This document shows positions 1-64,000 of a stretch of 64,000 nt of DNA, piece by piece. The notes under the pieces were generated by a model. It made no database searches. It saw only the letters and a list, made by a program, of their open reading frames with translations, and was not told where the DNA came from. Made by a program: the position numbers and the translations under genes. How positions within the stretch are numbered: the first letter of the stretch is position 1; each line of letters starts with the position of its first letter. The DNA is from Chiloscyllium plagiosum (lineage: Eukaryota), in NCBI RefSeq assembly GCF_004010195.1, contig NC_057751.1, positions 8,298,404 through 8,362,403 on the forward strand, read 5' to 3'.

Positions 1-126
1 AGATTGGGACTGAAAAGAGGAGAACAACTCTTTGGTCATCTTCAAATAGGCTCCATCAGATTGAACATCATCCAAGTCAATGACACAGCAAGACAAGAAC
101 CTTGGTTTCATGTCTTTAAAAACCAG

Positions 127-164
127 GATTCCTGAAGAAGGGCCTGTGCCCGAAACGTCGAATC
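127..164 (+). ncRNA. Minimal type I hammerhead ribozyme motif (family A)
   Basis: Stem I GATTC 127-131/GAATC 160-164; CTGAAGA 132-138; extra A139; stem II GGGC/GCCC 140-151; GAA; palindromic ACGT 155-158; predicted cleavage after C159 (GUC). Confidence 0.7.
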
Positions 165-255
165 TCCTGTGCCCTGGATGCTGCCTGACCTGCTGTGCTG
201 TTCCAGCAATAAAGTTTCAACTTTGATCTCCAGCATCTGCAGACCTCACTTTCTC
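129..255 (+). mobile_element. PLE-derived hammerhead mini-element, family A
   Basis: Starts TTCCTGAAGAAGGGC..GCCCGAAACGTCG and ends ...CTCACTTTCTC; perfect 15-bp TSD CTTTAAAAACCAGGA at 114-128 and 256-270. Confidence 0.85.
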
Positions 256-989
256 CTTTAAAAACCAGGACCACTGATAATGTTATATCACTTCAGCGGC
301 ACACTGAAGCATCGGCCTAAGTAATATCATCAGCACCCCAATGTGATGGGTTTCTTTCACAACCTTCAATGAGGATAATAACACCAGCTGGGCCAAGCTG
401 ACCTTAACAATAATTTAGGCTATAAAATCTAAGCACTCCTGTCAATTTGCAACAAACATTCGCATTCCAGATTAAATTGATGCAGAGCAATGTGCGCGTG
501 TAATTCAATTTTGGGATCCAGTTAATGAATATAAAACACTAACAGCTCAGTTGGTTCCTATTTATTGAGGTTTTATGAATCCCTCAATCGAATTAATGTT
601 CTTCAACCCCTTGGTAGACATCCAGGCCCCCACGAAGCTGAAACACATCTACCACTTAACTGAAGCTCATGTTAAAAATTAAACAGAGCTACATCAAGAA
701 CAATAGCTCAAAGATAACAAGGAATATTTCCATCACTTAATATGGATTTCAAAAGCTTCACATGTGGTGTAGACAGGTAACAAGTTGTGTCGCTGTAACG
801 AGGCCTTCCTGATTTGTTCAGAATAAAGTATTTCTGAAACGTAGTGACTCCTTGTCGCATGGATAAATGTAGGAACCACTTCAAATGCAAACATCCCACA
901 CTGACTTGCCAGTTAATGTGGTTTTGATCATTATTTCTGTGGGAGAATGTCTAATACAGGGAGAACTCTTAGATCTTCCACAATCGACA

Positions 990-2160
990 ACTTTGGTAAG
1001 TTGGTACCAATGGCATAGGTAAGAAGAGGGATGGAGTCCTGAAGGCTGAATTTGGGGAGTTTGGAGCCAAATTGAAAACCAGGATCTCAAAAGGTAGTCA
1101 TCTTCAGATTACTACCTGTGCCACATGCTATTTAGGCTAGGAACTGGCAGACTAGGCAGTTTGATACGTGGCTGGGGAGGGAGGGCCTTAGATTTCTGAA
1201 TAATGTGGACCATTTCTGGGCAAGGTAGGACCTGTTCAGGATGGACAGTCTTTACCCAAAGCGACGGCACCAACATTCTTGCGGGTGATTTTGCTAGCTT
1301 TGTTGGGTGGTCTTTAAACTAGTTTGGCAATGGGATGGGAACTGAAGTGGAGGATCTGAGTTAGCTATAATCAGTGAGGGCTTAAGGGAAAAGAGAATCA
1401 AGATAGTAAATAAAAAGCAAGAAGCAGCTGAGCAGTGCAGCACTTAGATTAGTGCAAACCACATAGTCACAGAAAAGAGCGAGAATGCTTGAAAACAAAG
1501 GTTCCTCTGGTGAAGGTGTTACAATTCAAGAAGAAAGCATTAAAAACTAGCATGAGGGCACTTTACCTGGTAAATTAGTTGACATCACAAATCATCATGA
1601 ATGAGTATGAATTCATGCCCATTACAGAGACATAGCTGCAGGGTGGTCACGACTGGGAGTTAAATATCCAGGGGCATCAGACTATTTGGAAGGCCAGATA
1701 GAAAGGAAAGGGAGGTGGTGTAGCTCTGATAATTTGAGGACAACATCGGGGCGGCAGTGAGAAATGACGTCGGTTCGATGGAGAAAAAGGTTGAATCAAT
1801 TTGGGTGGAAATTTGAAATAGTAAGGGAGAAAAACACTGATTGACGTAGTCTGTAGGCCACCAAATAATAACATCATGGTGGGGCAGTCAATAAACAAAG
1901 AAATAACTGATGCATATCGAAATGGTACTACAATTGTCATGGGGGATTTTAGTCTACATATTGATTGGTCCAACCAAGTCAGTTAAGGTAGCCTTGAGGA
2001 CGGGTTCAGAGAATGGATCCCCAGTAGTTTCCTCAAACAGCATGTAATGGAACCCATGAGGGCGGAAGCTGTTCTCAATATGGTCCTATGTAATAAGTTA
2101 GAAATGATTGATCATCTCATAGCTGGGAATCCCATCAGAAGGAGCAATGACAGTATGGTT
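990..2160 (+). mobile_element. CR1-type LINE fragment (end of ORF1 plus APE endonuclease region of ORF2), decayed
   Basis: Interrupted translations ITET*LQGGHDWELNIQG..KGKGGGVAL and IVMGDFSLHIDW, typical of CR1 endonuclease. Confidence 0.8.
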
Positions 2161-2164
2161 GTGT

Positions 2165-3083
2165 TATCTGGCAGGATACATTTCGGAAATGACTGCCAGA
2201 CGACTCAGACCCCTTTGCATCATGGTAGCCCACAAACCTACCAACAAACTATAACAGCAGCTAATGAACTTGAAAGACCCTATACAGATAACAAGCAATA
2301 CTAATGTCATTTACAAAATACCTTGCAAGAACTGTAACAAACACTACATTGGACAAACAGGCAGAAAACTAGCCACCAGTACCTGTACATCAACTCATCA
2401 TAAAAAGACTTGACCTACTCTCACTAATATCCTTTCATACGGATGAGGAAGAACACCACTTCGACTGGGACAACACCACAAACCTACCAACAAACTATAA
2501 CAGCAGCTAATGAACTTGAAAGACCCTATACAGATAACAAGCAATACTAATGTCATTTGCAAAATACCTTGCAAGGACTGTAACAAACACTACATTGGAC
2601 AAACAGGCAGAAAACTAGCCACCAGCATACCTGTACATCAACTCATCATAAAAAGACTTGACCTACTCTCACTAGTATCCTTTCATACGGATGAGGAAGA
2701 ACACCACTTCGACTGGGACAACACATCTATCCTTGGACAAGCCAAACAGCGACATGCACGAGAATTCCTAGAAGTATGGCATTCCAACTGGAACTCTATC
2801 AACAAACACATTGACTTGGATCCCATTTACGACCCCCTGAGAAAAAGAACCGGAAATGACATCACCATAGGCAATTGCATCATCACAGGAAATGACATCG
2901 CCAACCCAAGGAAACTGAAACACATAATAGAAAGCGGGCTACACCACCAGTGCTTCATCCGAGGCTCACTGAAGATGTTACCTAGTATGATGATGAAACG
3001 TTTGAAAGCGAACCTTCCAGCTCAGCGAGCAAACCTACATCCAGAACCTCAACCTGAGCTACAAATATTCTCAAAAACTCACT
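2165..3083 (+). mobile_element. Penelope-like element 3' fragment (GIY-YIG region plus pLTR with hammerhead motif, family D)
   Basis: GIY-YIG peptide followed by CTGAAGATGTTACC..GAAACG and a 3' tail; related copy on the minus strand at about 22210-22500. Confidence 0.85.
2230..2721 (+). repeat. 246-bp tandem duplication inside the PLE endonuclease region
   Basis: CACAAACCTACCAACAAACTATAAC starts at 2231 and again at 2477. Confidence 0.9.
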
Positions 3084-3085
3084 AA
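2510..3085 (+). pseudogene. GIY-YIG endonuclease domain of a Penelope-like element (remnant ORF)
   Basis: NVICKIPCKDCNKHYIGQTGRKLAT...HHFDWDNTSILG...AREFLE..HS...SIN: PLE GIY-YIG signature with CxxC between the motifs; no RT domain upstream. Confidence 0.85.
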
Positions 3086-3455
3086 ACTGCAGAGGGAAGT
3101 AGATCGGTTAAGTGAGTGGGCAAGGATCAGAAAGTGTGGCGCTGGAAAAGCACTGCAATTCAGACAGCATCTGAGGAGCAGGAGAGCATAAGCCCTTGAA
3201 GGGAGGGCAAGGGTCTGGCAAATGGTGTACAATGTTGGAAAATATGAGGTCATCCATTTTGGTAGGAATAATAATAATACAGACTATTATTTAAATGGTG
3301 AAAAATTGCAACATACTGCTGTGCAGAGGGACCTGGGTGTCCTAGTGCATGAATCACAAAACACTGGTTTATAGATGCAGCGGTTTATTAAGATGGCAAA
3401 TGGAATACTGTCCTTTCTTGCTAGAGGGATGGAGTTTAAATACAGTGAGGTTATG
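3084..3455 (+). mobile_element. CR1 ORF2 C-terminal fragment, interrupted by a family A remnant (about 3128-3198, minus strand)
   Basis: KYEVIHFGRNN..., QRDLGVLVHES, KMANGILSFLARGMEFK motifs. Confidence 0.75.
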
Positions 3456-3457
3456 TT

Positions 3458-3541
3458 AAGAAGAGCTTATGCCCGAAACGTCGATTCTCCTGCTCCTTGG
3501 ATGCTGCCTGACCTGCTGCGCTCTTCCAACAACACATTTTT
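3458..3541 (+). mobile_element. Family A PLE/hammerhead fragment
   Basis: GCTTATGCCCGAAACGTCGATTCTCCTGCTCCTTGGATGCTGCCTGACC. Confidence 0.8.
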
Positions 3542-3789
3542 CTGCCATGTGATAAAGGCTTGCAATGTTAACAGTATGTAATTGCTCATGAGTACAGTTG
3601 ATGACAACTGATAGCCGAATGGTTATGTTTGAGCAGAAAATATGACCCTAAAAGATTTTCTATGAGTCCAGGTGTTTGAAGCAAATGATGTCAAATGCTG
3701 ATGGGAGTGGGATCTGAAGAATGCTCATGAGAACGTAAGAACATAGGAGGCAAGTCTTTCCATACAAAGGGAGATGAGTTCCTGTAACG

Positions 3790-4270
3790 GGCTGCAAGAG
3801 GAGGTGGTGGAAGCAGACACAATAGTGACATTCAAGAAGCACTCGAATGTGTACATGAATAGGAAAGGAATAGAGGGATGTGGATCCTGGAAGTGAAGGC
3901 AGTTTTAGTATGGAAGGGCAAAATGTGTCAGCGCAGGATTGAAGGACTGAACAGTCTGTTCCTTTGTTGCACTATTCTTTGTTCTATAAGAAATCAGAGT
4001 CGGAGTCGGGCATCTGGCCCATTGAGCCTGCTCTGCCACTCAACAAGACCATGACTGATCTTTTCATGGATTCAGCAGCACTTACCCGCCCACTCCCTGT
4101 AATCCTTAATTCCTTTACTGTTCAAATATTTATCTATCTTTGCCTTAAAAACATTCAATGAGGTAGCCTCAACTGCTTCACTGGACAGGGAATTCCACAG
4201 ATTCGTAACCTTTTAGATGAAGAAGTTCCTCCTCACCTCAGTCCTAACTCTGCTCCACCTTATTTTGAGG
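3790..4270. mobile_element. Two CR1 3'-end fragments (+ about 3790-3985; - about 3995-4270)
   Basis: GAGGTGGTGGAAGCAGACAC..GGGATGTGG on +; GAATTCCACAGATTC..GAAGAAGTTCCTCCTCA reads as CR1 on -. Confidence 0.65.
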
Positions 4271-4387
4271 GCATAAGCCCGAAACGTCGATTCTCCTGCT
4301 CCTTTGATGCTGCCTGACCTGCTGCGCTTTTCCAGCAACACATTTTTCAGCTCTGATCTCCAGCATCTGCAGTCCTCACTTTCTCCT
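4268..4387 (+). mobile_element. Family A PLE/hammerhead element, 5' truncated
   Basis: GGGCATAAGCCCGAAACGTCGATTCTCC...CTCACTTTCTCC. Confidence 0.8.
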
Positions 4388-4662
4388 AATTTATCACATG
4401 GCAGCACTGTTACCAACTCAGAAGATGTGGAATCTCACAGCACTCAAATAGTTATGGCTTGCATCATTTAATTCCCTTCAGCAAAGAGAAGCCAACCAAA
4501 AACAATCATGTGAAAAACTCAACAATCACAAGGACTAAATTTGACTACGTTCCACCAGGTAACATCAACAATCTCACACCATGCACTGTTCTTTGTCCCA
4601 ACAAACATGCCACCGACAAAGCAGACTGTTTAATGGACACTACACTGACCATGTAGTACAGA

Positions 4663-4866
4663 GGAGAAAGTGAGGTCTGCAGATGCTGGAGATCAGAGCT
4701 GAAAGTGTGTTGCTGGAAAAGCGCAGCAGGTCAGGCAGCATCCAGGGAACAGCAGAATCGACGTTTCGGGCAGAAGCCTGAAGAAGGGCTTATGCCCGAA
4801 ACATCGATTCTCCTGTTCCCTGGATGCTGCCTGACCTGCTGCGCTTTTCCAGCAACACACTTTCAG
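4663..4866. mobile_element. Family A head-to-head inverted dimer
   Basis: Minus arm 4663-~4777 and plus arm ~4778-4866; 14-bp TSD CCATGTAGT(A/C)CAGA at 4649-4662 and 4867-4880. Confidence 0.85.
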
Positions 4867-6515
4867 CCATGTAGTCCAGATGCAAACATATATGTGCACA
4901 CTTCTGTTTTTCCAGTCCAGTTCTGTGGGTATCCACCTGTCCATGTCCATTATGAAACATCATTCTACTATCTTTATTCCGGTCAAACTTCTCAATGCAT
5001 GGAGACTGAAATCACAACAGGAATTTACAGGAATTATAGAAATAGGAATTATAAGTTGACATCAACATTACCAACCAGTAGGTACTAAAGTGAAATGTCC
5101 TCCCACCTTGACTGAGTTGAGGCCTCAATCCCCTTCACCAAGTGTTCGTAGCTGATTGAGGTCTCCTGGATCTGTCAACCCACTCTTTCACCTCCCACAA
5201 CACCCAGAATCCATTCATGTCTTCCCTCTCCACATTGGCACCTACATTTTTCTCTCTCCTCCCCACACAACCATATTTCTATCTCTCTCCCACAATCTCT
5301 TTCCGTCAGACTCCCATCTCTCTTTTTCTTGGATTCTCTGTTGAGTTTTCTCCCCCTGAGCTACCCTGGTTTCACTCCCCGATTTTTCCTGATGTCTACC
5401 CCTGTCCCAGGTCTCTCCCCACCCCAACAACCTCACGTTTCCCTCGTCTCTTTCCCAAGTCTCCATGGTTTCGCCTCCCAAATCTCCCTGGTTCTTCGAC
5501 ACACCTGCCATACACTGTCCCGATCTCCTACTCCAAATGCCAACACAGCTGTGGCCAAGCTTTCTGAGACCATGCTCAGGACAGGAAGTAGTGTCAAAGG
5601 GGTGTTAGGTTTAAACCTAGGAGAAAATCTGGTTTTGATGCTGGGAGCTGCAGAGAAACTGCGGACAGCAGACCGAGAATATCAAGTCAGTGGAAGAGCA
5701 GGAGGGAAGCTGAAGTACGGAACTGATCACAAACGTTATCTTTGGATAGTTCATGAGGCAACAGCACAACAAAAGTTGGAGTGCCTGGAAAATGAGAGTC
5801 AGAGCTCAATCACTCCATCATGAGGGGCCACACAAATTCATGAGTGTTGCCGCACCCAGCACAACTGGGGTCACCTAATGAGAGGCGTTCGGCCAATTAG
5901 GAATTAATGGGGATCTGGCTTTGCAATTTTTCATGGTTATCGTCATTTTTACGGTTACCACTGCTTTTCTGATTATCATTCATTTTATAGTTATCTGAGT
6001 TTTTATAGTTCTCATAGTTTTTTTATGGCTGTCATCATTTTTATTGTTTATTGTTTTTACAATTTCTTATGATATTATTGGCTTTATGATGAGTAGAAAG
6101 TTTTTTTTGCACAAAACCAAAATTAATGAATTCAAATCCTACTTCCCATTAATTTTCTACTGCATTTTGTCAGTTCATAAATTGCAGATTGCATTTGTTG
6201 TCAATTTCATGCCTATGGGAGCTCCCTTTTGATGCCCTGGAGAGCTTTCAGTTGATGCCGATGTGAGAGTGTTGATGTCAACTGGAGAACTTCATTTTGA
6301 TGATTTAACATCGCACCCAGCGCTTTAACATCTCTTGCCATTTCATTTGCTCCAAACAGTAACATTTGATGCCAAATGAGAGTCGCGTTATCTTTCAAAT
6401 TGTTCCAACCACAAACAATTTCAACATATTTTTGGTAGGGTCATCTCAAGGTTTGCTGTTTTTTTGGAGGCAACACTTCAACAGAAAATACCAAGATCCA
6501 AAATAAAGCTGAAGA

Positions 6516-6868
6516 CATGAGAGGCATAGATCAGATGAATAGATTAGATCTTTTTTCCAGGGTAGGGGAGTCCAAAACTGGAAGGTATAGGTTTAAGGTG
6601 AGAGGGGAAAGATTTAAAAGGGACCTGAGGGTCAACTCTTTCATGCAGAAGATGGTGTGTGTCGGGAATGAGTTACCAGAGGAAGTGGTGCAGTTTGGTA
6701 ATAAACAACCTTTAAAAGGCTTCTGGATGGCTACATGAATAACAAGAGTTTAGAGGGATATGGGCCTAGTGCTGACAACTGGGACTAGATTGATTTAGGA
6801 TATCTGATCAGCTTGGACGAGTTGGACTGAAGGGTCTGTTTCCATGCTGTTCATCTCGATGACTCTAT
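6516..6868 (+). mobile_element. CR1/HER1-type LINE 3' end
   Basis: MRGIDQMNRLDLFSRVGESKTGRYRFKVRGERFKRDLR; 3' UTR GGACTGAAGGGTCTGTTTCCATGCTG. Confidence 0.85.
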
Positions 6869-7489
6869 GTTTTGGACATGCTGGTTGAATTTGCTTTTCG
6901 CTCCAGAAAGTAATTGCAAATTCTAACCCCGTGACCAGTCACCTCGTAATGGATGGAACATAAAGATTGATTTTGAATTCACACTAACACTGTTGAATTT
7001 CGCCTTTGGGGATCCAAGCCACACAAAACCCATGTTTACACTGCAGACTGTGACCCACAGTTCAGCTCTGGGAACTAAATGTGCTCTGGTTTGACAGCTG
7101 AATCTGGGCAATGCTGTGAGCAGGCACCAATTCTGTGTGTGTATTATCTTCAGTGTTAGTGCTCTGTAAGTCATACAGCCAACACAGATGCAATGACGGG
7201 CCATTGATGACCTTCCTTGACAATCCATCCTGTCCCACACCTGACTGCCACACCTTGTGTGTCACAGTACATAATCTCACCATCTCACCCAAAACCACAT
7301 GATTAAAAAAACATTCCAAATTGGGGAAAGCATTCCTGTCCAAAACAAGTGAAAACTCCCAACATCCCCTACCGAACATACTCTGGTTTTGGCAATGGGA
7401 ATTAATCCAGGAGATCACTCTGATTCCGAACATTTGCTCTCTATCATCTCAGCCAGGTTAATCCATGGTTAAACTGCTCGAGTGGGAGT

Positions 7490-7706
7490 TGGTTAGCTCA
7501 TTTGCCTGGACGGCTGGTTTGCGAAGCAGAATGATGCCTCCAATGCGGGTTCCCACACCAGCTGTGGTCCCCATGAAGATCTCACCTTCTCAAATTCACC
7601 GCTCACCTGAGGCATGGTGACATTCAAAGTTGAACATATCACTAGTAGTCTGCCTCTCATAAAAAAAGCAATCCTATGGTCCTCTGGGACAATGGCGATG
7701 TTACAT
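7490..7706 (+). mobile_element. tRNA-derived SINE (second family)
   Basis: TTAGCTCA..TGGACGGCTGGTTTGCGAAGCAG..GGGTTC head; related copies at about 31686, 49783 and 59450. Confidence 0.7.
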
Positions 7707-7965
7707 TTATACCAGGAGGGCGGAGGATTGATCAGCAAGTGAAGGATAGAGATTCTTCTCCCTACAGCCCCCAAATCATCAACTCAGGTCTGTTGAGAAA
7801 GACCTACTTACGAGATAGGAGCCTGGGCGACGTTGCCGATGTGACAGGTTGGACGAGATAGTGATGGAAACGGCAACCAGGTATGGCATGGATTTGTGCC
7901 TGTCATCCAAATCTCGCCTTTCATAAGCCTTTTTGTGTTTGCAATGGTAGTATCCCTACCGCTGG

Positions 7966-8440
7966 AGCAGAAGCAAAAACAGAAGTTGCTGGAAAAACTC
8001 AGCAATAGACAAACAGGAGGCTGGAAGAACACAGCAAGACAGGCAGCATCAGGAGGTGAAAAAGTCAACGTTTCAGGTATAACCCTTCTTCAGGAATGGA
8101 GGTGGGGATAGGGAGAGCTGCAGATAAAGAGAGGGGGAAGGTTATGGGTGGGGAGACAGCGAGTGTTGACAGGTCAACACAGTAGGTGAATATGACCTGA
8201 CTGCTGTTTCCTTCCAGCCTCCAGCTCGTCTACTTTGGATTCCAGCATCTGCAGTTTTTTTTTTGACTCTGCTGCTCAGCAGGTCTGGCAGCACTTGGGA
8301 AGAGAAATCAAAGTTAACATTTCGGGTCCCATGACCTTCTGAGGAATTTCTCTTCACAGGTGCTGCCAGACCTGCTGAGCTTTTCCAGCATCTTCTGTTT
8401 TGGTGTCTGATTTGCAGCATCCACAGTTCTTTCAGTTTTC
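7966..8440. mobile_element. Cluster of PLE-derived elements (family B and an A-like variant) in both orientations
   Basis: Minus strand reads TTCCTGAAGAAGGGTTATACCTGAAACGTTGAC (about 8065-8097); GCTGCCAGACCTGCTGAG arms inverted around 8270-8440. Confidence 0.7.
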
Positions 8441-8482
8441 TCCGGACCAGAAATCCTAACTGCTCTCGAGATGCTTTTTTTG

Positions 8483-8770
8483 CTCATTCACATGATGTTG
8501 AGATGTCACTGGCTGGGCTAGCATTTAATGCACATTCCTGATTGTCCAGTAAAGAGTCAACCATATTGTACTGGGTCTGGAGTCAAATGTACGCCGGGCC
8601 AAGGAAGGATGACAATTTCCTATCCTGGAGGGAACCAAATGGGTTTTTACTGACAATTGACAATAATCATTAGACTTTTAATGCTGTAAGTTTTAAAATT
8701 GAACTCAAATTTAGATTTGATCCTGAGTCTCTGGATTAATCGCCTCGCGATAACACCACTACGCCATTGT
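8483..8770 (-). mobile_element. tRNA-derived SINE (third family, conserved central domain)
   Basis: Reverse complement of the 20938-21250 element (AGAGTCAACCA..GGGTCTGGAGTCA..CTGGATTAAT). Confidence 0.65.
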
Positions 8771-8936
8771 AGGTTGGTCATAATCACCTGAAGTTCACCT
8801 TGCCCAACAAAATGACCCACAGCAACAACACGTGAGGCAAGGAGCTTCGCAACCAGGAGGGATTCTGCAGTTAAAGGCGTTGGTGTTGGTGGTGCGGACA
8901 TCAATTCACCAGTCGAGGGTTTGGAGGCAATGGTTT

Positions 8937-9224
8937 TTAGATTAGATTCCCTACCGTATGGCAACAAGCCATTTGGCCCAACAGGTCTACACTGACCCTC
9001 CAAAGAGTAACCCACCCAGACCCATTCCCTTACCCTATACTTACCCCCGACTAATGCACCGAACACTATGGGCAATTCAGCATGGCCAGTTTACCGAACC
9101 TGCACATCTTTGCGTTGGGGGACAAACCCGAGTACCCGGAGGAAACCCACACAGACACGGAGAGAATGTGCAAACTCCACACAGGGGTGGGAATTAAATC
9201 CAGATCCCTGGCGCTGTGCCACCC
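8937..9224 (-). mobile_element. HE1/V-SINE
   Basis: V-domain GGAGGAAACCCAC..GTGCAAACTCCACAC; (TTAGA)n tail. Confidence 0.85.
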
Positions 9225-9559
9225 AAAAAAGCTTTAGTAAGTCATCCTTTGTCAGCTGGTGTCTCTCTACCCTTCCCCCTTTTTTGAGGAGTCCTGTCTG
9301 GAAGACGAACCGCCACACTCTCCAACACAGGCAAGGCTCCTCCACCTCGCTCTACCCTATCAAACTCCCTCATTCCCCCCACTATCCTACCTCACTCCCC
9401 ACTGCCTACACTAGCCCTCCTTAAATCTAACCCCTTGACTACTCCCCGCTAACCCTCTCTCCCTCTCATCACCCTCTATCTGCCCACTGGTTCTGCTTAA
9501 CCTCGAACTTGTCACTGACTAGGGGTAAATCACAGGTTACACCACCTTACCCCAGTTCC

Positions 9560-9868
9560 AACCATACAGCTCAGCACCATCCCCATGGCCTATCCCAACT
9601 GTCAGTTTTCCTTCCCACCTCCTCTCTGACCCATCACCTTCACCCCACTTCCATCCACCTACTGCACTCTCAGCTACCTTCTCCCCAGCCCCATCCCCCC
9701 TTCTATTTATCTATCCATCCCTGAGGTTGCCAGCCTCATTCCTGATGAAGGGCTCCTGCCTGAAATGTCGATTCTCCTGGTCCTCGGATGCTGCATGACC
9801 TGCTGTGCTTTTCCAGCACCAAACATTCATGACTCTGACCTCCAGCATCTGCAGTCCTCACTTTCTCC
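9560..9868 (+). mobile_element. Family A PLE 3' region with upstream C-rich segment
   Basis: CATTCCTGATGAAGGGCTCCTGCCTGAAATGTCGATTCTCC...CTCACTTTCTCC. Confidence 0.75.
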
Positions 9869-10359
9869 GAGTAGATCGCAGGTAGGCAAGTGTGCATCAT
9901 TTCAGCCACTCAGCCTCCCATGGTGTGTGGCATCAGCACAGAACAAAGTCAGGCAGAGAAGGGACAGCTGCTGTCAAAAATAGACCTCAAGTGCAGTAAA
10001 CCAGGAAGTGGCACTCCATCAATGACACCACTGTTTGGGAGAGAGCATTAAGCTATGGCTGCAATTTCCACATTCAGCGTGGAAGGTGCAGCAAAACCAA
10101 AGCAGCAGAGAGGTCTGCCAACATTCGTCCCGCAGGCAACACTGTCCCCACACACCTGGCCAGTCATCTCCCCGCTGTTATGAGCTGGTTTTCTGGTAAG
10201 TGGTTGGCGTCAGCAAGAGAACTGCTTTTTTTTTGAGAAACTGTGCCAAGGCTTGACACAAACGTCATAGGCAGTAAATCAGTTTGTTTCCCCATTGGAC
10301 GTTGCCCAATGCCATTCGAAAATAAATTGAAGTTTCTAAGACTTCCTGAAGGACATCTT

Positions 10360-10689
10360 TTAGATTAGATTAGATTAGATTACTTACAGTGTGGAAACAG
10401 GCCCTTCGGCCCAACAAGTCCACACCGAACCGCCGAAGCGTAACTGACCCAGACCCATTTCCCTACATTTATCCCTTCACCTAACACTACGGGCAACTTA
10501 GCATGGCCAATTCGCCTGACCTGCACATTTTTTGGATTGTGGGAGGAAACCGGAGCACCCGGAGGAAACCCACGCAGACACGGGGAGAACGTGCAAACTC
10601 CACACAGTCAGTCGCCTGAAGCGGGAATTGAACCCGGATCTCTGGCGCTGTGAGGCAACAGTGCTAACCACTGTGCCACCGTGCCGCCC
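10360..10689 (-). mobile_element. HE1/V-SINE, full length
   Basis: tRNA-like head GGGCGGCACGGTGGCACAGTGGTTAGCAC (box A), GGGTTCAATTCCC (box B), V-domain, (TCTAA)n tail. Confidence 0.9.
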
Positions 10690-11095
10690 ACCCACTGTGC
10701 CAAGGTACCGCCCACAATACCTCTCAAATAAAATGTTTTCCCTTGTGCTATGGGCTGCTGGGGCACATCTTGATTTTTATGGTCCAATTTGGCATGCATT
10801 TCAGGATCATATCTGATTTTGTTAGAAGTTAATGTTTCATCGCGATTTGAAATCTCTGTGGTTCAGTGAATAATGGTGTTCAGGAAGTGCTTTCTCGAGG
10901 GAATGAGTCTTTGTGTCAACTGTGGATGTTGTCTAGGTTGGACAAGAAAAAATGGCGTTATCACGACAGGTACTTTGTGCACTTCAGTACTTCAGCATTT
11001 TTTTTGTGGTAGAGGGAATGAGGGCTCCAAGTACATTTAGCTCTGTCAAAGGATCAGCACAGATATCATGGGTGACTGGACTCCTTCCATGCTGT

Positions 11096-11271
11096 CAAGA
11101 TTAGAGTGCTGCTGGAAAAGCACAGCAGGTCAGGCAGCATCCGAGGAGCAGGAAATTCGACGTTTTGGGCAAAAGCCCTTCGTCAGGAATGTCGGATGCT
11201 GCCTGACCTGCTGTGCTTTTACAGCACAACTCTAATCTTGACTCTAATCTCCAGCATCTGAAGTGTCCACA
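11096..11271. mobile_element. Family A inverted dimer
   Basis: 14-bp TSD TCCTTCCATGCTGT at 11082-11095 and 11272-11285. Confidence 0.85.
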
Positions 11272-11295
11272 TCCTTCCATGCTGTGTAATTTACT

Positions 11296-11480
11296 CATGA
11301 TTTGGAGATGCCGGTGATGGACTGGGGTGTACAAAGTTAAAAATCACATAACACCAGGTTATAATCCAACAGGTTTAATTGGAAGCACTAGCTTTCAGAG
11401 TTCTGCTCCTTCATCAGGTGGTTATGGACAAACATCTGATGAAGGAGCAGCGCTCCAAAAGCTAGTTGTGTGATTTTTAA
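11296..11480. mobile_element. Family C PLE/hammerhead inverted dimer
   Basis: CTGATGAAGGAGCAG..CTC.(G)AAAGCTAG on both strands; 14-bp TSD CTGTGT(A/C)ATTTACT at 11282-11295 and 11481-11494. Confidence 0.8.
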
Positions 11481-11720
11481 CTGTGTCATTTACTGGCTGC
11501 AGAACTGCAACATGGCTTAGCAATGCTCCTAACCTTGCTAGTTCCCATGGGAAATAAAGCAAAGATTTCCTCAAATACCCACCTTTGAGCCACTAATCCT
11601 ATTTTCTTGCTTCTTCCAGGAGTCAGTACTTCCAGCAATTGAAGAAACATGCTCTTAAGTTGTGAACTAATAGCTTAAGTTAGCCCAGGCGCCAATGTCC
11701 TGAGAACATCATGTTTAGTA

Positions 11721-11976
11721 TTAGATTAGATTAGATTAGATTACAGTGTGGAAACAGGCCCTTCGGCCCAACAAGTCCACACCGACCCGCCGAAGCGAAA
11801 CCCACCCATACCCCTACATTTACCCCTTACCTAACACTATGGGCAATTTAGTATGGCCAATTCACCTGACCCTGCACATCTTTGGACTGTGGGAGGAAAC
11901 CGGAGCACCCGGAGGAAACCCACGCAGACACGGGGAGAACGTGCAAACTCCACACAGTCAGTCGCCTGAGGCGGGT
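11721..11976 (-). mobile_element. HE1/V-SINE, 5' truncated
   Basis: V-domain and (TTAGA)n tail. Confidence 0.9.
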
Positions 11977-12871
11977 ATGTGATATTACAAACAGCCCATT
12001 TCTTTGGTCTACATCCCTGGTGAGCGCAGATGCAGGTTGAACTTGCCCTACCAAAGTGATCATTGATTACATTACTTTTTAAATCAATCTTTCAAACTAA
12101 GAACAATACAGCACAGGAACATACCCTTTGGCCCTCCAAGACTGCGCCAACACATTTTGCCCTTCCACATTAAAACTGCCTTCACTTTCAGGATCCAAAT
12201 CCCTCTATTCCCGTCCTTTTATATACTCGTCCAGGTGCTTCTTGAATGCTGCTCATGCTTTCTGAAATAATTTCCCAGAGGTTGGTATCCCGTCACCCTA
12301 TATTTAAACATGCACAGTACATTGCACTGACCCTGCTAGCTCAGAGCTAGCTCTAAGTGTGAGCAGAAATCCTGACACTCCTGTTTCTATCCTTAACCAG
12401 GGATCCTGGATTGGACCAGATTCATGGCCCCAGTTGGGGATCTCATAGTCAATTGGATCCACCTGGCCAACCTCGTTGCAATCACGACACTTTCAGGTGT
12501 GTTATGACACACTTGTATAGCAAGTGGGACTTGAACCTGGGCCCTTCTGGCTCAGAGCTAGGGGCACTACACTGTGCTCCCAAAGCCCATCATTGGCAAT
12601 ATTATGTTAATTAGATTAGGGAAGATGAGATTAGATTTGATTAACCCAAGGGAAAGTTTGTACAATTCCTAACACAAAACGCTGAGTTTACAAGTATTTT
12701 TGGTGATCACACGTGGAACACAGCATACAGTTTTGGGTGTCCTGCCTTGAAACGACATAAGTCTATACTCATATGGTGCCTTTGACCATAAGCATCACAA
12801 GGGTGCTTCCCAAGGGCAGTGCAGAACAAAATCTGATGCCGGGTCACACAGGAGACTTTCAGTCACATTGG

Positions 12872-12985
12872 AGAAAGTGAGGTCTGCAGATGCTGGAGAT
12901 CAGAGTTGAGAGTGTGGCACTGGAAAAGCACAGCCAGTCAGGCAGCATCTGAGGAGCAGGAGAATTGACGTTTCAGGCAAAAGCC
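12872..12985 (-). mobile_element. Family A PLE/hammerhead element
   Basis: AGAAAGTGAGGTCTGCAGATGCTGGAG...GACGTTTCAGGC; flanks GTCACATTGG/GTCAGATTGG. Confidence 0.8.
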
Positions 12986-13502
12986 TGTCAGATTGGTCCA
13001 AGGAGTAGATTTTTAGCAGTGTGCTGAAGGAGGAAAGAGAGACAGAGAAGCACACTGGGGGTTTTCATGAGCTTGGAATTGAGGCAATGGAAGGCACTGA
13101 AAGGAACAATTATAACTGGGCTGCTCAAGGGGTTTGAGTTCAAAGACAGCAGGTGGAAAAGGTTTCTCGAAGACTACGATAGGTCGGTTTTGGATTTGGG
13201 TTTCCAAACAATATATATTTTCCTCAAGTGATCCATGTGAGTTAGAAATATCAATGTGGCAAATACTTCTTCAGTGACGTAAACGAAATAGGCACAGAAG
13301 TTGCACAGAAAGACTTGAAAAGTTGAACTTTGCTCCATTAGTGAGAAGAAAATTCAAGTGAGGGAGGGTGTCCTCCTTGTCATCAATGCTGACAGCACAG
13401 ATGCAAGAAGGACAATTAAAACATTGGGTGGCGAGAAATCAGATGTGTGTTAAGCTGAACACAGGACAAGGGATATAAAAAATGTTGCGCAATGTCTCAT
13501 GG

Positions 13503-14100
13503 TGTGATGATATGTGCCTTTAAGAAGGATTTGTCTGTCCCAGTTCTCTTGAACATGTGCGTTGTTATCCTGGTGTTAATGTGCCTGTCAATAGATTTGG
13601 GGATTTCAAAAATCAGACAAAAGAAGCCAAAAGGAGTCAGGCTCACACAGACGCAAGGTTCTAGTTTTGCTTTCAGTTGCTGAAGCTGGAGTTTTGAAGT
13701 TGAAGCTGCTAGATATAGTTCTCTTTCTGCTGCTGGATTCATTCTGTCAGTGTTCCTTCTCCTAGTCTGGAGGAGATCACCAGTGACAGAAATCCATTTT
13801 GCTGAATTTGCCTTTGCCAAAGGTGTGTTTATGGGATGCTGCCACATTAGAATAGTTGATCAGTACTCGTTAAATAATACACTATTTTATTAAACCTTGT
13901 AACAGAGTTAACGTTATGCCAATTCTTTTTTATTTGATTATTTTAGTTGTGGTGTAAGAATGAAGTGCGCTTTGGTGGTGAAAGCCAAGTAGTTTAACCA
14001 GTCAAGTCAGCGCCTTACACTTGCCTCTAAATAAGATAGAAGTTAGAGTCTAGACTATCTCCTTGATATGTTTTGAGGGGGTTTGATCTGGTCCATAACA
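13503..14100 (+). mobile_element. Solo LTR (TG...CA)
   Basis: Begins TGTGATG and ends GGTCCATAACA; homologous to 62558-63186 (+) and 33889-34493 (-). Confidence 0.7.
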
Positions 14101-15269
14101 ACAGTGTGCCAGTATACCTCGCAGAAACATGCTTACATCCACATCATATCATGTCACCGAAGGACATAAAGATATCATCCTATGTTTTCCCCCAGGGTCA
14201 CTTGAAACATGACACTCTACTGAAAACATGCTCCTCTATTGTAAACTCAGAGCATAAATTAGCTCAAACACTCACACCCTCTGATTGTTATGTTTGTACA
14301 TAATTTGAAGTTTCAGTCAACCTCTGTTGGCTTCTTCAACACTTCGACAATGGAATCATGTCCACATCATGCATACACCCTGCAGGAAGCAAAGCCCACA
14401 TCAAACATATAAGGTGACCATGGAGTAAAGTCACCATCATCCCAGAGGATTGTGGGGCTGCCTTAGGACTGGTAGTGATTTAACCTAAGGGACACTGTGC
14501 ATTCTAAGCCCACCTTCAGCACCTGGTCCATATCTTTGCAGGTCTCAGAAATTCAGGAGCAGATCCAGGTTCCACCTCAATCATCAAAGTGGGCAGCAAA
14601 CTCAAGACAAACTACCGACTGGGTGAAATGGTTTTTTCCCCTTCCATACCGCCACCAGTCATCATAAATTTGTGTCCCCTAGTAACCGACCTCTCTGAAA
14701 TGGAAACAGGTCTTCGTTGTCCACCCTATCCAAACCCCTCTTGTACACCACAAGTAAGTCATCTCTCCCAACCTCCTCTGCTCATGGCACACCTTATTTA
14801 TTAACGCCTATGAACTGGCTGGTCATTTCTTTCTTCCTGCTCTAAACAACTTGACTCTTCTGATAGATGGCTTCAGCCACTTGGCACGTGTTGTGAATCC
14901 AGGCTTGCATTTCTGACCACTTAACCGGTTGTAATAAATGATCATCCACCTCTTTCTTTTAATTAATCTGACTTCCAGTTACTGCTGTCTCACACACAAA
15001 GGCAACTGAGAATGTTCACTCGAAGAAATTGTTTAATGATTCTGCCAGGGGAAAATACATCAAAGCTAATGATTTAACAGGAGTTTCCTGCTAATTTACA
15101 GCAAAGCCCTGACCTTTCCGTGTTCAACACGTGGTCACATGCATATACATTTGCTTCTCACAGATTAACATACTGGGTTAATGCAGAAGGGCAATTTTAA
15201 GCAACAAAATGGAATGACTTGTTTGGCAGTATGTTTGGGAGGAACAGCTAAGTTCAGGCGACGTAGGCA

Positions 15270-16125
15270 CACAGAAAGTAAGAGCAGAGGGCGGCCATTT
15301 GCCCCTTCAAGCCTACCCTGCCACTTGACACAAAAGGTAGACAAGAGGTGAAAAGGGATTGACAAAGTAGATGCAGGGTGGATGTTTCCCTAAAAGTGGG
15401 AGGTCACAGATTTGGGCTAAGGGGTGGCAGGTGTGAAATACAGATGAACTCAGAACCCTGAAGAAGACTCGCTGGACTCAAAACGTTCACTGTTGCCTTT
15501 CTTTCCGTAGACGCTTCCAGACCTGCTGAGTTTCACCAGCAATTCCTCTTGATGTTTGTTTTAGATTTACAGCACCTGCAACTCCTGGTTTCTTTATATC
15601 AGAGATGAGGAAGAATTATTTGCCTCAGAGGGAAATTCCCTGCACCAGCCCGCAGATGGACTCCGGGCCATTGAGTGAATTTAAGGGGATGGAGAGGGTT
15701 TGAGTCAGGAAAGGGTTGAAGGGTTATGGGGAGCTGGCAGTGAAGTGGAGTTAATGCTGAAATAAGGGTCACAGTTTTATCGAATGGCAGCGCGGGCTCA
15801 AGGGCTGAATTGCTAACTCCTGCTCCTCCAACCCATACCCTGCCTGTTCCCATTTTCTCCCAAAATTCATTGATCCCTTCAGCCTTCAGAACATTTTCCA
15901 ACATTCCTCTTGGAAACATGCTTCGGGTCTTGACCACTCTCTGTGGCAGAGAATTCCACAGGTTCACCACTCTCTGGTAAGGAAGTTTCTCCTCACGTCA
16001 GTCCCGAACGACCTACCCCACATCCTTAGAAGACGACCTCACGATAGGGACTCCCCGTTCATCGAGAACATCCTTCCAGTGTTGACCCTGCCTGGTCCTG
16101 TTGGAATTTTGTAGGTTTCTCTTTC
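15270..16125. mobile_element. Patchwork of CR1 3' fragments with a family B PLE element (about 15455-15590)
   Basis: VNLWNSLPQRVV on minus strand; CTGAAGAAGAC..GGACTCAAAACGTT..AGACCTGCTGAG insert. Confidence 0.6.
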
Positions 16126-16214
16126 ATTTCCCAAAGTTCCATTCAGTTCCCAAAGTTCTTCACCATTGCTTTTATTGTGACAAATGAGCTGAGGAAGATT
16201 GATGTTATTTTCAT

Positions 16215-16830
16215 TCTTTCAGGAGTACTGGGCTCTGCTAGGCAAGGCCAAAATGTGTTGCCCATCCGAAATTATCCTTGTACTGAGTGGATTCAATGGG
16301 CATTACCCTTAATAGTTTCAAATCAACCAAATGACTTTGGGACTGGAGTCACATGTCAGCCAAACTCAGATGGAATGGTCAACTTCCTTCCCCTCAAGGG
16401 CATGGGTGAACAAGATGGATTGTTCCAACATTGGAAATAATTTCGCCATCATGGTGACTGAGACTACCTTCGTGTTCCAGATTTTGGAGCTGCATTGAAA
16501 TTCCACTCTCAGCTCCTCTGGTGGGATTTGAACCCATGTAGGAAAAAGTGAGGACTGCAGATGTTGAAATGTCAGAGTCAAAAGGTGCAGCGCTGGAAAA
16601 GCACAGCATGTCTGGCAGCATCCGAGGAGCAGGAAAGTTGACGTTTCGGGCATAAGCTGTTCATCAGGGATGCGGGAAGGGCTTATGCCTGAAACATCTA
16701 CTCTCCTGCTCCTCGGATGCTGCCTGACCTGCTGTGCTTTTCCAATGCCACACTTTTTGACTTTGAACCCATGTACTCAATCTGCGCACCTGGAATCCAG
16801 TAACATGTCTATTAATGACACCACCTCATC
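16215..16830 (-). mobile_element. Third-family SINE split by a PLE dimer
   Basis: GGAGTCACATGT..GGGATTTGAACCCATGTA | insert | ..CTGGAATCCAGTAAC. Confidence 0.55.
16541..16761. mobile_element. Family A inverted dimer
   Basis: 14-bp TSD TTTGAACCCATGTA at 16527-16540 and 16762-16775. Confidence 0.85.
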
Positions 16831-18267
16831 TCATGACTTCCATTATCTCAGGACTCCCTTATTCTTGCGTGGTATGATGGCCACAATGTCAGAAGGTGAA
16901 CGAATAGATCACGATTGCTGTTTCTCTATGTTCCTCAGCAGGGCTTCACCAGTTAGGAAGTGGGACTGGGTACACTGGCTGAATGTTCTCTCTTCTGGCT
17001 TCAAGAATCCTGGAGGTCAGGACTGGCACCAAGAGCTCAGCAGACACATTTAAAGTGAATCCATGACCACCTTCATTTTAAACAGCTCAACAACTGAGCA
17101 ACAATCTGCAAAATTTGAAAACAGAGCTACATCAAGAGGCATTAGGACAAAAGCTTGCTCAAGGCAGTATGTTTTGAGGAATGCCTGAATGGTGGAGAGA
17201 GATGGAGAGAGAGAGCGAGAGAGGAAAAGTTTTGGGGGAAGAAGTTTTGGCGATTTGGGATATGGGGACATGTAAAATCGGGCATTGTTAGTCACAGACC
17301 AACCTCGGTCAACAAACACAGGGGTAGCAGGCTTTGGTGTTCATAAGGACTGGGTGACAGAGTGTTCCAAGATCTTAATTTTATGGAGGGAAGCTGGCCA
17401 GGTACGCATTGGAGGGTCAGTCATTGGACAAGTTCCAGATGTTATCAATTAAGAATAAAATTATGCTATCAGGTATCCTATAGCACAGGGCTCATATCTC
17501 GGCCTCTCTGCGAGACAAGTCTGGATTCTAGTCCCACACATCCTGGACTGGGTAAAACATTTCTGAACCAGTTCATGAAACTAATCCATCCAGGGAGAAG
17601 GCTGACATTGTGCCAGTCATAAGATACTGTTCCAGCTCCCTTTGCGCTTCATCCCTTTGATCAGTTGTCATTTGGACTTTCACCCGAGTTCCATTTTTCA
17701 GAGAAAATAGTCATCTCTCACTGACTCTCAGAAACCATTGCTTCTAGTTTCTTGATGGGGTGGGAGGGAAACTGAACATGTTTAATCCTTCCAGAAAAGA
17801 AAAGCTTAAGAAACAGCAAGAAGAATGAGAAGCGGGTGACGGAGTTCAAAGACTTTTATCAGACAAGGATTGTTGGCTGACAAATTGCCTTCATTTCAGC
17901 AGAGAGCATGGATATGGAGCACATAATTTTGATGAATGGGATTCAAACAGCAAGAAATACAGGAGCAACAGAGCATCATAACCAAACAATTGCAATGATC
18001 TGCAAGGTTTTTTTTTGCAATGATTCCAACAGCATACATACTGAGCAGGCTAAAGCCAGCTTTTGCATTTGGCCATCCCAGCCGAAAACAGTTGATTATT
18101 TTTCCAGTGTAGGGGAGCCCATCTTTTCCCCTCACACGAGGAGGGGCACACAGAATGGTCAATCCATTCAGCCATTTCTAAATGGATGATGAAATCATGG
18201 AAGGTTTCTTGACCAAGAGTAAATGCAAAATAAACCAAAGCATGGTCATTGCATGGGTTAATTTAGG

Positions 18268-18750
18268 AGTCATAGAGCTGCATAGTGCAGAGATCGACCC
18301 TTCAACCCAACTCGTCCATGCCAATCAGATTTCCTAAATTAATCTAGTCCCATTTGACAACATTTGGCCCATATCCCTCTCAACCCTTCCTCTTCATATA
18401 TCCATCAAGACGCCTTTTACACACTGTAGTTGTATCAGCCTCCACCATTTCCTCTGGCAACTCATTCCATACACCCTCTGTGCGAAGACATTGCCCTTCA
18501 GTTTCCTTTGAAATCTCTTCCCTCTCACCATGCTCTCTCGTTTTGTACTCCCTGACCCTGGGAAAAGACGTTTGGCTATTCACCCTATCCATTCCCCGCA
18601 TGATTTTATGAACATCTCCCAGATCACCCCCTCAGCCTCCAACACTTCAGGGAAAATATCACCAGCCTATTCAGTCTCTCCCAACAGCTCAAACCCTCCA
18701 GCTCTGGTAACATCTTTGTAAATCTTTCCCAAACCCTTTCGAGTTTCATA
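18268..18750 (-). mobile_element. CR1/HER1-type LINE 3' end
   Basis: MRGMDRVNSQTSFPRV...VWNELPEEMVEA..KRRLDGYM. Confidence 0.85.
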
Positions 18751-20937
18751 CTACATGGTGCTAATGCTGTATTGGAGTGTGCACCAACTCCAGTGGTTTT
18801 GTGAGGTTGGACAGAATTTTCTCCACGTGCCCATTGACAGAATGGAGTCTACATCAACAGTGTTTGAGGTCAAAGACCAGGCTGGTCTTGTCTGAGTCCA
18901 TTTGACCCTCTACTTTAAATGCAATGCCAATGAACACTAGACCGCACCAGAAATTTGCAAAATCATTCACTTCATCCCCACACCACCTCCGATACAATGG
19001 TATCAGAATTTTTTAGCAATTGAATTGTTATTGTCATGTGCAACCCACGTGAGATCGCTACAACCAAAAGAATAATTAAGTGCTCTGGAGAACTGCACTT
19101 CACCTATTGAAATCCAGCCGCTGGGATGAAAGGCTCCTTTCCTTTTTGAGGGTAAGGCTCCCATGAAGAGCTGAGCCCAGTCAGCGTGAACAAAGTTGCA
19201 AGTGGGCACGGCTATAAAGCACTAAGTTGGCAGAAAATCGGGTCGATTAGTGCAGTAAATCAGGTTGTTTTCAGAGCACCAGGCACAACATTCGAGCAGA
19301 TTCAAGGAGCTATTTGCTTCATTTAATTGTGCTGCAGCTGAATGGAAATTATGCCATTTGCATCCTCAAAGAAAATGGATATGTAATAATAACAAGGTGT
19401 ATGCTTTCAATTCACACAATCCCGAGTCTATTCAGACTGTAGCGGAGCACTGTGAATTGTGATGGCTGTCATGCTGGAAATGTGTCCTGTTACATCTGAT
19501 AATGACCTCTGCAATATCTATCTTTTTGAGGCATTGATACCTCTAGCCTTTCGACGTAACTGTTGTAAACCTAGGCCAAGACACTCAGGAGCTGCCACTG
19601 TTTCTCTGCCTTGGGGTGAGAGGAACACAAAACCACATCCAGGAAACACACATACAGGGTATAAAAACAGTCATCTGTCAAGACAGAATAGTTTTGGAGT
19701 GTTTAAGTCAATGTCCATGTCACAAAGAACTAAGCTGGGTGAGAGAAATAATAAATATTGATCACTGCGCTATCAACTACCTGCTGTCAGGTTGTAGCTG
19801 ACAAGACATTATCTATAATGGCCATTCCAACAGTGGTGCAAGATTTGTTCCTGCTGTGAGTGAAAGGCAGGATAATTGAAGCAGAAAACCTGACTTTATG
19901 CCTGTGAACTCAATTCTGATTGACAGTTTTGATTAATTGCGAAGGAACCTTTTTCTTTAAACCTACTTCCTGTCCTCATCTCAATCAAAGGCAGAGAGAA
20001 TAAGATAAAACTAGGATTATTGCCTACGTTCCTTCATTCCTCTTAATCTAATACTTCATGGGCTTGAAGCAAATTCAATGCTGAGTGGATTGACTTTGCC
20101 AAACAAAACCTTTCTTTTATGGATAAAGATTACTGATACATCATTGTGCTGTGACCAAGGTATTATGAGTGAACTTGACTGTAATCGAGATAAGTTTTAG
20201 CTTTTAGTTCTGTATTGCATTGCATCCCAGGCTCACATCGATTTTAATTGAAGAAATCAACTGATCCATCTTTTTAAAATGGGTTTGCAATGCACTCTAC
20301 TCATGATCAATTGCTTATTGATAGCCCTCCTTTTGAACACTGGGTGCAATGCAATTTATTTTCATTGTTCCCGTCCCATGAACAATGGGCATTCATCTGG
20401 TGTTGAGGGGAAGCATCTTTGCATGTGGTGCGTTTCAAACATTGTGCTTGCTACATCAGGAGTTGGTTGAGATGAATAGCACAGACAGGCTTGAGGGGAA
20501 GCTGGATAAATGCACAAGGGGGAAGGAAGTCCCAATGGGATTAGATGAGCAACAGTTGAAGGACACTCACCTCAGGTGCAATGCCAGTGTCAGTACGTTG
20601 TCCCACCAGTTGCATTTCTGCTGAGTGATATTAAGTAGGTCAGCATGTTTTTTGGGGGGTGAAGTTTGTTTCACTGCCTAGACTAGAATGCACTTGCCAT
20701 CTTTAATTGAGAAGAGCTCAGTTAAAAATCAGCCATGATATAATGGATCTGGAATCACCTGTCGTCCCGATCAAGTAAGGACAGCAGATTTCCTTTCCAA
20801 AGGGATGCGAGTGGACTTGATGAAGACTTTAGAATAGTAGTGATAGTTTCATGGTCACTTTGGAGAAGAAGAGCTTTCAACCCCAGCAGCTGCTGTGATG
20901 GAATTTGAACTCATGTCTCAATTGCATGCTGCTTTAT

Positions 20938-21250
20938 GGGGGAAGTGATGGCCCAGTGGTATTATCACTAGACTATTAATCCAGGGACGGAGATCTGGGT
21001 TTGAATCCCATTGCAGTAGATTGTAGAATTTAAATTCAATGGAAAAAGAATTAAGAGACTAATCATGACTATGAATCCATTGTAAATTGTTGGAAAAATC
21101 CATCTGGTTCACTGGAGTCCTTCAGAGAAGGAAACTGCCATCTTTTCTTGATCTAGCTTACAGACCCACAGCAATGTGGTTGACTCTTAAATAGCCCTGT
21201 GGGCAATAAATGCTGGCCTGGCCAGAAATGCCCTCACCCTGCAAATGATT
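20938..21250 (+). mobile_element. tRNA-derived SINE (third family), full length
   Basis: Box A TGGCCCAGTGG, box B GGTTTGAATCC, central CCATCTGGTTCACT..GAAGGAAACTGCC..AGACCCACAGCAATGTGGTTGACTCTTAA, tail GGGCAATAAATGCTGGCC. Confidence 0.75.
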
Positions 21251-22209
21251 TTTTAAAGAAGTACTTGCTCCAATCTCTGCACTGCAAGCCCAGTGACACT
21301 GCTGTTATGCCACCCTCTCCCAAGACACCCAGCGTCATTTCTTTTCCCATGTTAGTGATAGTAAGATAAAAGTGCATCCACTGATGTGCTTCTTATGGTT
21401 CTTAATTGTTCATAAAATTCATCTTAAATGTATGCTTATCATCTATGAGTTGTTTTCTATCAGATGGAGAAATAAAGATTTGCATTTATAGTATGTTTTT
21501 CACAACCACCATATGCCTCAAAGTAGGAAAGCCAAGAAATACTAATAAATTCGCTGTTGTAAACTAGGAAATACACCAGGCAAATTGTGCTCCCAAAATG
21601 TGATGATGTTCATTGTTATCTTCCCAGCAGATAGCAATCCCGACCAAGTCAGATCTGAGAGAGAAACCTGACTTGATTGACCATGTTTTATTTCTTCTGT
21701 TTACCATGAAGGTCAGTCACATTCACAAGATGGTGCCAATATACGTTTCACAAAAGAACACAAAGATTTTCGCACATAAAAAGGGAAAAAAAACAGTAAT
21801 TATACCTGGTCTACATTTGAAACTGTCTTCACACAAATCGTGTTTCAATGCTTCCACCCCCAACAACAACCTCACAGATACTCAAGCCCACGTGAAGGGA
21901 CATGTCATCTCCACTTTAAAGTTGCTTGTTTTGTTGGCATTGATGCAAGTGGTGTTTGAAGCTCTCTCCTTCCTGACTTCTAAGAATTTCAGAGCAAACA
22001 TGTGGATTTTCCATGAACTCAGCTTCCAGCAGTTTTTGATCAATCTTCTCACAAGAGAAGCACTTCAACCACCAGTGTCTCATATCCACAGGCACAGATC
22101 CATGAGCCTTTTGGAGGTTGTTCCCTGAAACGTTCCCCCAGATTGATTGCTTTGGAGACCCTGCCTAATTGAACCTGCACACTTGGTGTGAATTTCTGAC
22201 GGCTCTGTC

Positions 22210-22500
22210 TTTAGCAAGCTTTGAGAAGATTTGTAGCTCAGGTTGAGGTTCTGGATGTAGGTTGGCTTGCTGAGCTGGAAGGTTCCATTTTCAGACATTC
22301 TGTCACCATACTAGGTAACATCTTCAGTGAGCCTCTGAATGAAGCACTGACGGTGTGGCCCACTTTCTATTTATATGTTTGAGTTTCCTTGGGTTGGGTC
22401 ATTTTGTGGCTAGTTGATGTTCGTGCATCCTGGTGGCGAGTATTTTTGCTTGTTTGTCCAATGCTGTATTTGTTACAGTTCTGTCTTTCTACAAATTCCA
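22210..22500 (-). mobile_element. Penelope-like element 3' end (family D)
   Basis: Reverse complement matches 2890-3083, including CTGAAGATGTTACCTAGTATGGTGAC. Confidence 0.8.
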
Positions 22501-23042
22501 GGAAATTGGGAAGAGAACACCAAATTAGACCAAAGGAAGATGTAGAAAGAGATGCTGCAGTTTTAAATCAAGTTACCGAAGCTCATTTTATGTTGTATTT
22601 ACGCTGTTTCCTTGTTCAAACAGTGGAAGAGGATTGGCTGCACCCATGAATAGATGTGTGTTCAGGGTAGCTTTGCTCAAAGACAGCCTATTGTTGTTTT
22701 TGTCCAATAGGACCACACATACAGTTGAGAAGTTGTCAGCATCAAAGAAACTCTCTAATTCCTGAAAGACTGATGTCCTGTCCACAGTGCTGCTTTCTGA
22801 CTGAGATGTTGTGTGCCTGGTTATGGACATTTAAAACATCCCACATTAATATTTAGAAGAGCAGAACTTAACTTGTCATTATCCTGTTGCTGTGTGTGTG
22901 GGAGCTGCCTATGTGCAAATTGGTGTGTTTCCCACTTTGCGATGTACACTGGGATATACCAGGGAAGGTCCTGTATATTTTGGATAAAAATGGAAAATAG
23001 GAACACGAGGCGGCCATTCAGCCCTGCTCTGCCATTCAATAA

Positions 23043-23357
23043 TTAGAATTCCTACAATGTAGAAACAGGCCCTCAGCCCAACAAGTCAACACTGACCCTC
23101 TGAAGAGTATCCCATCCAGACACACTACCCAACATTTCCCCTGGCTAATGTGCCCAATCTACACACCCCTGAACTCTATGGGCAATTTAGCTCAGCCAAT
23201 TCACCTAACCTGCACATCTTTGGACTGCGGGAGGAAACTCAGACAAACATGGGGCGAATGTGCAGACTCCACACAGACATCACCTGAGGCTGGAATCAAA
23301 CCCAGGTTCCTAGTGCTGTGAGGTAGCAGGGCTAACCACTGAGACACTGTGCCACCC
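23043..23357 (-). mobile_element. HE1/V-SINE
   Basis: Head, V-domain and tail recognisable. Confidence 0.85.
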
Positions 23358-25762
23358 ACAATGACTAATCATGGTTACGGTTGATCATCTCATTCAATAC
23401 TTTGTTCCTGCTTTGTTGTCGCATAGCTTTTTATCTCATTTCTTGATTATTTGCAACCTTTTTTTTGTTCAGCTTTGAGACCAAGGCTCATGGTGGTGCA
23501 TGTTGAAAAGTGAAGAGGGAAGTTTCAGTAAAATTGATAAAAGGGGACTCCTGCTGACCAGTGCATTTCCAAAATGACAACAATCATGGTATCCGAACAA
23601 AGAGTGTGCATTGAGTTTAAGATGCCACTGATATAGATATATATACTATCATGTATAATTATCCTTCCTTTCAACTACTCTGCCCTAGATAGTGGAGCTC
23701 CTCAACTCTCTCGGCGATCCTCATTAGCTCCTGTGCATTGGCAGACAAACAGAAAAATATTCAACAAGCTGGGAAAAGCAAAACAGAATTGATCCTCATC
23801 CAGTGTGTTAATGTGTCATTTTAGAGTACAACATTAATATGAGCAGTTTTAACATCCCAGCTGTTGGATTTGTATTTATTAACAGCAATTAAGAAAATAA
23901 CATGCTCACAAATAATCATAAAATGTTAAATTTGCTCACTCATCTCTCCTATATTTTCTCAATTGCGAGGGAATGATTCCTAGGTCTGTGCCAATCTCAG
24001 CCACTGCCACTGATCAGATTGGTAAATAAAAAATAGAAAGTTCAGCCGACGTTGTCACTCCAGATCACTCCCAGCAACCCATTCAGGGGAAATCCAAGAA
24101 TGTGGACAGAAGCAGATAAAAGTTTCATAATCTCCTTTTGTTGAGCAGCTGGTCCAACACTCATTGTCTGGACTTAAGCATGAGAAAGGATCATCGAGTT
24201 TTCGAAACTGCAGGTGACTGATGGCCTTGACCTGCAAAGGGCACAAAAGATAAGTCATAGGCAGATGGTGGAGATCTTAAATTGAAGCAGATGATGCTGG
24301 AGAGGTGGGTACTCTGCAGGTCTGTCAGCTCCCGTGGAGAGAGAAGCAGAGTGAACATTGCAGTTCAGTGACCTTCCATCAGTCACCCATCTGACTGATT
24401 AACTCAGTTTCACACACTACCACTACAGCTGGTCTGTACAGGGCTTCAAGCATTTTGTGTTTTATCTTTCACTGAAGGGAGAGAGAAGGGGGAGATGGGC
24501 TGGCTGGTTGTTTGAAAATACCAACTGTCTTGGGCTTGGGGATGTTAACCTGGTCTTTGCATCATGGCAAAGCCAAGAGTGACTATCTTCTGGGAACCAT
24601 TCACCAAGAAAAATAGCAGGGCTGCTGGAAGACAGGCAAGTCAACATACTTTTGGCAATATAACATAACAGCAGGTTAGATAGAACCATTGCAGGTAAAG
24701 GGGCCAAATGGCCTCTTTCAGTGCTGTAATGATTTGTGAACAGAGTACTGGGTTCAGGCACATGTGTTGGAGATAACAGCAGCTGTGGTGCAGTCCTCAA
24801 TGTCTCTTTAATCGAACCAAAACTAGATTTGTGCAACATTTTGCTTTGTTGAACTGTTCTTTGCATGCATTCCCAACATGCACTTGACTGGACCACATAA
24901 AGTGAGCTGAAGAGGAATTGTGGGAATTTAAGGGAGGGATGGAAGAGCATGATCAAAGACAATGGGATATTGAGTGAATGGGAAGCATCATAGCAATGGG
25001 ACATCCAGGTGGCTGAGGAATCTGTAACAGGTACTGTAAGAATGAAGAGCTTGTGATCATCGAAAGAGATTTGAATATTTTTCCTCCTCAGTGGCGATTT
25101 TGGATGTTCCTTATATTGCGTTATAACCGATAAGGTGGTGGGTCTAATTTCACACAGGTAAAATTAGATTTTCTGACAATCACGGTGCATTCCTGTGGAT
25201 TAGTAATGCTTTAGTTGTGTTGAATTATACCAATGCCATCATCTACCAACATTTTAAAGGGTAGTGCTCATAAACCAGGTGTGATCTCTTGAGATGGTCA
25301 CCCTGATAATGAAAAGTTTGAATAGGAAATAATCTGAAGATGCACCTTGAAGATTCCAAGGGATAGCATTATGGGTATTTCCTTTGTCAACTTGACCTGT
25401 TTTGGGATTGTCCATGGGAAGTTGAATTGTTGATTCACCATCTCATAAACGAATGATCTTTGTCGCTGTCTCATGTTTTGCCATTGTCAGAGTTCATCAA
25501 GTACTATTTCTTCAAGTGCCCACAGCCCATTCAAAATTTAAGAACATGCTCAGTTTTTATCTCTCAGTCTCCTTTTGTTGTCCTAACTCCCATTCAGAAT
25601 TCAGAAACATGGTACTTGTGTGTCACCTGTACTGAGCCATGCAATACATTTTTGGATTGTTTCAATAGATAAATACTTTGCCCAATATGGTATTGAGCCT
25701 TTCAAAACAAAGTGCCCTTATTTCGGCCTTCATCTGTAGTTTGCCTTAGTCCAGTAGTGACT

Positions 25763-26502
25763 GGGTCACAATAATATTCAGGAGAAAGACTGGTACAAAT
25801 GGATTGACAGTCAAAGGGGAGTGTCTGTTGTCCCTGTGAAACTACAAGACAGCAAAGCTTTTATTTCAAAAGAGGAGAGCAAGAAATTGGAAATGGAATA
25901 AAATAGTCTCACGTGCACACACTCTCACTCTGAGATACACACTCTCACAGACACACAACTCTCACTCTCTCAAGTGCGGACACACACCTCTGTCTCTTGA
26001 TGTCAAACATTTCTCCCTCACACACACACACACACAAACACACAAACAAAATCTCCCTCTCACATAGATTCATACTCTCACATTTGCACACACATCTCTC
26101 CCTCTCTTTCACATACACCCTATGTCTTTCTCTCATACACACATCTCTCTCTCTGACACACTCTTACACCCATCCAGATGCCTTTTAAATGCTGTAATTG
26201 TACCAGCCTCCACCATTTCCTCTGGCAGCTCATTCCAGACACACACCACCTGAGGTGTGAAAACGTTGCCCCTAAGGTCCCTTGTCAGTCTTTCCCCTTT
26301 CACCTTAGACCTATGCCCTCTAGTTTTGGACTGCCCCACCCTGGGAAAAAGACCTTGGCTATTCACCCTATCCATTATCCCCCATGATTTTATAAGCTCT
26401 CACACAGTACATTTATACACAGAGAGCTGTTCTGCCTGCAGCCCCAGGTCAAATGTCAGAGGCTGCAGTTGAGTTGGAAAGCACAGCGCCCCAGGTGATG
26501 TT
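25763..26502 (+). repeat. Source copy of a 740-bp local duplication (contains CA/CT microsatellite and a minus-strand CR1 fragment)
   Basis: Near-identical to 26872-27611 (offset 1109; three substitutions seen). Confidence 0.95.
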
Positions 26503-26871
26503 AAGTTACAGAATTTAGCTCAGAGTCCACCAGACATCTGTGATGTTTGCACTCTCAACAACAGAACCAAATGCCACTGGGAGAATGGAGTTTTGAATCT
26601 CCTGCAGGAACATCTCCACAGGCCTCTCTGCCTCCACACAGAATGCCCAGTCATTTACAGCTGAAAACAAGTATCTCCCTGACCCTGCTTGACGACAGCA
26701 GTAGCGATACAGTTTATTTATCATCTCCCAGCACATAATAATTGTTTTCATTTAAAGAAACAACTGCCACCAGGGATAAAGCATTTGTCACACAGGGAGC
26801 TTGCAAACACACTTGCTTTTCTTTTGCTGAGAATAGAACAGCGAACACTCAAAACAAGCAGATTACAAAAG

Positions 26872-27611
26872 GGGTCACAATAATAGTCAGGAGAAAGACT
26901 GGTACAAATGGATTGACAGTCAAAGGGGAGTGTCTGTTGTCCCTGTGAAACGACAAGACAGCAAAGCTTTTATTTCAAAAGAGGAGAGCAAGAAATTGGA
27001 AATGGAATAAAATAGTCTCACGTGCACACACTCTCACTCTGAGATACACACTCTCACAGACACACAACTCTCACTCTCTCAAGTGCGGACACACACCTCT
27101 GTCTCTTGATGTCAAACATTTCTCCCTCACACACACACACACACAAACACACAAACAAAATCTCCCTCTCACATAGATTCATACTCTCACATTTGCACAC
27201 ACATCTCTCCCTCTCTTTCACATACACCCTATGTCTTTCTCTCATACACACATCTCTCTCTCTGACACACTCTTACACCCATCCAGATGCCTTTTAAATG
27301 CTGTAATTGTACCAGCCTCCACCATTTCCTCTGGCAGCTCATTCCAGACACACACCACCTGAGGTGTGAAAACGTTGCCCCTAAGGTCCCTTGTCAGTCT
27401 TTCCCCTTTCACCTTAGACCTATGCCCTCTAGTTTTGGACTGCCCCACCCTGGGAAAAAGACCTTGGCTATTCACCCTATCCATTATCCCCCATGATTTT
27501 ATAAGCTCTCACACAGTACATTTATACACAGAGAGCTGTTCTGCCTGCAGCCCCAGGTCAAATGTCAGAGGCTGCAGTTGAGTTGGAAAGCACAGCACCC
27601 CAGGTGATGTT
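26872..27611 (+). repeat. Derived copy of the 740-bp duplication
   Basis: Lies with a family A element inside the TSD CAGATTACAAAAGG (26859-26872 and 27700-27713). Confidence 0.95.
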
Positions 27612-27702
27612 TCCTGAAGAAGGGCTTATGCCCGAAATGTTGATTCTCCTGTTCCTTGGATGCTGCCTGACCTGCTGCACTTTTCCAGCAACACATTTTC
27701 AG
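27611..27702 (+). mobile_element. Family A PLE/hammerhead arm
   Basis: TTCCTGAAGAAGGGCTTATGCCCGAAATGTTGATTCTCC...ACACATTTTCAG. Confidence 0.85.
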
Positions 27703-28689
27703 ATTACAAAAGGTGGCAAGAAAAAAGAAATAGCGTCACATTACACCTGTAGACATTTCGTCAAAACCTGAGTCCTCCACAAAGCATGAATGAGTGAGCA
27801 ATGATTCCAACTGCCTGCATTTTCTGATATTATTCATGGAGTTAGCCTTGCGATGGGATAAAGCTCCCAATTCTGAACGGGCTACCTGCCAAGGTCCATT
27901 GCATACTGAGGGATACATTTGACCTTTAGCACGGCAAGTGCAGCACCGCGTACTCCCCGAATCAATCCTGAGAACCAGAGTGTGGAGATCTATGAGCCCA
28001 ACTCTCAGCATTCTCTGACCATGAAAGTTTTAATTCACCAGCAAAGTTTCAGAGCACCACTTCAGATCGAATTTCACAACAGTGTAATCTCACTTAAATC
28101 TTTGATTGTTTTTCATCATGGCCTGGTCGCTTGCATTCCTGTCTGAGTCATTCAGTTGACTTTTCTGTTGTCAAAGGCAGTCATACCTGTAAGGTCTTGG
28201 TAGCCTTAAGAGATACATTCGGCCCATCAGGACATATGATGCAGGACTCATATTCATTTTGCAGAGTAATGGATGCAAATTAGCAGTTTGCTTATGCAAG
28301 TGGGTATAGACCATTTTGTGACATTCCATGGTCCTGTAATGCAAATATTGTTCTTTTTCCAATAACATTTGCAAAATAGACAGCAGTGACCACTGCACTG
28401 TAAACTTATGAAAATATAACGTCTTACAATAGAAATGGCCATCTAACCAAGACCACTTAGTCCTTCAGTGTGCCTGGGCTGCACATCAACTTGTCCCCGG
28501 TTTGCTGATTCACCCAGACAAGAGCTCCCCAAAATCAAGTTTGCACTGGGCTTGAAAGTTTTCCATTTCTTGCTGTTACCTGTCAGGTCGCACTTCCTGG
28601 AGAGAGTGAGGACAGAGGAATGGCTGATTTAGGAGTCATTCAATGGCAAAGAGGGAATTCAATCCACATAATTATGAGGTGGTTCACTT

Positions 28690-29460
28690 AGACAGGACAC
28701 ACAAGGCAAGAGAATACATGGTGAACAGAGGGTCCCTGGGAACCACTAAGGATCAGAGGGACCCTTGGTGTGCATGTCCACTGTCACCCAAAGGTAATGG
28801 GACAAGTTTATGAAGTGATTAAAAAGGCGTCTGGGATACTTGTCTTTATGAGGAGAGACAGAGAGTTTTAAAGCAGGCAGGTTATTCTGGAAATGTATAA
28901 GGCATTGGTTATTCCACAGCAAGAAAATTGTGTGCATTCTGGAATCTGTGTCACTGGAGGGGTGTGACTGCACTACAGAGTGTGCAGAGGAGATTTTCCA
29001 GAATGTTGCCTGAGCTGGGGGAGGTTCAGTTACAAAGAGAGATCGGACAGACCAAAGTTGTTTTCCTCAGTGGAGAGGAGATTGAGAGGGTACATGACTG
29101 AGGTGAATAAAATTGAGGGGCACAGAGTTGACAGGTAGAAACTTCTCCTCTGATGGAAGGATGAATGCACAGGGAAGCATACATTGAAGGTGAGGCGGCA
29201 GAAGGTTTAAAGTAGATGTTAGGAATTATTTTTCACCCAGGGAATGGTGGGCATCTGCAACTCACTGGCAGTAAAGGTCGTGGAGGCAGAAACCTTCAAA
29301 ACATTGATGAACTATTTTAAAGTATATTTATAGTGACAAGGCAGATGATGCTGTGGACTATGTGCTGGAAACTGGGATTAGAATACTTGGGTGGCTGTTT
29401 TTGACTGGTGTAGACTCTATGGACTGAAGGAGTTTTGTCTGTGCTGAAGATCTTTATCAC
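28690..29460 (+). mobile_element. Old CR1 3' fragment
   Basis: CAGAGGGACCCTTGGTGTGCATGTCCA; GTGCAGAGGAGATTTTCCAGAATGTTGCC; decayed 3' UTR. Confidence 0.7.
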
Positions 29461-30199
29461 TTGAGACCTACAGGGTCAAGAAACGCAGCAATCCAGTTGG
29501 AACAAAGACGGACAGTGACCAAATGCAAGCTTTTTCTAAAACTGTGACAGCTGTATGACGAGAGAAATGTTGCTCATATGCACTGGTCTTCAGTAAATTC
29601 ACCTCAAATCAATGTCATCTGGGCTAAAATCATGCAATTTACATCCCATTTGCTGACATTGGCCGAAGCACAAAGTCCACTCCAACATTTAATAACACAG
29701 GAGATGGGCATTCAGCTCATACGGCCTGTCAGCTCTGTAGGACAATTCAGAACTCACGCGCTCAAAGTGCAGACCCAAAAGTAGATTAACTGGTCACTTG
29801 CTTCACTGCTATTTGTGAGATCTTGCTGTGCACTCAACAGGTGCTGCAACTGTCCACAGGCATAAGCACTCACATCGTGAACCCTTTTAACCTTGCCCAC
29901 TTCAATAAAATCAGCAGACTGTTCTGACTCAAATTGCAGCACACAGTATTTCATGACAACTCAACAAACTGTGTCGATGTACTTTCTCAACTGGGGACAT
30001 GCTGAGTCTCTAAACCATCGATCCAAGATTGCTCAGCCAGAATGACTCTTTGCATATTGTTCCACATGGATATCTGCACTCATGACATTACAACACAGGT
30101 TGAATATCCTAGATGAGAAGCACTGGAATGGTTCAGGCGGGAAGCATGTCTAATTAACTGGCCACATGCTTACGCTGTCCAAGTGGACTGGGTTTGAGT

Positions 30200-30900
30200 G
30201 GAATGGCCAACAAATTCCAAGGCTGCAAGAGTTGGACAGAGGCTGTGATTTCCATGGTGAGGAACTCATCCCCCCAAAGCCTGTCCACCATCTGCAAGGC
30301 ACAAGTCAGGAGTGTGATAGGATACTCTCCAATGGGTGCAGCTTGACAAGGCTGATATGTGGAACGACCTCCACCATTTGCTCCTTCTGCCCAGTGACAG
30401 AAACATGTACAATTAGCACATGCTGTTCAGCAAACTCCCAATGCTCCTTTAGCAGAACACACAACCTATGCTTTGCTCTCTCTGATGTCCCAAAGAAACA
30501 TGGGTGGAATCCTTGGAACTTGCAGAAAGATCTTAAGTTTCACAGATACATACGTCCTCTCAGCTGATTAAGACCTTTTGCTCTGTTCCAGCTCTGTCTA
30601 TTTAATCATTTGACCCTGAGACCATCAGTACACACATGGCTAATGCTGATCCCATCAATAGACCACCTCCACCATCTTGTAGGACAAGGCCAGCAGATGC
30701 CTGGGCATACTACCAGGCCACACGCTGTACTGACTCAATAGGAAATGACAGTTCCTTCACTTTTGCTGGATCAAACTCCTTCCTTCCCTCCCAGAGAGCA
30801 CTTACACCACAGCAGTGCAAAGTGGCAACTCACCACTACCTTCTCCAAGACAATTAGACTTGGGATAATGAACATTGGCCTAGCCAGCAATACCCACAGC
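30200..30900 (+). mobile_element. CR1/L2-clade LINE 3' fragment (second LINE family)
   Basis: CCACCATCTGCAAGGCACAAGTCAGGAGTGTGAT...ACTCACCACTACCTTCTC..TGGCCTAGCCAGCAAT; similar to 57405-57710. Confidence 0.55.
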
Positions 30901-31685
30901 ATCAAATTGTAGAGTTTCTACAGTGTGGAAAATGGACCTTCAGCCCATTGCGTCCATGCTGGTCATCAAGCTGCTTTTCCATCCTATTCACGTTTCACAG
31001 TGCTTCCTACAGACGATATTTTATTTTAAAAGTCCAGTCACTCATTGAGCAAGATGGTGAGGTCAAACAGATAACTTCAGGCAGAGCTGCTGACTTCCAA
31101 CTGCTGATAAACAGACTTTAGTAATGGTCTTCCAAGGAACTGGGAAGATCTGTAGTTTTATGCCTTGACCTACGATCCCTTTCAACTTGGCTTGAGTCTG
31201 GTGCAACAGTTGGAACGATAAACATTGGCCAGAATATTAGAGAAGAAGAAACAGGAATCAGTCATCTGTTCCTTGTGGCTGATCCACCATCCCGTCAGAT
31301 CAAGACAAATCTCACTAGGAATCTTAACTTTGTTTTCCTGCTTGCCACCAACCTCCTCCCCCACTCCCCCACATCTGCCCTCCCCCAATTCCCCCACATC
31401 TGCCCTCCCCCACACCCCCGGCCTCTAGGCCTACCTCGAACCTTTGACTTCACCGTGAGTAAAACGACTGCACAATTCAACCTTGAATTGCATTACTCAA
31501 CAACCTAGCATCCACTTCTTTCTGTGATACTCTGTGGAAACACATCCAATTCTTGTGATCCTGTCAAAGTTGCCACGCAGCTGTCATCATAGAGTTTTAT
31601 TCATTCTTCAATGCAACTTGGGCATGGTTGGTACATGTTGCTTCTGGACTGTGCCCTGGTCTTCCTGGGAACAAATACGTGAGCC

Positions 31686-32170
31686 CAGGTGGCTGGATGC
31701 TGGTTTGTAATGCCAACAAATGTGGGTTCAGTTCCCCTACTGGCTCACGTCACTGTGAAGTCCCTATTTCTCATGCTTAACCTCAATAAATGTGCTGGTG
31801 AGTAAGTCACTGCTGACTGGGGCAGTATGGTGGCTCAGTGGTTAGTACTGCTGCCTCACAGCACAAGAGACCAGGGTTCAATTCCCGTGTCGGGGGAGAA
31901 CGTGTGGAGTTTGCACGTTCTCCCCCTATCTGTGTGGGTTTCCTCCCACAATCCAAAGATGTGCGGATCAGGTGCATTAGCCAGGCTAAATTACCCATAG
32001 TGTTAGGTGCATTAGTCAGGGGTAAATTTAGGAGAATGGGTTACTCTTTGGAGGGTCGGTGTGGACTTGTTGGGCTGAAGGGCCTGCTTCCATAGTGTAG
32101 GGAATCTAATCCAATTAATTCACCACCAGTCATCCCTCTCTGATCAGAGAATAGCGAATGGAGCTACAGC
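31686..32170 (+). mobile_element. Second-family SINE interrupted by HE1
   Basis: Head at about 31686-31780; remainder CACCACCAGTCATCCCTCTCT after 32118. Confidence 0.5.
31819..32110 (+). mobile_element. HE1/V-SINE
   Basis: TGGCTCAGTGGTTAGTACTG..GGGTTCAATTCCC..GGAATCTAAT. Confidence 0.85.
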
Positions 32171-33888
32171 AACATCAATTTTCAAGTAAATGATTTTCTT
32201 TTGAAATTTCACACTTGGGCTACAGCAGTGAAATTTGCATTAGTGACGACGTGTCACAATTTCAACATTGTCAGCAAGAGAGTGAGGAGTGAGATGAGGA
32301 GAAACTTCTTCATTCAGAGTTGTTAGGGTTTGGAATGCTCTGCCTGGCATAGTGATGGAATTGGATTCCAGATGAGGTTTCAAAAGAGAGCTGCATAAAT
32401 ATATGAAAGCGATGAAGTGAGAGGATGGCAGAGATAGGACTGGAGAATGGGGCGAGCTGGGTAGCTCTTTTGGGAGCTGGTACTGTTCTTAAAATTCAAC
32501 GATTCCAATAGGCTGTTAGGAAAATCTAGTCGGAACTGAGTAAAAATTAATGATCTTCTGAGAGAGGAAATTCCTTCTCAACTCCAATACCCATTCTCTT
32601 TAATTTGTGCTCCCTTGTTCTACATTCTCCCATCAGGGGAAACGTCCTCGAACTAATCAAGCCACGACAGAATCCCGGAGGTTTCTGAAGGAACTCTGAC
32701 AGTCAGGAAAAGGCCCTTGCAACAAATTGACAGATCAGAGCAATGCTAATAAACGAGCAGTTTTGTTTCAGGGGAACCATGAAAACGGCTTGACACAGGG
32801 GACTGAACCATCGCTTCAGGTGTGTGGGTCCGATGTGGGTTTTGTGTCACGTGATTAAGCTGCAGTGCCTCGGGGAATTGCACCGTGCACCTGTGTTGAT
32901 GAAGCCAGGGGAGGTCCTGATGTCAGTTCTGACGAGTGAGTCCACTTTCCATCCTGAGACATGCGGAAGGAAATGCTGCAGAACACACTGGACAAACCCG
33001 CTCCCCCACCACCCCAGCGCCCAACCTCAGTAAGTGTCACCAAACAGGCTGAAAGGTCAACCAGCACTGAGCCAAGTTGGCAGAGATTTTCATTTGGAAC
33101 AGTGGCTCAAACAAATGCATTTTCTGTTCAGACGTTGAGAAATGCTCATTCATTGCGCCATCCTTCCTTAAATTTTAAAAATCAGCATCCCACACATAAA
33201 GGTCTCGGAACTCTCTACTTCAAGATCCAAATGCGTGAAGGCTGCAACTGTCAGCCCAAGTGCTTAATTACAATAATGTATTTTGAAATGCACTGTAAGG
33301 TCTGGTTTGAAATCTACTTTAGCTAAATTATATGTCATGGCTCTGCAGACTGATGACACCACCCAACGTTTTAGAAATTGCTTTAGAGCTGCAATCATCA
33401 GACCCGACAACTTTCATTGCATTGACAGAGAAGCTGTAAAGATAGGGTGGATAATGCATAGTCATTGAACATGAAAGGGTTTACGGACTGGCTGAGGCTC
33501 TTTTCCAGGGGTTAAGCAGACGGCTGATGATAGCTGACAGGCAGGAGGAGGATTGCCACTGAAGGAACTGCTATCAAAGATGGAGCACATAGAATTGAAA
33601 CTATGCTCGTGTTGGAAGTGCAAAAGGAATTTTATTCATTCAGAGGACGTAAGGGTTGCTGGCCAGGCCAGCATGTGCTGCCTATCTCGAAGTGCCCTTG
33701 ATAAGGTGGTGGTCAGCTGCCTTTTTGAACCACTGCTGCTCATTTAGTGTGCAGAAATGTACAATGTCCTGAGAGAGGGATTTCCAGGATTTTGACCCAG
33801 CCACCTTGAAGGAACAAGTGATGGGTTTGCTGATGTTAATGTTTTAATATTTTAAAATAAGTAATTTTCAATATAGACTTTTAGAAGA

Positions 33889-34493
33889 TATTATGGACCA
33901 GACCAGACCAGACCCCCTCAAAATATTCACACTAAGGTAGCTGAGACCCTAACTTTTTCTTAGTTTCAAGACAGATGTGAAGTTCCCGGTGCAAAGTCAC
34001 TGCTTAAACAACTGAAAATGAAGCAAAATACAATTTGTTTAAACACTGTAGTTAAAACACAAACAAAGAAAAAGGAATTTGGAACAATGTAGCTTTATTG
34101 GAAATTTAACAGAATAATAGGTAGAGTAACTATTACTAATTAACTGTTCCAATATAGTAACAACCCATACAGACACCCCTTGGGGAAAAGAAAGGAAAAT
34201 TCAGACACAGATTCTCACATGCAGTTCTCCAATCCAGGAGGGAAAAATAAATTGAGAAAATTTAAAGAGAGTAGCAACCAGGAGACATTCACTGAAGCTT
34301 CTAACTCTGTTGCTGCTGCTCAGAAACCCTGATCTGCTGGCCACACTCACTCAGGCTATATTAAAATAATCCCAGGCCTCCCAGGCTGTTTCCTCAAGTG
34401 GTGTTTTCAGCAGACAGCTCTGAACTTCTGCCTTACAACCTCTCCTCAAAGAAAAAGGACAAAATAACCTTTTAAAGTGACATCATCATCACA
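33889..34493 (-). mobile_element. Solo LTR
   Basis: Reverse complement begins TGTGATGATG..TTTAA and ends GGTCCATAATA; flanks GAAGA/GAAAA are a possible TSD. Confidence 0.65.
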
Positions 34494-35019
34494 GAAAAAG
34501 TGACAAAGCTGAATAAAACAAGGTTCAAGTCATCAAGCTGGGGAGCCTGCAATCAAACCTTCCATCACCAAAGGTTACTTGGTCCATGAGTTGACATTAG
34601 TAACTTCACTCCCGTCAGCAACTCAACAATAAACAAAGTTACAACATTCTTTTTGCCCCTCACAAGGACACAGCGAGAAATCTTTTTTTTTTGCAAAACA
34701 AAATACAAGCACAGTACAACCCTCTGGTTTTGGAACAATGCAAATTTGGAACTTGTCAAATTTAATCAAGACAAAATAGAAGGCAGACCAGGACATAGAG
34801 TGGGAGTCACCCTGAAGGGAATAATGAAATTGTTCCTGTTGTTGCAAAAAGCATTTACTAATTCCAGACTCCACTACAGTGACAGCCACTGTGAGGAGGG
34901 TTGTTTAAGAATGAACCTCTGTTTGCCAAATTCAGCAGTGGTTCTGGAAGGATTCATGTTTGGATTGCAGTCTATTCACTGATTTTCTCCTTGAAGTGGT
35001 TTTAAACAATCTAAGTGAA

Positions 35020-35672
35020 GCTGTCCTGGGTGATGAGTGGAATGGAATGTTATAGCTAAGGGAATAGAACATACAAGTAAGAAAGTATTGCGGCAACAAT
35101 AGAAGGTATTAGTGAGTCCGCACATGGAGTACTGTGCACAATCTTGGTTCCCTTATTTGAGGAAAGATGTAGTGGCATCGGAGGCAGTTGAGACGAGGTT
35201 CACTCAATTGATTCCAGAGATGAGGGGTTTGTCGTATGAGGAGAGATTGAACAGCTTAGACCTCTCCTCTCTGGAATTTCAAAGAATGAGGGGAGATCAA
35301 ACCGAAGCATTCAATATGATAAAAGGTGCTGCAAAAAGCAGACGTGGAGCGGATGCCTCCTCTTGTGAAGCATTTTAGGACGAGAGGTCATAGTCTTAGG
35401 ATAAGGGTTACAAGTTTAAAAGGTTACAAGAGTTGGGCAGAAACAAATTCGCACAGAGGGTTGTGAATCTGTAGAATTTGCTACCCCAGAGTGCGGTAGA
35501 TGCTGGGACTGTGAGGAAATTTAAGGAGGAGTTAGAGAGATTTATAATTGGGAATGGGTTGAAGGGATATGGAGAGATGGCAGGAAAATGGGAGGGAGGA
35601 GCATATCAGCCATGTTTGAGTGGAGGAACTCAATGGGCTGAATGGCCTAATTCTGCTCCGATATCTTATTAA
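35020..35672 (+). mobile_element. CR1 3' fragment
   Basis: PHMEYCAQSWFPYLRKDVVA...RFTQLIPEMRGLSYEERL. Confidence 0.85.
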
Positions 35673-36409
35673 CTTATTTATATGGCTGCAGTTTCAGCTG
35701 AGATGCATCTTCTTGTGAGTCATGGAAATGGCTGTCATATTTGCTAATCCTGCTCCCATTTGCTGTGTGATCTTCTGCCCAGGTACATCTGTTTGGGTTC
35801 AACACTGAATGGTTGAGGAGAAGGCAAGCTCAAGAATTGCCTTTTGGCTTGGGCTCCTTTGAAGCATTGTTTATTATGTCTTCAGACTAAACATTGCAAC
35901 ACCTCTGGCATTCAGAAACATACCAGGCTCTATTTTTAATGCTACATTTGAGAAAATAGTTCATGAACTCCACCATCCATTGTTTACTGATCTACTCCAC
36001 ACGGGTCTCTGAGCAGCTATCTAACAACCACCGGGCTAGATCTCAGGCTTCTGCCAGGATGTCCATATGTTGTTCTCTCCTTTTCTTAACTCCACCAATT
36101 CTGCACTACTTATGCCGAGTTCAGAACAGCTCTGTGACATCATCACACTTTTGCTCCAGGGTCCCAAGGCCCTTTTACAACAAGCTCCTGTTCAGGTCTG
36201 ATGGGAGGTGAATGTGTTCCAGTGCCAACCTCTAAGTCTCAGTGTCTCTGGTGTAACTCAATGGTGTTGGTCCAGAAGGTAGCTGCTCTTATAGGTACAA
36301 CTGTCCCTGGAGATTCATCCAAACTATTTGTGACACCTTCAGCAAAGTGAAGAGACATAAAATAATGCGTATTTGTAAATGACAGTACATGATATAAGAG
36401 TCGGATTTA

Positions 36410-37460
36410 CCAGAAGAGCAAAATTAGGCCATTCGGTCCATCAAGTTTGTTCCACTATTCAATCATGGCTGATATGTTTCTCAATCCCATTCTCCTGAGT
36501 TCTCCTTGTAACCCATGATCCCCTTACTATTAAAAACCTATCAGTTTTGGTCTTAAATACACTCAATAACTTGGCCCACACAGCCCTCTGTGTCAATGAG
36601 TTCCACAGATTAATTCTGTGGCTGAAGAAATTCTATCTCATTTCACTTCTAAAAGATCGTCCCTTCACTCTGAGGCTGTTCCCTTGTGTATGAGTCTATC
36701 CTACTAGTAGAAACATCTTCTCCACGTCCACTCTCTCCAAGCCTCTTTAAGATACAATGAAATCCCCCCGATCCTTCTGAACTCAACGAATACAGACCCA
36801 GAATGCTCAACAGCCCCTCATATGACAAGCCCTTCACATGGTTTACTACCTGAAACCTTTTTGGTTTTGTTCACTGGTCAGTACGTTCATGGCTGCTTTT
36901 TCACCTCAGCACCACATTCCTGTAGTATCCCCACATTCTTCGATTTTGTTCCCGTCCAAATATTTTCAATTACAATTGAACTCTGAATGCCAGACCAACC
37001 ACAACCGTTTGTGGTAGAGAATCCTACCCTTCAACGTACCATAAAAGCATAAGAACATAAGAAACAGGAGCAGGAGTAGGCCATCTGGCCCATCGATCCT
37101 GGTCCACCATACAATAAGATCATCGCTGACCTTTTCATGGACTCAGCTCCACTTACCCACCCACTCACCATAACCCTCAATTCCTTTGCTGTTCAAAAAT
37201 CGACATATCTTTGCCTTAAGAACATTCAACGAGGTAGCCTCAACTTCTTCAATGGGCAGGGATTCACAACCCTTTAGATGAAGAATTTCCTCCTTGACTC
37301 ACTCTTAAATCTGCGCCCTCTTATTTTGAAGCTATGCCCCCCCCAGTTCTAATTTCACCAGCCAGTGAAAACAACCCTTCTGCTTCTACCTTATCGATTC
37401 CCTTTATGTGTTTCTGCAGGATCCCCCTCATTCTTCTCAATCTATTCTCTAAATCTCTTC
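36410..37460 (-). mobile_element. Two CR1 3' fragments (about 36410-36840 and 37045-37460)
   Basis: KGLSYEG..LGLYSL and KGIDKVEAEGLFSL on the minus strand; AGGAGTAGGCCAT.TGGCCCATCGA tails. Confidence 0.75.
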
Positions 37461-38471
37461 TCAACCTGAAGACATTACTTCTCACCTCAGTTCCAAGTGA
37501 ATTGCACAAAGCCACTCAAGAGCATTGTGCCTGTAACAACTCATTGACAGAGCTTTCCAATTCAGTTGATTCCCATGTCCTTCACTTATTTGTCCGCACA
37601 TGTTTTCTTTACAAAGAACTGTGCAACTTCTTTCTCAAAGGCACCACTGTACATTCCAGACCATTACAACTCAGAGCGCAAAACAATTTCTTGTCATTTT
37701 CTTCATGGCTTTTCTGCCAATTATCTTATATCTTTATCGTCCAGCTACTGAGCCTCCTGTCACTGGGAACATTTTCTCCCAATCTATCCCATACATAGAC
37801 ATGAGGGTTAGTTAATTGAATGAGTCAATTAGACATGGTCAATAACTCTTGTGGCATTGTTTATGGGTTTTATCTGGTCGCGAGTGTGGCTGTGGCATTC
37901 AGTAAATAACGTGACCTGTTTGTATCTTTCAGGTCACTGCCCTGAATCATTCAATCCCATAAATTGCAGAGTAAAATTATGCCAATGTTAACAACTTGGC
38001 AATTTTCAGTTCCAAATCCAAAACTGGCTTCCTCATTTAAACAAAATCACAAAATTGTTTTGGAATGGGCATCAGAGCATGATACGGCACAGCAAGAGTC
38101 CACACAAAACAGCTTGGCTTGTGGTGTCATCCAATTCCACCCGCTGTGTTCCCTCAACCCCAGTAATTTGTATTTCTGGCTCAGCTCAGAATGAATTGTG
38201 TGGTCTGAACCACGACTGGGTCTCCACTGTGTCTGTTTCTCCAAGCAGTATCACAGTGGAGGTGTAGATGAGGCTGAGCATGAAGGAAGTACTGGAGGGA
38301 AGTGAGTGCTGGAGAGTTCATTTTCTTGTTTTGCGAGGGATGGTGGCATGTTTTAAAGAAGAAAGCTGACAGGGCTGGGTGTCTGATAAGGGACATAGGT
38401 CATTTGGGCTTGTCATGGTGGAGCAGCTGAATGGAATGGAGCTTTGGATGTAATGCAGAAATATGATCTTT

Positions 38472-38912
38472 GATGGCACTATGGCTCAGTGGTTAGCACA
38501 GCTGCCTCACAGCACCAGGGACCTGGGTTCGATTCCAACCTCGGGTGGCTGTCTGCCTCCGTGGAGTTTGAACATTTTCCCCGGGTTTGCGTGGGCTTCC
38601 TCTGGGTGTTCTGGTTTCCTCCCACAGTCCAAAGATGTGCAGGTCAGGTGGAATGGCCATGGGAAATTGCCTCGTGGTGTCCATGAATCTGCAGGCTAGG
38701 TTGGTTAGCTACAGTAAATGTGGGGTTACACGGATCGGGTAGGGGACTGGGTCTAAATGGGATGTTCTTTGGAGGTTTGGTGTCAACCAGATGTGCAGGC
38801 TCAGTGGATTAGCCATAGTATACGCAGAGTTATGGGGACAGGGTGGGTGTGGGTGGGACGCTGTTTGGCAGGTCAGTGCAGACTCGACGGGCCAAATGGC
38901 CTCTATCTGTAC
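38472..38912 (+). mobile_element. HE1/V-SINE (long variant)
   Basis: TGGCTCAGTGGTTAGCACAGCTGCCTCACAGC..GGGTTCGATTCC..V-domain; duplicated 3' segment. Confidence 0.8.
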
Positions 38913-39904
38913 AATAGGGGTTCTAAATGTGAATCCCAGGGAGATTCTCCATATCAATGCAGAATTGTGGAGGAATCTTATGAAGGAAAGAAAGAAAGGA
39001 GTTTGAAGACAGGCTGGTGTGGCCTGGTGAGTCAGTGCATTCAGTGAGGAACAAGAATGACAAATGATTTGAGTTGTCATGTTTTATTCTCTGATACCCG
39101 CACCTGCAGGCAGACAAGCATTCACTTGACACAACTTGGAGGTGTATCACAGCACTAAATCTTAATAAAGATGTCACAGGTTATTCTGATGTCTCGTCAG
39201 TACAGTCCAAGGTTATCAGTTGTGATATGACTTCATGCACAGTTTTGTTTTCAGCGCAGCCCGTGGCAACAGACTTACAAACTTTATCATCTCCATGCAA
39301 CCCTTTTGCCAACAGAATTATCACAACTGCGTAGCACGCTCTGTACAGCTTATCAAAACGGGGAAGAGTTAAAAATGAGGACGGTAACAGTAGATCCAAG
39401 CCAGTCACACCACACACGCGAAACCACAATACTTTCACGGTTAACCTTTTTGTACTGACAGAGATAGGAGTGTGTTGAAAGGGCATCACAATCAATGACA
39501 AGACCTGAATGACATTATCCTGCATGATTTAAACAGTTGGCTTCAGTTTGTTTCATACATAGTCAATTTTAGCTTAAAAGCAATCTTCCCTCAATCATTG
39601 CCACTTGCCTCTGAGCACGTCAGTAAAATTATGGGTGTGCGATTGCAAAGTGGGGTTGCGTTTGGAGGCTGCGGCAAAAACAAGTTGAGGATTGCAGCAA
39701 TTTTATTTCCCTCCCCAACTCTGCTGGTGTGTCTTAATGCCTCTGCATGCAATTCCCCTGTTGATTGATTGAGCACAAGGTTGCTTCCTGATTTCTGGCA
39801 ACTGTTCTCTTCTGATTCACATGACTGACCAGCCATCAAATGACCAGGTCACATTCATCCACTCTTCGCATCTTGCCAGGTGGAAACTAAGGTCTCCGAC
39901 TGAG

Positions 39905-40650
39905 ACACAGAAATGTACAGCACGAAAACAAACCCTTCAGCCCAACTCGTCCATGCCAACCAGATATCTTAAATTAATCCTGTCCCATTTGCCAGCATTT
40001 GACCCATACCACTCTAAACCCTTCCTGTTCATACACCCATCCAGATGCCTTTTAAATGTTGCAATTGTACTAGCCTCCACCCACTTCCTCTGGCAGCTCA
40101 ATCCATACACGCACCACCCTCTGGGGAAAACGTTGCCCCTTTTAGGTCCCACTTATATCTTTCCCCTCCCACCTGAAACTGATGCTCTCTTGTTTTGGGC
40201 TCCCCTACTCTGGGAAAAAGACCTTGGCTATTCACCATATTCATGATTTTGTAAACCTCCACAAGGTCAGCCATCATTCTCCGACGCTGCAGGGAGCCCA
40301 GAACTAGAGGGCATAGGTTTAAGATGAGAGGGGAAAGATATAAAAGATACCTAAGGGGCATCTTTTTCACGCAGAGGGTGGTGCATGTGTGGAATGAGCT
40401 GCCAGAGGAATTGGTGGAGACGAGTACAATTGCAACATTTAAAAGGCATCTGGATGGGTATGTGAATAGGAAGGGTTTGGAGGGATATGAGCCATGTGCT
40501 GGCAAGTGGGACAAGATTTGGTTGGGGTATGTGGTCTGCATGGATAAGTTGGATGGAAGAGTCTGTTTCCGTTCTGTACATCTCTTTGACTCTCTCCTCT
40601 ATGACAACAGCCCCAGACTATTCAGTCTCTCCCTGTAGCTCAAACCCTTC
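39905..40650. mobile_element. Minus-strand CR1 3' end with a plus-strand CR1 3' end (about 40296-40600) inserted into it
   Basis: Mirror ORFs 39937-40152 (-) and 40324-40638 (+); minus copy resumes at ACAGCCCCAGACTATTCAG. Confidence 0.8.
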
Positions 40651-41527
40651 ACTACTGATGACATTTCAAGGACAAAGCTGCCTGCAAAGCACTTTAGGAA
40701 ATCATGAAAGGCCCATTAGAAACGCAAGACCTATGTTTCACCTCCTCACCAACTACTGTGAGATTGTGGAAGAGATTCCTTCCCTAATTTCTATTGTGTT
40801 AACTGAGTGCAACTGGGGGGACAATTGGTTGTTCTGAGATGCAAAGGGAGCTTAGGATAAGTTTGAGGTTGGGGGCGAGGGGGCAGGGAGAGAGTGCTGG
40901 AAGTTGGGTCAGGGGATGGTCAGTGCTATGCTAATTGTCAAAGTTAAGTGGTTTGTTTTCTCTAACCTTGTCTAACATTGGCTATGTAACATGCTCTATG
41001 CATATACGACATGAGGATTTGGCTTCATATCATAACTCTGGTCTTTTTGCTCTCTTGGCTTGTGGGTTTGTTGCTCAGCTAGAAATAATGAACAGTTTGA
41101 TGCTTTATAGTTTCTGCTCTAAGCTTATAATTGAGTGGACTACACTGCTCCATGTCTTTAGAGACGCAAGACTGATGACTGGTGTGTATTTCCTTGTCAC
41201 AATATGAAACTGGAGTGTCACATCAGATGTGAGATAAGGAGATGGGACAATGGGACTTCGTGACATGCTTAATGATAAACAGTCTAATCATCTGTAGCAA
41301 TGATACCTCAGTGAAAGGTACATCCCCAGATGAAGAAGTATTGTATCCCTTTGGCTCTGCACACTGACTGCTGGGAGCTGGTGTGAGAAACATGCACTGA
41401 ACTCACAAAATGCTTCAACCCAAAGATGCGTGTCAGATTCCATTGTTCTTACACCCATCTGCACCTTTTATTTTGTTTGAAAGTGAAATCATGGGGTCTC
41501 CTCTTCTTCATCAAAAGTAAATTTTAT

Positions 41528-41655
41528 AGAGGGTCACTGGACCCGAAACATTAAACTCTGCCTTGCTTTCTCTCCACAGATGCTGCCAGACCTGCTGAGT
41601 TTCTCAATCAATATCTGTTTTTGTTTCAGATTTCCAGCACCTGCAGTTCTTTATT
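41528..41655 (+). mobile_element. Family B PLE/hammerhead element
   Basis: GGGTCACTGGACCCGAAACATTAAAC..GATGCTGCCAGACCTGCTGAG. Confidence 0.75.
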
Positions 41656-42452
41656 CAAGTTTTGTTGCTTGGTGTTATTTCATAACAGATCCCCTTAAAG
41701 CCTGGAAAATTCCCATTCACCTTCTCCCAGGCACATTTGTTACGAAGCCTGTTGCTGGCATCAATCCATCCACAAGAAATAGGGGACAATTGATGGAGGT
41801 TATACTTTCCTCCTTCACTGCTGCTTGTGAAGGTCAGTTCTTGAGAGGCGGGTGCTGCACGTGAATCTTCCACCTGATATTGGGTGCTCTTGCTTAGGAG
41901 GTCAGCACTTGGAGCCAGACTTGTTGAAATCTACACAGTCTGCGCAGGTTAAAACCAGACCATTCGTCACAACCTACTCCCTCTTGATGCTTGCCCTCCA
42001 TTCCAGCCATCTCTCAGCCCTCCTCATTTCACTTCTAGTCATAAACCTACACCTTCTCCCCCATGTACTGATCCAGCCCTGCCTGAAACATAACAGTGTT
42101 AATTCAATCCTATTGTTTCTGGAGGTTCCACGTTCTCACCACCACATATCTGTATGAAGAAACTGCTCCTGCTTTCCTGATTTTGTGGTGGCTAATTTAG
42201 ATGAACAGACCCTAGTTTTGATCTTTTCCATAAATGGAGACATGGTTTTTTTTCTCTCTCTCTCTCTACTTTATCTAGTTCTTTCATCACTTGAATATGC
42301 ATCAATTATTCAGGAACAGAAAGCAGACAAGTGGAACCCCAGGTTAATATTCTGAAGACACGGTCTTGAATCTCACCTTGCCAGACGGTCAAATGTGAAT
42401 TGAATAAAAATCTGGCGTAATGGCAGCCAGATCAGCCAGAGCAGTTCTGGAT

Positions 42453-42586
42453 CCATTCCTGATGAAGGGCTTTTGCCCGAAACATCAATTTCAAAGCTCC
42501 TTGGATGCTGCCTGAACTGCTGTGCTCTTCCAGCACCACTAATCCAGAATCTGGTTTCCAGCATCTGCAGTCATTGTTTTTACCTC
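42453..42586 (+). mobile_element. Family A PLE/hammerhead element inside SINE fragments
   Basis: CATTCCTGATGAAGGGCTTTTGCCCGAAACATC. Confidence 0.8.
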
Positions 42587-44261
42587 CCTGGATTAATAGT
42601 CCACCAGTAACACCATGATGTCGTCGCCTTCCCTTAGATTGTTGTAAAAACCCATCCAATGCACTAAAGTCCTTCAGGACAGGAAATCTATCGTCCTTGC
42701 CTGGTCCGGTCGACTTGTGACTCCAGACCCACAGCTGCGTGGTTGACTCTTATCCATTCTCTGGGGCAATGAATGCTGGGTTAAACCACGAAAGATAAAC
42801 CTGATGGACTTCTCTTCCCAATGAAAAGAGACCCAGTTTGCTTTCCTGTACAGGATTACCTGCAGATGAGCTTATCTGGAGTCTGAACAGAAACCATTGA
42901 AGCATACAGTCATTTGTTGTATGAAACTGAGGAACAGGTCAATATTCAATGGGACATTGCCAGAACTATGGTACAAGTTTCTCCCCCTCAGACTTTCAGC
43001 ACTCCTTGTTATCTCCTGTTTCTCTCCACTCTTCATCATTCCACTGTTTCGCATTGTGGGGAATTGACAATGGGTGGGAAGGGAAAGAGGCCAGTCATTG
43101 TCAGTTCACATCGCTGGAAACCTGTGGGTCAGTATGAGCTTCTTGGTGAGCTGCACCCTCAGTGCTGCAAAGTGCAAGGAGTGTGTGGGGAATTGAAATA
43201 AAGGTTTATCATTACAAAAATAAATCCTTTGTTCCTTTCTCCGCCCATGTAATTGCAGGCCAAGGAGCAGGAAGCATAGCAGAAAGCAGCCATCATCAAG
43301 CATGCAATTTCAGTTCTGCTAGCTTCTCTGTCTGTGAACTTTGCAGCTGAGCTTTCTACTGCACAAGGTTTCTTAGGCATAATACCTCTGCCTCGCAATA
43401 GCAACCTGCAATCGATCACTCACAATGAGAGAGTTCGGCTTTGACCCACTTATCCAGGCTTCTTACAAATTGGATGTAGAAACATTCCATATTTCCTGTG
43501 CATCAGCCCTGATAGAAAATGCAGATACTCTCCCCTGACTCAGCTAGCGTTGTGTACACATGCACAAAAATGGACTATTATGTACATAGTATGGAAAATG
43601 CAGTAGTCGTGGCTCAGATTGGTACAAGTCAGTGATCCATTCACAGAGTGAATAATGTGCAGCAGAAAGGAAATGGTCCAGGTCAGAACAAAGTGGTGTG
43701 ATTTCATAATGATAATATTTGTCGCGTAAATGCAGCAGCAGTTTCACCTTATGCTAACAGTCAGGGTGCATAAAGGGGTACAATGCAGTTATATATTTGT
43801 AGATGAGTTCAAAGAACACAACAGAATGGAAGTCATGCACAGTGACTGAAAACCAGGCTGTCCAAAAACAGGAGCTGTCAAAATGCAGGGACTTGTTCCA
43901 AATTGCCATGAATCAGTGTCAGAGATGGATATCCTTTGGGGTTACCATGAAAGTCCAGTACAGTAGTGGGGTGTCAGCTAAGATCTTGGGGTCAAAGTGC
44001 CTTGAGTGGTAAATGAACCCACAATTTAATGGCTTCAGAGAGATCTACAGCTGCATTTGATGTAGATCTGTTCCACTGATGAACGTAATGTTTGGTGTGT
44101 GAATGGATTAATGTGAGCATGTAAATAAAATTATGCACCTCATCATCATGCAGTGATGTAGGATCATGTGAAGAGTGGAGGACGATTCTATCAGAGTTGA
44201 TTTGCACATGGGTTATGCATTCCACATTTCAACAAAAAGGTCCCAATTTGGGTGCAAATTT

Positions 44262-44831
44262 GGGTGTACAAAGTTAAAAATCACACAACACTAGGGTATT
44301 GTCCAGCAGGTTTATTTGGAAGCACTAGCTTTTGGAGTGCCTCTCCTTCATCAGGTGATTCTGAAGTATAAGATTGTAAGACACAGAATTTATCGCAAAT
44401 GTTTACAGTGTGATGCAACTAAAATTACATGCTGATAAAGACCTGGATTGTTTGTTAAGTCTCTCATCTTTTTGAATGACCATGTTGGTTTCAGTTCTTT
44501 CATATGTAAATGACACTTTTTAAGTGAACTTTAACATGACACCATATTGTTAAAGTGCACTTGCGAATGTAACTTTTTAAAAAAGTTCTGGGATTTACAT
44601 ATTAAAGAACTGAAACCAGACATGGTCATTCGAAAAGATGAGAGATGTAACAAACAATCTAGGTCTTTTTCAATATAGAATTTCAGTTGTATCACATTGT
44701 AGATGTTTGCTATAAATTCTGGTCTTATTATCTTATAGTTCACAATCACCTGATGAAGAAACAGCGCTCCTAAAGCTAGTGCTTCCAAATAAACCTGTTG
44801 GACTATAACCTGGTGTTGTGCGATTTTTAAC
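44262..44831. mobile_element. Family C long inverted dimer (about 570-bp palindrome)
   Basis: Two ~270-bp arms in opposite orientation with apex AAGTGAACTTTAACA..TGTTAAAGTGCACTT near 44541; each arm has CACCTGATGAAG..AAAGCTAGTG. Confidence 0.85.
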
Positions 44832-46119
44832 GTTATATTTGATCCCACATCCTACAATATTGGCCCACATCTCTCACCAACCCAATAATACTTTCTCTCA
44901 GTCTCTGCCCTCAGATTTCTACGAACTCAGCCACAGACATTCTTGGTTTTAGCTTGGACACAAGTAATCAACTGTGGGTGGTTGTTGCATTGCATTTACT
45001 TCTTATAATCTACCAGCAGAGCCTCGAATACAGGTCTTTGATCAATTATTCAAGTACAGGGAACATATTTGAGGGCTAATCCAAATAACTTTGAGGAACA
45101 CAGGAAAAGGCGGGATCTTGTCCAAAGGTTGCTCTCATTATCCAAATTCCAACCTTACTTCATTAAAAAAAGGAAACAATATCTATTCTAGGTCATAGGC
45201 TTATACTATCATTGTGTTTTCTGTCACCCAGTCAGGGGACAATTAATCTTATCATAGATGTTCTTGCTGCTTTGTCATTTCCCCTGTCAGTGCCTGGCAC
45301 CTCCTGTCTGTCAAACTCTCTGCAAGATCTGTCAAGAGCATTTTGATCGCGCTAACTATTGTTGATAGATTCCTGCTGGCACCATCCTCTTGGAATCATA
45401 AGGTTCAGCTCATACAAGGTCCTTGAATTGAAGCCTGCTCTTCATGTTTTCCCTATTTAACCCTTAGTCTAAATCACTCAGATTGTTAATGTTGGCGTAC
45501 CAGTGGTGACAATAAGTCAAGAAAATCCAATGAAAAGGAGATGCCACAATCGCAAACAAAATTATTTCATTTTCAAGTTCGCTGGGGTGCCAGGTTGTTG
45601 CAAATTTTCAGTGCGTCGGGGACAGATGGAATCATCTGAAGAAATGGAAGTTAAGTAGGACTCAAACTTTCTTTCAAATTAAGTGGAACAGGTTGATTTC
45701 TGCAATGAAGCAGTTACGTTGCAGGGCAAGTTTGAGCAGGATGCCCATTGGAGTTTATGAATGTGAGGGGTTGACTAATCCAAATGGGGTTGACAGATTA
45801 GATACTGAAAGGAAGTTTCCTGTCTGGGGAAATTTGGATCAGGTGAGCCACAGTTTCAGGACAAGGGGTCTCCCATTTAAGAGGGAGATGCGGATAAATT
45901 TCTTCCGCGGACAATGAATCGTTTGAATTCTTAAGCCTGGATAGCAGAGGAAGCCGGGTTGTTGAATACAGAGATGTCTGTATTCAGATTTTGAATCTAC
46001 AAGGGCAAAGATTGATACAGAAGTGGAGTTAACATCACAATCGGGTCAGCTGTGATCTTAACAAATGGTGGTGCAGGCCAAGGGCTTAAATGACCAATTC
46101 TTGTTGTTATTGCTTGCAG

Positions 46120-46278
46120 TGTCGAGAGTGTGGTACGAGAAAAGCACCTTCATCAGGAACGGCTTATGCGCGATGGGTCGATTCTCCCGCTCCTCGGATG
46201 TTGCCTGACCTGCTGTGCTTTTCCAAAACCACACTCTCGATTCTGATCTCCAGCATCTGCAGTCCTCACTTTCTCCTC
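46120..46278. mobile_element. Family A inverted element
   Basis: 13-bp TSD TTATTGCTTGCAG at 46107-46119 and 46279-46291. Confidence 0.8.
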
Positions 46279-47502
46279 TTATTGCTTGCAGCTGTGGTAC
46301 TCAGTTCCAGGTTCCAAACCCAACCATAATGTTCCAACTCCTTCCCTGATCTCACTTGATTAGCTTTGTTTAAAATTCAGTCTGCTATTTTGATGTGTTC
46401 TCTGGGCTTGTCAATCATTTTAACTGTCACAACATGAACGCTGAGTCTAGGCTCTTATTGAAACCATGATTGACACAGCAACAAAATGTTATTGCAAATC
46501 TATCACAGATATTGGCGTTGCCTGGACTCAGGCTGGTTGAGTTTTCCCTTGGATTATCCAAGTGTAACAACAGATGTTCAAGATGGAGCTGATAGGTTTA
46601 TTGAAGAAAAGCAACAGATGTGATGTAGCATTGACATCACCACCGCAATCTCTAGAATTGGTCATCCTTGTCTGATTGGAGATACATGCGATATCCCAAC
46701 AACTTGTGAGGCACCTAACCACATTACTTTTGGCACAAGTTGACTGACGCTGGTCTAACATGGACCTGTTATCACACTGGGTGTGGCTTTTCATTGCGGG
46801 GACACAGCAGCAGTTACAGAGAAGTCTTCAACACACAAAACCCACCGAGAAAGCACCATTAAGTGCATCTCAAACCAGATTCGAAAGGAGATGTTTAACC
46901 TGTCTACTTGGATTTCACGAAAGCCTGTGATAATGTTCCACGTGGTAGACTAATTAGTAAAGTTAGATGACATGGCATTCAGGATGCTAATTGGATACAA
47001 AATTGGCTTTACGGCAGGAGACAGAGGGTGATGCTGGAGGGTTATTTTCGTACTGGAAGCCTGTGACCAATGATGTTCCGCAGTCATTGGTACTGGGTCC
47101 ACTTTTGTTTGTCATTTATACCTGTGATTTGGATGAGAATATAGGAGGCATACTTACTAGGTTTGGGGATGACACCAAAATTGGTGTTATAGCAGACAGT
47201 CGTTATAAAAGGTTACAAAGAGATCTTGATCAATTGGGTCTATGAGCTGAGGAGTGTTAGATAGATAAATGTGAGGTATTACAGTTTCAGAAAACAAACA
47301 ACGGCAGGACTGTTCAATTAATGGTCAGGCTCTGGGTAGCGAAGGAGAACAAAGGGACCTTGGGGTCCAGCACATCATTCTTTGAAATTTGTGTCATAAG
47401 GAGACAGGGTGGTGAAGAAACTGTTGAGCCTTCATTGATCAGATCTTTGAGTTGGGATGTCATGTTGGGGTTGGTAAGACCTCTTCTGGAGTATTGTGTG
47501 TG

Positions 47503-47808
47503 ATAAGATTAGAGTAGATTAGATTAGATTACTTTACAGAGTGGAAACAGGCCCTTTGGCCCAACAAGTCCACACCGACCCGCCGAAGCGCAAACCACCC
47601 ATACCACTACATTTACCCCTTACCTAACACTACGGACAATTTAGCATGGCCAATTCACCTGACCTGCACAGGTTTGGACTGTGGGAGGAAACCGGAGCAC
47701 CCGGAGAATGTGCAAACTCCACACAGTCAGTCGCCTGAGGCGGGAATTGAATCTGGGTCTCTGGCACTGTGAGGCAGCAGTGCTAACCACTGTGCCACCG
47801 TGCCGCCC
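47503..47808 (-). mobile_element. HE1/V-SINE
   Basis: Head, V-domain and (TTAGA)n tail. Confidence 0.9.
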
Positions 47809-47816
47809 ACAAAGTG

Positions 47817-47857
47817 TTAGGGTTAGGGTTAGGTTAGGGTTAAGGTTAAGGTTAGGG
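47817..47857 (+). repeat. Interstitial telomere-like repeat, about 7 units of TTAGGG
   Basis: TTAGGG TTAGGG TTAGG TTAGGG TTAAGG TTAAGG TTAGGG. Confidence 0.85.
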
Positions 47858-49344
47858 AGCCCTGTTATAGGAAAGATATTGTTAAACTGAAAAGATTTAC
47901 CAAGATGTTGTCGGGAATGGAGGGACTGAGTTATAAGAATAGGCTGGCTTAGCTGAGACATTATTAGTTGGAGTATAGGAGGCTGAGGGGTGACCTCACA
48001 GATGTTTATTAAATAATGAGGAGCATAGATCAGGTGTAGAGCAAAGGGCTTTTCCCGAAGGTGGAAAGGTTCAAGACGAGAGGCCATATTTTTAAGGTGA
48101 GAGGAGAAGATTTAAAACAGATGTGAAGGGCAATTTTTTTTTTTTAAAAAGACAGTCATTTTTGTGTGGAATGAATTGCCAGAGAAAGTGGTGGATGCAG
48201 GTAGAGTTTAAATGTTTAAAAGACATTTGGATAAGTCGATCAATAGGAAAGGTTTGCAGGGATATGGTCCAAATGCAGACAGGTTTGACCAGTTTAGTTT
48301 GGGGACGTGGTCGGCATGGATTGGCTGAACCAAAAGGGTTTGTTTCCATGCTGCATGATCCTATGAGAAAATTACTTGAAAATAAAATGAATATCTGTTA
48401 AAACAATCAAAAGATTTGCCAGGTTGAAGTGGCATAAATCCTTCCACTTGTGGAAGTGACCCTACCCAGGGTGCTTATAGACGAGGTGATCTCTCAAACA
48501 CACGAGGATTCTTTTTGGAGTAGGAGAATCTGATAGGGTGGCGTGAAGAGGAGGAGGAGAGGAGCTACCAATGGGGATATATTGCCTGTTCCCATGCTGC
48601 AGACCGACTGTACACAGCACATCACAAAACCTGCCTGATGAATGAGAAAAAAGAGGCTAAGGTAAAAATGCAGACTGCCTCAGTATGCCCCCAAAGTGTG
48701 ACGCTGCAAGGACAGCAGCCAATGTCAGGGAGCGTAACAGGTGAAATAAAAACTTTTAACCAACGGACCCTTCTGTCCAAGGCAAAACAAATTTTGCCAA
48801 TCTGTATTCAGCTCCTCATTCAATGCCAACAGAGAATAAATTGGTCGCGTCACCTGTGTCATTCTCCAGCAATAAAAATACTTTCACCTTGGGAAGAAAA
48901 AAACTTCACAAAAACAAACCTTTTCAATATCAGAATGGAGAGCTATCAATCCTGTCCAGTCGCAACTGAAGTAGTTCACAAAATCTTTCAAAATTTGGCT
49001 CGACCCATCAACACCACGCCAAAGCGCATCCTCTCCGGAAACAAGTAATTCAAAATGATTTATATGTTTTATCCACAGCTGCAGTGATACCAAAACAAGT
49101 GGAGCATTTCAAATTTTGCCTTGTTTGCAACACTTCTGACAGAAATCAGATTGAGACAACACAAGAGATCTGTGAACACTTCTTCCCTCTTGCATTAATC
49201 CCCTCAAGAAAGCATTTCAAATTGAAACATTTCTGCGTGAATAACAACCTGAAACCAAATTTACAAACTGAAAATAAAACTGCTGAGCCTCACAGGGCCG
49301 GTGCCTCTGGCTCTAAGACTGGACAGACTGGGTCAGTGAGTTTC

Positions 49345-49745
49345 TAGAGTATCAGAGGCTGGGGGGGTGACCTTATAGAGATTTGTAAAATCATGAGAGG
49401 CATGGATAGGGTAAATAGACAAGGTCTTTTCCCTGAGTGGGGGAGTGTCGAGCTAGAGGGAATAGTTTTAAGGTGACAGGGGCAAGATTTAAAAAGGACC
49501 TAAGGATCTAATTTTTTCACCAGAGGGTGGTGTGTGTGTGGAATGGGCTGCCAGAGGAAGTGATGGACGCTGGTCCAATTACAACATTTGAAAGACATCT
49601 GGATGGGTACATGAATAGGAAGAGTTTTAGAGGACATGGGTCAATTGCTGGCAAATGGGACGAGATTAGGTTAGGATATCTGATCGGCATGCATGAGTTG
49701 GACCGAAGGTTCTGTTTTCATGCTGTACATCTCCACAACTCTACG
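49345..49745 (+). mobile_element. CR1/HER1-type 3' end
   Basis: VCVWNGLPEEVMDAGPITTFERHLDGYMNRK. Confidence 0.85.
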
Positions 49746-49782
49746 TTCACTTCCATGTTCCATTTGTGTTGGAATTGGGGTG

Positions 49783-50280
49783 GGTTTCGCTCAGTTGGCT
49801 GGACAGCCCTTTTGCGATCCATGGTGACGGCAACAGCATGTGAAGGACTCTCCTTCTCAACCTCTTCCCCTCCCTGAGACGTGGTGACCCTCAGGTTCAA
49901 CAACCACCAACTGTCTCTCCCTCTCTCTTTCTTAGGGTGGCACGGTGGCTTAGGGGTTAGTACTACTGCCTTACAGCACCAAGGACCCGGGTTCAATTCC
50001 CGCTTCGGGCGACTGTCTGAGTGGAGTTTGCATATTCTCCCTGTGTCTGTGTGGGTTTCCTCCCACATTCCAAAAGATGTGCAGGTCAGGTGAATTGGTC
50101 ATACTAAATTGCCCATGGTGTTAGGTGCAGTAGGGAAATGGGTCTGGGTGGGTTAATCTTCAGAGGGCCAGTGTGGACTTGCTGGGCCGAAGTGCCTGTT
50201 TCCACACTGTAGGGAATCTAATCTAATCCCTCTAATGAGACAGCAGTCTTGTGGTGGAGTCAGACAACAGTGATTTTGGG
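49783..50280 (+). mobile_element. Second-family SINE split by HE1
   Basis: GCTCAGTTGGCTGGACAG..CCCTCAGGTTCAACAACCACC | HE1 | CTCTAATGAGACAGCAG. Confidence 0.65.
49935..50228 (+). mobile_element. HE1/V-SINE
   Basis: GGGTGGCACGGTGGC..GGGTTCAATTCCCG..AATCTAATCTAAT. Confidence 0.9.
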
Positions 50281-51543
50281 TTAGAGTAATCCCGCCCAGA
50301 TGGTTTCCAATCTCACCATAAACTCTTGTGGACGCAGATAAAACAGTAAAGGAGGCTTCCAGAATGTCCGAAAAACAGCAGGGCAGACTAATGAACAAAA
50401 AAATGAAGAATTTTCTGACCTCTGTGAAAGATTTGCCAATCAGCCTCATTATCACTATTTGCCACAATAAACCAAAGCAGTACACAAACAAAATCATAGC
50501 TGACATAGAAGGTCAGGGAACATTATCTCCTCGATTATATTAATTAATGCAGGGTCAAAAGTGTTGCGCCTTTCTGCCAGGGAACTTGATAGGAATGCGT
50601 AGTCAATATTTACAAGAGCAAGGCATTTAGCGCACCATTTATCTTTGTCGGGGACCGTGCATTTTGGAGGAGCTGCTGCCCTATTCCTTCGAAAGGCCAA
50701 CGAAGTAAATGGAAGACAGAATGCAGGCAGACCACAGTGCAGCTGGATTCACTGCAAGTTAACCTGCACTGTTTTCATGGACGATCGGGATGGGGGAGGT
50801 GGCACAATAAAACACAAATTGGCTGATGTGCAACTCAACATTAACAGCACCAGTACGTTAGTCGCCTTGGAAACGAGCCACCGTTACATAGACTCAATCA
50901 AAATAATTCAGTCAGTGGGTGTACAAATGAATGCAAAGTGTAACCTTTGAAACTTGTAAGTGCAGTGCCCAGCAACTGAAATGTTATCTCCACTTCCTAT
51001 TAGCATGAATTATTCTCTGCTCTTTTTAGGGAGCCTCCCAACAATTGCAGAACTTAACAGGATGGGATTCTTCATCCTAACGTTATCCTGACAGCTGCCG
51101 ATGGTTCAGATCCTCAGGGTCATCCAAACTCACTCTGCAAGTGTTCCTGCATCACCAGCGCTGACAGGTGTTGACAGGAGCAGGAAATCTGGACTGCGAG
51201 GTTTAGGCAAGGAAGATTTGCATTGGCGTGGCACCTTGCATGAGCTTAGAGACAGTTCCCCTTCCTTTTGAAATGTAGTCGCTCCTGCAGCGTCACAAAC
51301 ACTTTTCATATCATGCTCCCACAAACAACAATGTGGTGATGAAAATAATCACATCCAGTGATACTTTTTCTTGTTTTTTTTCATGGTATGTGAGGCATTG
51401 CTGGCTGGAGGAAATCAGCAGAAAAGGATGGAGAGTTACACTGATAGATTCAGGTGAGCATATTGGGAGGACACTTGACTGCAGTACTGAAATAACTGCA
51501 CAGAGGTCAGTCTCCCATCACCGAGCCCCCCTTTATTTACTTG

Positions 51544-51636
51544 GTTAAAAATCACACATCACCAGGTTATACTCCAACAGGTTTAATTGGAAGCACACTA
51601 GCTTTCGGAGCGACGCTCCTTCATCAGGTGATTGTG
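51544..51636 (-). mobile_element. Family C PLE/hammerhead element
   Basis: Homologous to the 11296-11480 and 44262-44831 arms. Confidence 0.85.
51596..51630 (-). ncRNA. Minimal type I hammerhead ribozyme motif (family C), intact core
   Basis: Minus strand: CAC-CUGAUGA-A-GGAGC(GUC)GCUCC-GAA-AGCU-A-GUG. Confidence 0.7.
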
Positions 51637-51777
51637 CACAGTACACTGGCTGTAGACAGCCAGCTCAGAGTCACTGCCCTCAACTGAGGAGATTCTAAAT
51701 CCCCTGGTTATATATATTTTTTTCACAGAGTCAGTACCCTAAACTGAGGAGACTGTAAATCTCCTGGTTATATATTC

Positions 51778-52150
51778 TTTTACTTTACCCCCATACTACC
51801 CGCTGAACTGCGATAGCGCTTATATTTTCCCCAGCACCCATGTTGTGTGTGTGCAGGTGTGAGACGCAGTGAAAGACACAAGGTGCACGAATCTTTATTC
51901 AATTTCCACCAGCAGGAAGAAAGGAAACAACCGAGTGGCCAGTGACAAGCAGTGCCCTTCACATCAAAGGGCGATGGTGTGTAATCAAACAGTGAAGGGG
52001 AGGTCAGGGATTAAATCAAAATAGAGTTGGAGGGGGAAATAATGCACTCCACTCCCTGCGGTGCCCACCTCTCCCTGAACAGCTCAAGGGTGTTGGTGGA
52101 CACCATGTGCTCCCTCTCCAGGGACACTCTGGCTCGAACGTAATCCCGTA
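51778..52150 (-). mobile_element. Tx1-clade LINE 3' end
   Basis: Minus frame RDYVRARVSLEREHMVSTNTLELFRERWAPQGVECIISPSNSILI* (stop 52011-52013), then 3' UTR with AATAAA and an A-rich end. Confidence 0.65.
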
Positions 52151-52297
52151 GTTATATTGTTTGGCCAGGGCTTCCGAAGTGACCCAGGTTAACAACAACC
52201 CCAATCAAGAACCTTGTAATCAAACAGCTCCACCTAATACCAACCACTACAGTATAAATGGATTGGTCGGGCCAAATGACCTGATTCTATGCCATGT

Positions 52298-52398
52298 GTT
52301 CTGAAGGAGGGTCACTCAACTCGAAATGTTAACTCTAATTTCTCACCACAGACACTGCCAAACCTGCTGATCTTTTCCAGCAATTTCTATTCTTGTTG
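52298..52398 (+). mobile_element. Family B PLE/hammerhead element (decayed)
   Basis: GTT-CTGAAGG-A-GGGTC..AACTC-GAAATGTT-AAC..CCTGCTGATCTTTTCCAGC. Confidence 0.7.
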
Positions 52399-53252
52399 TC
52401 TATGCTACATGAGCTGTGTGCATCTCTGTCGCAAATATTCCCATGCCATGACATAGATACTGTTGATCAACCTATTTCCATGTGTTGTGACCCACCGCTG
52501 GAGCAGGTGGGACTTGTATCCGGGGACTTCTGACCAAGAGGCAGGGACGATGCCACTGCACCGCAGTGACACCCACAACCTATAATGTGGAGCGACATAC
52601 TTGGGCAATTCTGCATCTGAGAACATGAATCATTTTCTTGAGGGGCCATCATCTGGCCCCCTCACATTTCACTTTTCAAGATAAAAGCAATTTCATTCAT
52701 TGTAACATTACTGTTACCAGCATTCGATGGGAAGGCAGTCATTTAACCAAGCGATATTTCCCCAGCGTCCAACAGCATTTTTTTCTCCTGACAGACATTT
52801 CTTTTTTTTGTGATGTTTAAGTACTTAACATGCAAGCAACAATCAGGTCAGTGTGTTCATGTTGTGTCCTAAAGTCAATTACTTGCCTGGTTTGAAGAAC
52901 ACATTTTATGTCAGGAGAGATTTCACGGTTGATGCTTTTTCTGAGTCTCTGTTTTTCTTAACATTATTCTATCCATGCACCGCAATTCCATTTTGTGGTG
53001 GAGCAGCTTGAGCTCCCAAAAATATCATAGATCAATCAGTGCCGCTAGATCTGTGTAGCTTAGCTGCTTGTGTTTGACGTGGAAGGTTATTAATGGGTAT
53101 TTAACCATTCTAGTCAGAGGCAGGTCCCAGTGGAGATAAAAGTTAATAGATAAGTTGAATTAATTCAGATATTCATACGTCTGAATTATTGTCATTCAAG
53201 AACGCCGGAGAAACAGTCATGTCTTCAGGTCAAGCCACCTCCGAAGTTGGAG

Positions 53253-53334
53253 ATGATGGCGGGAGATGAAGAAGTAAATTGTTTAAAATCAAATTTAGAC
53301 TCCGCCAAATCTCCAAAAGAGCTGGAATATCCAA
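53253..53334 (+). CDS. Candidate short coding exon MMAGDEEVNCLKSNLDSAKSPKELEYP (unidentified)
   Basis: ATGATGGCG start context, open frame, donor AA|GTAAGG at 53335, local CpG retention; no homology recognised. Confidence 0.2.
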
Positions 53335-53454
53335 GTAAGGTGCTCCCTAAATAATATAAACCTACAAGTGAAATGAGGAAGAAATAACGTACTTGCATTT
53401 ATACAGCACCTCAAGGACCCGCCTCAGCACTTTGCTTAGGAGAATGCACAGGCT

Positions 53455-53665
53455 AAAAATCCAAAGATGTGCAAGTTCGGTGGATACACCACGCTAAGTT
53501 GCCCATTGTATCCAGGGATGTGCAGGCTAGGTGGATTAGACATGGGAAATGCAGGGTTGTAGGGATAGAGTCAGGTGTGGGTCTGGGTGGAATGCTCTTC
53601 AGAGAGTCAGTGTGGACTTGATGGGCCGAATGTTTCCACACTGTAGGGATTCTATGATTCGATGA
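53455..53665 (+). mobile_element. HE1/V-SINE 3' half
   Basis: CCAAAGATGTGCAAGTT..GGGCCGAATGTTTCCACACTGTAGGGATTCTATG. Confidence 0.8.
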
Positions 53666-54849
53666 TTCGATGAATGTAGATCATGCCCTAATATAGAAGG
53701 GGATGCAGCATAAAGGATTAATCAATGAACATGGAGGGAGATGTAGTGTAAAGGGTAAATGTTAAATATGTAAATTGACAGTCTGCACCATCAGTGATGT
53801 AAGATCACATGACTGAGTTCATGTGATGGTTGAACGTGCAAAGCCTCATCCCGCATAAAGTTGCAAGTCAATGTTTCAGTAATGACAAGGTTCACTAACA
53901 AATTATTCACCCAGAGAGTCTTGTATCGATCCTATGTAAGTGCACAACCTCAACTAAGACCCACAATGATGACAACATGAAGTATTTGTGAAATGTAGTC
54001 ATTGTTGGAAATAGAATAGCCAACTGACACACAACAAGTTTCCACAACCAGCAACACAAAAACGACCAGGTAATCTGTTCGTTTGGAGTGCCACATATAC
54101 TCCTGCACTCAAATTCTTGGAGTGGGACTTGAGCCTTTCTGATCAAGAGGGGGAGAGTGTCTATCCACTGAGTCTTTGAGTACAAGAAAGGAAAGCCCCT
54201 GAAGGTAGATACTTTTAGAGGTGAAGGCCACATGTGGTGACTCTACTCCAGTAATTAACCCAAGTGATCCCAATAGACAAGCCCAAACACCAGGTTGCAG
54301 AGTCTGTTCACTATTGAGGGTGTCTTGTGTGAACACACAATCCTTTCTGCCTCCAACATGCCTCTGAGCTTTCTGGCTCGCATTACAGGGGAGTTAAGAA
54401 GAATATGAACTTGAGGCATTTCAGCAGCTGTGACCAGACACTGCACAGTGACGTGCAAGTCAGTAAATAGTCCATCTACTGCCTCATGTGAGATCTTCCA
54501 AGTCATTTCGGAGGGTCCCGAGGCGGAAGATGCTGAGAACCATCAGGGGCCAACAATATAGATGTTGTTGCTCTTTAACACTCTCATCAAAACAGTCTGG
54601 TCAGCACCCCCCCACACTCACTCTCACTGCACCCACAACTACGCAACCACAAATCATTTGTAAAAAGCATGTGGATGTCACACATTGTGATTAGTCCCCA
54701 CTCTCATTCACAGATAACAACCTACAGTGTTGATAATAGTTCAGGCTATTCAAAATTAAGGTTCACAGAGGCTGCAAGGTTGCTATTAAATTACATACTA
54801 CATTTGAAGTTGTCTTCTAGTCATTTGTCAAGGGGATGTACAGCAGGAC

Positions 54850-55715
54850 ATAGATAGATTGCAGATTTGGGCTGAGAAATAGTAGACGGAGTTTAATCTG
54901 GACAAATGCAAGGTGACGCATTTTGAAAAATCAAATTCAGGTGCGAATTATACAACAAATTGCAGAGCCCTTAACAGCATTGAAATACAGAGGGATCAGG
55001 GTATACAGGTCAAAAGGTCCCTGAGAGTGGCAACACAGGTGGATAAGGTAGTCATGAAGGCATACTGCTGTATGCTGTACGCTCATCTTCATTGGCTGGG
55101 ACGTGGAATGGCAAGTTATATTACATCTGTACGCAACTTCAGTTGTGCCACATTTGGAATATTGCTGGCAGTTCTGGTCACCACGCTATCAGAAGGAGGT
55201 GGATGCTTTGAGAGAGCACAGAGAAGATTTACCAGGATGTTGACTCATCTGAAGGGTTTCAGTTATGAGGAACAGTTGGATGGACTCGGATTGTTTTCAC
55301 TGAAAAGAGGTGTGACCTGGCAGAGGTCTACAAAATTGTGAGGGGCATGAATGGGAAGGACAGTCAGAGGTTTTTTTTTCTCCCTGTGGAATGGCCAACA
55401 GAAGAGGACACAGTATCAAGGTGAGAGGGGGAACGCTTACAGGAGAAGTGCAGGAACAAGTTTTCACACAGCGGTTGGTGGGCGTAAGAAGTACTGCCAG
55501 TGGAGGTGGTGGAAGCAGGCACATCAGCAACATTTAAGGTATTTTTTAAGAGACACATGAACGGTAGGCAAACAGATGGATAGAAACCGTGCATGAGCAA
55601 TAAGTAGCAATAAATAAGGACTAAGAAACCGTGCATGAGCAATAAGTAACTGGTCTAAATAAGGACTAGGATCAGTGTAGGCGTAATGTGCCAAACAGAT
55701 TGTTCCCATGCTCTA
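54850..55715 (+). mobile_element. CR1 3' fragment
   Basis: QRDQGIQVKRSLRVATQVDKVV; ERAQRRFTRML..KGFSYEEQLDGLGLFSL. Confidence 0.85.
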
Positions 55716-56039
55716 TTGAAATGAATTGAATTGAATTGAATTTGTTCTAACTCCAGCACCGAGCCCACAAAGCACAAGTTAGCACCTTTGGCTCCCTGAC
55801 CGCTGTTTAGTTTTACATCACCTGCGCTGTTTTCACTGAAGTTGAGCAAAACAGATCAATGGGGCTAAGGTAGAGTCGAAGATGTCTGGCAGAGATTGGG
55901 TGATGGAACAACAATTTCCACTCAGTTCTTCTCCTTTAATGTGTGAAGCAAGACACCCTGAAGCACTTCACTGAGATTTAAAAGTCAGGAGAAAAAAAAT
56001 CAGAGAATCAAAAGAAAAAGCATAAAAGGAGACAAAAGT

Positions 56040-57400
56040 CAGTGATAACCCTGAAAACTGGGATAAATTCAGAGCCCAACAGAGGACAAAAAAAGTAACA
56101 AAGACAAAGAAAGTAAACTGAGAGGGAAACCAGCAAGGAATATAAAAACTAACAATCAGAGCTTCTTCCGCTGTATAAAAAGAAAGAGAGAGATCAAAGT
56201 GGAGAGAAGCCCCTTGCAGATGAATCTGGGGAGACCGATTTGGGGAATAAGGAACTAACAGAAGGATTAAAGAGATATTTCACATCAGTCTTTTTGTTAG
56301 AAAATACTTCAAACATCCCACTAATGTGAAAGAATACAGGGAGGACTTAAGTACCATTACAATCACGAGACATGTAGTAATGGACAAACTAATGGAACTG
56401 ATGGAAGATAAATCTCTTGGCCGTGAAGGCTTGCCTCTGAAAAGAGATGGCTACAGACATCGTTGATGCATTGTTTGTCATTTTCCAAAAGTCCTTGGAC
56501 TCTGGATTGGAAAGCTGCAAAAGTGACACTCTGACTCAAAAAGGGAGGGAGTAAAACTTAGGTAACTATTGGCTGATTAGCCTAAAGTCTATTGTTGGAA
56601 AAGTACTGGAGTCAATTTTGATCGAGGTAATAGCAGAACACAAGGAAAATCACAATCAAAACAAGCAGACACAGTATGTTTTCATGAAAGGTAAGGAGTG
56701 TCTGACTGATTTGTTAGTTTTTCAAGGAAGTCTTAACTGGAATGAACAGAAGTGAACCAGAGGAAGGGTAACTCTTAGCTCTGATTTCTCTCCACAGGTG
56801 CTGCCAGACCTGCTGAGCTTTTCCAGCAATTTCTGTTTTTAAACCTATAGGAGTGTGGCATTGGGACTTCTAAAGGTTAAGTCATAAGATAAGAGTCCGT
56901 ACTCTTCAAGGTAATGTATTGGCATGGATAGAGAATTGGCTCATGGGCAGGATACAGCGTGTGGGGATAAGGGATGCTTTTTCAGGTTGGCAACCTGTGA
57001 CCAAAGGAAATCCACAGGAATCTGTGCTGGGACCACAACAGTTTACAATGTTTACTCATGACCTGGCAGAAATAAGTGAATGTATTGCAGCCAAATTTGC
57101 AAAAGTAGATGGAAAGATAGGTTGTGAAAGAGATACTAACAACTTAAAGTGATCTATTAATAGGTTAAGTGGACAAAAGGTTGGCAAATGGAGTATAATA
57201 TGAAGAGAAAACAAAACTATCTAACTGGAGAAAAGTGCAGAAAGCTACAAAACAAAGGGACTTGGGGCCTACAAAACACAGAAAGCCGGTGCACAGATAC
57301 AGCAGGTAATCAGAAAGGTTAATGGAATACTGGGCCTGAATTCAAGGGGTTTCGAGTTTAAAGGTCGGAAAGTCTGAGTGCAACTGTACAAAGATCCTTA
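56040..57400 (+). mobile_element. CR1 ORF2 (RT) fragment with a family B insert at about 56760-56840
   Basis: GNY.LISLKSIVGKVLESI; AWIENWLMGRIQRVGIRDAFSGWQPVTKGNPQESVLGP. Confidence 0.85.
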
Positions 57401-57404
57401 GACA

Positions 57405-57710
57405 GCACCTTCTAAACCCACGACCACTTGTACTTCGAAGGACAAGGGCATCAGATACATTGGAACACAACCCCCTGCAAATTCTCATTCAATCCACTCA
57501 CCATCCCGGTTTGGAAATATATCACCATTCATTCACTGCTGCTGGATCAAAATCCTGGAATTCCCTCCCTCAGCACATTCTGCATCTATCTACAGCATAT
57601 GGACTGCAGTGTTTCAATAAGGGAGCTCACCATCCCCCCGCCACCCCCACCTTCTTACAGGGCAATAAATGCTGGCCCAGCTGGTGTCGCCCAAGTCCCA
57701 TGAATGAAAG
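57405..57710 (+). mobile_element. CR1/L2-clade LINE 3' end sharing its tail with the third-family SINE
   Basis: GSKSWNSLP..GLQCFNKGAHH; tail GGGCAATAAATGCTGGCC..ATGAATGAA. Confidence 0.7.
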
Positions 57711-57711
57711 A

Positions 57712-58045
57712 AGGAGGCTTGACAGGGTAAATGCGGAGAGAATGTTTCTCTTGGGAGAGTCAAGGACCAGAGGGTATAGTCTCAGAATAAAGGGGAGCCA
57801 ATGTAAAATTGAAATGAGAAGGAATTTCATCTCTCAGAAGTTTGAGAGTCTTTGGAACTCCTTACCAGAGAGCTCTGGGGGCAGAGTCCTTGTATATGTT
57901 TAGGGCTGAGATAGATTCTTTAACAGTCAGGGAATCATGGGTAGACATGAGGAGTGTCAGATCAGCCATGACGCTCTTGAATGGAGGTGCAGACTTAAAG
58001 GGCTGAATGGCCTTTTCCTACTCCTCTGTGTTGTGATCTTATGGT
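57712..58045 (+). mobile_element. CR1 3' end
   Basis: LDRVNAERMFLLGESRTRGYSLRIKG..EMRRNFISQ. Confidence 0.8.
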
Positions 58046-58456
58046 CTGAGAATGGAGAATGTGGCGAGATGATGTGAACCAAGGCATGGTCAAAGAAATG
58101 AGAGGATGTTGAGGAGAATTTCAAAAAAAAATAAAGTGAAAAAGGTCACTTACAAGAGTCCAAGTGATTGCAAGCACTGTTATCAATGATGGACCAACAG
58201 GATAAGGGAAGTGCCAAGGAGAATAGGAAAGCCCAAAAAAGAAAGAGAGAGGTGAATGCATAGAGTTCTTTTGTGTTTAGAAACTGTGTTTGAATTTAAT
58301 CTGATCCAGTGTTACTCATGCAAGGATAAAGTTTCCAACTGCTTTTGACAACAGCTCTCAAACCTTTGCTTGCTCAGAGTGGCCAAGGAACTATCTCAGC
58401 TTCACAAGAAGGATAAGAATCCAGACTAGCTTAAGATGAGGGATGATGGACATTGG

Positions 58457-58900
58457 AGGAGAAAGTGAGGACTGCAGATTAGATTACTTACAGTGTGGAA
58501 ACAGGCCCTTCGGCCCAACAAGTCCACACCGACCCGCCGAAGCGTAACCCACCCATACCCCTACATTTACCCCTTTACCTAACACTACGGGCAATTTAGC
58601 ATGGCCAATTCACCTGACTTGCACATCTTTGGACTGTGGGAGGAAACCGGAGCCCCCGGAGGAAACCCACGCAGACACGGGGAGAACGTGCAAACTCCAC
58701 ACAGTCAGTCGCCTGAGTCGGGAATTGAACCCAGATCTCTGGCGCTGCGAGGCAGCAGTGCTAACCACTGTGCCACCGTGCCGCCCACTGATGCTGGAGA
58801 TCAGAGCTGAAAAATGTGTTGCTGGAAAAGCGCAGCAGGTCAGGCAGCCTCCAAGGAGAAGGAGAATCAACGTTTCGGGCATAAGCCCTTCTTCAGGAAT
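58457..58900 (-). mobile_element. Family A PLE/hammerhead element split by HE1
   Basis: AGGAGAAAGTGAGGACTGCAGAT | HE1 | GATGCTGGAG...CGTTTCGGGCATAAGCCCTTCTTCAGGAAT; intact hammerhead core at about 58865-58900. Confidence 0.85.
58479..58786 (-). mobile_element. HE1/V-SINE, full length
   Basis: Head, V-domain and tail; CpGs retained. Confidence 0.9.
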
Positions 58901-59449
58901 CCTGATTATTGTGGCTTCTTTCTTGGCCAATGATGAGATCTTAGTTGTCTGCTCATCTTCTGAGGTGTATTTCAGTTTCCAAATATTTCACCCTTTTGTC
59001 CAAACAACAACTTGCATTTAAATAGCGTCACTCACACAATGAAACATCCCCTTGCCCTTCACATCCTTGGCAGGACCAATATCAAGCAAAGTCTGAGACT
59101 GAGCCTCAGAAGGAAATTCCCAAGCAGATGACCGAAAGCATGGTCAAAGAGAGAGAGTTTTAAGAGCACCCGAAATGGCGTGAGAGAGAGGGATAGTGAG
59201 ATAGAGAGTTTTGGGGAGGGAACTTAAAAGCTGAGAAATTTTCCACTGCCTCTCAAAGGACGGTTCAGATCTTGGCTCAGAGTAGGCAAGTATCTCCAGC
59301 TTGCAACATGGACCTCTCTCAGCTTGACAGTAAGGATGGCAGACATGGCTTCAAGAGGCCAGAATTACAGTGCTCAGAGATTTAATAGGGTCATGGACCT
59401 AGAGGGTACTAATTTTGACATTCTGCTACTTTGTGAAGGATGCGGGGGG

Positions 59450-59668
59450 GTCAGTTAGCTCAGTTGGCTGGACAGCTGGGTTGCGAAGCTGAGTGACGTC
59501 AACAGGGAAGGTTCAATTCCCACACTGGCTGAGGTGACCATGAAGGTCACCTCTTTCTCAACCTCTCCCTCAAGTTAAACCACCATCACTCATCTCTCTC
59601 TCTCTCTCTCTGCCTCTCACTCTACAAGGAGAGAGCAGCCCTATTGTCTGCAAGAACAACGGTGATTT
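59450..59668 (+). mobile_element. Second-family tRNA SINE
   Basis: TTAGCTCAGTTGGCTGGACAGC..GGTTCAATTCCCACACTGGCTGAGG. Confidence 0.75.
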
Positions 59669-59825
59669 TACTGTGCTCAACACAGGGAGCTGGTTGAGCA
59701 ATGAGAACAAGTGATGTCACGAAGACAGAAGAGAAATGGAAGCTCTGATCTGGAATGCGAAATGCGTTGTTGCTCATGGCTTGAGGGTGATAGGAACAGG
59801 GATAAAAACCAGGTGATTAATCACG

Positions 59826-60176
59826 GAATCATAGAATCCCTGCAATGTGGAAACAAGCCATTTGGCCCATTGAGTCCACACCGACCTACCTTAGAGTGAC
59901 CCACACTCCATATCCTATTCCAGTAACCCTGTATTTCTCAAGGCTAACCTACCTAGTCTGCACACCCCTCAACATTATAGGCAATTTAACATGGCAAATC
60001 CACCGAGCCTGCACATCTTTGGACGGTGGGAGGAAAACGAGCACCCGGAGGAAACCCACGCAGACACGGGGAGAATGTGCAAACTCCACACAGACAGTCG
60101 CCTGAGGGTGGAATCGAACCCGGGTCCCTGGTATTGTGAGGGAGCAGTGCTAACCACTGAGCCACCATGGCTGCCC
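59826..60176 (-). mobile_element. HE1/V-SINE
   Basis: Head, V-domain and tail. Confidence 0.9.
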
Positions 60177-61691
60177 TTTTGTTGGGGGTCCCTGACCTGA
60201 AATCTGCGGCTCTCTTGGAGGGAGGAATGCAAGTTCGAACTCATTGGGCTGACCCAATCTGGGGACAAAGTCCTGTCTCGAGATAAAGAAGGGCACATGG
60301 TAGAGATCATAAATCCGTGCCCCAACAGCTTTGCAAATGGAAATAGAAATTTGCTGGATAAACTCAGCAGGTCTGGCAGCATCTGTGGAGAGAGAAACCC
60401 AAATCAACATTTCCGATCCAGCAGCCAGTGTTTATGAAGCATTAAACTTGGGCATTTCTGAACAGTACCTTGAAACTGTGAACAATGTTTTAGTTGCTAA
60501 CAACAAGAATAAAAATCTTGGTGATAATTACAGCATTCAAAATTTAACCTATTTGTTTATATTTGGAAAAGTAGTACAAATTAAGATGAAAAAAAGATGT
60601 GGTGCCATTTTGACTCCCGTGTTTCTCCAAATAGTATTTGTAATCAGAAAATTTACAAACTATCAGCATGAAAACCCACATAATTAGCCAATAATATTCA
60701 TATGATATGATAACTATCAACATGGGGCAGGCGATTTCTGAAGAACTCTCCATCGACTGCAAGGATAGTCTTTCCCTGAGGCCTAATACACTTTACCTCG
60801 TGTGAAAAATAAAATTCACATCGTTGTCCGCATCAACTCAGACACACCAATGTGTTAAAAGTCATGAATTTTGTCCAAGACATATTTTTTGATGTCTGCC
60901 CTTGGGTTCAAGTCATTTTCAGGAGTGAGCGATAACTGCTAAAAGCTGAAGAAATATGTCCCAGCAGTGAATAACATAATCAGAATTCGGAAAATAGCAA
61001 TGACAGCCCCAGTTTGAAAAGAACAAGGTCGAGCCCAGATTCTCCAAAGAAGGTGAGGCAACACAATTAAAAGGCATTGGAACCTTATTTTCAAGGCATT
61101 CAAATCCTCTGGGGGGTGGGGGTGGGGGGGAGCCCAATTCCAGCCTGAACAAATTAAAACCCTTCTTACGTTTCAAATTCTCAGTGTCAGCATGTCAGGA
61201 GTGTTGCAAATCCCTTGTCCATGAGAATGTACAAATTCTGAGCAGCAGTCGGATGTTCAGCCCCTCAAATATGCTCTGTCCTTTGATAAGATCATGCCTG
61301 ATTTAATTGCAGCTTCAACTCCCACTCTCCTGTCTATCCCATTCCCCCGAACCCTTTGATTCCCCTGTCAATCTCAATCAAACTCGGACTTAAATGTATT
61401 CAGCAGCCCAGCCTCTGCTGCTCTTTGAGCAAGTGTTCTACAGACCAAGGGCCCTTTAAAAGGAAAACAAAAAGAGACCTCCACATCTCCATCCTAACTG
61501 GAACACCCTTATTTTTGAACTGAGTCCTCTTGTTCGAATCTCTCTTAAGGAGGAAACACCATCTTAGCATCCATGCCCCTCAACTCTCCTCAGGATCTTC
61601 AATGTTTCAACAAGATCACCTCTCAATTGTTGGAAACAAGCCTAGCCTGACTCATCTCTCCTCCCAGATCACTTGCCCATTCCCGGTGTCA

Positions 61692-61913
61692 GAGTTGAAA
61701 AGTGTGGCACTGGAAAAGGACAGCAGGTCAGGCAACCCCTCCAAGGAGCAGCAGAGTCCACGTTTCAGGCATAACACCCTGATTTCCTGATGAAGGACTT
61801 ATGCACACAACGTCATCTCTCCTGCTCCTCTGATGCTGCCTAACTCGTTGTGCTTTTCCAGCGCACAACACTTTTCGACTTTGACTCTTCAGCATCTGCA
61901 GTCCTCTCTTTCT
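61692..61913. mobile_element. Family A inverted dimer inside a minus-strand CR1
   Basis: 15-bp TSD CCATTCC(C/A)GGTGTCA at 61677-61691 and 61914-61928. Confidence 0.85.
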
Positions 61914-62557
61914 CCATTCCAGGTGTCAATCCAGTAAACCTCCTCTTGAATCACCTCCAACATATTTACGTTTCTTCACTCAATGAGGAGATCAAAACTG
62001 TTCATTAGAAACATCGAAACGAAGGGCAGCATTAGGGCATTTGTCCCTCTGAGCCTGCTCCACTATTCATTATGATCTTGGTCAATTACCCTACGCAATA
62101 CCCTAGTCACACTTTCATTCCATAACCTTTGATTCCTTTAGTCCTGGGAACTACATCCACATCCTGCTGGAACTCCATCAATGTTTTGGCCTCAAACGCT
62201 TTGTGGGACAGAGATTTCCACAGGCTCACCAGTCTCTGGATGAAGAGATTTCTCCTCATCTCTGTCCTTAAAGGCCTAGCCTTTATCGCGAGACTGTCCT
62301 GGATTCCTGGTCATTGAAACATTGCATTAAATGAGTGCAAAATGAGAAAATGACGCAGAACCTTGGCAAACATGTCTTTCTTCAGCTATACTTAAGTTCT
62401 GTGTGGCCAAACCACTGATAATATTTTGAATCAAAGTCCATTTGGACAATAGCATGGGAACTGTCTGAGGGAGGAGTGCATCTTCTCCTCTCTTAGATGG
62501 CACATCTGGGAATGCCTGAGACAGCACTGAGCTTTTTCCAACAAAACTTATCACAGC

Positions 62558-63186
62558 TGTAATGGTACTGCGTCTTTAACAGAGATTTGTTCTGTGCTGT
62601 ATCTCTTAGAGCGAGGTTTTCCATTGTGGTACCAGAACATCTGCTTCAGAAGCAGTCAGTAACTTTGAGATCCCTGAGTGTTTGGAGTGGAGTGCAGTCA
62701 GGCTCACACAGAGCCAGGGTATTAGTTATGCTTTCAGTTGCGATTTGGACTTGGCTGTTGAAGCTGATGGATACAGCTCTCTCTTTACTGCAGTAAAGAA
62801 GCTCTCTGCTGCTGGATTGTTTGTTACGGTGTTCCTTTCTTCTGGTCTGGAGCAGAGATAGCATGTGAGAAAGCTCTGTTTTGCTGAATTTGCCTTTACC
62901 AAGGGTGCGTCCAGTGGAATGTTGCTCTAATGGGGAACAGTCGATGAGTAGTAGTTAAATTAAGTTATTAATTATTTCAATAGAGTTTAAGTTATGCTAT
63001 TTCTTCTTTCTTCGTTTGTATTACTACTGTGTTCTAAGGATAAAGTACGCTTTGCTTAAAGTCTAGTGGTGGACCAATCAAATCACAAATGGAACACAGC
63101 ATCTTACATTTGACTTTAAGCTGAATTAAAAGGGGCTGGGTTATCTCCTTGATTTATTTTGAGGAGTGTTGGTTTGGTCCATAACA
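62558..63186 (+). mobile_element. Solo LTR
   Basis: TGTAATGG...GGTCCATAACA; shares TTTTGCTGAATTTGCCTTT.CCAA.GGTG with 13503-14100. Confidence 0.7.
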
Positions 63187-63651
63187 CTGCAGTGACTTGC
63201 TGTCATTGTCTAACACTGAAGCTTTGTACAGCAAATTCACCTGGAATTGTGCTTGATTTGTGGATTGGAATTCATCTTTACAGGAATATTTTAAACTGTA
63301 AGAGAGACCTGACTTAATTGAATTATTTCAGCATTCATTTCCATTCCCAAGTGAGCATTTCTTATACTCTTAAACCAATTATTAAAATACACTTGTGAAG
63401 AACATAACCAATTTTAGAGTGCTGTCATATTCAGCTTAACGTGCTGACTCGCAGCTAATTGAAATTGAGCATCTTCACAATATTTCACATCCACATGTCC
63501 CTGAGGAACATAGTTTGATTTATGATATTTTTTTGAAATGGTAACCAAGGAGTCCCACGGAGCATACTGTAAATCCTGCAGCAATGCTGAATGGATCAAA
63601 ACAGGATTTACTTTAAAATAAGAGCTGTTTCTGCTTCTGTAACCTTTTCAG

Positions 63652-63866
63652 TCTTGTCGTGCAATGTATTTCGGATGTTGCAGACTCAGGAAGTGAAGGT
63701 GACTTATCGCCACTTGCCGACCAGTGCTTCTCCAGTTTACACACTGCAGCCAAACAGAGAAACTCAGCCACTGCAGAAAGACTCTAGCGCCTCGATGCAA
63801 CGTTATGTAACATCAGAGGCAATGAGCAGCTTAATGTTTCTCCTGGTTGGAGTCGTCTTGGCTTGA
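63652..63866 (+). CDS. Candidate terminal exon ending in a hydrophobic tail (unidentified)
   Basis: Acceptor TTTCTGCTTCTGTAACCTTTTCAG|; open frame ..KDSSASMQRYVTSEAMSSLMFLLVGVVLA*; AATAAA about 40 nt after the stop. Confidence 0.2.
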
Positions 63867-64000
63867 ACAGAGGACATGGCAGGGAAATTGTACAGACTGA
63901 CTTCCAATAAAGTAGGACTTGCAACACCTTTGATGAGTAACCAAGTGTCGCAGACTGCTTGACTTCAGGCGAAGGACCTTGAAATTGTTGTCACTGTCAT

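Follow-up and report, generated by a model that had tools for sequence, protein, structure and literature searches.

Earlier reports reveal that the closest described counterparts of the repeats considered here are the minimal hammerhead ribozymes (min-HHRs) of metazoan Penelope-like elements (PLEs), described by Cervera and De la Pena in 2014 (PMC4209133), for which an extra unpaired nucleotide is a listed conserved feature. Endonuclease-positive PLEs (Neptune, Penelope/Poseidon), as depicted in PMC8557442 and PMC3846280, possess a pseudo-LTR (pLTR), a 30-40-bp tail at one end only, an inverted 5'-truncated head-to-head copy, target site duplications (TSDs) and, in Neptune-type frames, a Cys linker; what the hammerhead does for PLEs is a standing question (PMC8557442). 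Penelope has an internal promoter (PMC2377424). In vitro work by Frangieh et al. (2024, PMC11167929) on PAc, a Poseidon element of the anole, demonstrated two internal reverse transcriptase (RT) start sites that define the tail, extension of both strands and uncleaved RNA as the main substrate. Animal non-LTR retrozymes (bioRxiv 10.64898/2026.07.22.740005) are non-coding, PLE-derived units with type I hammerheads, and are present in one chondrichthyan, the sole one sampled.

In this study, the hammerhead repeats in 64,000 nucleotides of Chiloscyllium plagiosum (NC_057751.1, positions 8,298,404 to 8,362,403; hereafter the window) and in a 1.56 Mb sample of the genome were investigated. Judged from their letters, these short repeats are minimal type I hammerhead motifs of PLEs. 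They share with the min-HHRs of PMC4209133 the core, the unpaired nucleotide between 9 and 10.1, the G10.1-C11.1 pair, the palindromic 15.2-16.2 tetramer, the absence of helix III, several covarying families per genome, opposite-strand pairs and a majority of single motifs, there called 'probably related to truncated PLEs', and differ from them in a stem II of mostly 4-6 bp. The features listed above for endonuclease-positive PLEs recur here as well, with the difference that most insertions consist of the module only and that their 5' ends are heaped at the front edge of the hammerhead, a pile-up on which no statement was found in the accessible parts of PMC8557442 and PMC3846280. Whereas retrozymes are tandem units with at least two hammerheads, the copies here are solo or inverted.

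Distribution of the hammerhead modules in the window

Family profiles were built from natural copies, and the reversed sequence used as a control gave no matches. They detected 35 family copies between 126 and 61912, or one per 1.8 kb, comprising 18 of family A, 2 of its relative A', 8 of B, 5 of C and 2 of D, which group into about 27 insertion units. The original prediction of 25-30 repeats, one per 2-3 kb, was therefore a fair count, but many of these copies have an absent or decayed core. Its four families were confirmed within the window, and strictly there are five, since D2, a relative of D, was found elsewhere in the genome. The unit length of about 130 bp given there is too uniform, as family A copies extend beyond CUGA for either about 90-100 or about 125-135 nt, with some far longer copies besides. 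A descriptor scan, proposed there as a check, was run with CUGANGA, a stem II of at least 3 bp and GAAA..UH, with or without the extra nucleotide; it recorded 10 perfect cores, where 20 Markov shuffles averaged 0.25, and 18 against 4.05 when up to one core mismatch was allowed. The extra nucleotide is present in all ten perfect cores, the palindromic tetramer in six and three paired stem I positions in four. The Rfam search of the window returned no hammerhead family at E<=10, and the Pfam search of 29 of its 45 open reading frames (ORFs) gave nothing at the cut-off. Rfam miRNA matches in the window, all below the gathering score, lie mostly on inverted pairs.

Family A solo stubs were observed at 129..255 (+; long tail, hammerhead 129-162, 15-bp TSD at 114-128 and 256-270), 27610..27706 (+; perfect core, short tail), 42454..42583 (+; perfect core, long tail) and 58783..58901 (-; perfect core 58866-58899), and a family C solo stub at 51504..51635 (-; perfect core 51596-51630). 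Head-to-head pairs, which have no single strand, were noticed in family A at 4662..4877 (- copy long-tailed, + copy short-tailed; 14-bp TSD at 4649 and 4867; predicted hairpin of -174 kcal/mol), 11103..11275 (14-bp TSD at 11082 and 11272), 16539..16781 (14-bp TSD at 16527 and 16762) and 61672..61912 (15-bp TSD at 61677 and 61914), in family B at 8214..8432 (cores decayed) and in family C at 11290..11466 (perfect core 11386-11420 on -; 14-bp TSD at 11282 and 11481). An A' copy on the - strand (hammerhead 8064-8096, short upstream extension) has a partial inverted partner within 7959..8275, and a long family C inverted pair at 44224..44848 carries two outward-pointing hammerhead modules, between which lie about 380 nt of PLE upstream sequence in inverted arrangement.

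The other units are extended, truncated or decayed. A 5'-truncated element, putatively Poseidon-type, at 2230..3083 (+) contains a family D hammerhead (2966-3005) with a long tail, preceded by a broken remnant of a presumed GIY-YIG-type endonuclease (2230-2830, +) with an internal 246-bp duplication; the second family D copy, 22195..22482 (-), has its upstream endonuclease remnant at 22398-22482. A family A copy at 9540..9874 (+; hammerhead 9739-9772, long tail) retains about 190 nt of upstream PLE sequence. Family A is further represented by a profile match without a core (3123..3197, -), a stub cut within the core (3458..3563, +), long-tailed stubs from stem II onward (4268..4389, +; 12867..12985, -) and a copy with a decayed core (46149..46277, +), and family B by decayed copies (15452..15591, +; 24261..24382, -), one lacking the 5' half of the core (41520..41653, +), one with a single core mismatch (52295..52433, +) and fragments (56760..56852, +; 60319..60421, -).

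Conservation of the hammerhead fold

Within the 1.56 Mb sample, the extra unpaired nucleotide between 9 and 10.1 occurs in 130 of 134 perfect cores. The original prediction supported it with a viroid precedent, which is not needed, as the nucleotide is conserved in PLE min-HHRs (PMC4209133). The G10.1-C11.1 pair and the palindromic 15.2-16.2 were observed in all five families, the palindrome being intact in 89 of 134 copies; it is lost mainly by CpG decay and is broken in 28 of 90 perfect-core family A copies. Covariation was counted on core-anchored column majorities because MAFFT put family C one column off. Stems I and II paired in 38 of 40 cells across the five families, which are related and not independent events, against a shuffle mean of 22; none of 200,000 shuffles reached 38, and of the 120 family permutations the true one alone did so. 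The predicted stem covariation and palindromic tetramer hold at the family level, with the qualification that the GGGT/ACCT stem II belongs to A' and that the TTC/GAA form of stem I, which does occur in family A, is a minority form there: the 3' strand reads GATT in 65 of 90 perfect-core copies, which places U opposite U in the third pair of stem I, and GAAT in 10 of 90. Energy folding, whose scope includes neither the core nor helix III of the dimer, recovers stems I and II for some copies.

Private changes were rarer in the core than in the tail (6/530 vs 72/2220, 14 expected), a difference to which anchoring the copies on the core may have contributed. A first version of this test was biased by truncated copies and was dropped and redone. 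Inert decay alone does not predict fewer private changes in the core than in the tail.

Relationship with Penelope-like elements

Long copies of each family run upstream into RT-endonuclease frames. Frames of RT/Cys-linker/GIY-YIG type lie upstream of the A, B and C modules, those of family B being only decayed and resembling A; natural frames of 726, 598 and 503 aa lie directly upstream of the A, C and D modules, respectively, and an endonuclease precedes the D module in 29 of 30 loci, one of which is the window's own. Among the element proteins, Pfam returned RVT_1 at E=9e-4, below the cut-off, and no GIY-YIG match; the endonuclease was consequently called from motifs judged by eye, which we take to be of GIY-YIG type. 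The Cys-rich linker between RT and endonuclease is found in the A and C frames and is missing in D. By this linker, A, B and C are putatively Neptune-type and D and D2 putatively Poseidon-type.

Two full-length family C copies (L232 and L086) display the order hammerhead - tail - ATG, and they alone have direct pLTRs around the ORF. Among the loci examined, neither direct pLTRs flanking the ORF for A, B or D, nor a full-length A or B copy joining the tail to the ORF start, was found. No intact ORF was noticed among the frames examined, which assembly gaps interrupt, and most of the 'long open frames' retrieved proved to be assembly gaps. The ORF of PAc starts at stem II, and in family D, likewise, an ATG is located at this stem, its frame staying open across the tail; families A-C, putatively Neptune-type, differ from the Poseidon element PAc, the start codon of C lying after the tail and not within the ribozyme.

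Structure and abundance of the short copies

Short stubs made up 151 of 217 anchored rows in A, 75 of 86 in B and 48 of 64 in C. Family A stubs start sharply about 4 nt before CUGA, with 49 of 246 copies beginning at -4 or -3, and parent-like letters stop at -4 in both A and B; family D, in which 7 of 29 copies are short, displays no such 5' edge. A cap-derived G before the edge, expected of run-off at a capped end, was not seen, G at -5 (15/70) being no higher than in the flank. At the other side, stubs end at one of two tail positions. TSDs of 9-20 bp accompany 15 of 66 solos in A (controls 0-2), 6 of 60 in B and 3 of 11 in C, and head-to-head pairs in 27 of 37 cases in A and 9 of 18 in C, which agrees with the predicted mobilisation of PLE type I hammerheads by the PLE RT/GIY-YIG protein. 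Of 37 A pairs, 31 combine a long tail with a short one, whereas chance would give 50% (p=2e-5). In an anchored comparison, which replaced raw arm-to-arm identity (discarded as too noisy), the two arms belong to the same subfamily in 18 of 21 pairs against 5.0 by chance, a result compatible with both fold-back priming and two RNAs of one locus. The arms of pair L103 are identical and share non-majority changes, so a decayed copy could have served as template there.

Comparatively, the sample harbors 546 copies in 1.56 Mb, about 3.5% of the sampled DNA, in agreement with the predicted genome-wide density. Perfect cores number 131-134, against none in the reversed sequence, and are kept by about one quarter of the copies. 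Extrapolation from this sample suggests about 1.2 million copies and about 0.3 million perfect cores in the whole genome. Published counts are lower by a factor of ten or more: intact cores here are of the order of 10^5, against about 4,000 in coelacanth and about 9,000 in Xenopus (PMC4209133), the descriptors being similar, not identical. As a ribozyme find this is ordinary, for the motif, the extra nucleotide and solo copies were already described in 2014 (PMC4209133); its distinction is the scale. The listings of our literature search contained no report of such hammerheads in a shark, and none is named in the accessible parts of the text and supplement file of PMC4209133.

Origin of the short copies

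Taken as a whole, the explanation that we regard as probable is that every family is the pLTR, the hammerhead-plus-tail end module, of a PLE, that the short copies likely arose through run-off as side products when the autonomous elements themselves retrotransposed from uncleaved RNA, and that selection maintains the hammerhead fold in the source elements, while the million genomic copies are mostly inert and decaying. The element protein would nick the target and begin to reverse-transcribe at either of the two tail sites within the RNA; a start at the 5' leader would give a cDNA ending at the first nucleotide of the RNA, at the initiator-like YCA before stem I, and service of both nicked strands would produce two copies head to head, one long-tailed and the other short-tailed. 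This resembles PAc in its two internal RT start sites, both strands and uncleaved template, though the PAc mechanism was shown in vitro and the copies here are known from sequence alone. We lean slightly towards the leader run-off step; the 5' edge lies exactly where stem I begins, which suits arrest at a structure just as well, and arrest or microhomology joining at stem I is the alternative for this edge. Against the explanation also speak the missing cap-derived G, the absence of such an edge in family D, the lack of a full-length A or B copy among the loci examined, the L103 pair, the lower private change in the core and the low Pfam scores of the proteins.

Clustering of family A (92 columns; six clusters with at least 13 members, 193 copies) bears on whether the stubs form a lineage of their own. 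All six clusters mix short and ORF-side-extended copies, some of them identical over the 92 nt, the short:long ratio is alike in five of the six, and no short-only subfamily was found. Since short and long copies share all six large subfamilies, no separate non-autonomous family was seen, and the original prediction of independent non-autonomous ribozyme-plus-tail elements is not upheld: the module is the element's own leader, and the families continue into RT-endonuclease frames. The absence of a short-only subfamily and the similar ratios likewise make it unlikely that the stubs are self-propagating SINE-like elements, each transcribed from a promoter within itself and regenerated as the same 100-130-nt unit through copying by the PLE protein in trans, despite the excess of stubs over long copies in A, B and C, their fixed ends and TSDs, the internal promoter of Penelope (PMC2377424), the sufficiency of pLTRs in cis for trans-mobilisation in a rotifer, and the common non-majority changes of L103. 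A composite account is, as a whole, quite unlikely: the mRNA would start with the hammerhead at nt 1, the million stubs would be 'strong-stop' leader cDNAs, some would re-enter through their own internal promoter, and the element protein would activate in trans roughly 10^5 intact cores scattered over host transcripts. If true, it would mean a retrotransposon-inducible RNA-cutting layer together with some 200,000 long hairpins.

The 'very large reservoir of self-cleaving motifs' of the original prediction stands for motifs. That host transcripts actually contain a functioning store of self-cleaving RNA, assisted by dimers, chaperones or the PLE protein, is very unlikely in our judgment. The extrapolated perfect cores (131 in 1.56 Mb), the stem covariation between families, the lower private change in the core and the cleavage of the anole hammerhead upon addition of element protein (PMC11167929) speak for it, but stem III is missing from the copies, CpG decay has broken the palindrome as recorded above, and a published min-HHR monomer did not cleave, dimers did so little (PMC4209133), and one of nine Xenopus dimers cleaved. 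Same-strand partners within 1 kb were detected for 19/199 copies in A, 8/82 in B, 3/60 in C and 0/26 in D, against head-to-head partners, predicted to fold as long hairpins, for 101/199 A copies. In the sample, copy starts show a slight rise at +28..+30 (9 of 246 A copies); this bump was followed genome-wide, where patterns starting at the cleavage site, +28 (547), were no commoner than at +32 (546), with 189 at +26; corrected for flank letters, the figures are about 3040, 2430 and 1050, respectively. By hand count, 68 of the first 100 starts at +28 run on into the sequence of the inverted partner, and the bump is therefore explained by microhomology with that arm. No clear genomic footprint of self-cleavage was thus found in the 246-copy sample or in the genome-wide patterns, and with few tandem partners and a hairpin setting, a self-cleaving RNA reservoir is unsupported; a small cleaved fraction may be present among the templates. 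Non-LTR retrozymes, tandem 170-400-nt units replicating via circular RNA, share the ribozyme type and PLE origin and include monomers among the animal forms proposed, but are hardly tenable here, as a neighbour on the same strand lies within 1 kb for 30 of the 367 copies that span the hammerhead, copies hold the whole core upstream of the cut and are not cut-to-cut units, and their ends fit PLE tail sites and TSDs.

As a natural record of how PLEs insert, this genome is unusually large, with a sharp ribozyme 5' edge and paired long and short tails. Showing little sign of cleaved templates, this record can be used to test models of internal priming and inverted copies. The abundant head-to-head pairs probably give rise to double-stranded RNA, to spurious miRNA calls and to gaps in the assembly.

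Abundance and conservation of the fold

The repeats of a hammerhead followed by a tail are real and abundant in Chiloscyllium plagiosum, and we grouped them by stem II into families A (GGGC/GCCC), A' (GGGT/ACCT), B (GGGTC/GACYC), C (GGAGC/GCTCC) and D (GTTACC/GGTGAC), with D2 as a relative of D outside the window. A descriptor scan permitting presence or absence of the extra nucleotide found 10 perfect cores in the window vs 0.25 in shuffles, while profiles built from natural copies gave 35 family matches there and 0 in the reversed sequence. In the 3.56-Gb assembly, a 30-nt pattern of family A has 28,235 exact matches (reversed control 0). Sampling contigs C1-C45 at round-number positions, in 160 stretches each 10 kb long (1,559,169 non-N bases), we obtained 546 family matches (291 A, 124 B, 77 C, 30 D, 12 D2 and 12 A'), occupying 3.5% of the sampled DNA; the bootstrapped density is 3.07-3.78 per 10 kb and 10 of the 160 stretches are without any match, so that the high density of the original prediction holds. 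Perfect cores numbered 134 in this sample, which the window exceeds about twofold in richness, and 131 of them lay within family matches (reversed controls 0); the extra nucleotide is present in 130, the palindrome in 89, and the palindrome with three stem I pairs in 37. Extrapolation from the C1-C45 sample would give about 1.2 million copies in the genome, including about 0.3 million perfect cores and about 0.08 million of the strictest kind. Head-to-head pairs, in which two modules lie in inverted orientation, occur at 58 per Mb of the sample and are probably undercounted because of assembly gaps abutting 5' edges; such gaps adjoin the hammerhead 5' edge of several young family A copies (loci L148, L122 and L046).

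When column majorities of copies chosen without regard to the core were compared across five families, 38 of 40 stem cells were paired; the other two are the third stem I pair of A, which is U-U, and an A-G cell in D2 stem II. Shuffling of partners gave 22 paired cells and never reached 38 in 200,000 trials, and among 120 family permutations 38 was reached by the true assignment only, which bears out the shared fold first read from the window. The TTC/GAA stem I described with it does exist, as the version carried by a single young subfamily that makes up 10 of the 90 perfect-core A copies. CpG decay is the main cause of palindrome loss, with ACAT in 16 and ATGT in 12 of these 90.

Other repeats were also noticed in the window. 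A family of about 320 bp, putatively an elasmobranch SINE, is dispersed at 8939-9200, 10372-10693, 11722-12041, 23044-23361, 47515-47812, 58469-58790 and 59828-60179, and a second of about 360 bp at 6512-6871, 18267-18597, 39902-40598 and 49383-49747. A direct duplication at 25763-27487 has nearly identical copies spaced 1109 bp apart.

Relationship to Penelope-like elements

A broken GIY-YIG-type frame precedes the window's D copy at 2966 by about 140 nt. A first look through the genome for this frame gave 70,082 candidates, and in 29 of 30 examined loci, the window's own included, it is followed by a D module. Long A, B and C copies are preceded by RT and a GIY-YIG-type domain, between which A and C show a Cys-rich linker. 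Natural frames of 726, 598 and 503 residues terminate shortly before A, C and D modules, respectively. Genome searches with A and C pieces returned 56,409 and 45,546 candidates, which are not copy numbers. Because the Cys linker marks Neptune elements (PMC8557442), families A-C appear to be Neptune-type and D and D2 Poseidon-type, an assignment based on the linker with weak Pfam support. Within the endonuclease remnant of the window, a 246-bp tandem duplication (98% alike) was noticed at 2230-2724.

Two full-length C copies display the hammerhead-and-tail end module (pLTR) and then an ATG about 125 nt after CUGA, the very start codon at which the long tail of short C copies (stubs) finishes. 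In family D, the ATG is made of A9, the extra U and G10.1, with a frame open through the whole tail, much as the ORF of an anole element starts at stem II (PMC11167929). This ORF-linked structure in C and D indicates that the supposed 130-bp element is the pLTR end and 5' leader of a Penelope-like element (PLE); of 200 A and 63 B long-tailed matches, none was seen to lead on to the start of an ORF. Moreover, when 193 A copies were clustered, short and long copies were mixed in all 6 clusters of at least 13. With modules adjoining PLE frames and copy lengths so mixed, independent mini-elements are not supported.

Long B copies (L047:4660-4690 and related loci) harbor a branch-point-like CTGAC, a pyrimidine run and TAG about 13-30 nt upstream of the core, and B stubs begin downstream of this stretch. 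In Drosophila virilis Penelope, an intron terminates at helix I (PMC4209133).

Ends of short copies and head-to-head pairs

Counting as short any copy with less than 30 nt upstream common to any other sampled copy, we observed short copies in 151 of 217 anchored A rows (210 distinct), 75 of 86 B and 48 of 64 C, and in the putatively Poseidon-type families in 7 of 29 D and 0 of 11 D2; the remaining anchored copies reach upstream to varying lengths, with no break in the distribution, as far as the ORF. With the C of CUGA as 0, parent-like letters end at -4 in short A and B copies and near -8 in C. Of 246 A copies placed to the exact base, 49 begin at -4 or -3, and 83 anywhere from -8 to -1. The edge is the A of YCA in A, B and C (TCATT, TCAGT, CCACA), doubling in A and B as the first base of stem I, and YCA presumably resembles the initiator (Inr) consensus. 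An Inr-like TCACT has been noted in a rotifer pLTR (PMC3846280).

Target-site duplications (TSDs), 9-20 bp long, were found around 15 of 66 A, 6 of 60 B and 3 of 11 C solos and around 27 of 37 A pairs and 9 of 18 C pairs (mismatched controls 0-2), so that the stubs were already short on insertion and each pair reflects a single event. One long-tail and one short-tail arm make up 31 of 37 A pairs vs 50% expected (p=2e-5), under a length threshold chosen after both modes were visible, and in 18 of 21 pairs, vs 5.0 by chance, both arms fall within one subfamily. At L103:~5950-6150 the arms of a head-to-head pair are identical over 81 nt yet carry the same departures from the subfamily majority, possibly through a decayed template or gene conversion. 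Two independent A insertions (L021:~1930-2160 and L025:~1940-2290), each with a 14-15-bp TSD, occupy the same spot inside a D hammerhead, just after CUGAUGAUGUU, in 2 of 30 D loci, a possible target preference.

Proposed insertion mechanism

A PLE protein is reported to nick and extend both strands, to begin reverse transcription internally, at two sites which set the extent of the tail, to favour uncleaved RNA as template and to be required for cleavage by its hammerhead (PMC11167929), and the Penelope pLTR contains an internal promoter (PMC2377424). The usual 5'-truncated copies would arise when priming takes place at the 3' pLTR tail. When it takes place at the 5' leader tail, we lean slightly towards a cDNA that runs off the RNA at its first nucleotide, 4 nt upstream of CUGA. 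The same edge would also result from arrest or microhomology joining at stem I, and run-off is opposed by the absence of a cap-G sign at the 5' edge and by family D, which lacks the edge. The second arm of a pair would derive from the same source as the first, via second priming or fold-back. Sequence 5' of the cut site is included in nearly all copies, and the templates were therefore uncut; genome-wide, copy starts are not clearly enriched at the cut site (547 at +28, 189 at +26, 546 at +32), and 68 of the first 100 copies with a start at +28 continue the partner arm.

Self-cleavage

Published minimal hammerheads did not cleave as monomers and cleaved weakly as dimers (PMC4209133), and 1 of 9 Xenopus dimers cleaved (bioRxiv 10.64898/2026.07.22.740005). 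Of 367 hammerhead-spanning copies of the genome sample, only 30 had a same-strand neighbour within 1 kb and 164 a head-to-head one, which, with the inactive published monomers, leaves the suggested reservoir of self-cleaving RNA without support. The pair at 4662-4877 folds as a single long hairpin in energy folding. Private changes in long A copies, which are core-anchored, number 6/530 in the core vs 72/2220 in the tail, with 14 expected in the core after base matching; this counts against inertness, in a test whose small clusters mix up source changes and copy changes. Rfam miRNA-precursor matches below gathering score coincide with head-to-head pairs at 4728-4837, 8273-8381, 11121-11215, 16620-16718 and 44406-44697, and such pairs give rise to either false miRNA calls or real hairpin RNAs.

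Significance

The motif with its extra nucleotide, palindrome and family covariation was described in 2014 by Cervera and De la Pena, who put single motifs down to truncated PLEs, noted opposite-strand pairs and counted about 4,000 motifs in coelacanth and about 9,000 in Xenopus (PMC4209133); the PLE tail, inverted copy and TSD are likewise described (PMC8557442, PMC3846280). Literature searches found no paper on shark PLE hammerheads; the 2026 animal retrozyme preprint covers one chondrichthyan, and its supplements may list related families (bioRxiv 10.64898/2026.07.22.740005). What is worth a second look in this shark is the scale of these repeats and the insertion record they keep, with a sharp edge at the ribozyme and paired tails.

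What the first reader, a model, noticed from the sequence alone, without database searches (positions are those of the whole stretch)
26859..27713. 740 bp of neighbouring DNA captured inside a retroelement TSD
A perfect 14-bp direct repeat CAGATTACAAAAGG (26859-26872 and 27700-27713) brackets a near-identical copy of 25763-26502 fused to a family A arm. The arm starts at the hammerhead 5' edge (27611) and ends at the usual truncated-arm position. Junctions show 1-3 nt microhomology. The local copy takes the place normally held by the second inverted arm, and its end contains GTTGGAAAGCACAGC, resembling the element's minus strand. Inference: template switching from element RNA to nearby DNA or pre-mRNA during insertion, i.e. 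PLE-driven local duplication that could duplicate exons or enhancers.
Basis: partly seen in the sequence, partly recalled or inferred. Interest (0 to 1): 0.75.

Follow-up and report, generated by a model that had tools for sequence, protein, structure and literature searches.

The report
Retroelement insertion duplicated neighbouring DNA
A 90-base end-piece of a likely Penelope-type jumping gene sits, together with a 740-base copy of DNA from just upstream, between two copies of a 14-base target; two other individuals carry the insert and a close relative has the empty site, so the duplication likely arose when a polymerase switched to nearby DNA while the insertion was sealed, a process known for human LINE-1.

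Summary
The exact 14-bp repeat (26859-72 / 27700-13) brackets a 737/740 copy of 25763-26502 joined to a hammerhead-headed arm, with junction overlaps of 1, 1 and 3 nt. Six of 14 other family spans have 13-15-bp TSDs.

Public contigs: two same-species individuals bridge the TSD-copy junction. A relative about 3% diverged has one contig across the empty site, with neither arm nor duplication.

Best reading (about 0.7): one insertion. The arm was reverse-transcribed from the family's short start site, and the missing second arm was replaced by synthesis on DNA 0.36-1.1 kb upstream. Against it: the arm lost 3 of 4 CpGs while the copies differ by 0.4%. RNA versus DNA template is untested. The claimed resemblance to the element's minus strand is weak, and no exon was duplicated.

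The same family also left an apparent 810-bp inversion with an inverted TSD at 3458-4403. LINE-1 templated insertions are the known analogue; my searches found no report for Penelope-like elements. The scan noted similar captures on other DNA of this genome (unchecked notes).

The parts
25763..26502 (+). Template segment X, the original copy: unique 25763-25905, CA/CT-rich 25906-26161, LINE 3' fragment on the minus strand 26162-26395, unique 26396-26502
   Evidence: 737/740 identity to 26872-27611; LINE hits elsewhere in the window and minus-strand translation; single-copy depth in organisms B and C
26503..26858 (+). 356-nt spacer between template and target, not duplicated
   Evidence: No second copy in self-BLAST; organism B contig runs X end - spacer - target - right flank (record 8)
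26859..26872 (+). Left copy of the 14-bp target-site duplication
   Evidence: present once in organism B (record 8); run X1 has lost one A in this copy (table 4)
26872..27611 (+). Captured direct copy X' of the template (740 nt, 1-nt overlaps at both ends)
   Evidence: TSD-X' junction bridged by contigs of X1 (to 26916) and X6 (to 26985)
27611..27702 (+). Family A short arm (likely the pLTR end of a Penelope-like element); the last 3 nt are shared with the TSD
   Evidence: 91-94% identity to copies at 4777, 58811, 3458 and 4268; alignment A1; X1 and X6 contigs reach 21-23 nt into the arm from the TSD side
27611..27645 (+). Minimal hammerhead motif: core CTGAAGA 27614-20, extra A, stem II 27622-33, GAAA 27634-37; the helix III palindrome and cleavage base are decayed by C>T at 27638 and 27641
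   Evidence: read from alignment A1 against the description in PMC4209133; pair counts; no Rfam hit at gathering score
27700..27713 (+). Right copy of the 14-bp target-site duplication

Best explanation
The 827 bases between the two 14-base repeats are absent from a close relative, and were likely laid down in one insertion in which reverse transcription of a likely Penelope-type RNA end was completed by copying nearby chromosomal DNA. Steps: (1) Inferred: the element's endonuclease nicked both strands 14 nt apart. (2) Inferred: the bottom-strand end primed reverse transcription at the family's short internal start site, with a 3-nt CAG match, and copied about 90 nt to the usual 5' edge just before the hammerhead core. 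(3) Shown for siblings: a second, inverted arm with the 38-nt tail normally fills the other side; here it is absent. (4) Inferred: the free cDNA end, or the free top-strand end, caught the chromosome 356 nt upstream with about 1 nt of pairing. It copied 740 nt, let go and was joined to the other end. This gives a direct-orientation local duplication inside the TSD. The template was more likely DNA (the resected left end or the sister chromatid) than pre-mRNA, by roughly 3 to 1. Whether the element's RT or a host repair polymerase did the copying cannot be told from the sequence.
For: Organism B (run X12) record 8 is one 1822-nt contig: X end, spacer, then straight into 27700-29000, so target once, no arm, no copy. 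Organism C (X19) record 17 starts on 27700 with 59 unlaid letters and does not continue into the arm. Those 59 letters would overlap record 15 by exactly 30 nt if they are the spacer (my arithmetic; the piece is not displayed). Two organism A individuals from two studies bridge TSD|X' in unbroken contigs and join arm to TSD. TSD length matches the family: 13-15 bp in 6 of 14 other spans, including 5 of 5 inverted pairs. Both ends of the arm sit at family-typical positions. A lizard Penelope-like protein nicks and extends both strands and starts at two internal sites that define the 30-40-nt tail (PMC11167929). LINE-1 makes templated insertions of nearby DNA (10.1101/2024.08.27.596794; PMC11702581). 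The same family left an apparent 810-bp inversion with an inverted 15-bp TSD in this window, a DNA-level event that an RNA template would not explain.
Against: The ages do not match. The arm lost 3 of 4 CpGs with 0-1 other changes, against 2 of 20 CpGs in five young siblings (binomial p about 0.004, post hoc) and 1 of 8 in X plus X' (Fisher p 0.067). X and X' differ by only 0.4%, while A and B differ by 59/1811 = 3.3%. All three X/X' differences lie within 81 nt of the ends (p about 0.01, post hoc), so conversion or assembly polishing may have reset the clock. The X'|arm junction is not among the displayed contig pieces (one search shows 28 rows and hides 273,626). One-base overlaps carry no mechanistic weight. 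Only two individuals and two relatives were laid, so a vanished intermediate is not excluded. No RT/endonuclease ORF is linked to family A in the window.
Confidence: 0.7

Rival explanations
1. Two steps. An ordinary TSD-flanked insertion (inverted pair or solo arm) came first. Later a break or fork stall at the hairpin was repaired by templated synthesis from upstream DNA, which replaced the left arm.
For: The arm's CpG decay looks older than the 0.4% X/X' divergence. The A-B split leaves time (3.3%). Hairpins are fragile sites (general knowledge).
Against: The second event must end exactly at the TSD edge and exactly at the arm's usual 5' edge, with no base of a left arm left. A CpG 14 nt inside X' (27597) has also decayed, and the differences cluster at the ends, which fits an older joint insertion followed by homogenisation. 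No intermediate appears in the four runs laid (displayed rows).
Confidence: 0.14
2. One event, but the RT jumped from the 5' end of the element RNA to a nascent plus-strand host transcript (pre-mRNA co-insertion). This shares the single-event claim of the best reading and differs only in the template; the value given is my overall probability for an RNA template, a share of the 0.7.
For: The switch sits exactly at the modal 5' edge of the RNA-derived arm. The orientation requires a plus-sense template, which an RNA could supply. One LINE-1 case of local pre-mRNA co-insertion is reported (PMC10191854).
Against: No host exon was found: a crude splice-site scan gave 9 weak candidates, none at the locus, and Pfam gave no hit above cut-off for 9 of the 95 long ORFs tested. 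The sibling inversion is a DNA-level event. The transcribed strand was not tested.
Confidence: 0.18
3. An element-independent tandem duplication of 25763-26872 came first. An arm then inserted in the second copy with deletion of the 356-nt spacer, so the 14-mer is a leftover of the tandem, not a TSD.
For: The geometry is formally identical. An element-free 249-bp tandem duplication exists at 2230-2724.
Against: The arm would have to land 13-15 nt from the end of a 1110-nt unit to mimic the family TSD length (about 0.3% by position). It would also be younger than the duplication, which makes the CpG mismatch worse.
Confidence: 0.04
4. Assembly artefact, or X' is a multi-copy mobile unit that carries host DNA.
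For: The copies are nearly identical and contain simple repeats. An earlier scan note (e1-7858329) found such a multi-copy case elsewhere in this genome.
Against: Independent contigs bridge the novel TSD|X' junction in two individuals. The unique part of X has depth 28.6 against 16.7-18.7 in flanks in X1 (about two copies), 14.1 against 16.6 in B, and 7.7 against 6-9 in C.
Confidence: 0.02

Closest known systems
LINE-1 'templated insertions' (bioRxiv 10.1101/2024.08.27.596794, passages seen; PMC11702581, passages and section 13)
   Same: Non-element genomic DNA copied into a retrotransposon insertion during integration, duplicating a local segment; proposed route by cDNA release and pairing with nearby DNA.
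   Different: There: LINE-1, somatic, 22 cases, typically under 250 bp and within 15 bp of the site. Here: a germline, apparently fixed, likely Penelope-type arm with a 740-bp template 356-1096 bp away, standing in place of the inverted second arm.
Insertion units of endonuclease-bearing Penelope-like elements: pLTR with minimal hammerhead, inverted 5'-truncated partner, 30-40-nt tail (PMC8557442, PMC4209133, PMC3846280, passages; PMC11167929, parts 1-2 of 4 read)
   Same: Hammerhead motif at the 5' edge, two 3' end positions 38 nt apart, inverted siblings with one long and one short arm, TSDs.
   Different: This copy lacks the inverted arm and holds local DNA instead. No RT/GIY-YIG ORF is attached to family A in the window.
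Host gene framed by Penelope pLTRs with a TSD in Adineta vaga (PMC3846280, passages)
   Same: Host sequence inside a TSD made by Penelope machinery, with the empty site verified.
   Different: There an intron-containing gene is framed by pLTRs on both sides and read as mobilised in trans. Here the template is 0.36 kb from the target and only one arm is present.
LINE-1 co-insertion of locally transcribed pre-mRNA (PMC10191854, passages)
   Same: Sequence from the vicinity of the site is co-inserted by a strand switch.
   Different: An RNA template was inferred there from an expressed gene; no transcript or strand is shown here.
Dualen LINE-associated duplications, median 900 bp, in Chlamydomonas (PMC9977147, passages)
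   Same: Insertion-coupled duplication of similar size.
   Different: Those are giant TSDs that flank the element on both sides. Here a normal 14-bp TSD exists and the duplicated block is separated from the target by 356 unduplicated bases.

Membership tests
Penelope-like element insertion unit (EN+ pLTR end) | Minimal hammerhead motif in the terminal repeat | tested here: met
   Core, extra base, G-C closing stem II, GAAA and palindromic helix III in the family consensus; stem II 85% paired. Covariation is not above shuffles, there is no Rfam hit, and this copy is decayed at two positions.
Penelope-like element insertion unit (EN+ pLTR end) | Two 3' end positions separated by a 30-40-nt tail | tested here: met
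   Short ends near 27699-27702 and 4866, long ends 38 nt further on; older short arms end up to about 10 nt later.
Penelope-like element insertion unit (EN+ pLTR end) | Inverted 5'-truncated partner and TSD | tested here: met
   5 of 5 inverted pairs among 15 spans have 13-15-bp TSDs. This copy has the TSD but not the partner; an inverted partner is described as frequent, not obligatory.
Penelope-like element insertion unit (EN+ pLTR end) | Repeat belongs to an element that encodes RT plus GIY-YIG endonuclease | tested here: inconclusive
   No shared upstream body among 9 copies compared. No whole genome is held. The GIY-YIG-like remnant at 2161-3085 (motif recalled; no Pfam hit) ends in a different hammerhead family.
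Penelope-like element insertion unit (EN+ pLTR end) | Ribozyme self-cleavage; mobilisation by the PLE protein | not testable with these tools
   Needs bench assays.
Retrotransposition-coupled templated insertion (LINE-1 type) | Local non-element DNA inside the TSD, absent from the pre-insertion allele | tested here: met
   (organism B record 8)
Retrotransposition-coupled templated insertion (LINE-1 type) | Template and element arrive in one event | tested here: inconclusive
   No intermediate in four runs; exact boundaries favour one event; CpG decay of the arm argues for caution.
Retrotransposition-coupled templated insertion (LINE-1 type) | Typical size under 250 bp, template within 15 bp (typical values, not strict) | tested here: not met
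   740 bp, 356-1096 bp away. It works like these events but is not a LINE-1 case.
Pre-mRNA co-insertion | Captured strand equals the transcribed strand of a host gene | not tested
   Reads were laid on four DNA runs; no exon was found to orient a gene.
Dualen-type giant TSD | Duplicated block directly flanks the element on both sides | tested here: not met
   356-nt unduplicated spacer and a separate 14-bp TSD.

The most novel reading that the evidence does not exclude
Mini Penelope-type insertions are a routine engine of kilobase-scale local duplication and inversion in this shark-like genome. Opening both strands leaves two free ends, and when the second arm is not made, the end (perhaps held by the element's own telomerase-related RT) engages DNA within about 1 kb. 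Two of 14 family A insertion units in this 64-kb window carry a roughly 0.8-kb rearrangement: this duplication and the inversion at 3458-4403. With the family's very high copy number, that would mean many thousands of TSD-marked rearrangements, datable against close relatives.
Probability: 0.3. Interest if true: 0.65.

Novelty: new variant of a known kind. Interest (0 to 1): 0.43.

Why it matters
How Penelope-like elements finish an insertion is still open: PMC11167929 says the steps after reverse transcription are not validated. A TSD-bounded capture with a verified empty site records that step: the cDNA end can be joined through local templated synthesis instead of a second arm. If the rate suggested by this window holds genome-wide, these abundant stubs are a neglected source of small duplications and inversions in cartilaginous fishes. 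This single case duplicates no recognisable gene part, and the general process is known from LINE-1.

Tried and rejected
No whole genome is held, so no genome-wide count was possible.

Rfam found no match in the window at gathering score. Single-strand folds of four hammerhead regions were not more stable than shuffles (z -1.3 to 0.4), as expected for minimal motifs, so they are no evidence either way. Covariation on A1 was not above shuffles.

The homology-guided switch via GTTGGAAAGCACAGC was rejected as support.

A possible short exon at the X end (frame reading MSEAAVELESTAPQ, then a weak donor) scored 3.3 as donor and negative as acceptor in my crude matrices; it was left open and not counted. 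The exon scan gave 9 weak candidates. Pfam on 9 of 95 ORFs gave two sub-threshold hits only.

An exact search for the 89-nt arm in metagenome contigs, to see whether the CpG-decayed form is a subfamily, found 0; this is uninformative because that collection is not expected to hold this genome. No RNA holder was listed for the stretch, and no RNA run was laid.

Searches for a published Penelope case of local templated capture found none; the library lacks most subscription papers, and bioRxiv supplements (for example Supplementary Fig. 4d of 10.1101/2024.08.27.596794) were not seen. PMC13174262 (passages) concerns LINE-1/RNA chimeras; splicing does not explain this junction, since the donor-like site lies 8 nt short of it. 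bioRxiv 10.64898/2026.07.22.740005 (2 passages) added nothing.

Full report
OBSERVATION. The 14-mer CAGATTACAAAAGG occurs at 26859 and 27700 only. Between the copies lie 827 bases: a gap-free 737/740 direct copy (X', 26872-27611) of 25763-26502 (X) and an arm of a dispersed repeat (27611-27699/27702). A 356-nt spacer (26503-26858) separates X from the target and is not duplicated. Junction overlaps are 1 nt, 1 nt and 3 nt. The claimed likeness of the X end to the element's minus strand is weak: 669 of 873 background windows score as well against the inserted arm, 135 against copy 58790, and 10 and 3 of 873 against two other copies.

THE FAMILY. About 20 arms lie in the window. The full unit is about 130 nt and begins just before a minimal hammerhead motif (compared with PMC4209133, passages). 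Of 15 spans examined, 7 have 13-15-bp direct repeats at their ends with at most one mismatch: this one, the solo at 129 and all 5 inverted pairs. The other 8 showed none of that length, though two of them pair up as described below. Each inverted pair has one long and one short arm; the young short end lies 38 nt before the long end. This matches the inverted-copy-plus-tail architecture of Penelope-like elements (PMC8557442, PMC3846280, passages). It also matches the in vitro finding that a lizard Penelope-like protein nicks and extends both strands from two internal start sites (PMC11167929, parts 1-2 of 4 read). No RT or endonuclease frame is attached to family A in the window, so membership rests on architecture. 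'Shark-like' and 'CR1-like' are my recalled labels from the repeat content; earlier scan notes also say shark.

PUBLIC READS. Twenty of 24 listed runs hold part of the stretch; four were laid on 26503-29000. Organism B, run X12: one 1822-nt contig covers the X end, the spacer to 26858 and then 27700-29000. That is the empty site, with one target copy, no arm and no duplication, 59 differences in 1811 letters (3.3%). Organism C, run X19: a contig starts on 27700 with 59 unlaid letters and does not run into the arm; the overlap arithmetic with its neighbour fits the empty site, but the piece is not displayed. Organism A, runs X1 and X6 (two samples, two studies): single contigs run from the X end through the spacer and target into X' (44 and 113 letters past the junction), and others join the TSD to the last 21-23 letters of the arm, short of the tool's 31-letter rule for bridging. 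These contigs do not break at the target, which suggests both individuals lack an empty allele; contigs drop rare variants and 345 joints were not shown, so this is soft. X1 may or may not be the source sample; it differs from the window at several sites, including one base of the left TSD. The X'|arm junction is not among the displayed pieces. Depth over the unique part of X is about 1.6 times the flanks in X1 and about 1 time in B and C, so X is not a dispersed repeat.

MECHANISM. Best reading (0.7): one insertion. Staggered nicks 14 nt apart; reverse transcription from the short site to the usual 5' edge; then, instead of a second arm, templated synthesis of 740 nt from upstream sequence, joined by single-base overlaps. 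The cut, the priming and the switch are inferred; the structure and the empty ancestral site are shown. The exact coincidence of both X' ends with the TSD edge and the arm's modal edge is the main argument for one event. A DNA template is favoured over pre-mRNA, roughly 3 to 1, because no host exon was found and because a sibling event is a DNA-level inversion. The strand test was not run.

SECOND EVENT. The short arm at 3458-3541 and the long arm at 4268-4387, both on the plus strand, are followed by the same 15-mer in opposite orientation (3542-3556 and 4389-4403). Flipping 3458-4267 would give the canonical target-arm-arm-target unit. It would also bring the LINE pieces at 3200-3457 (+) and 4267-3986 (-) into one orientation and order: both match a third copy near 57258-57864 in that order, with roughly 300 nt missing (my estimate). 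This looks like an insertion-coupled inversion of about 810 bp. It was not checked against relatives.

RESULTS AGAINST. The arm lost 3 of 4 CpGs with almost no other change, against 2 of 20 in five young siblings and 1 of 8 in X/X'. X and X' differ by 0.4%, and all three differences are within 81 nt of the ends. Either the source RNA came from an already decayed copy, or X and X' were homogenised after an older joint insertion, or the arm came first and the capture later (rival, 0.14). A tandem duplication followed by insertion with deletion needs a 0.3% coincidence and worsens the age conflict (0.04). Artefact is nearly excluded (0.02).

KNOWN KINDS AND NOVELTY. LINE-1 templated insertions are the same kind of event but are smaller and closer to the site (10.1101/2024.08.27.596794, passages; PMC11702581, passages and section 13). 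Local pre-mRNA co-insertion is reported once for LINE-1 (PMC10191854, passages). Penelope-framed host genes (PMC3846280) and Dualen giant TSDs (PMC9977147, passages) differ in geometry. Six searches found no paper on local templated capture by Penelope-like elements; the library is incomplete. The scan's own unchecked notes describe at least five similar captures of 85 bp to 1.7 kb on other pieces of this genome; they are leads, not evidence. What this case adds is a tested empty site, independent carriers, complete replacement of the second arm, and a companion inversion. The duplicated DNA holds no recognisable exon. Verdict: real, new variant of a known kind, interest 0.43.

Noticed in passing
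window 3458-4403: Two family A arms in the same orientation, each followed by the same 15-mer in opposite orientation (3542-3556 / 4389-4403). Flipping 3458-4267 restores the canonical inverted unit and a collinear LINE: a likely insertion-coupled inversion of about 810 bp with a deletion of about 300 bp.
   Followed up: partly
window 2230-2476 / 2476-2724: 249-bp tandem duplication (98%) inside a GIY-YIG-like Penelope remnant (2161-3085, motif recalled) that ends in a different hammerhead family; no arm at the junction.
   Followed up: no
window 27611-27702 and 27597: Four of five CpGs within about 100 bp have decayed, on both strands, although the duplication looks young; unexplained.
   Followed up: partly
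window 26103 / 27212: The window has T in both copies, while run X1 and both relatives read C. A derived base shared by both copies hints at conversion, recombination or polishing; contigs may have dropped one allele.
   Followed up: no
window 26452-26517 (and 27561-27611): Short plus-strand frame MSEAAVELESTAPQ followed by a weak donor-like site; could be a first exon or chance.
   Followed up: partly
window 9290-9868: The family A arm at 9739 is preceded by about 450 nt of C-rich sequence that may be the body of a longer parent element; no TSD found within 5 kb.
   Followed up: partly
window 44267-44837: Large fold-back (arms 44267-44485 and 44620-44837, about 85%) of another repeat family, overlapping an ORF remnant at 44531-44851.
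   Followed up: no
window 47816-47857: Seven degenerate GTTAGG telomere-like repeats next to a SINE-like copy.
   Followed up: no
window 35581-35658 / 36416-36497 and 51666-51781: Two further two-copy local repeats: an 82-nt inverted pair at 79% and a 56-nt near-tandem pair at 86%.
   Followed up: no
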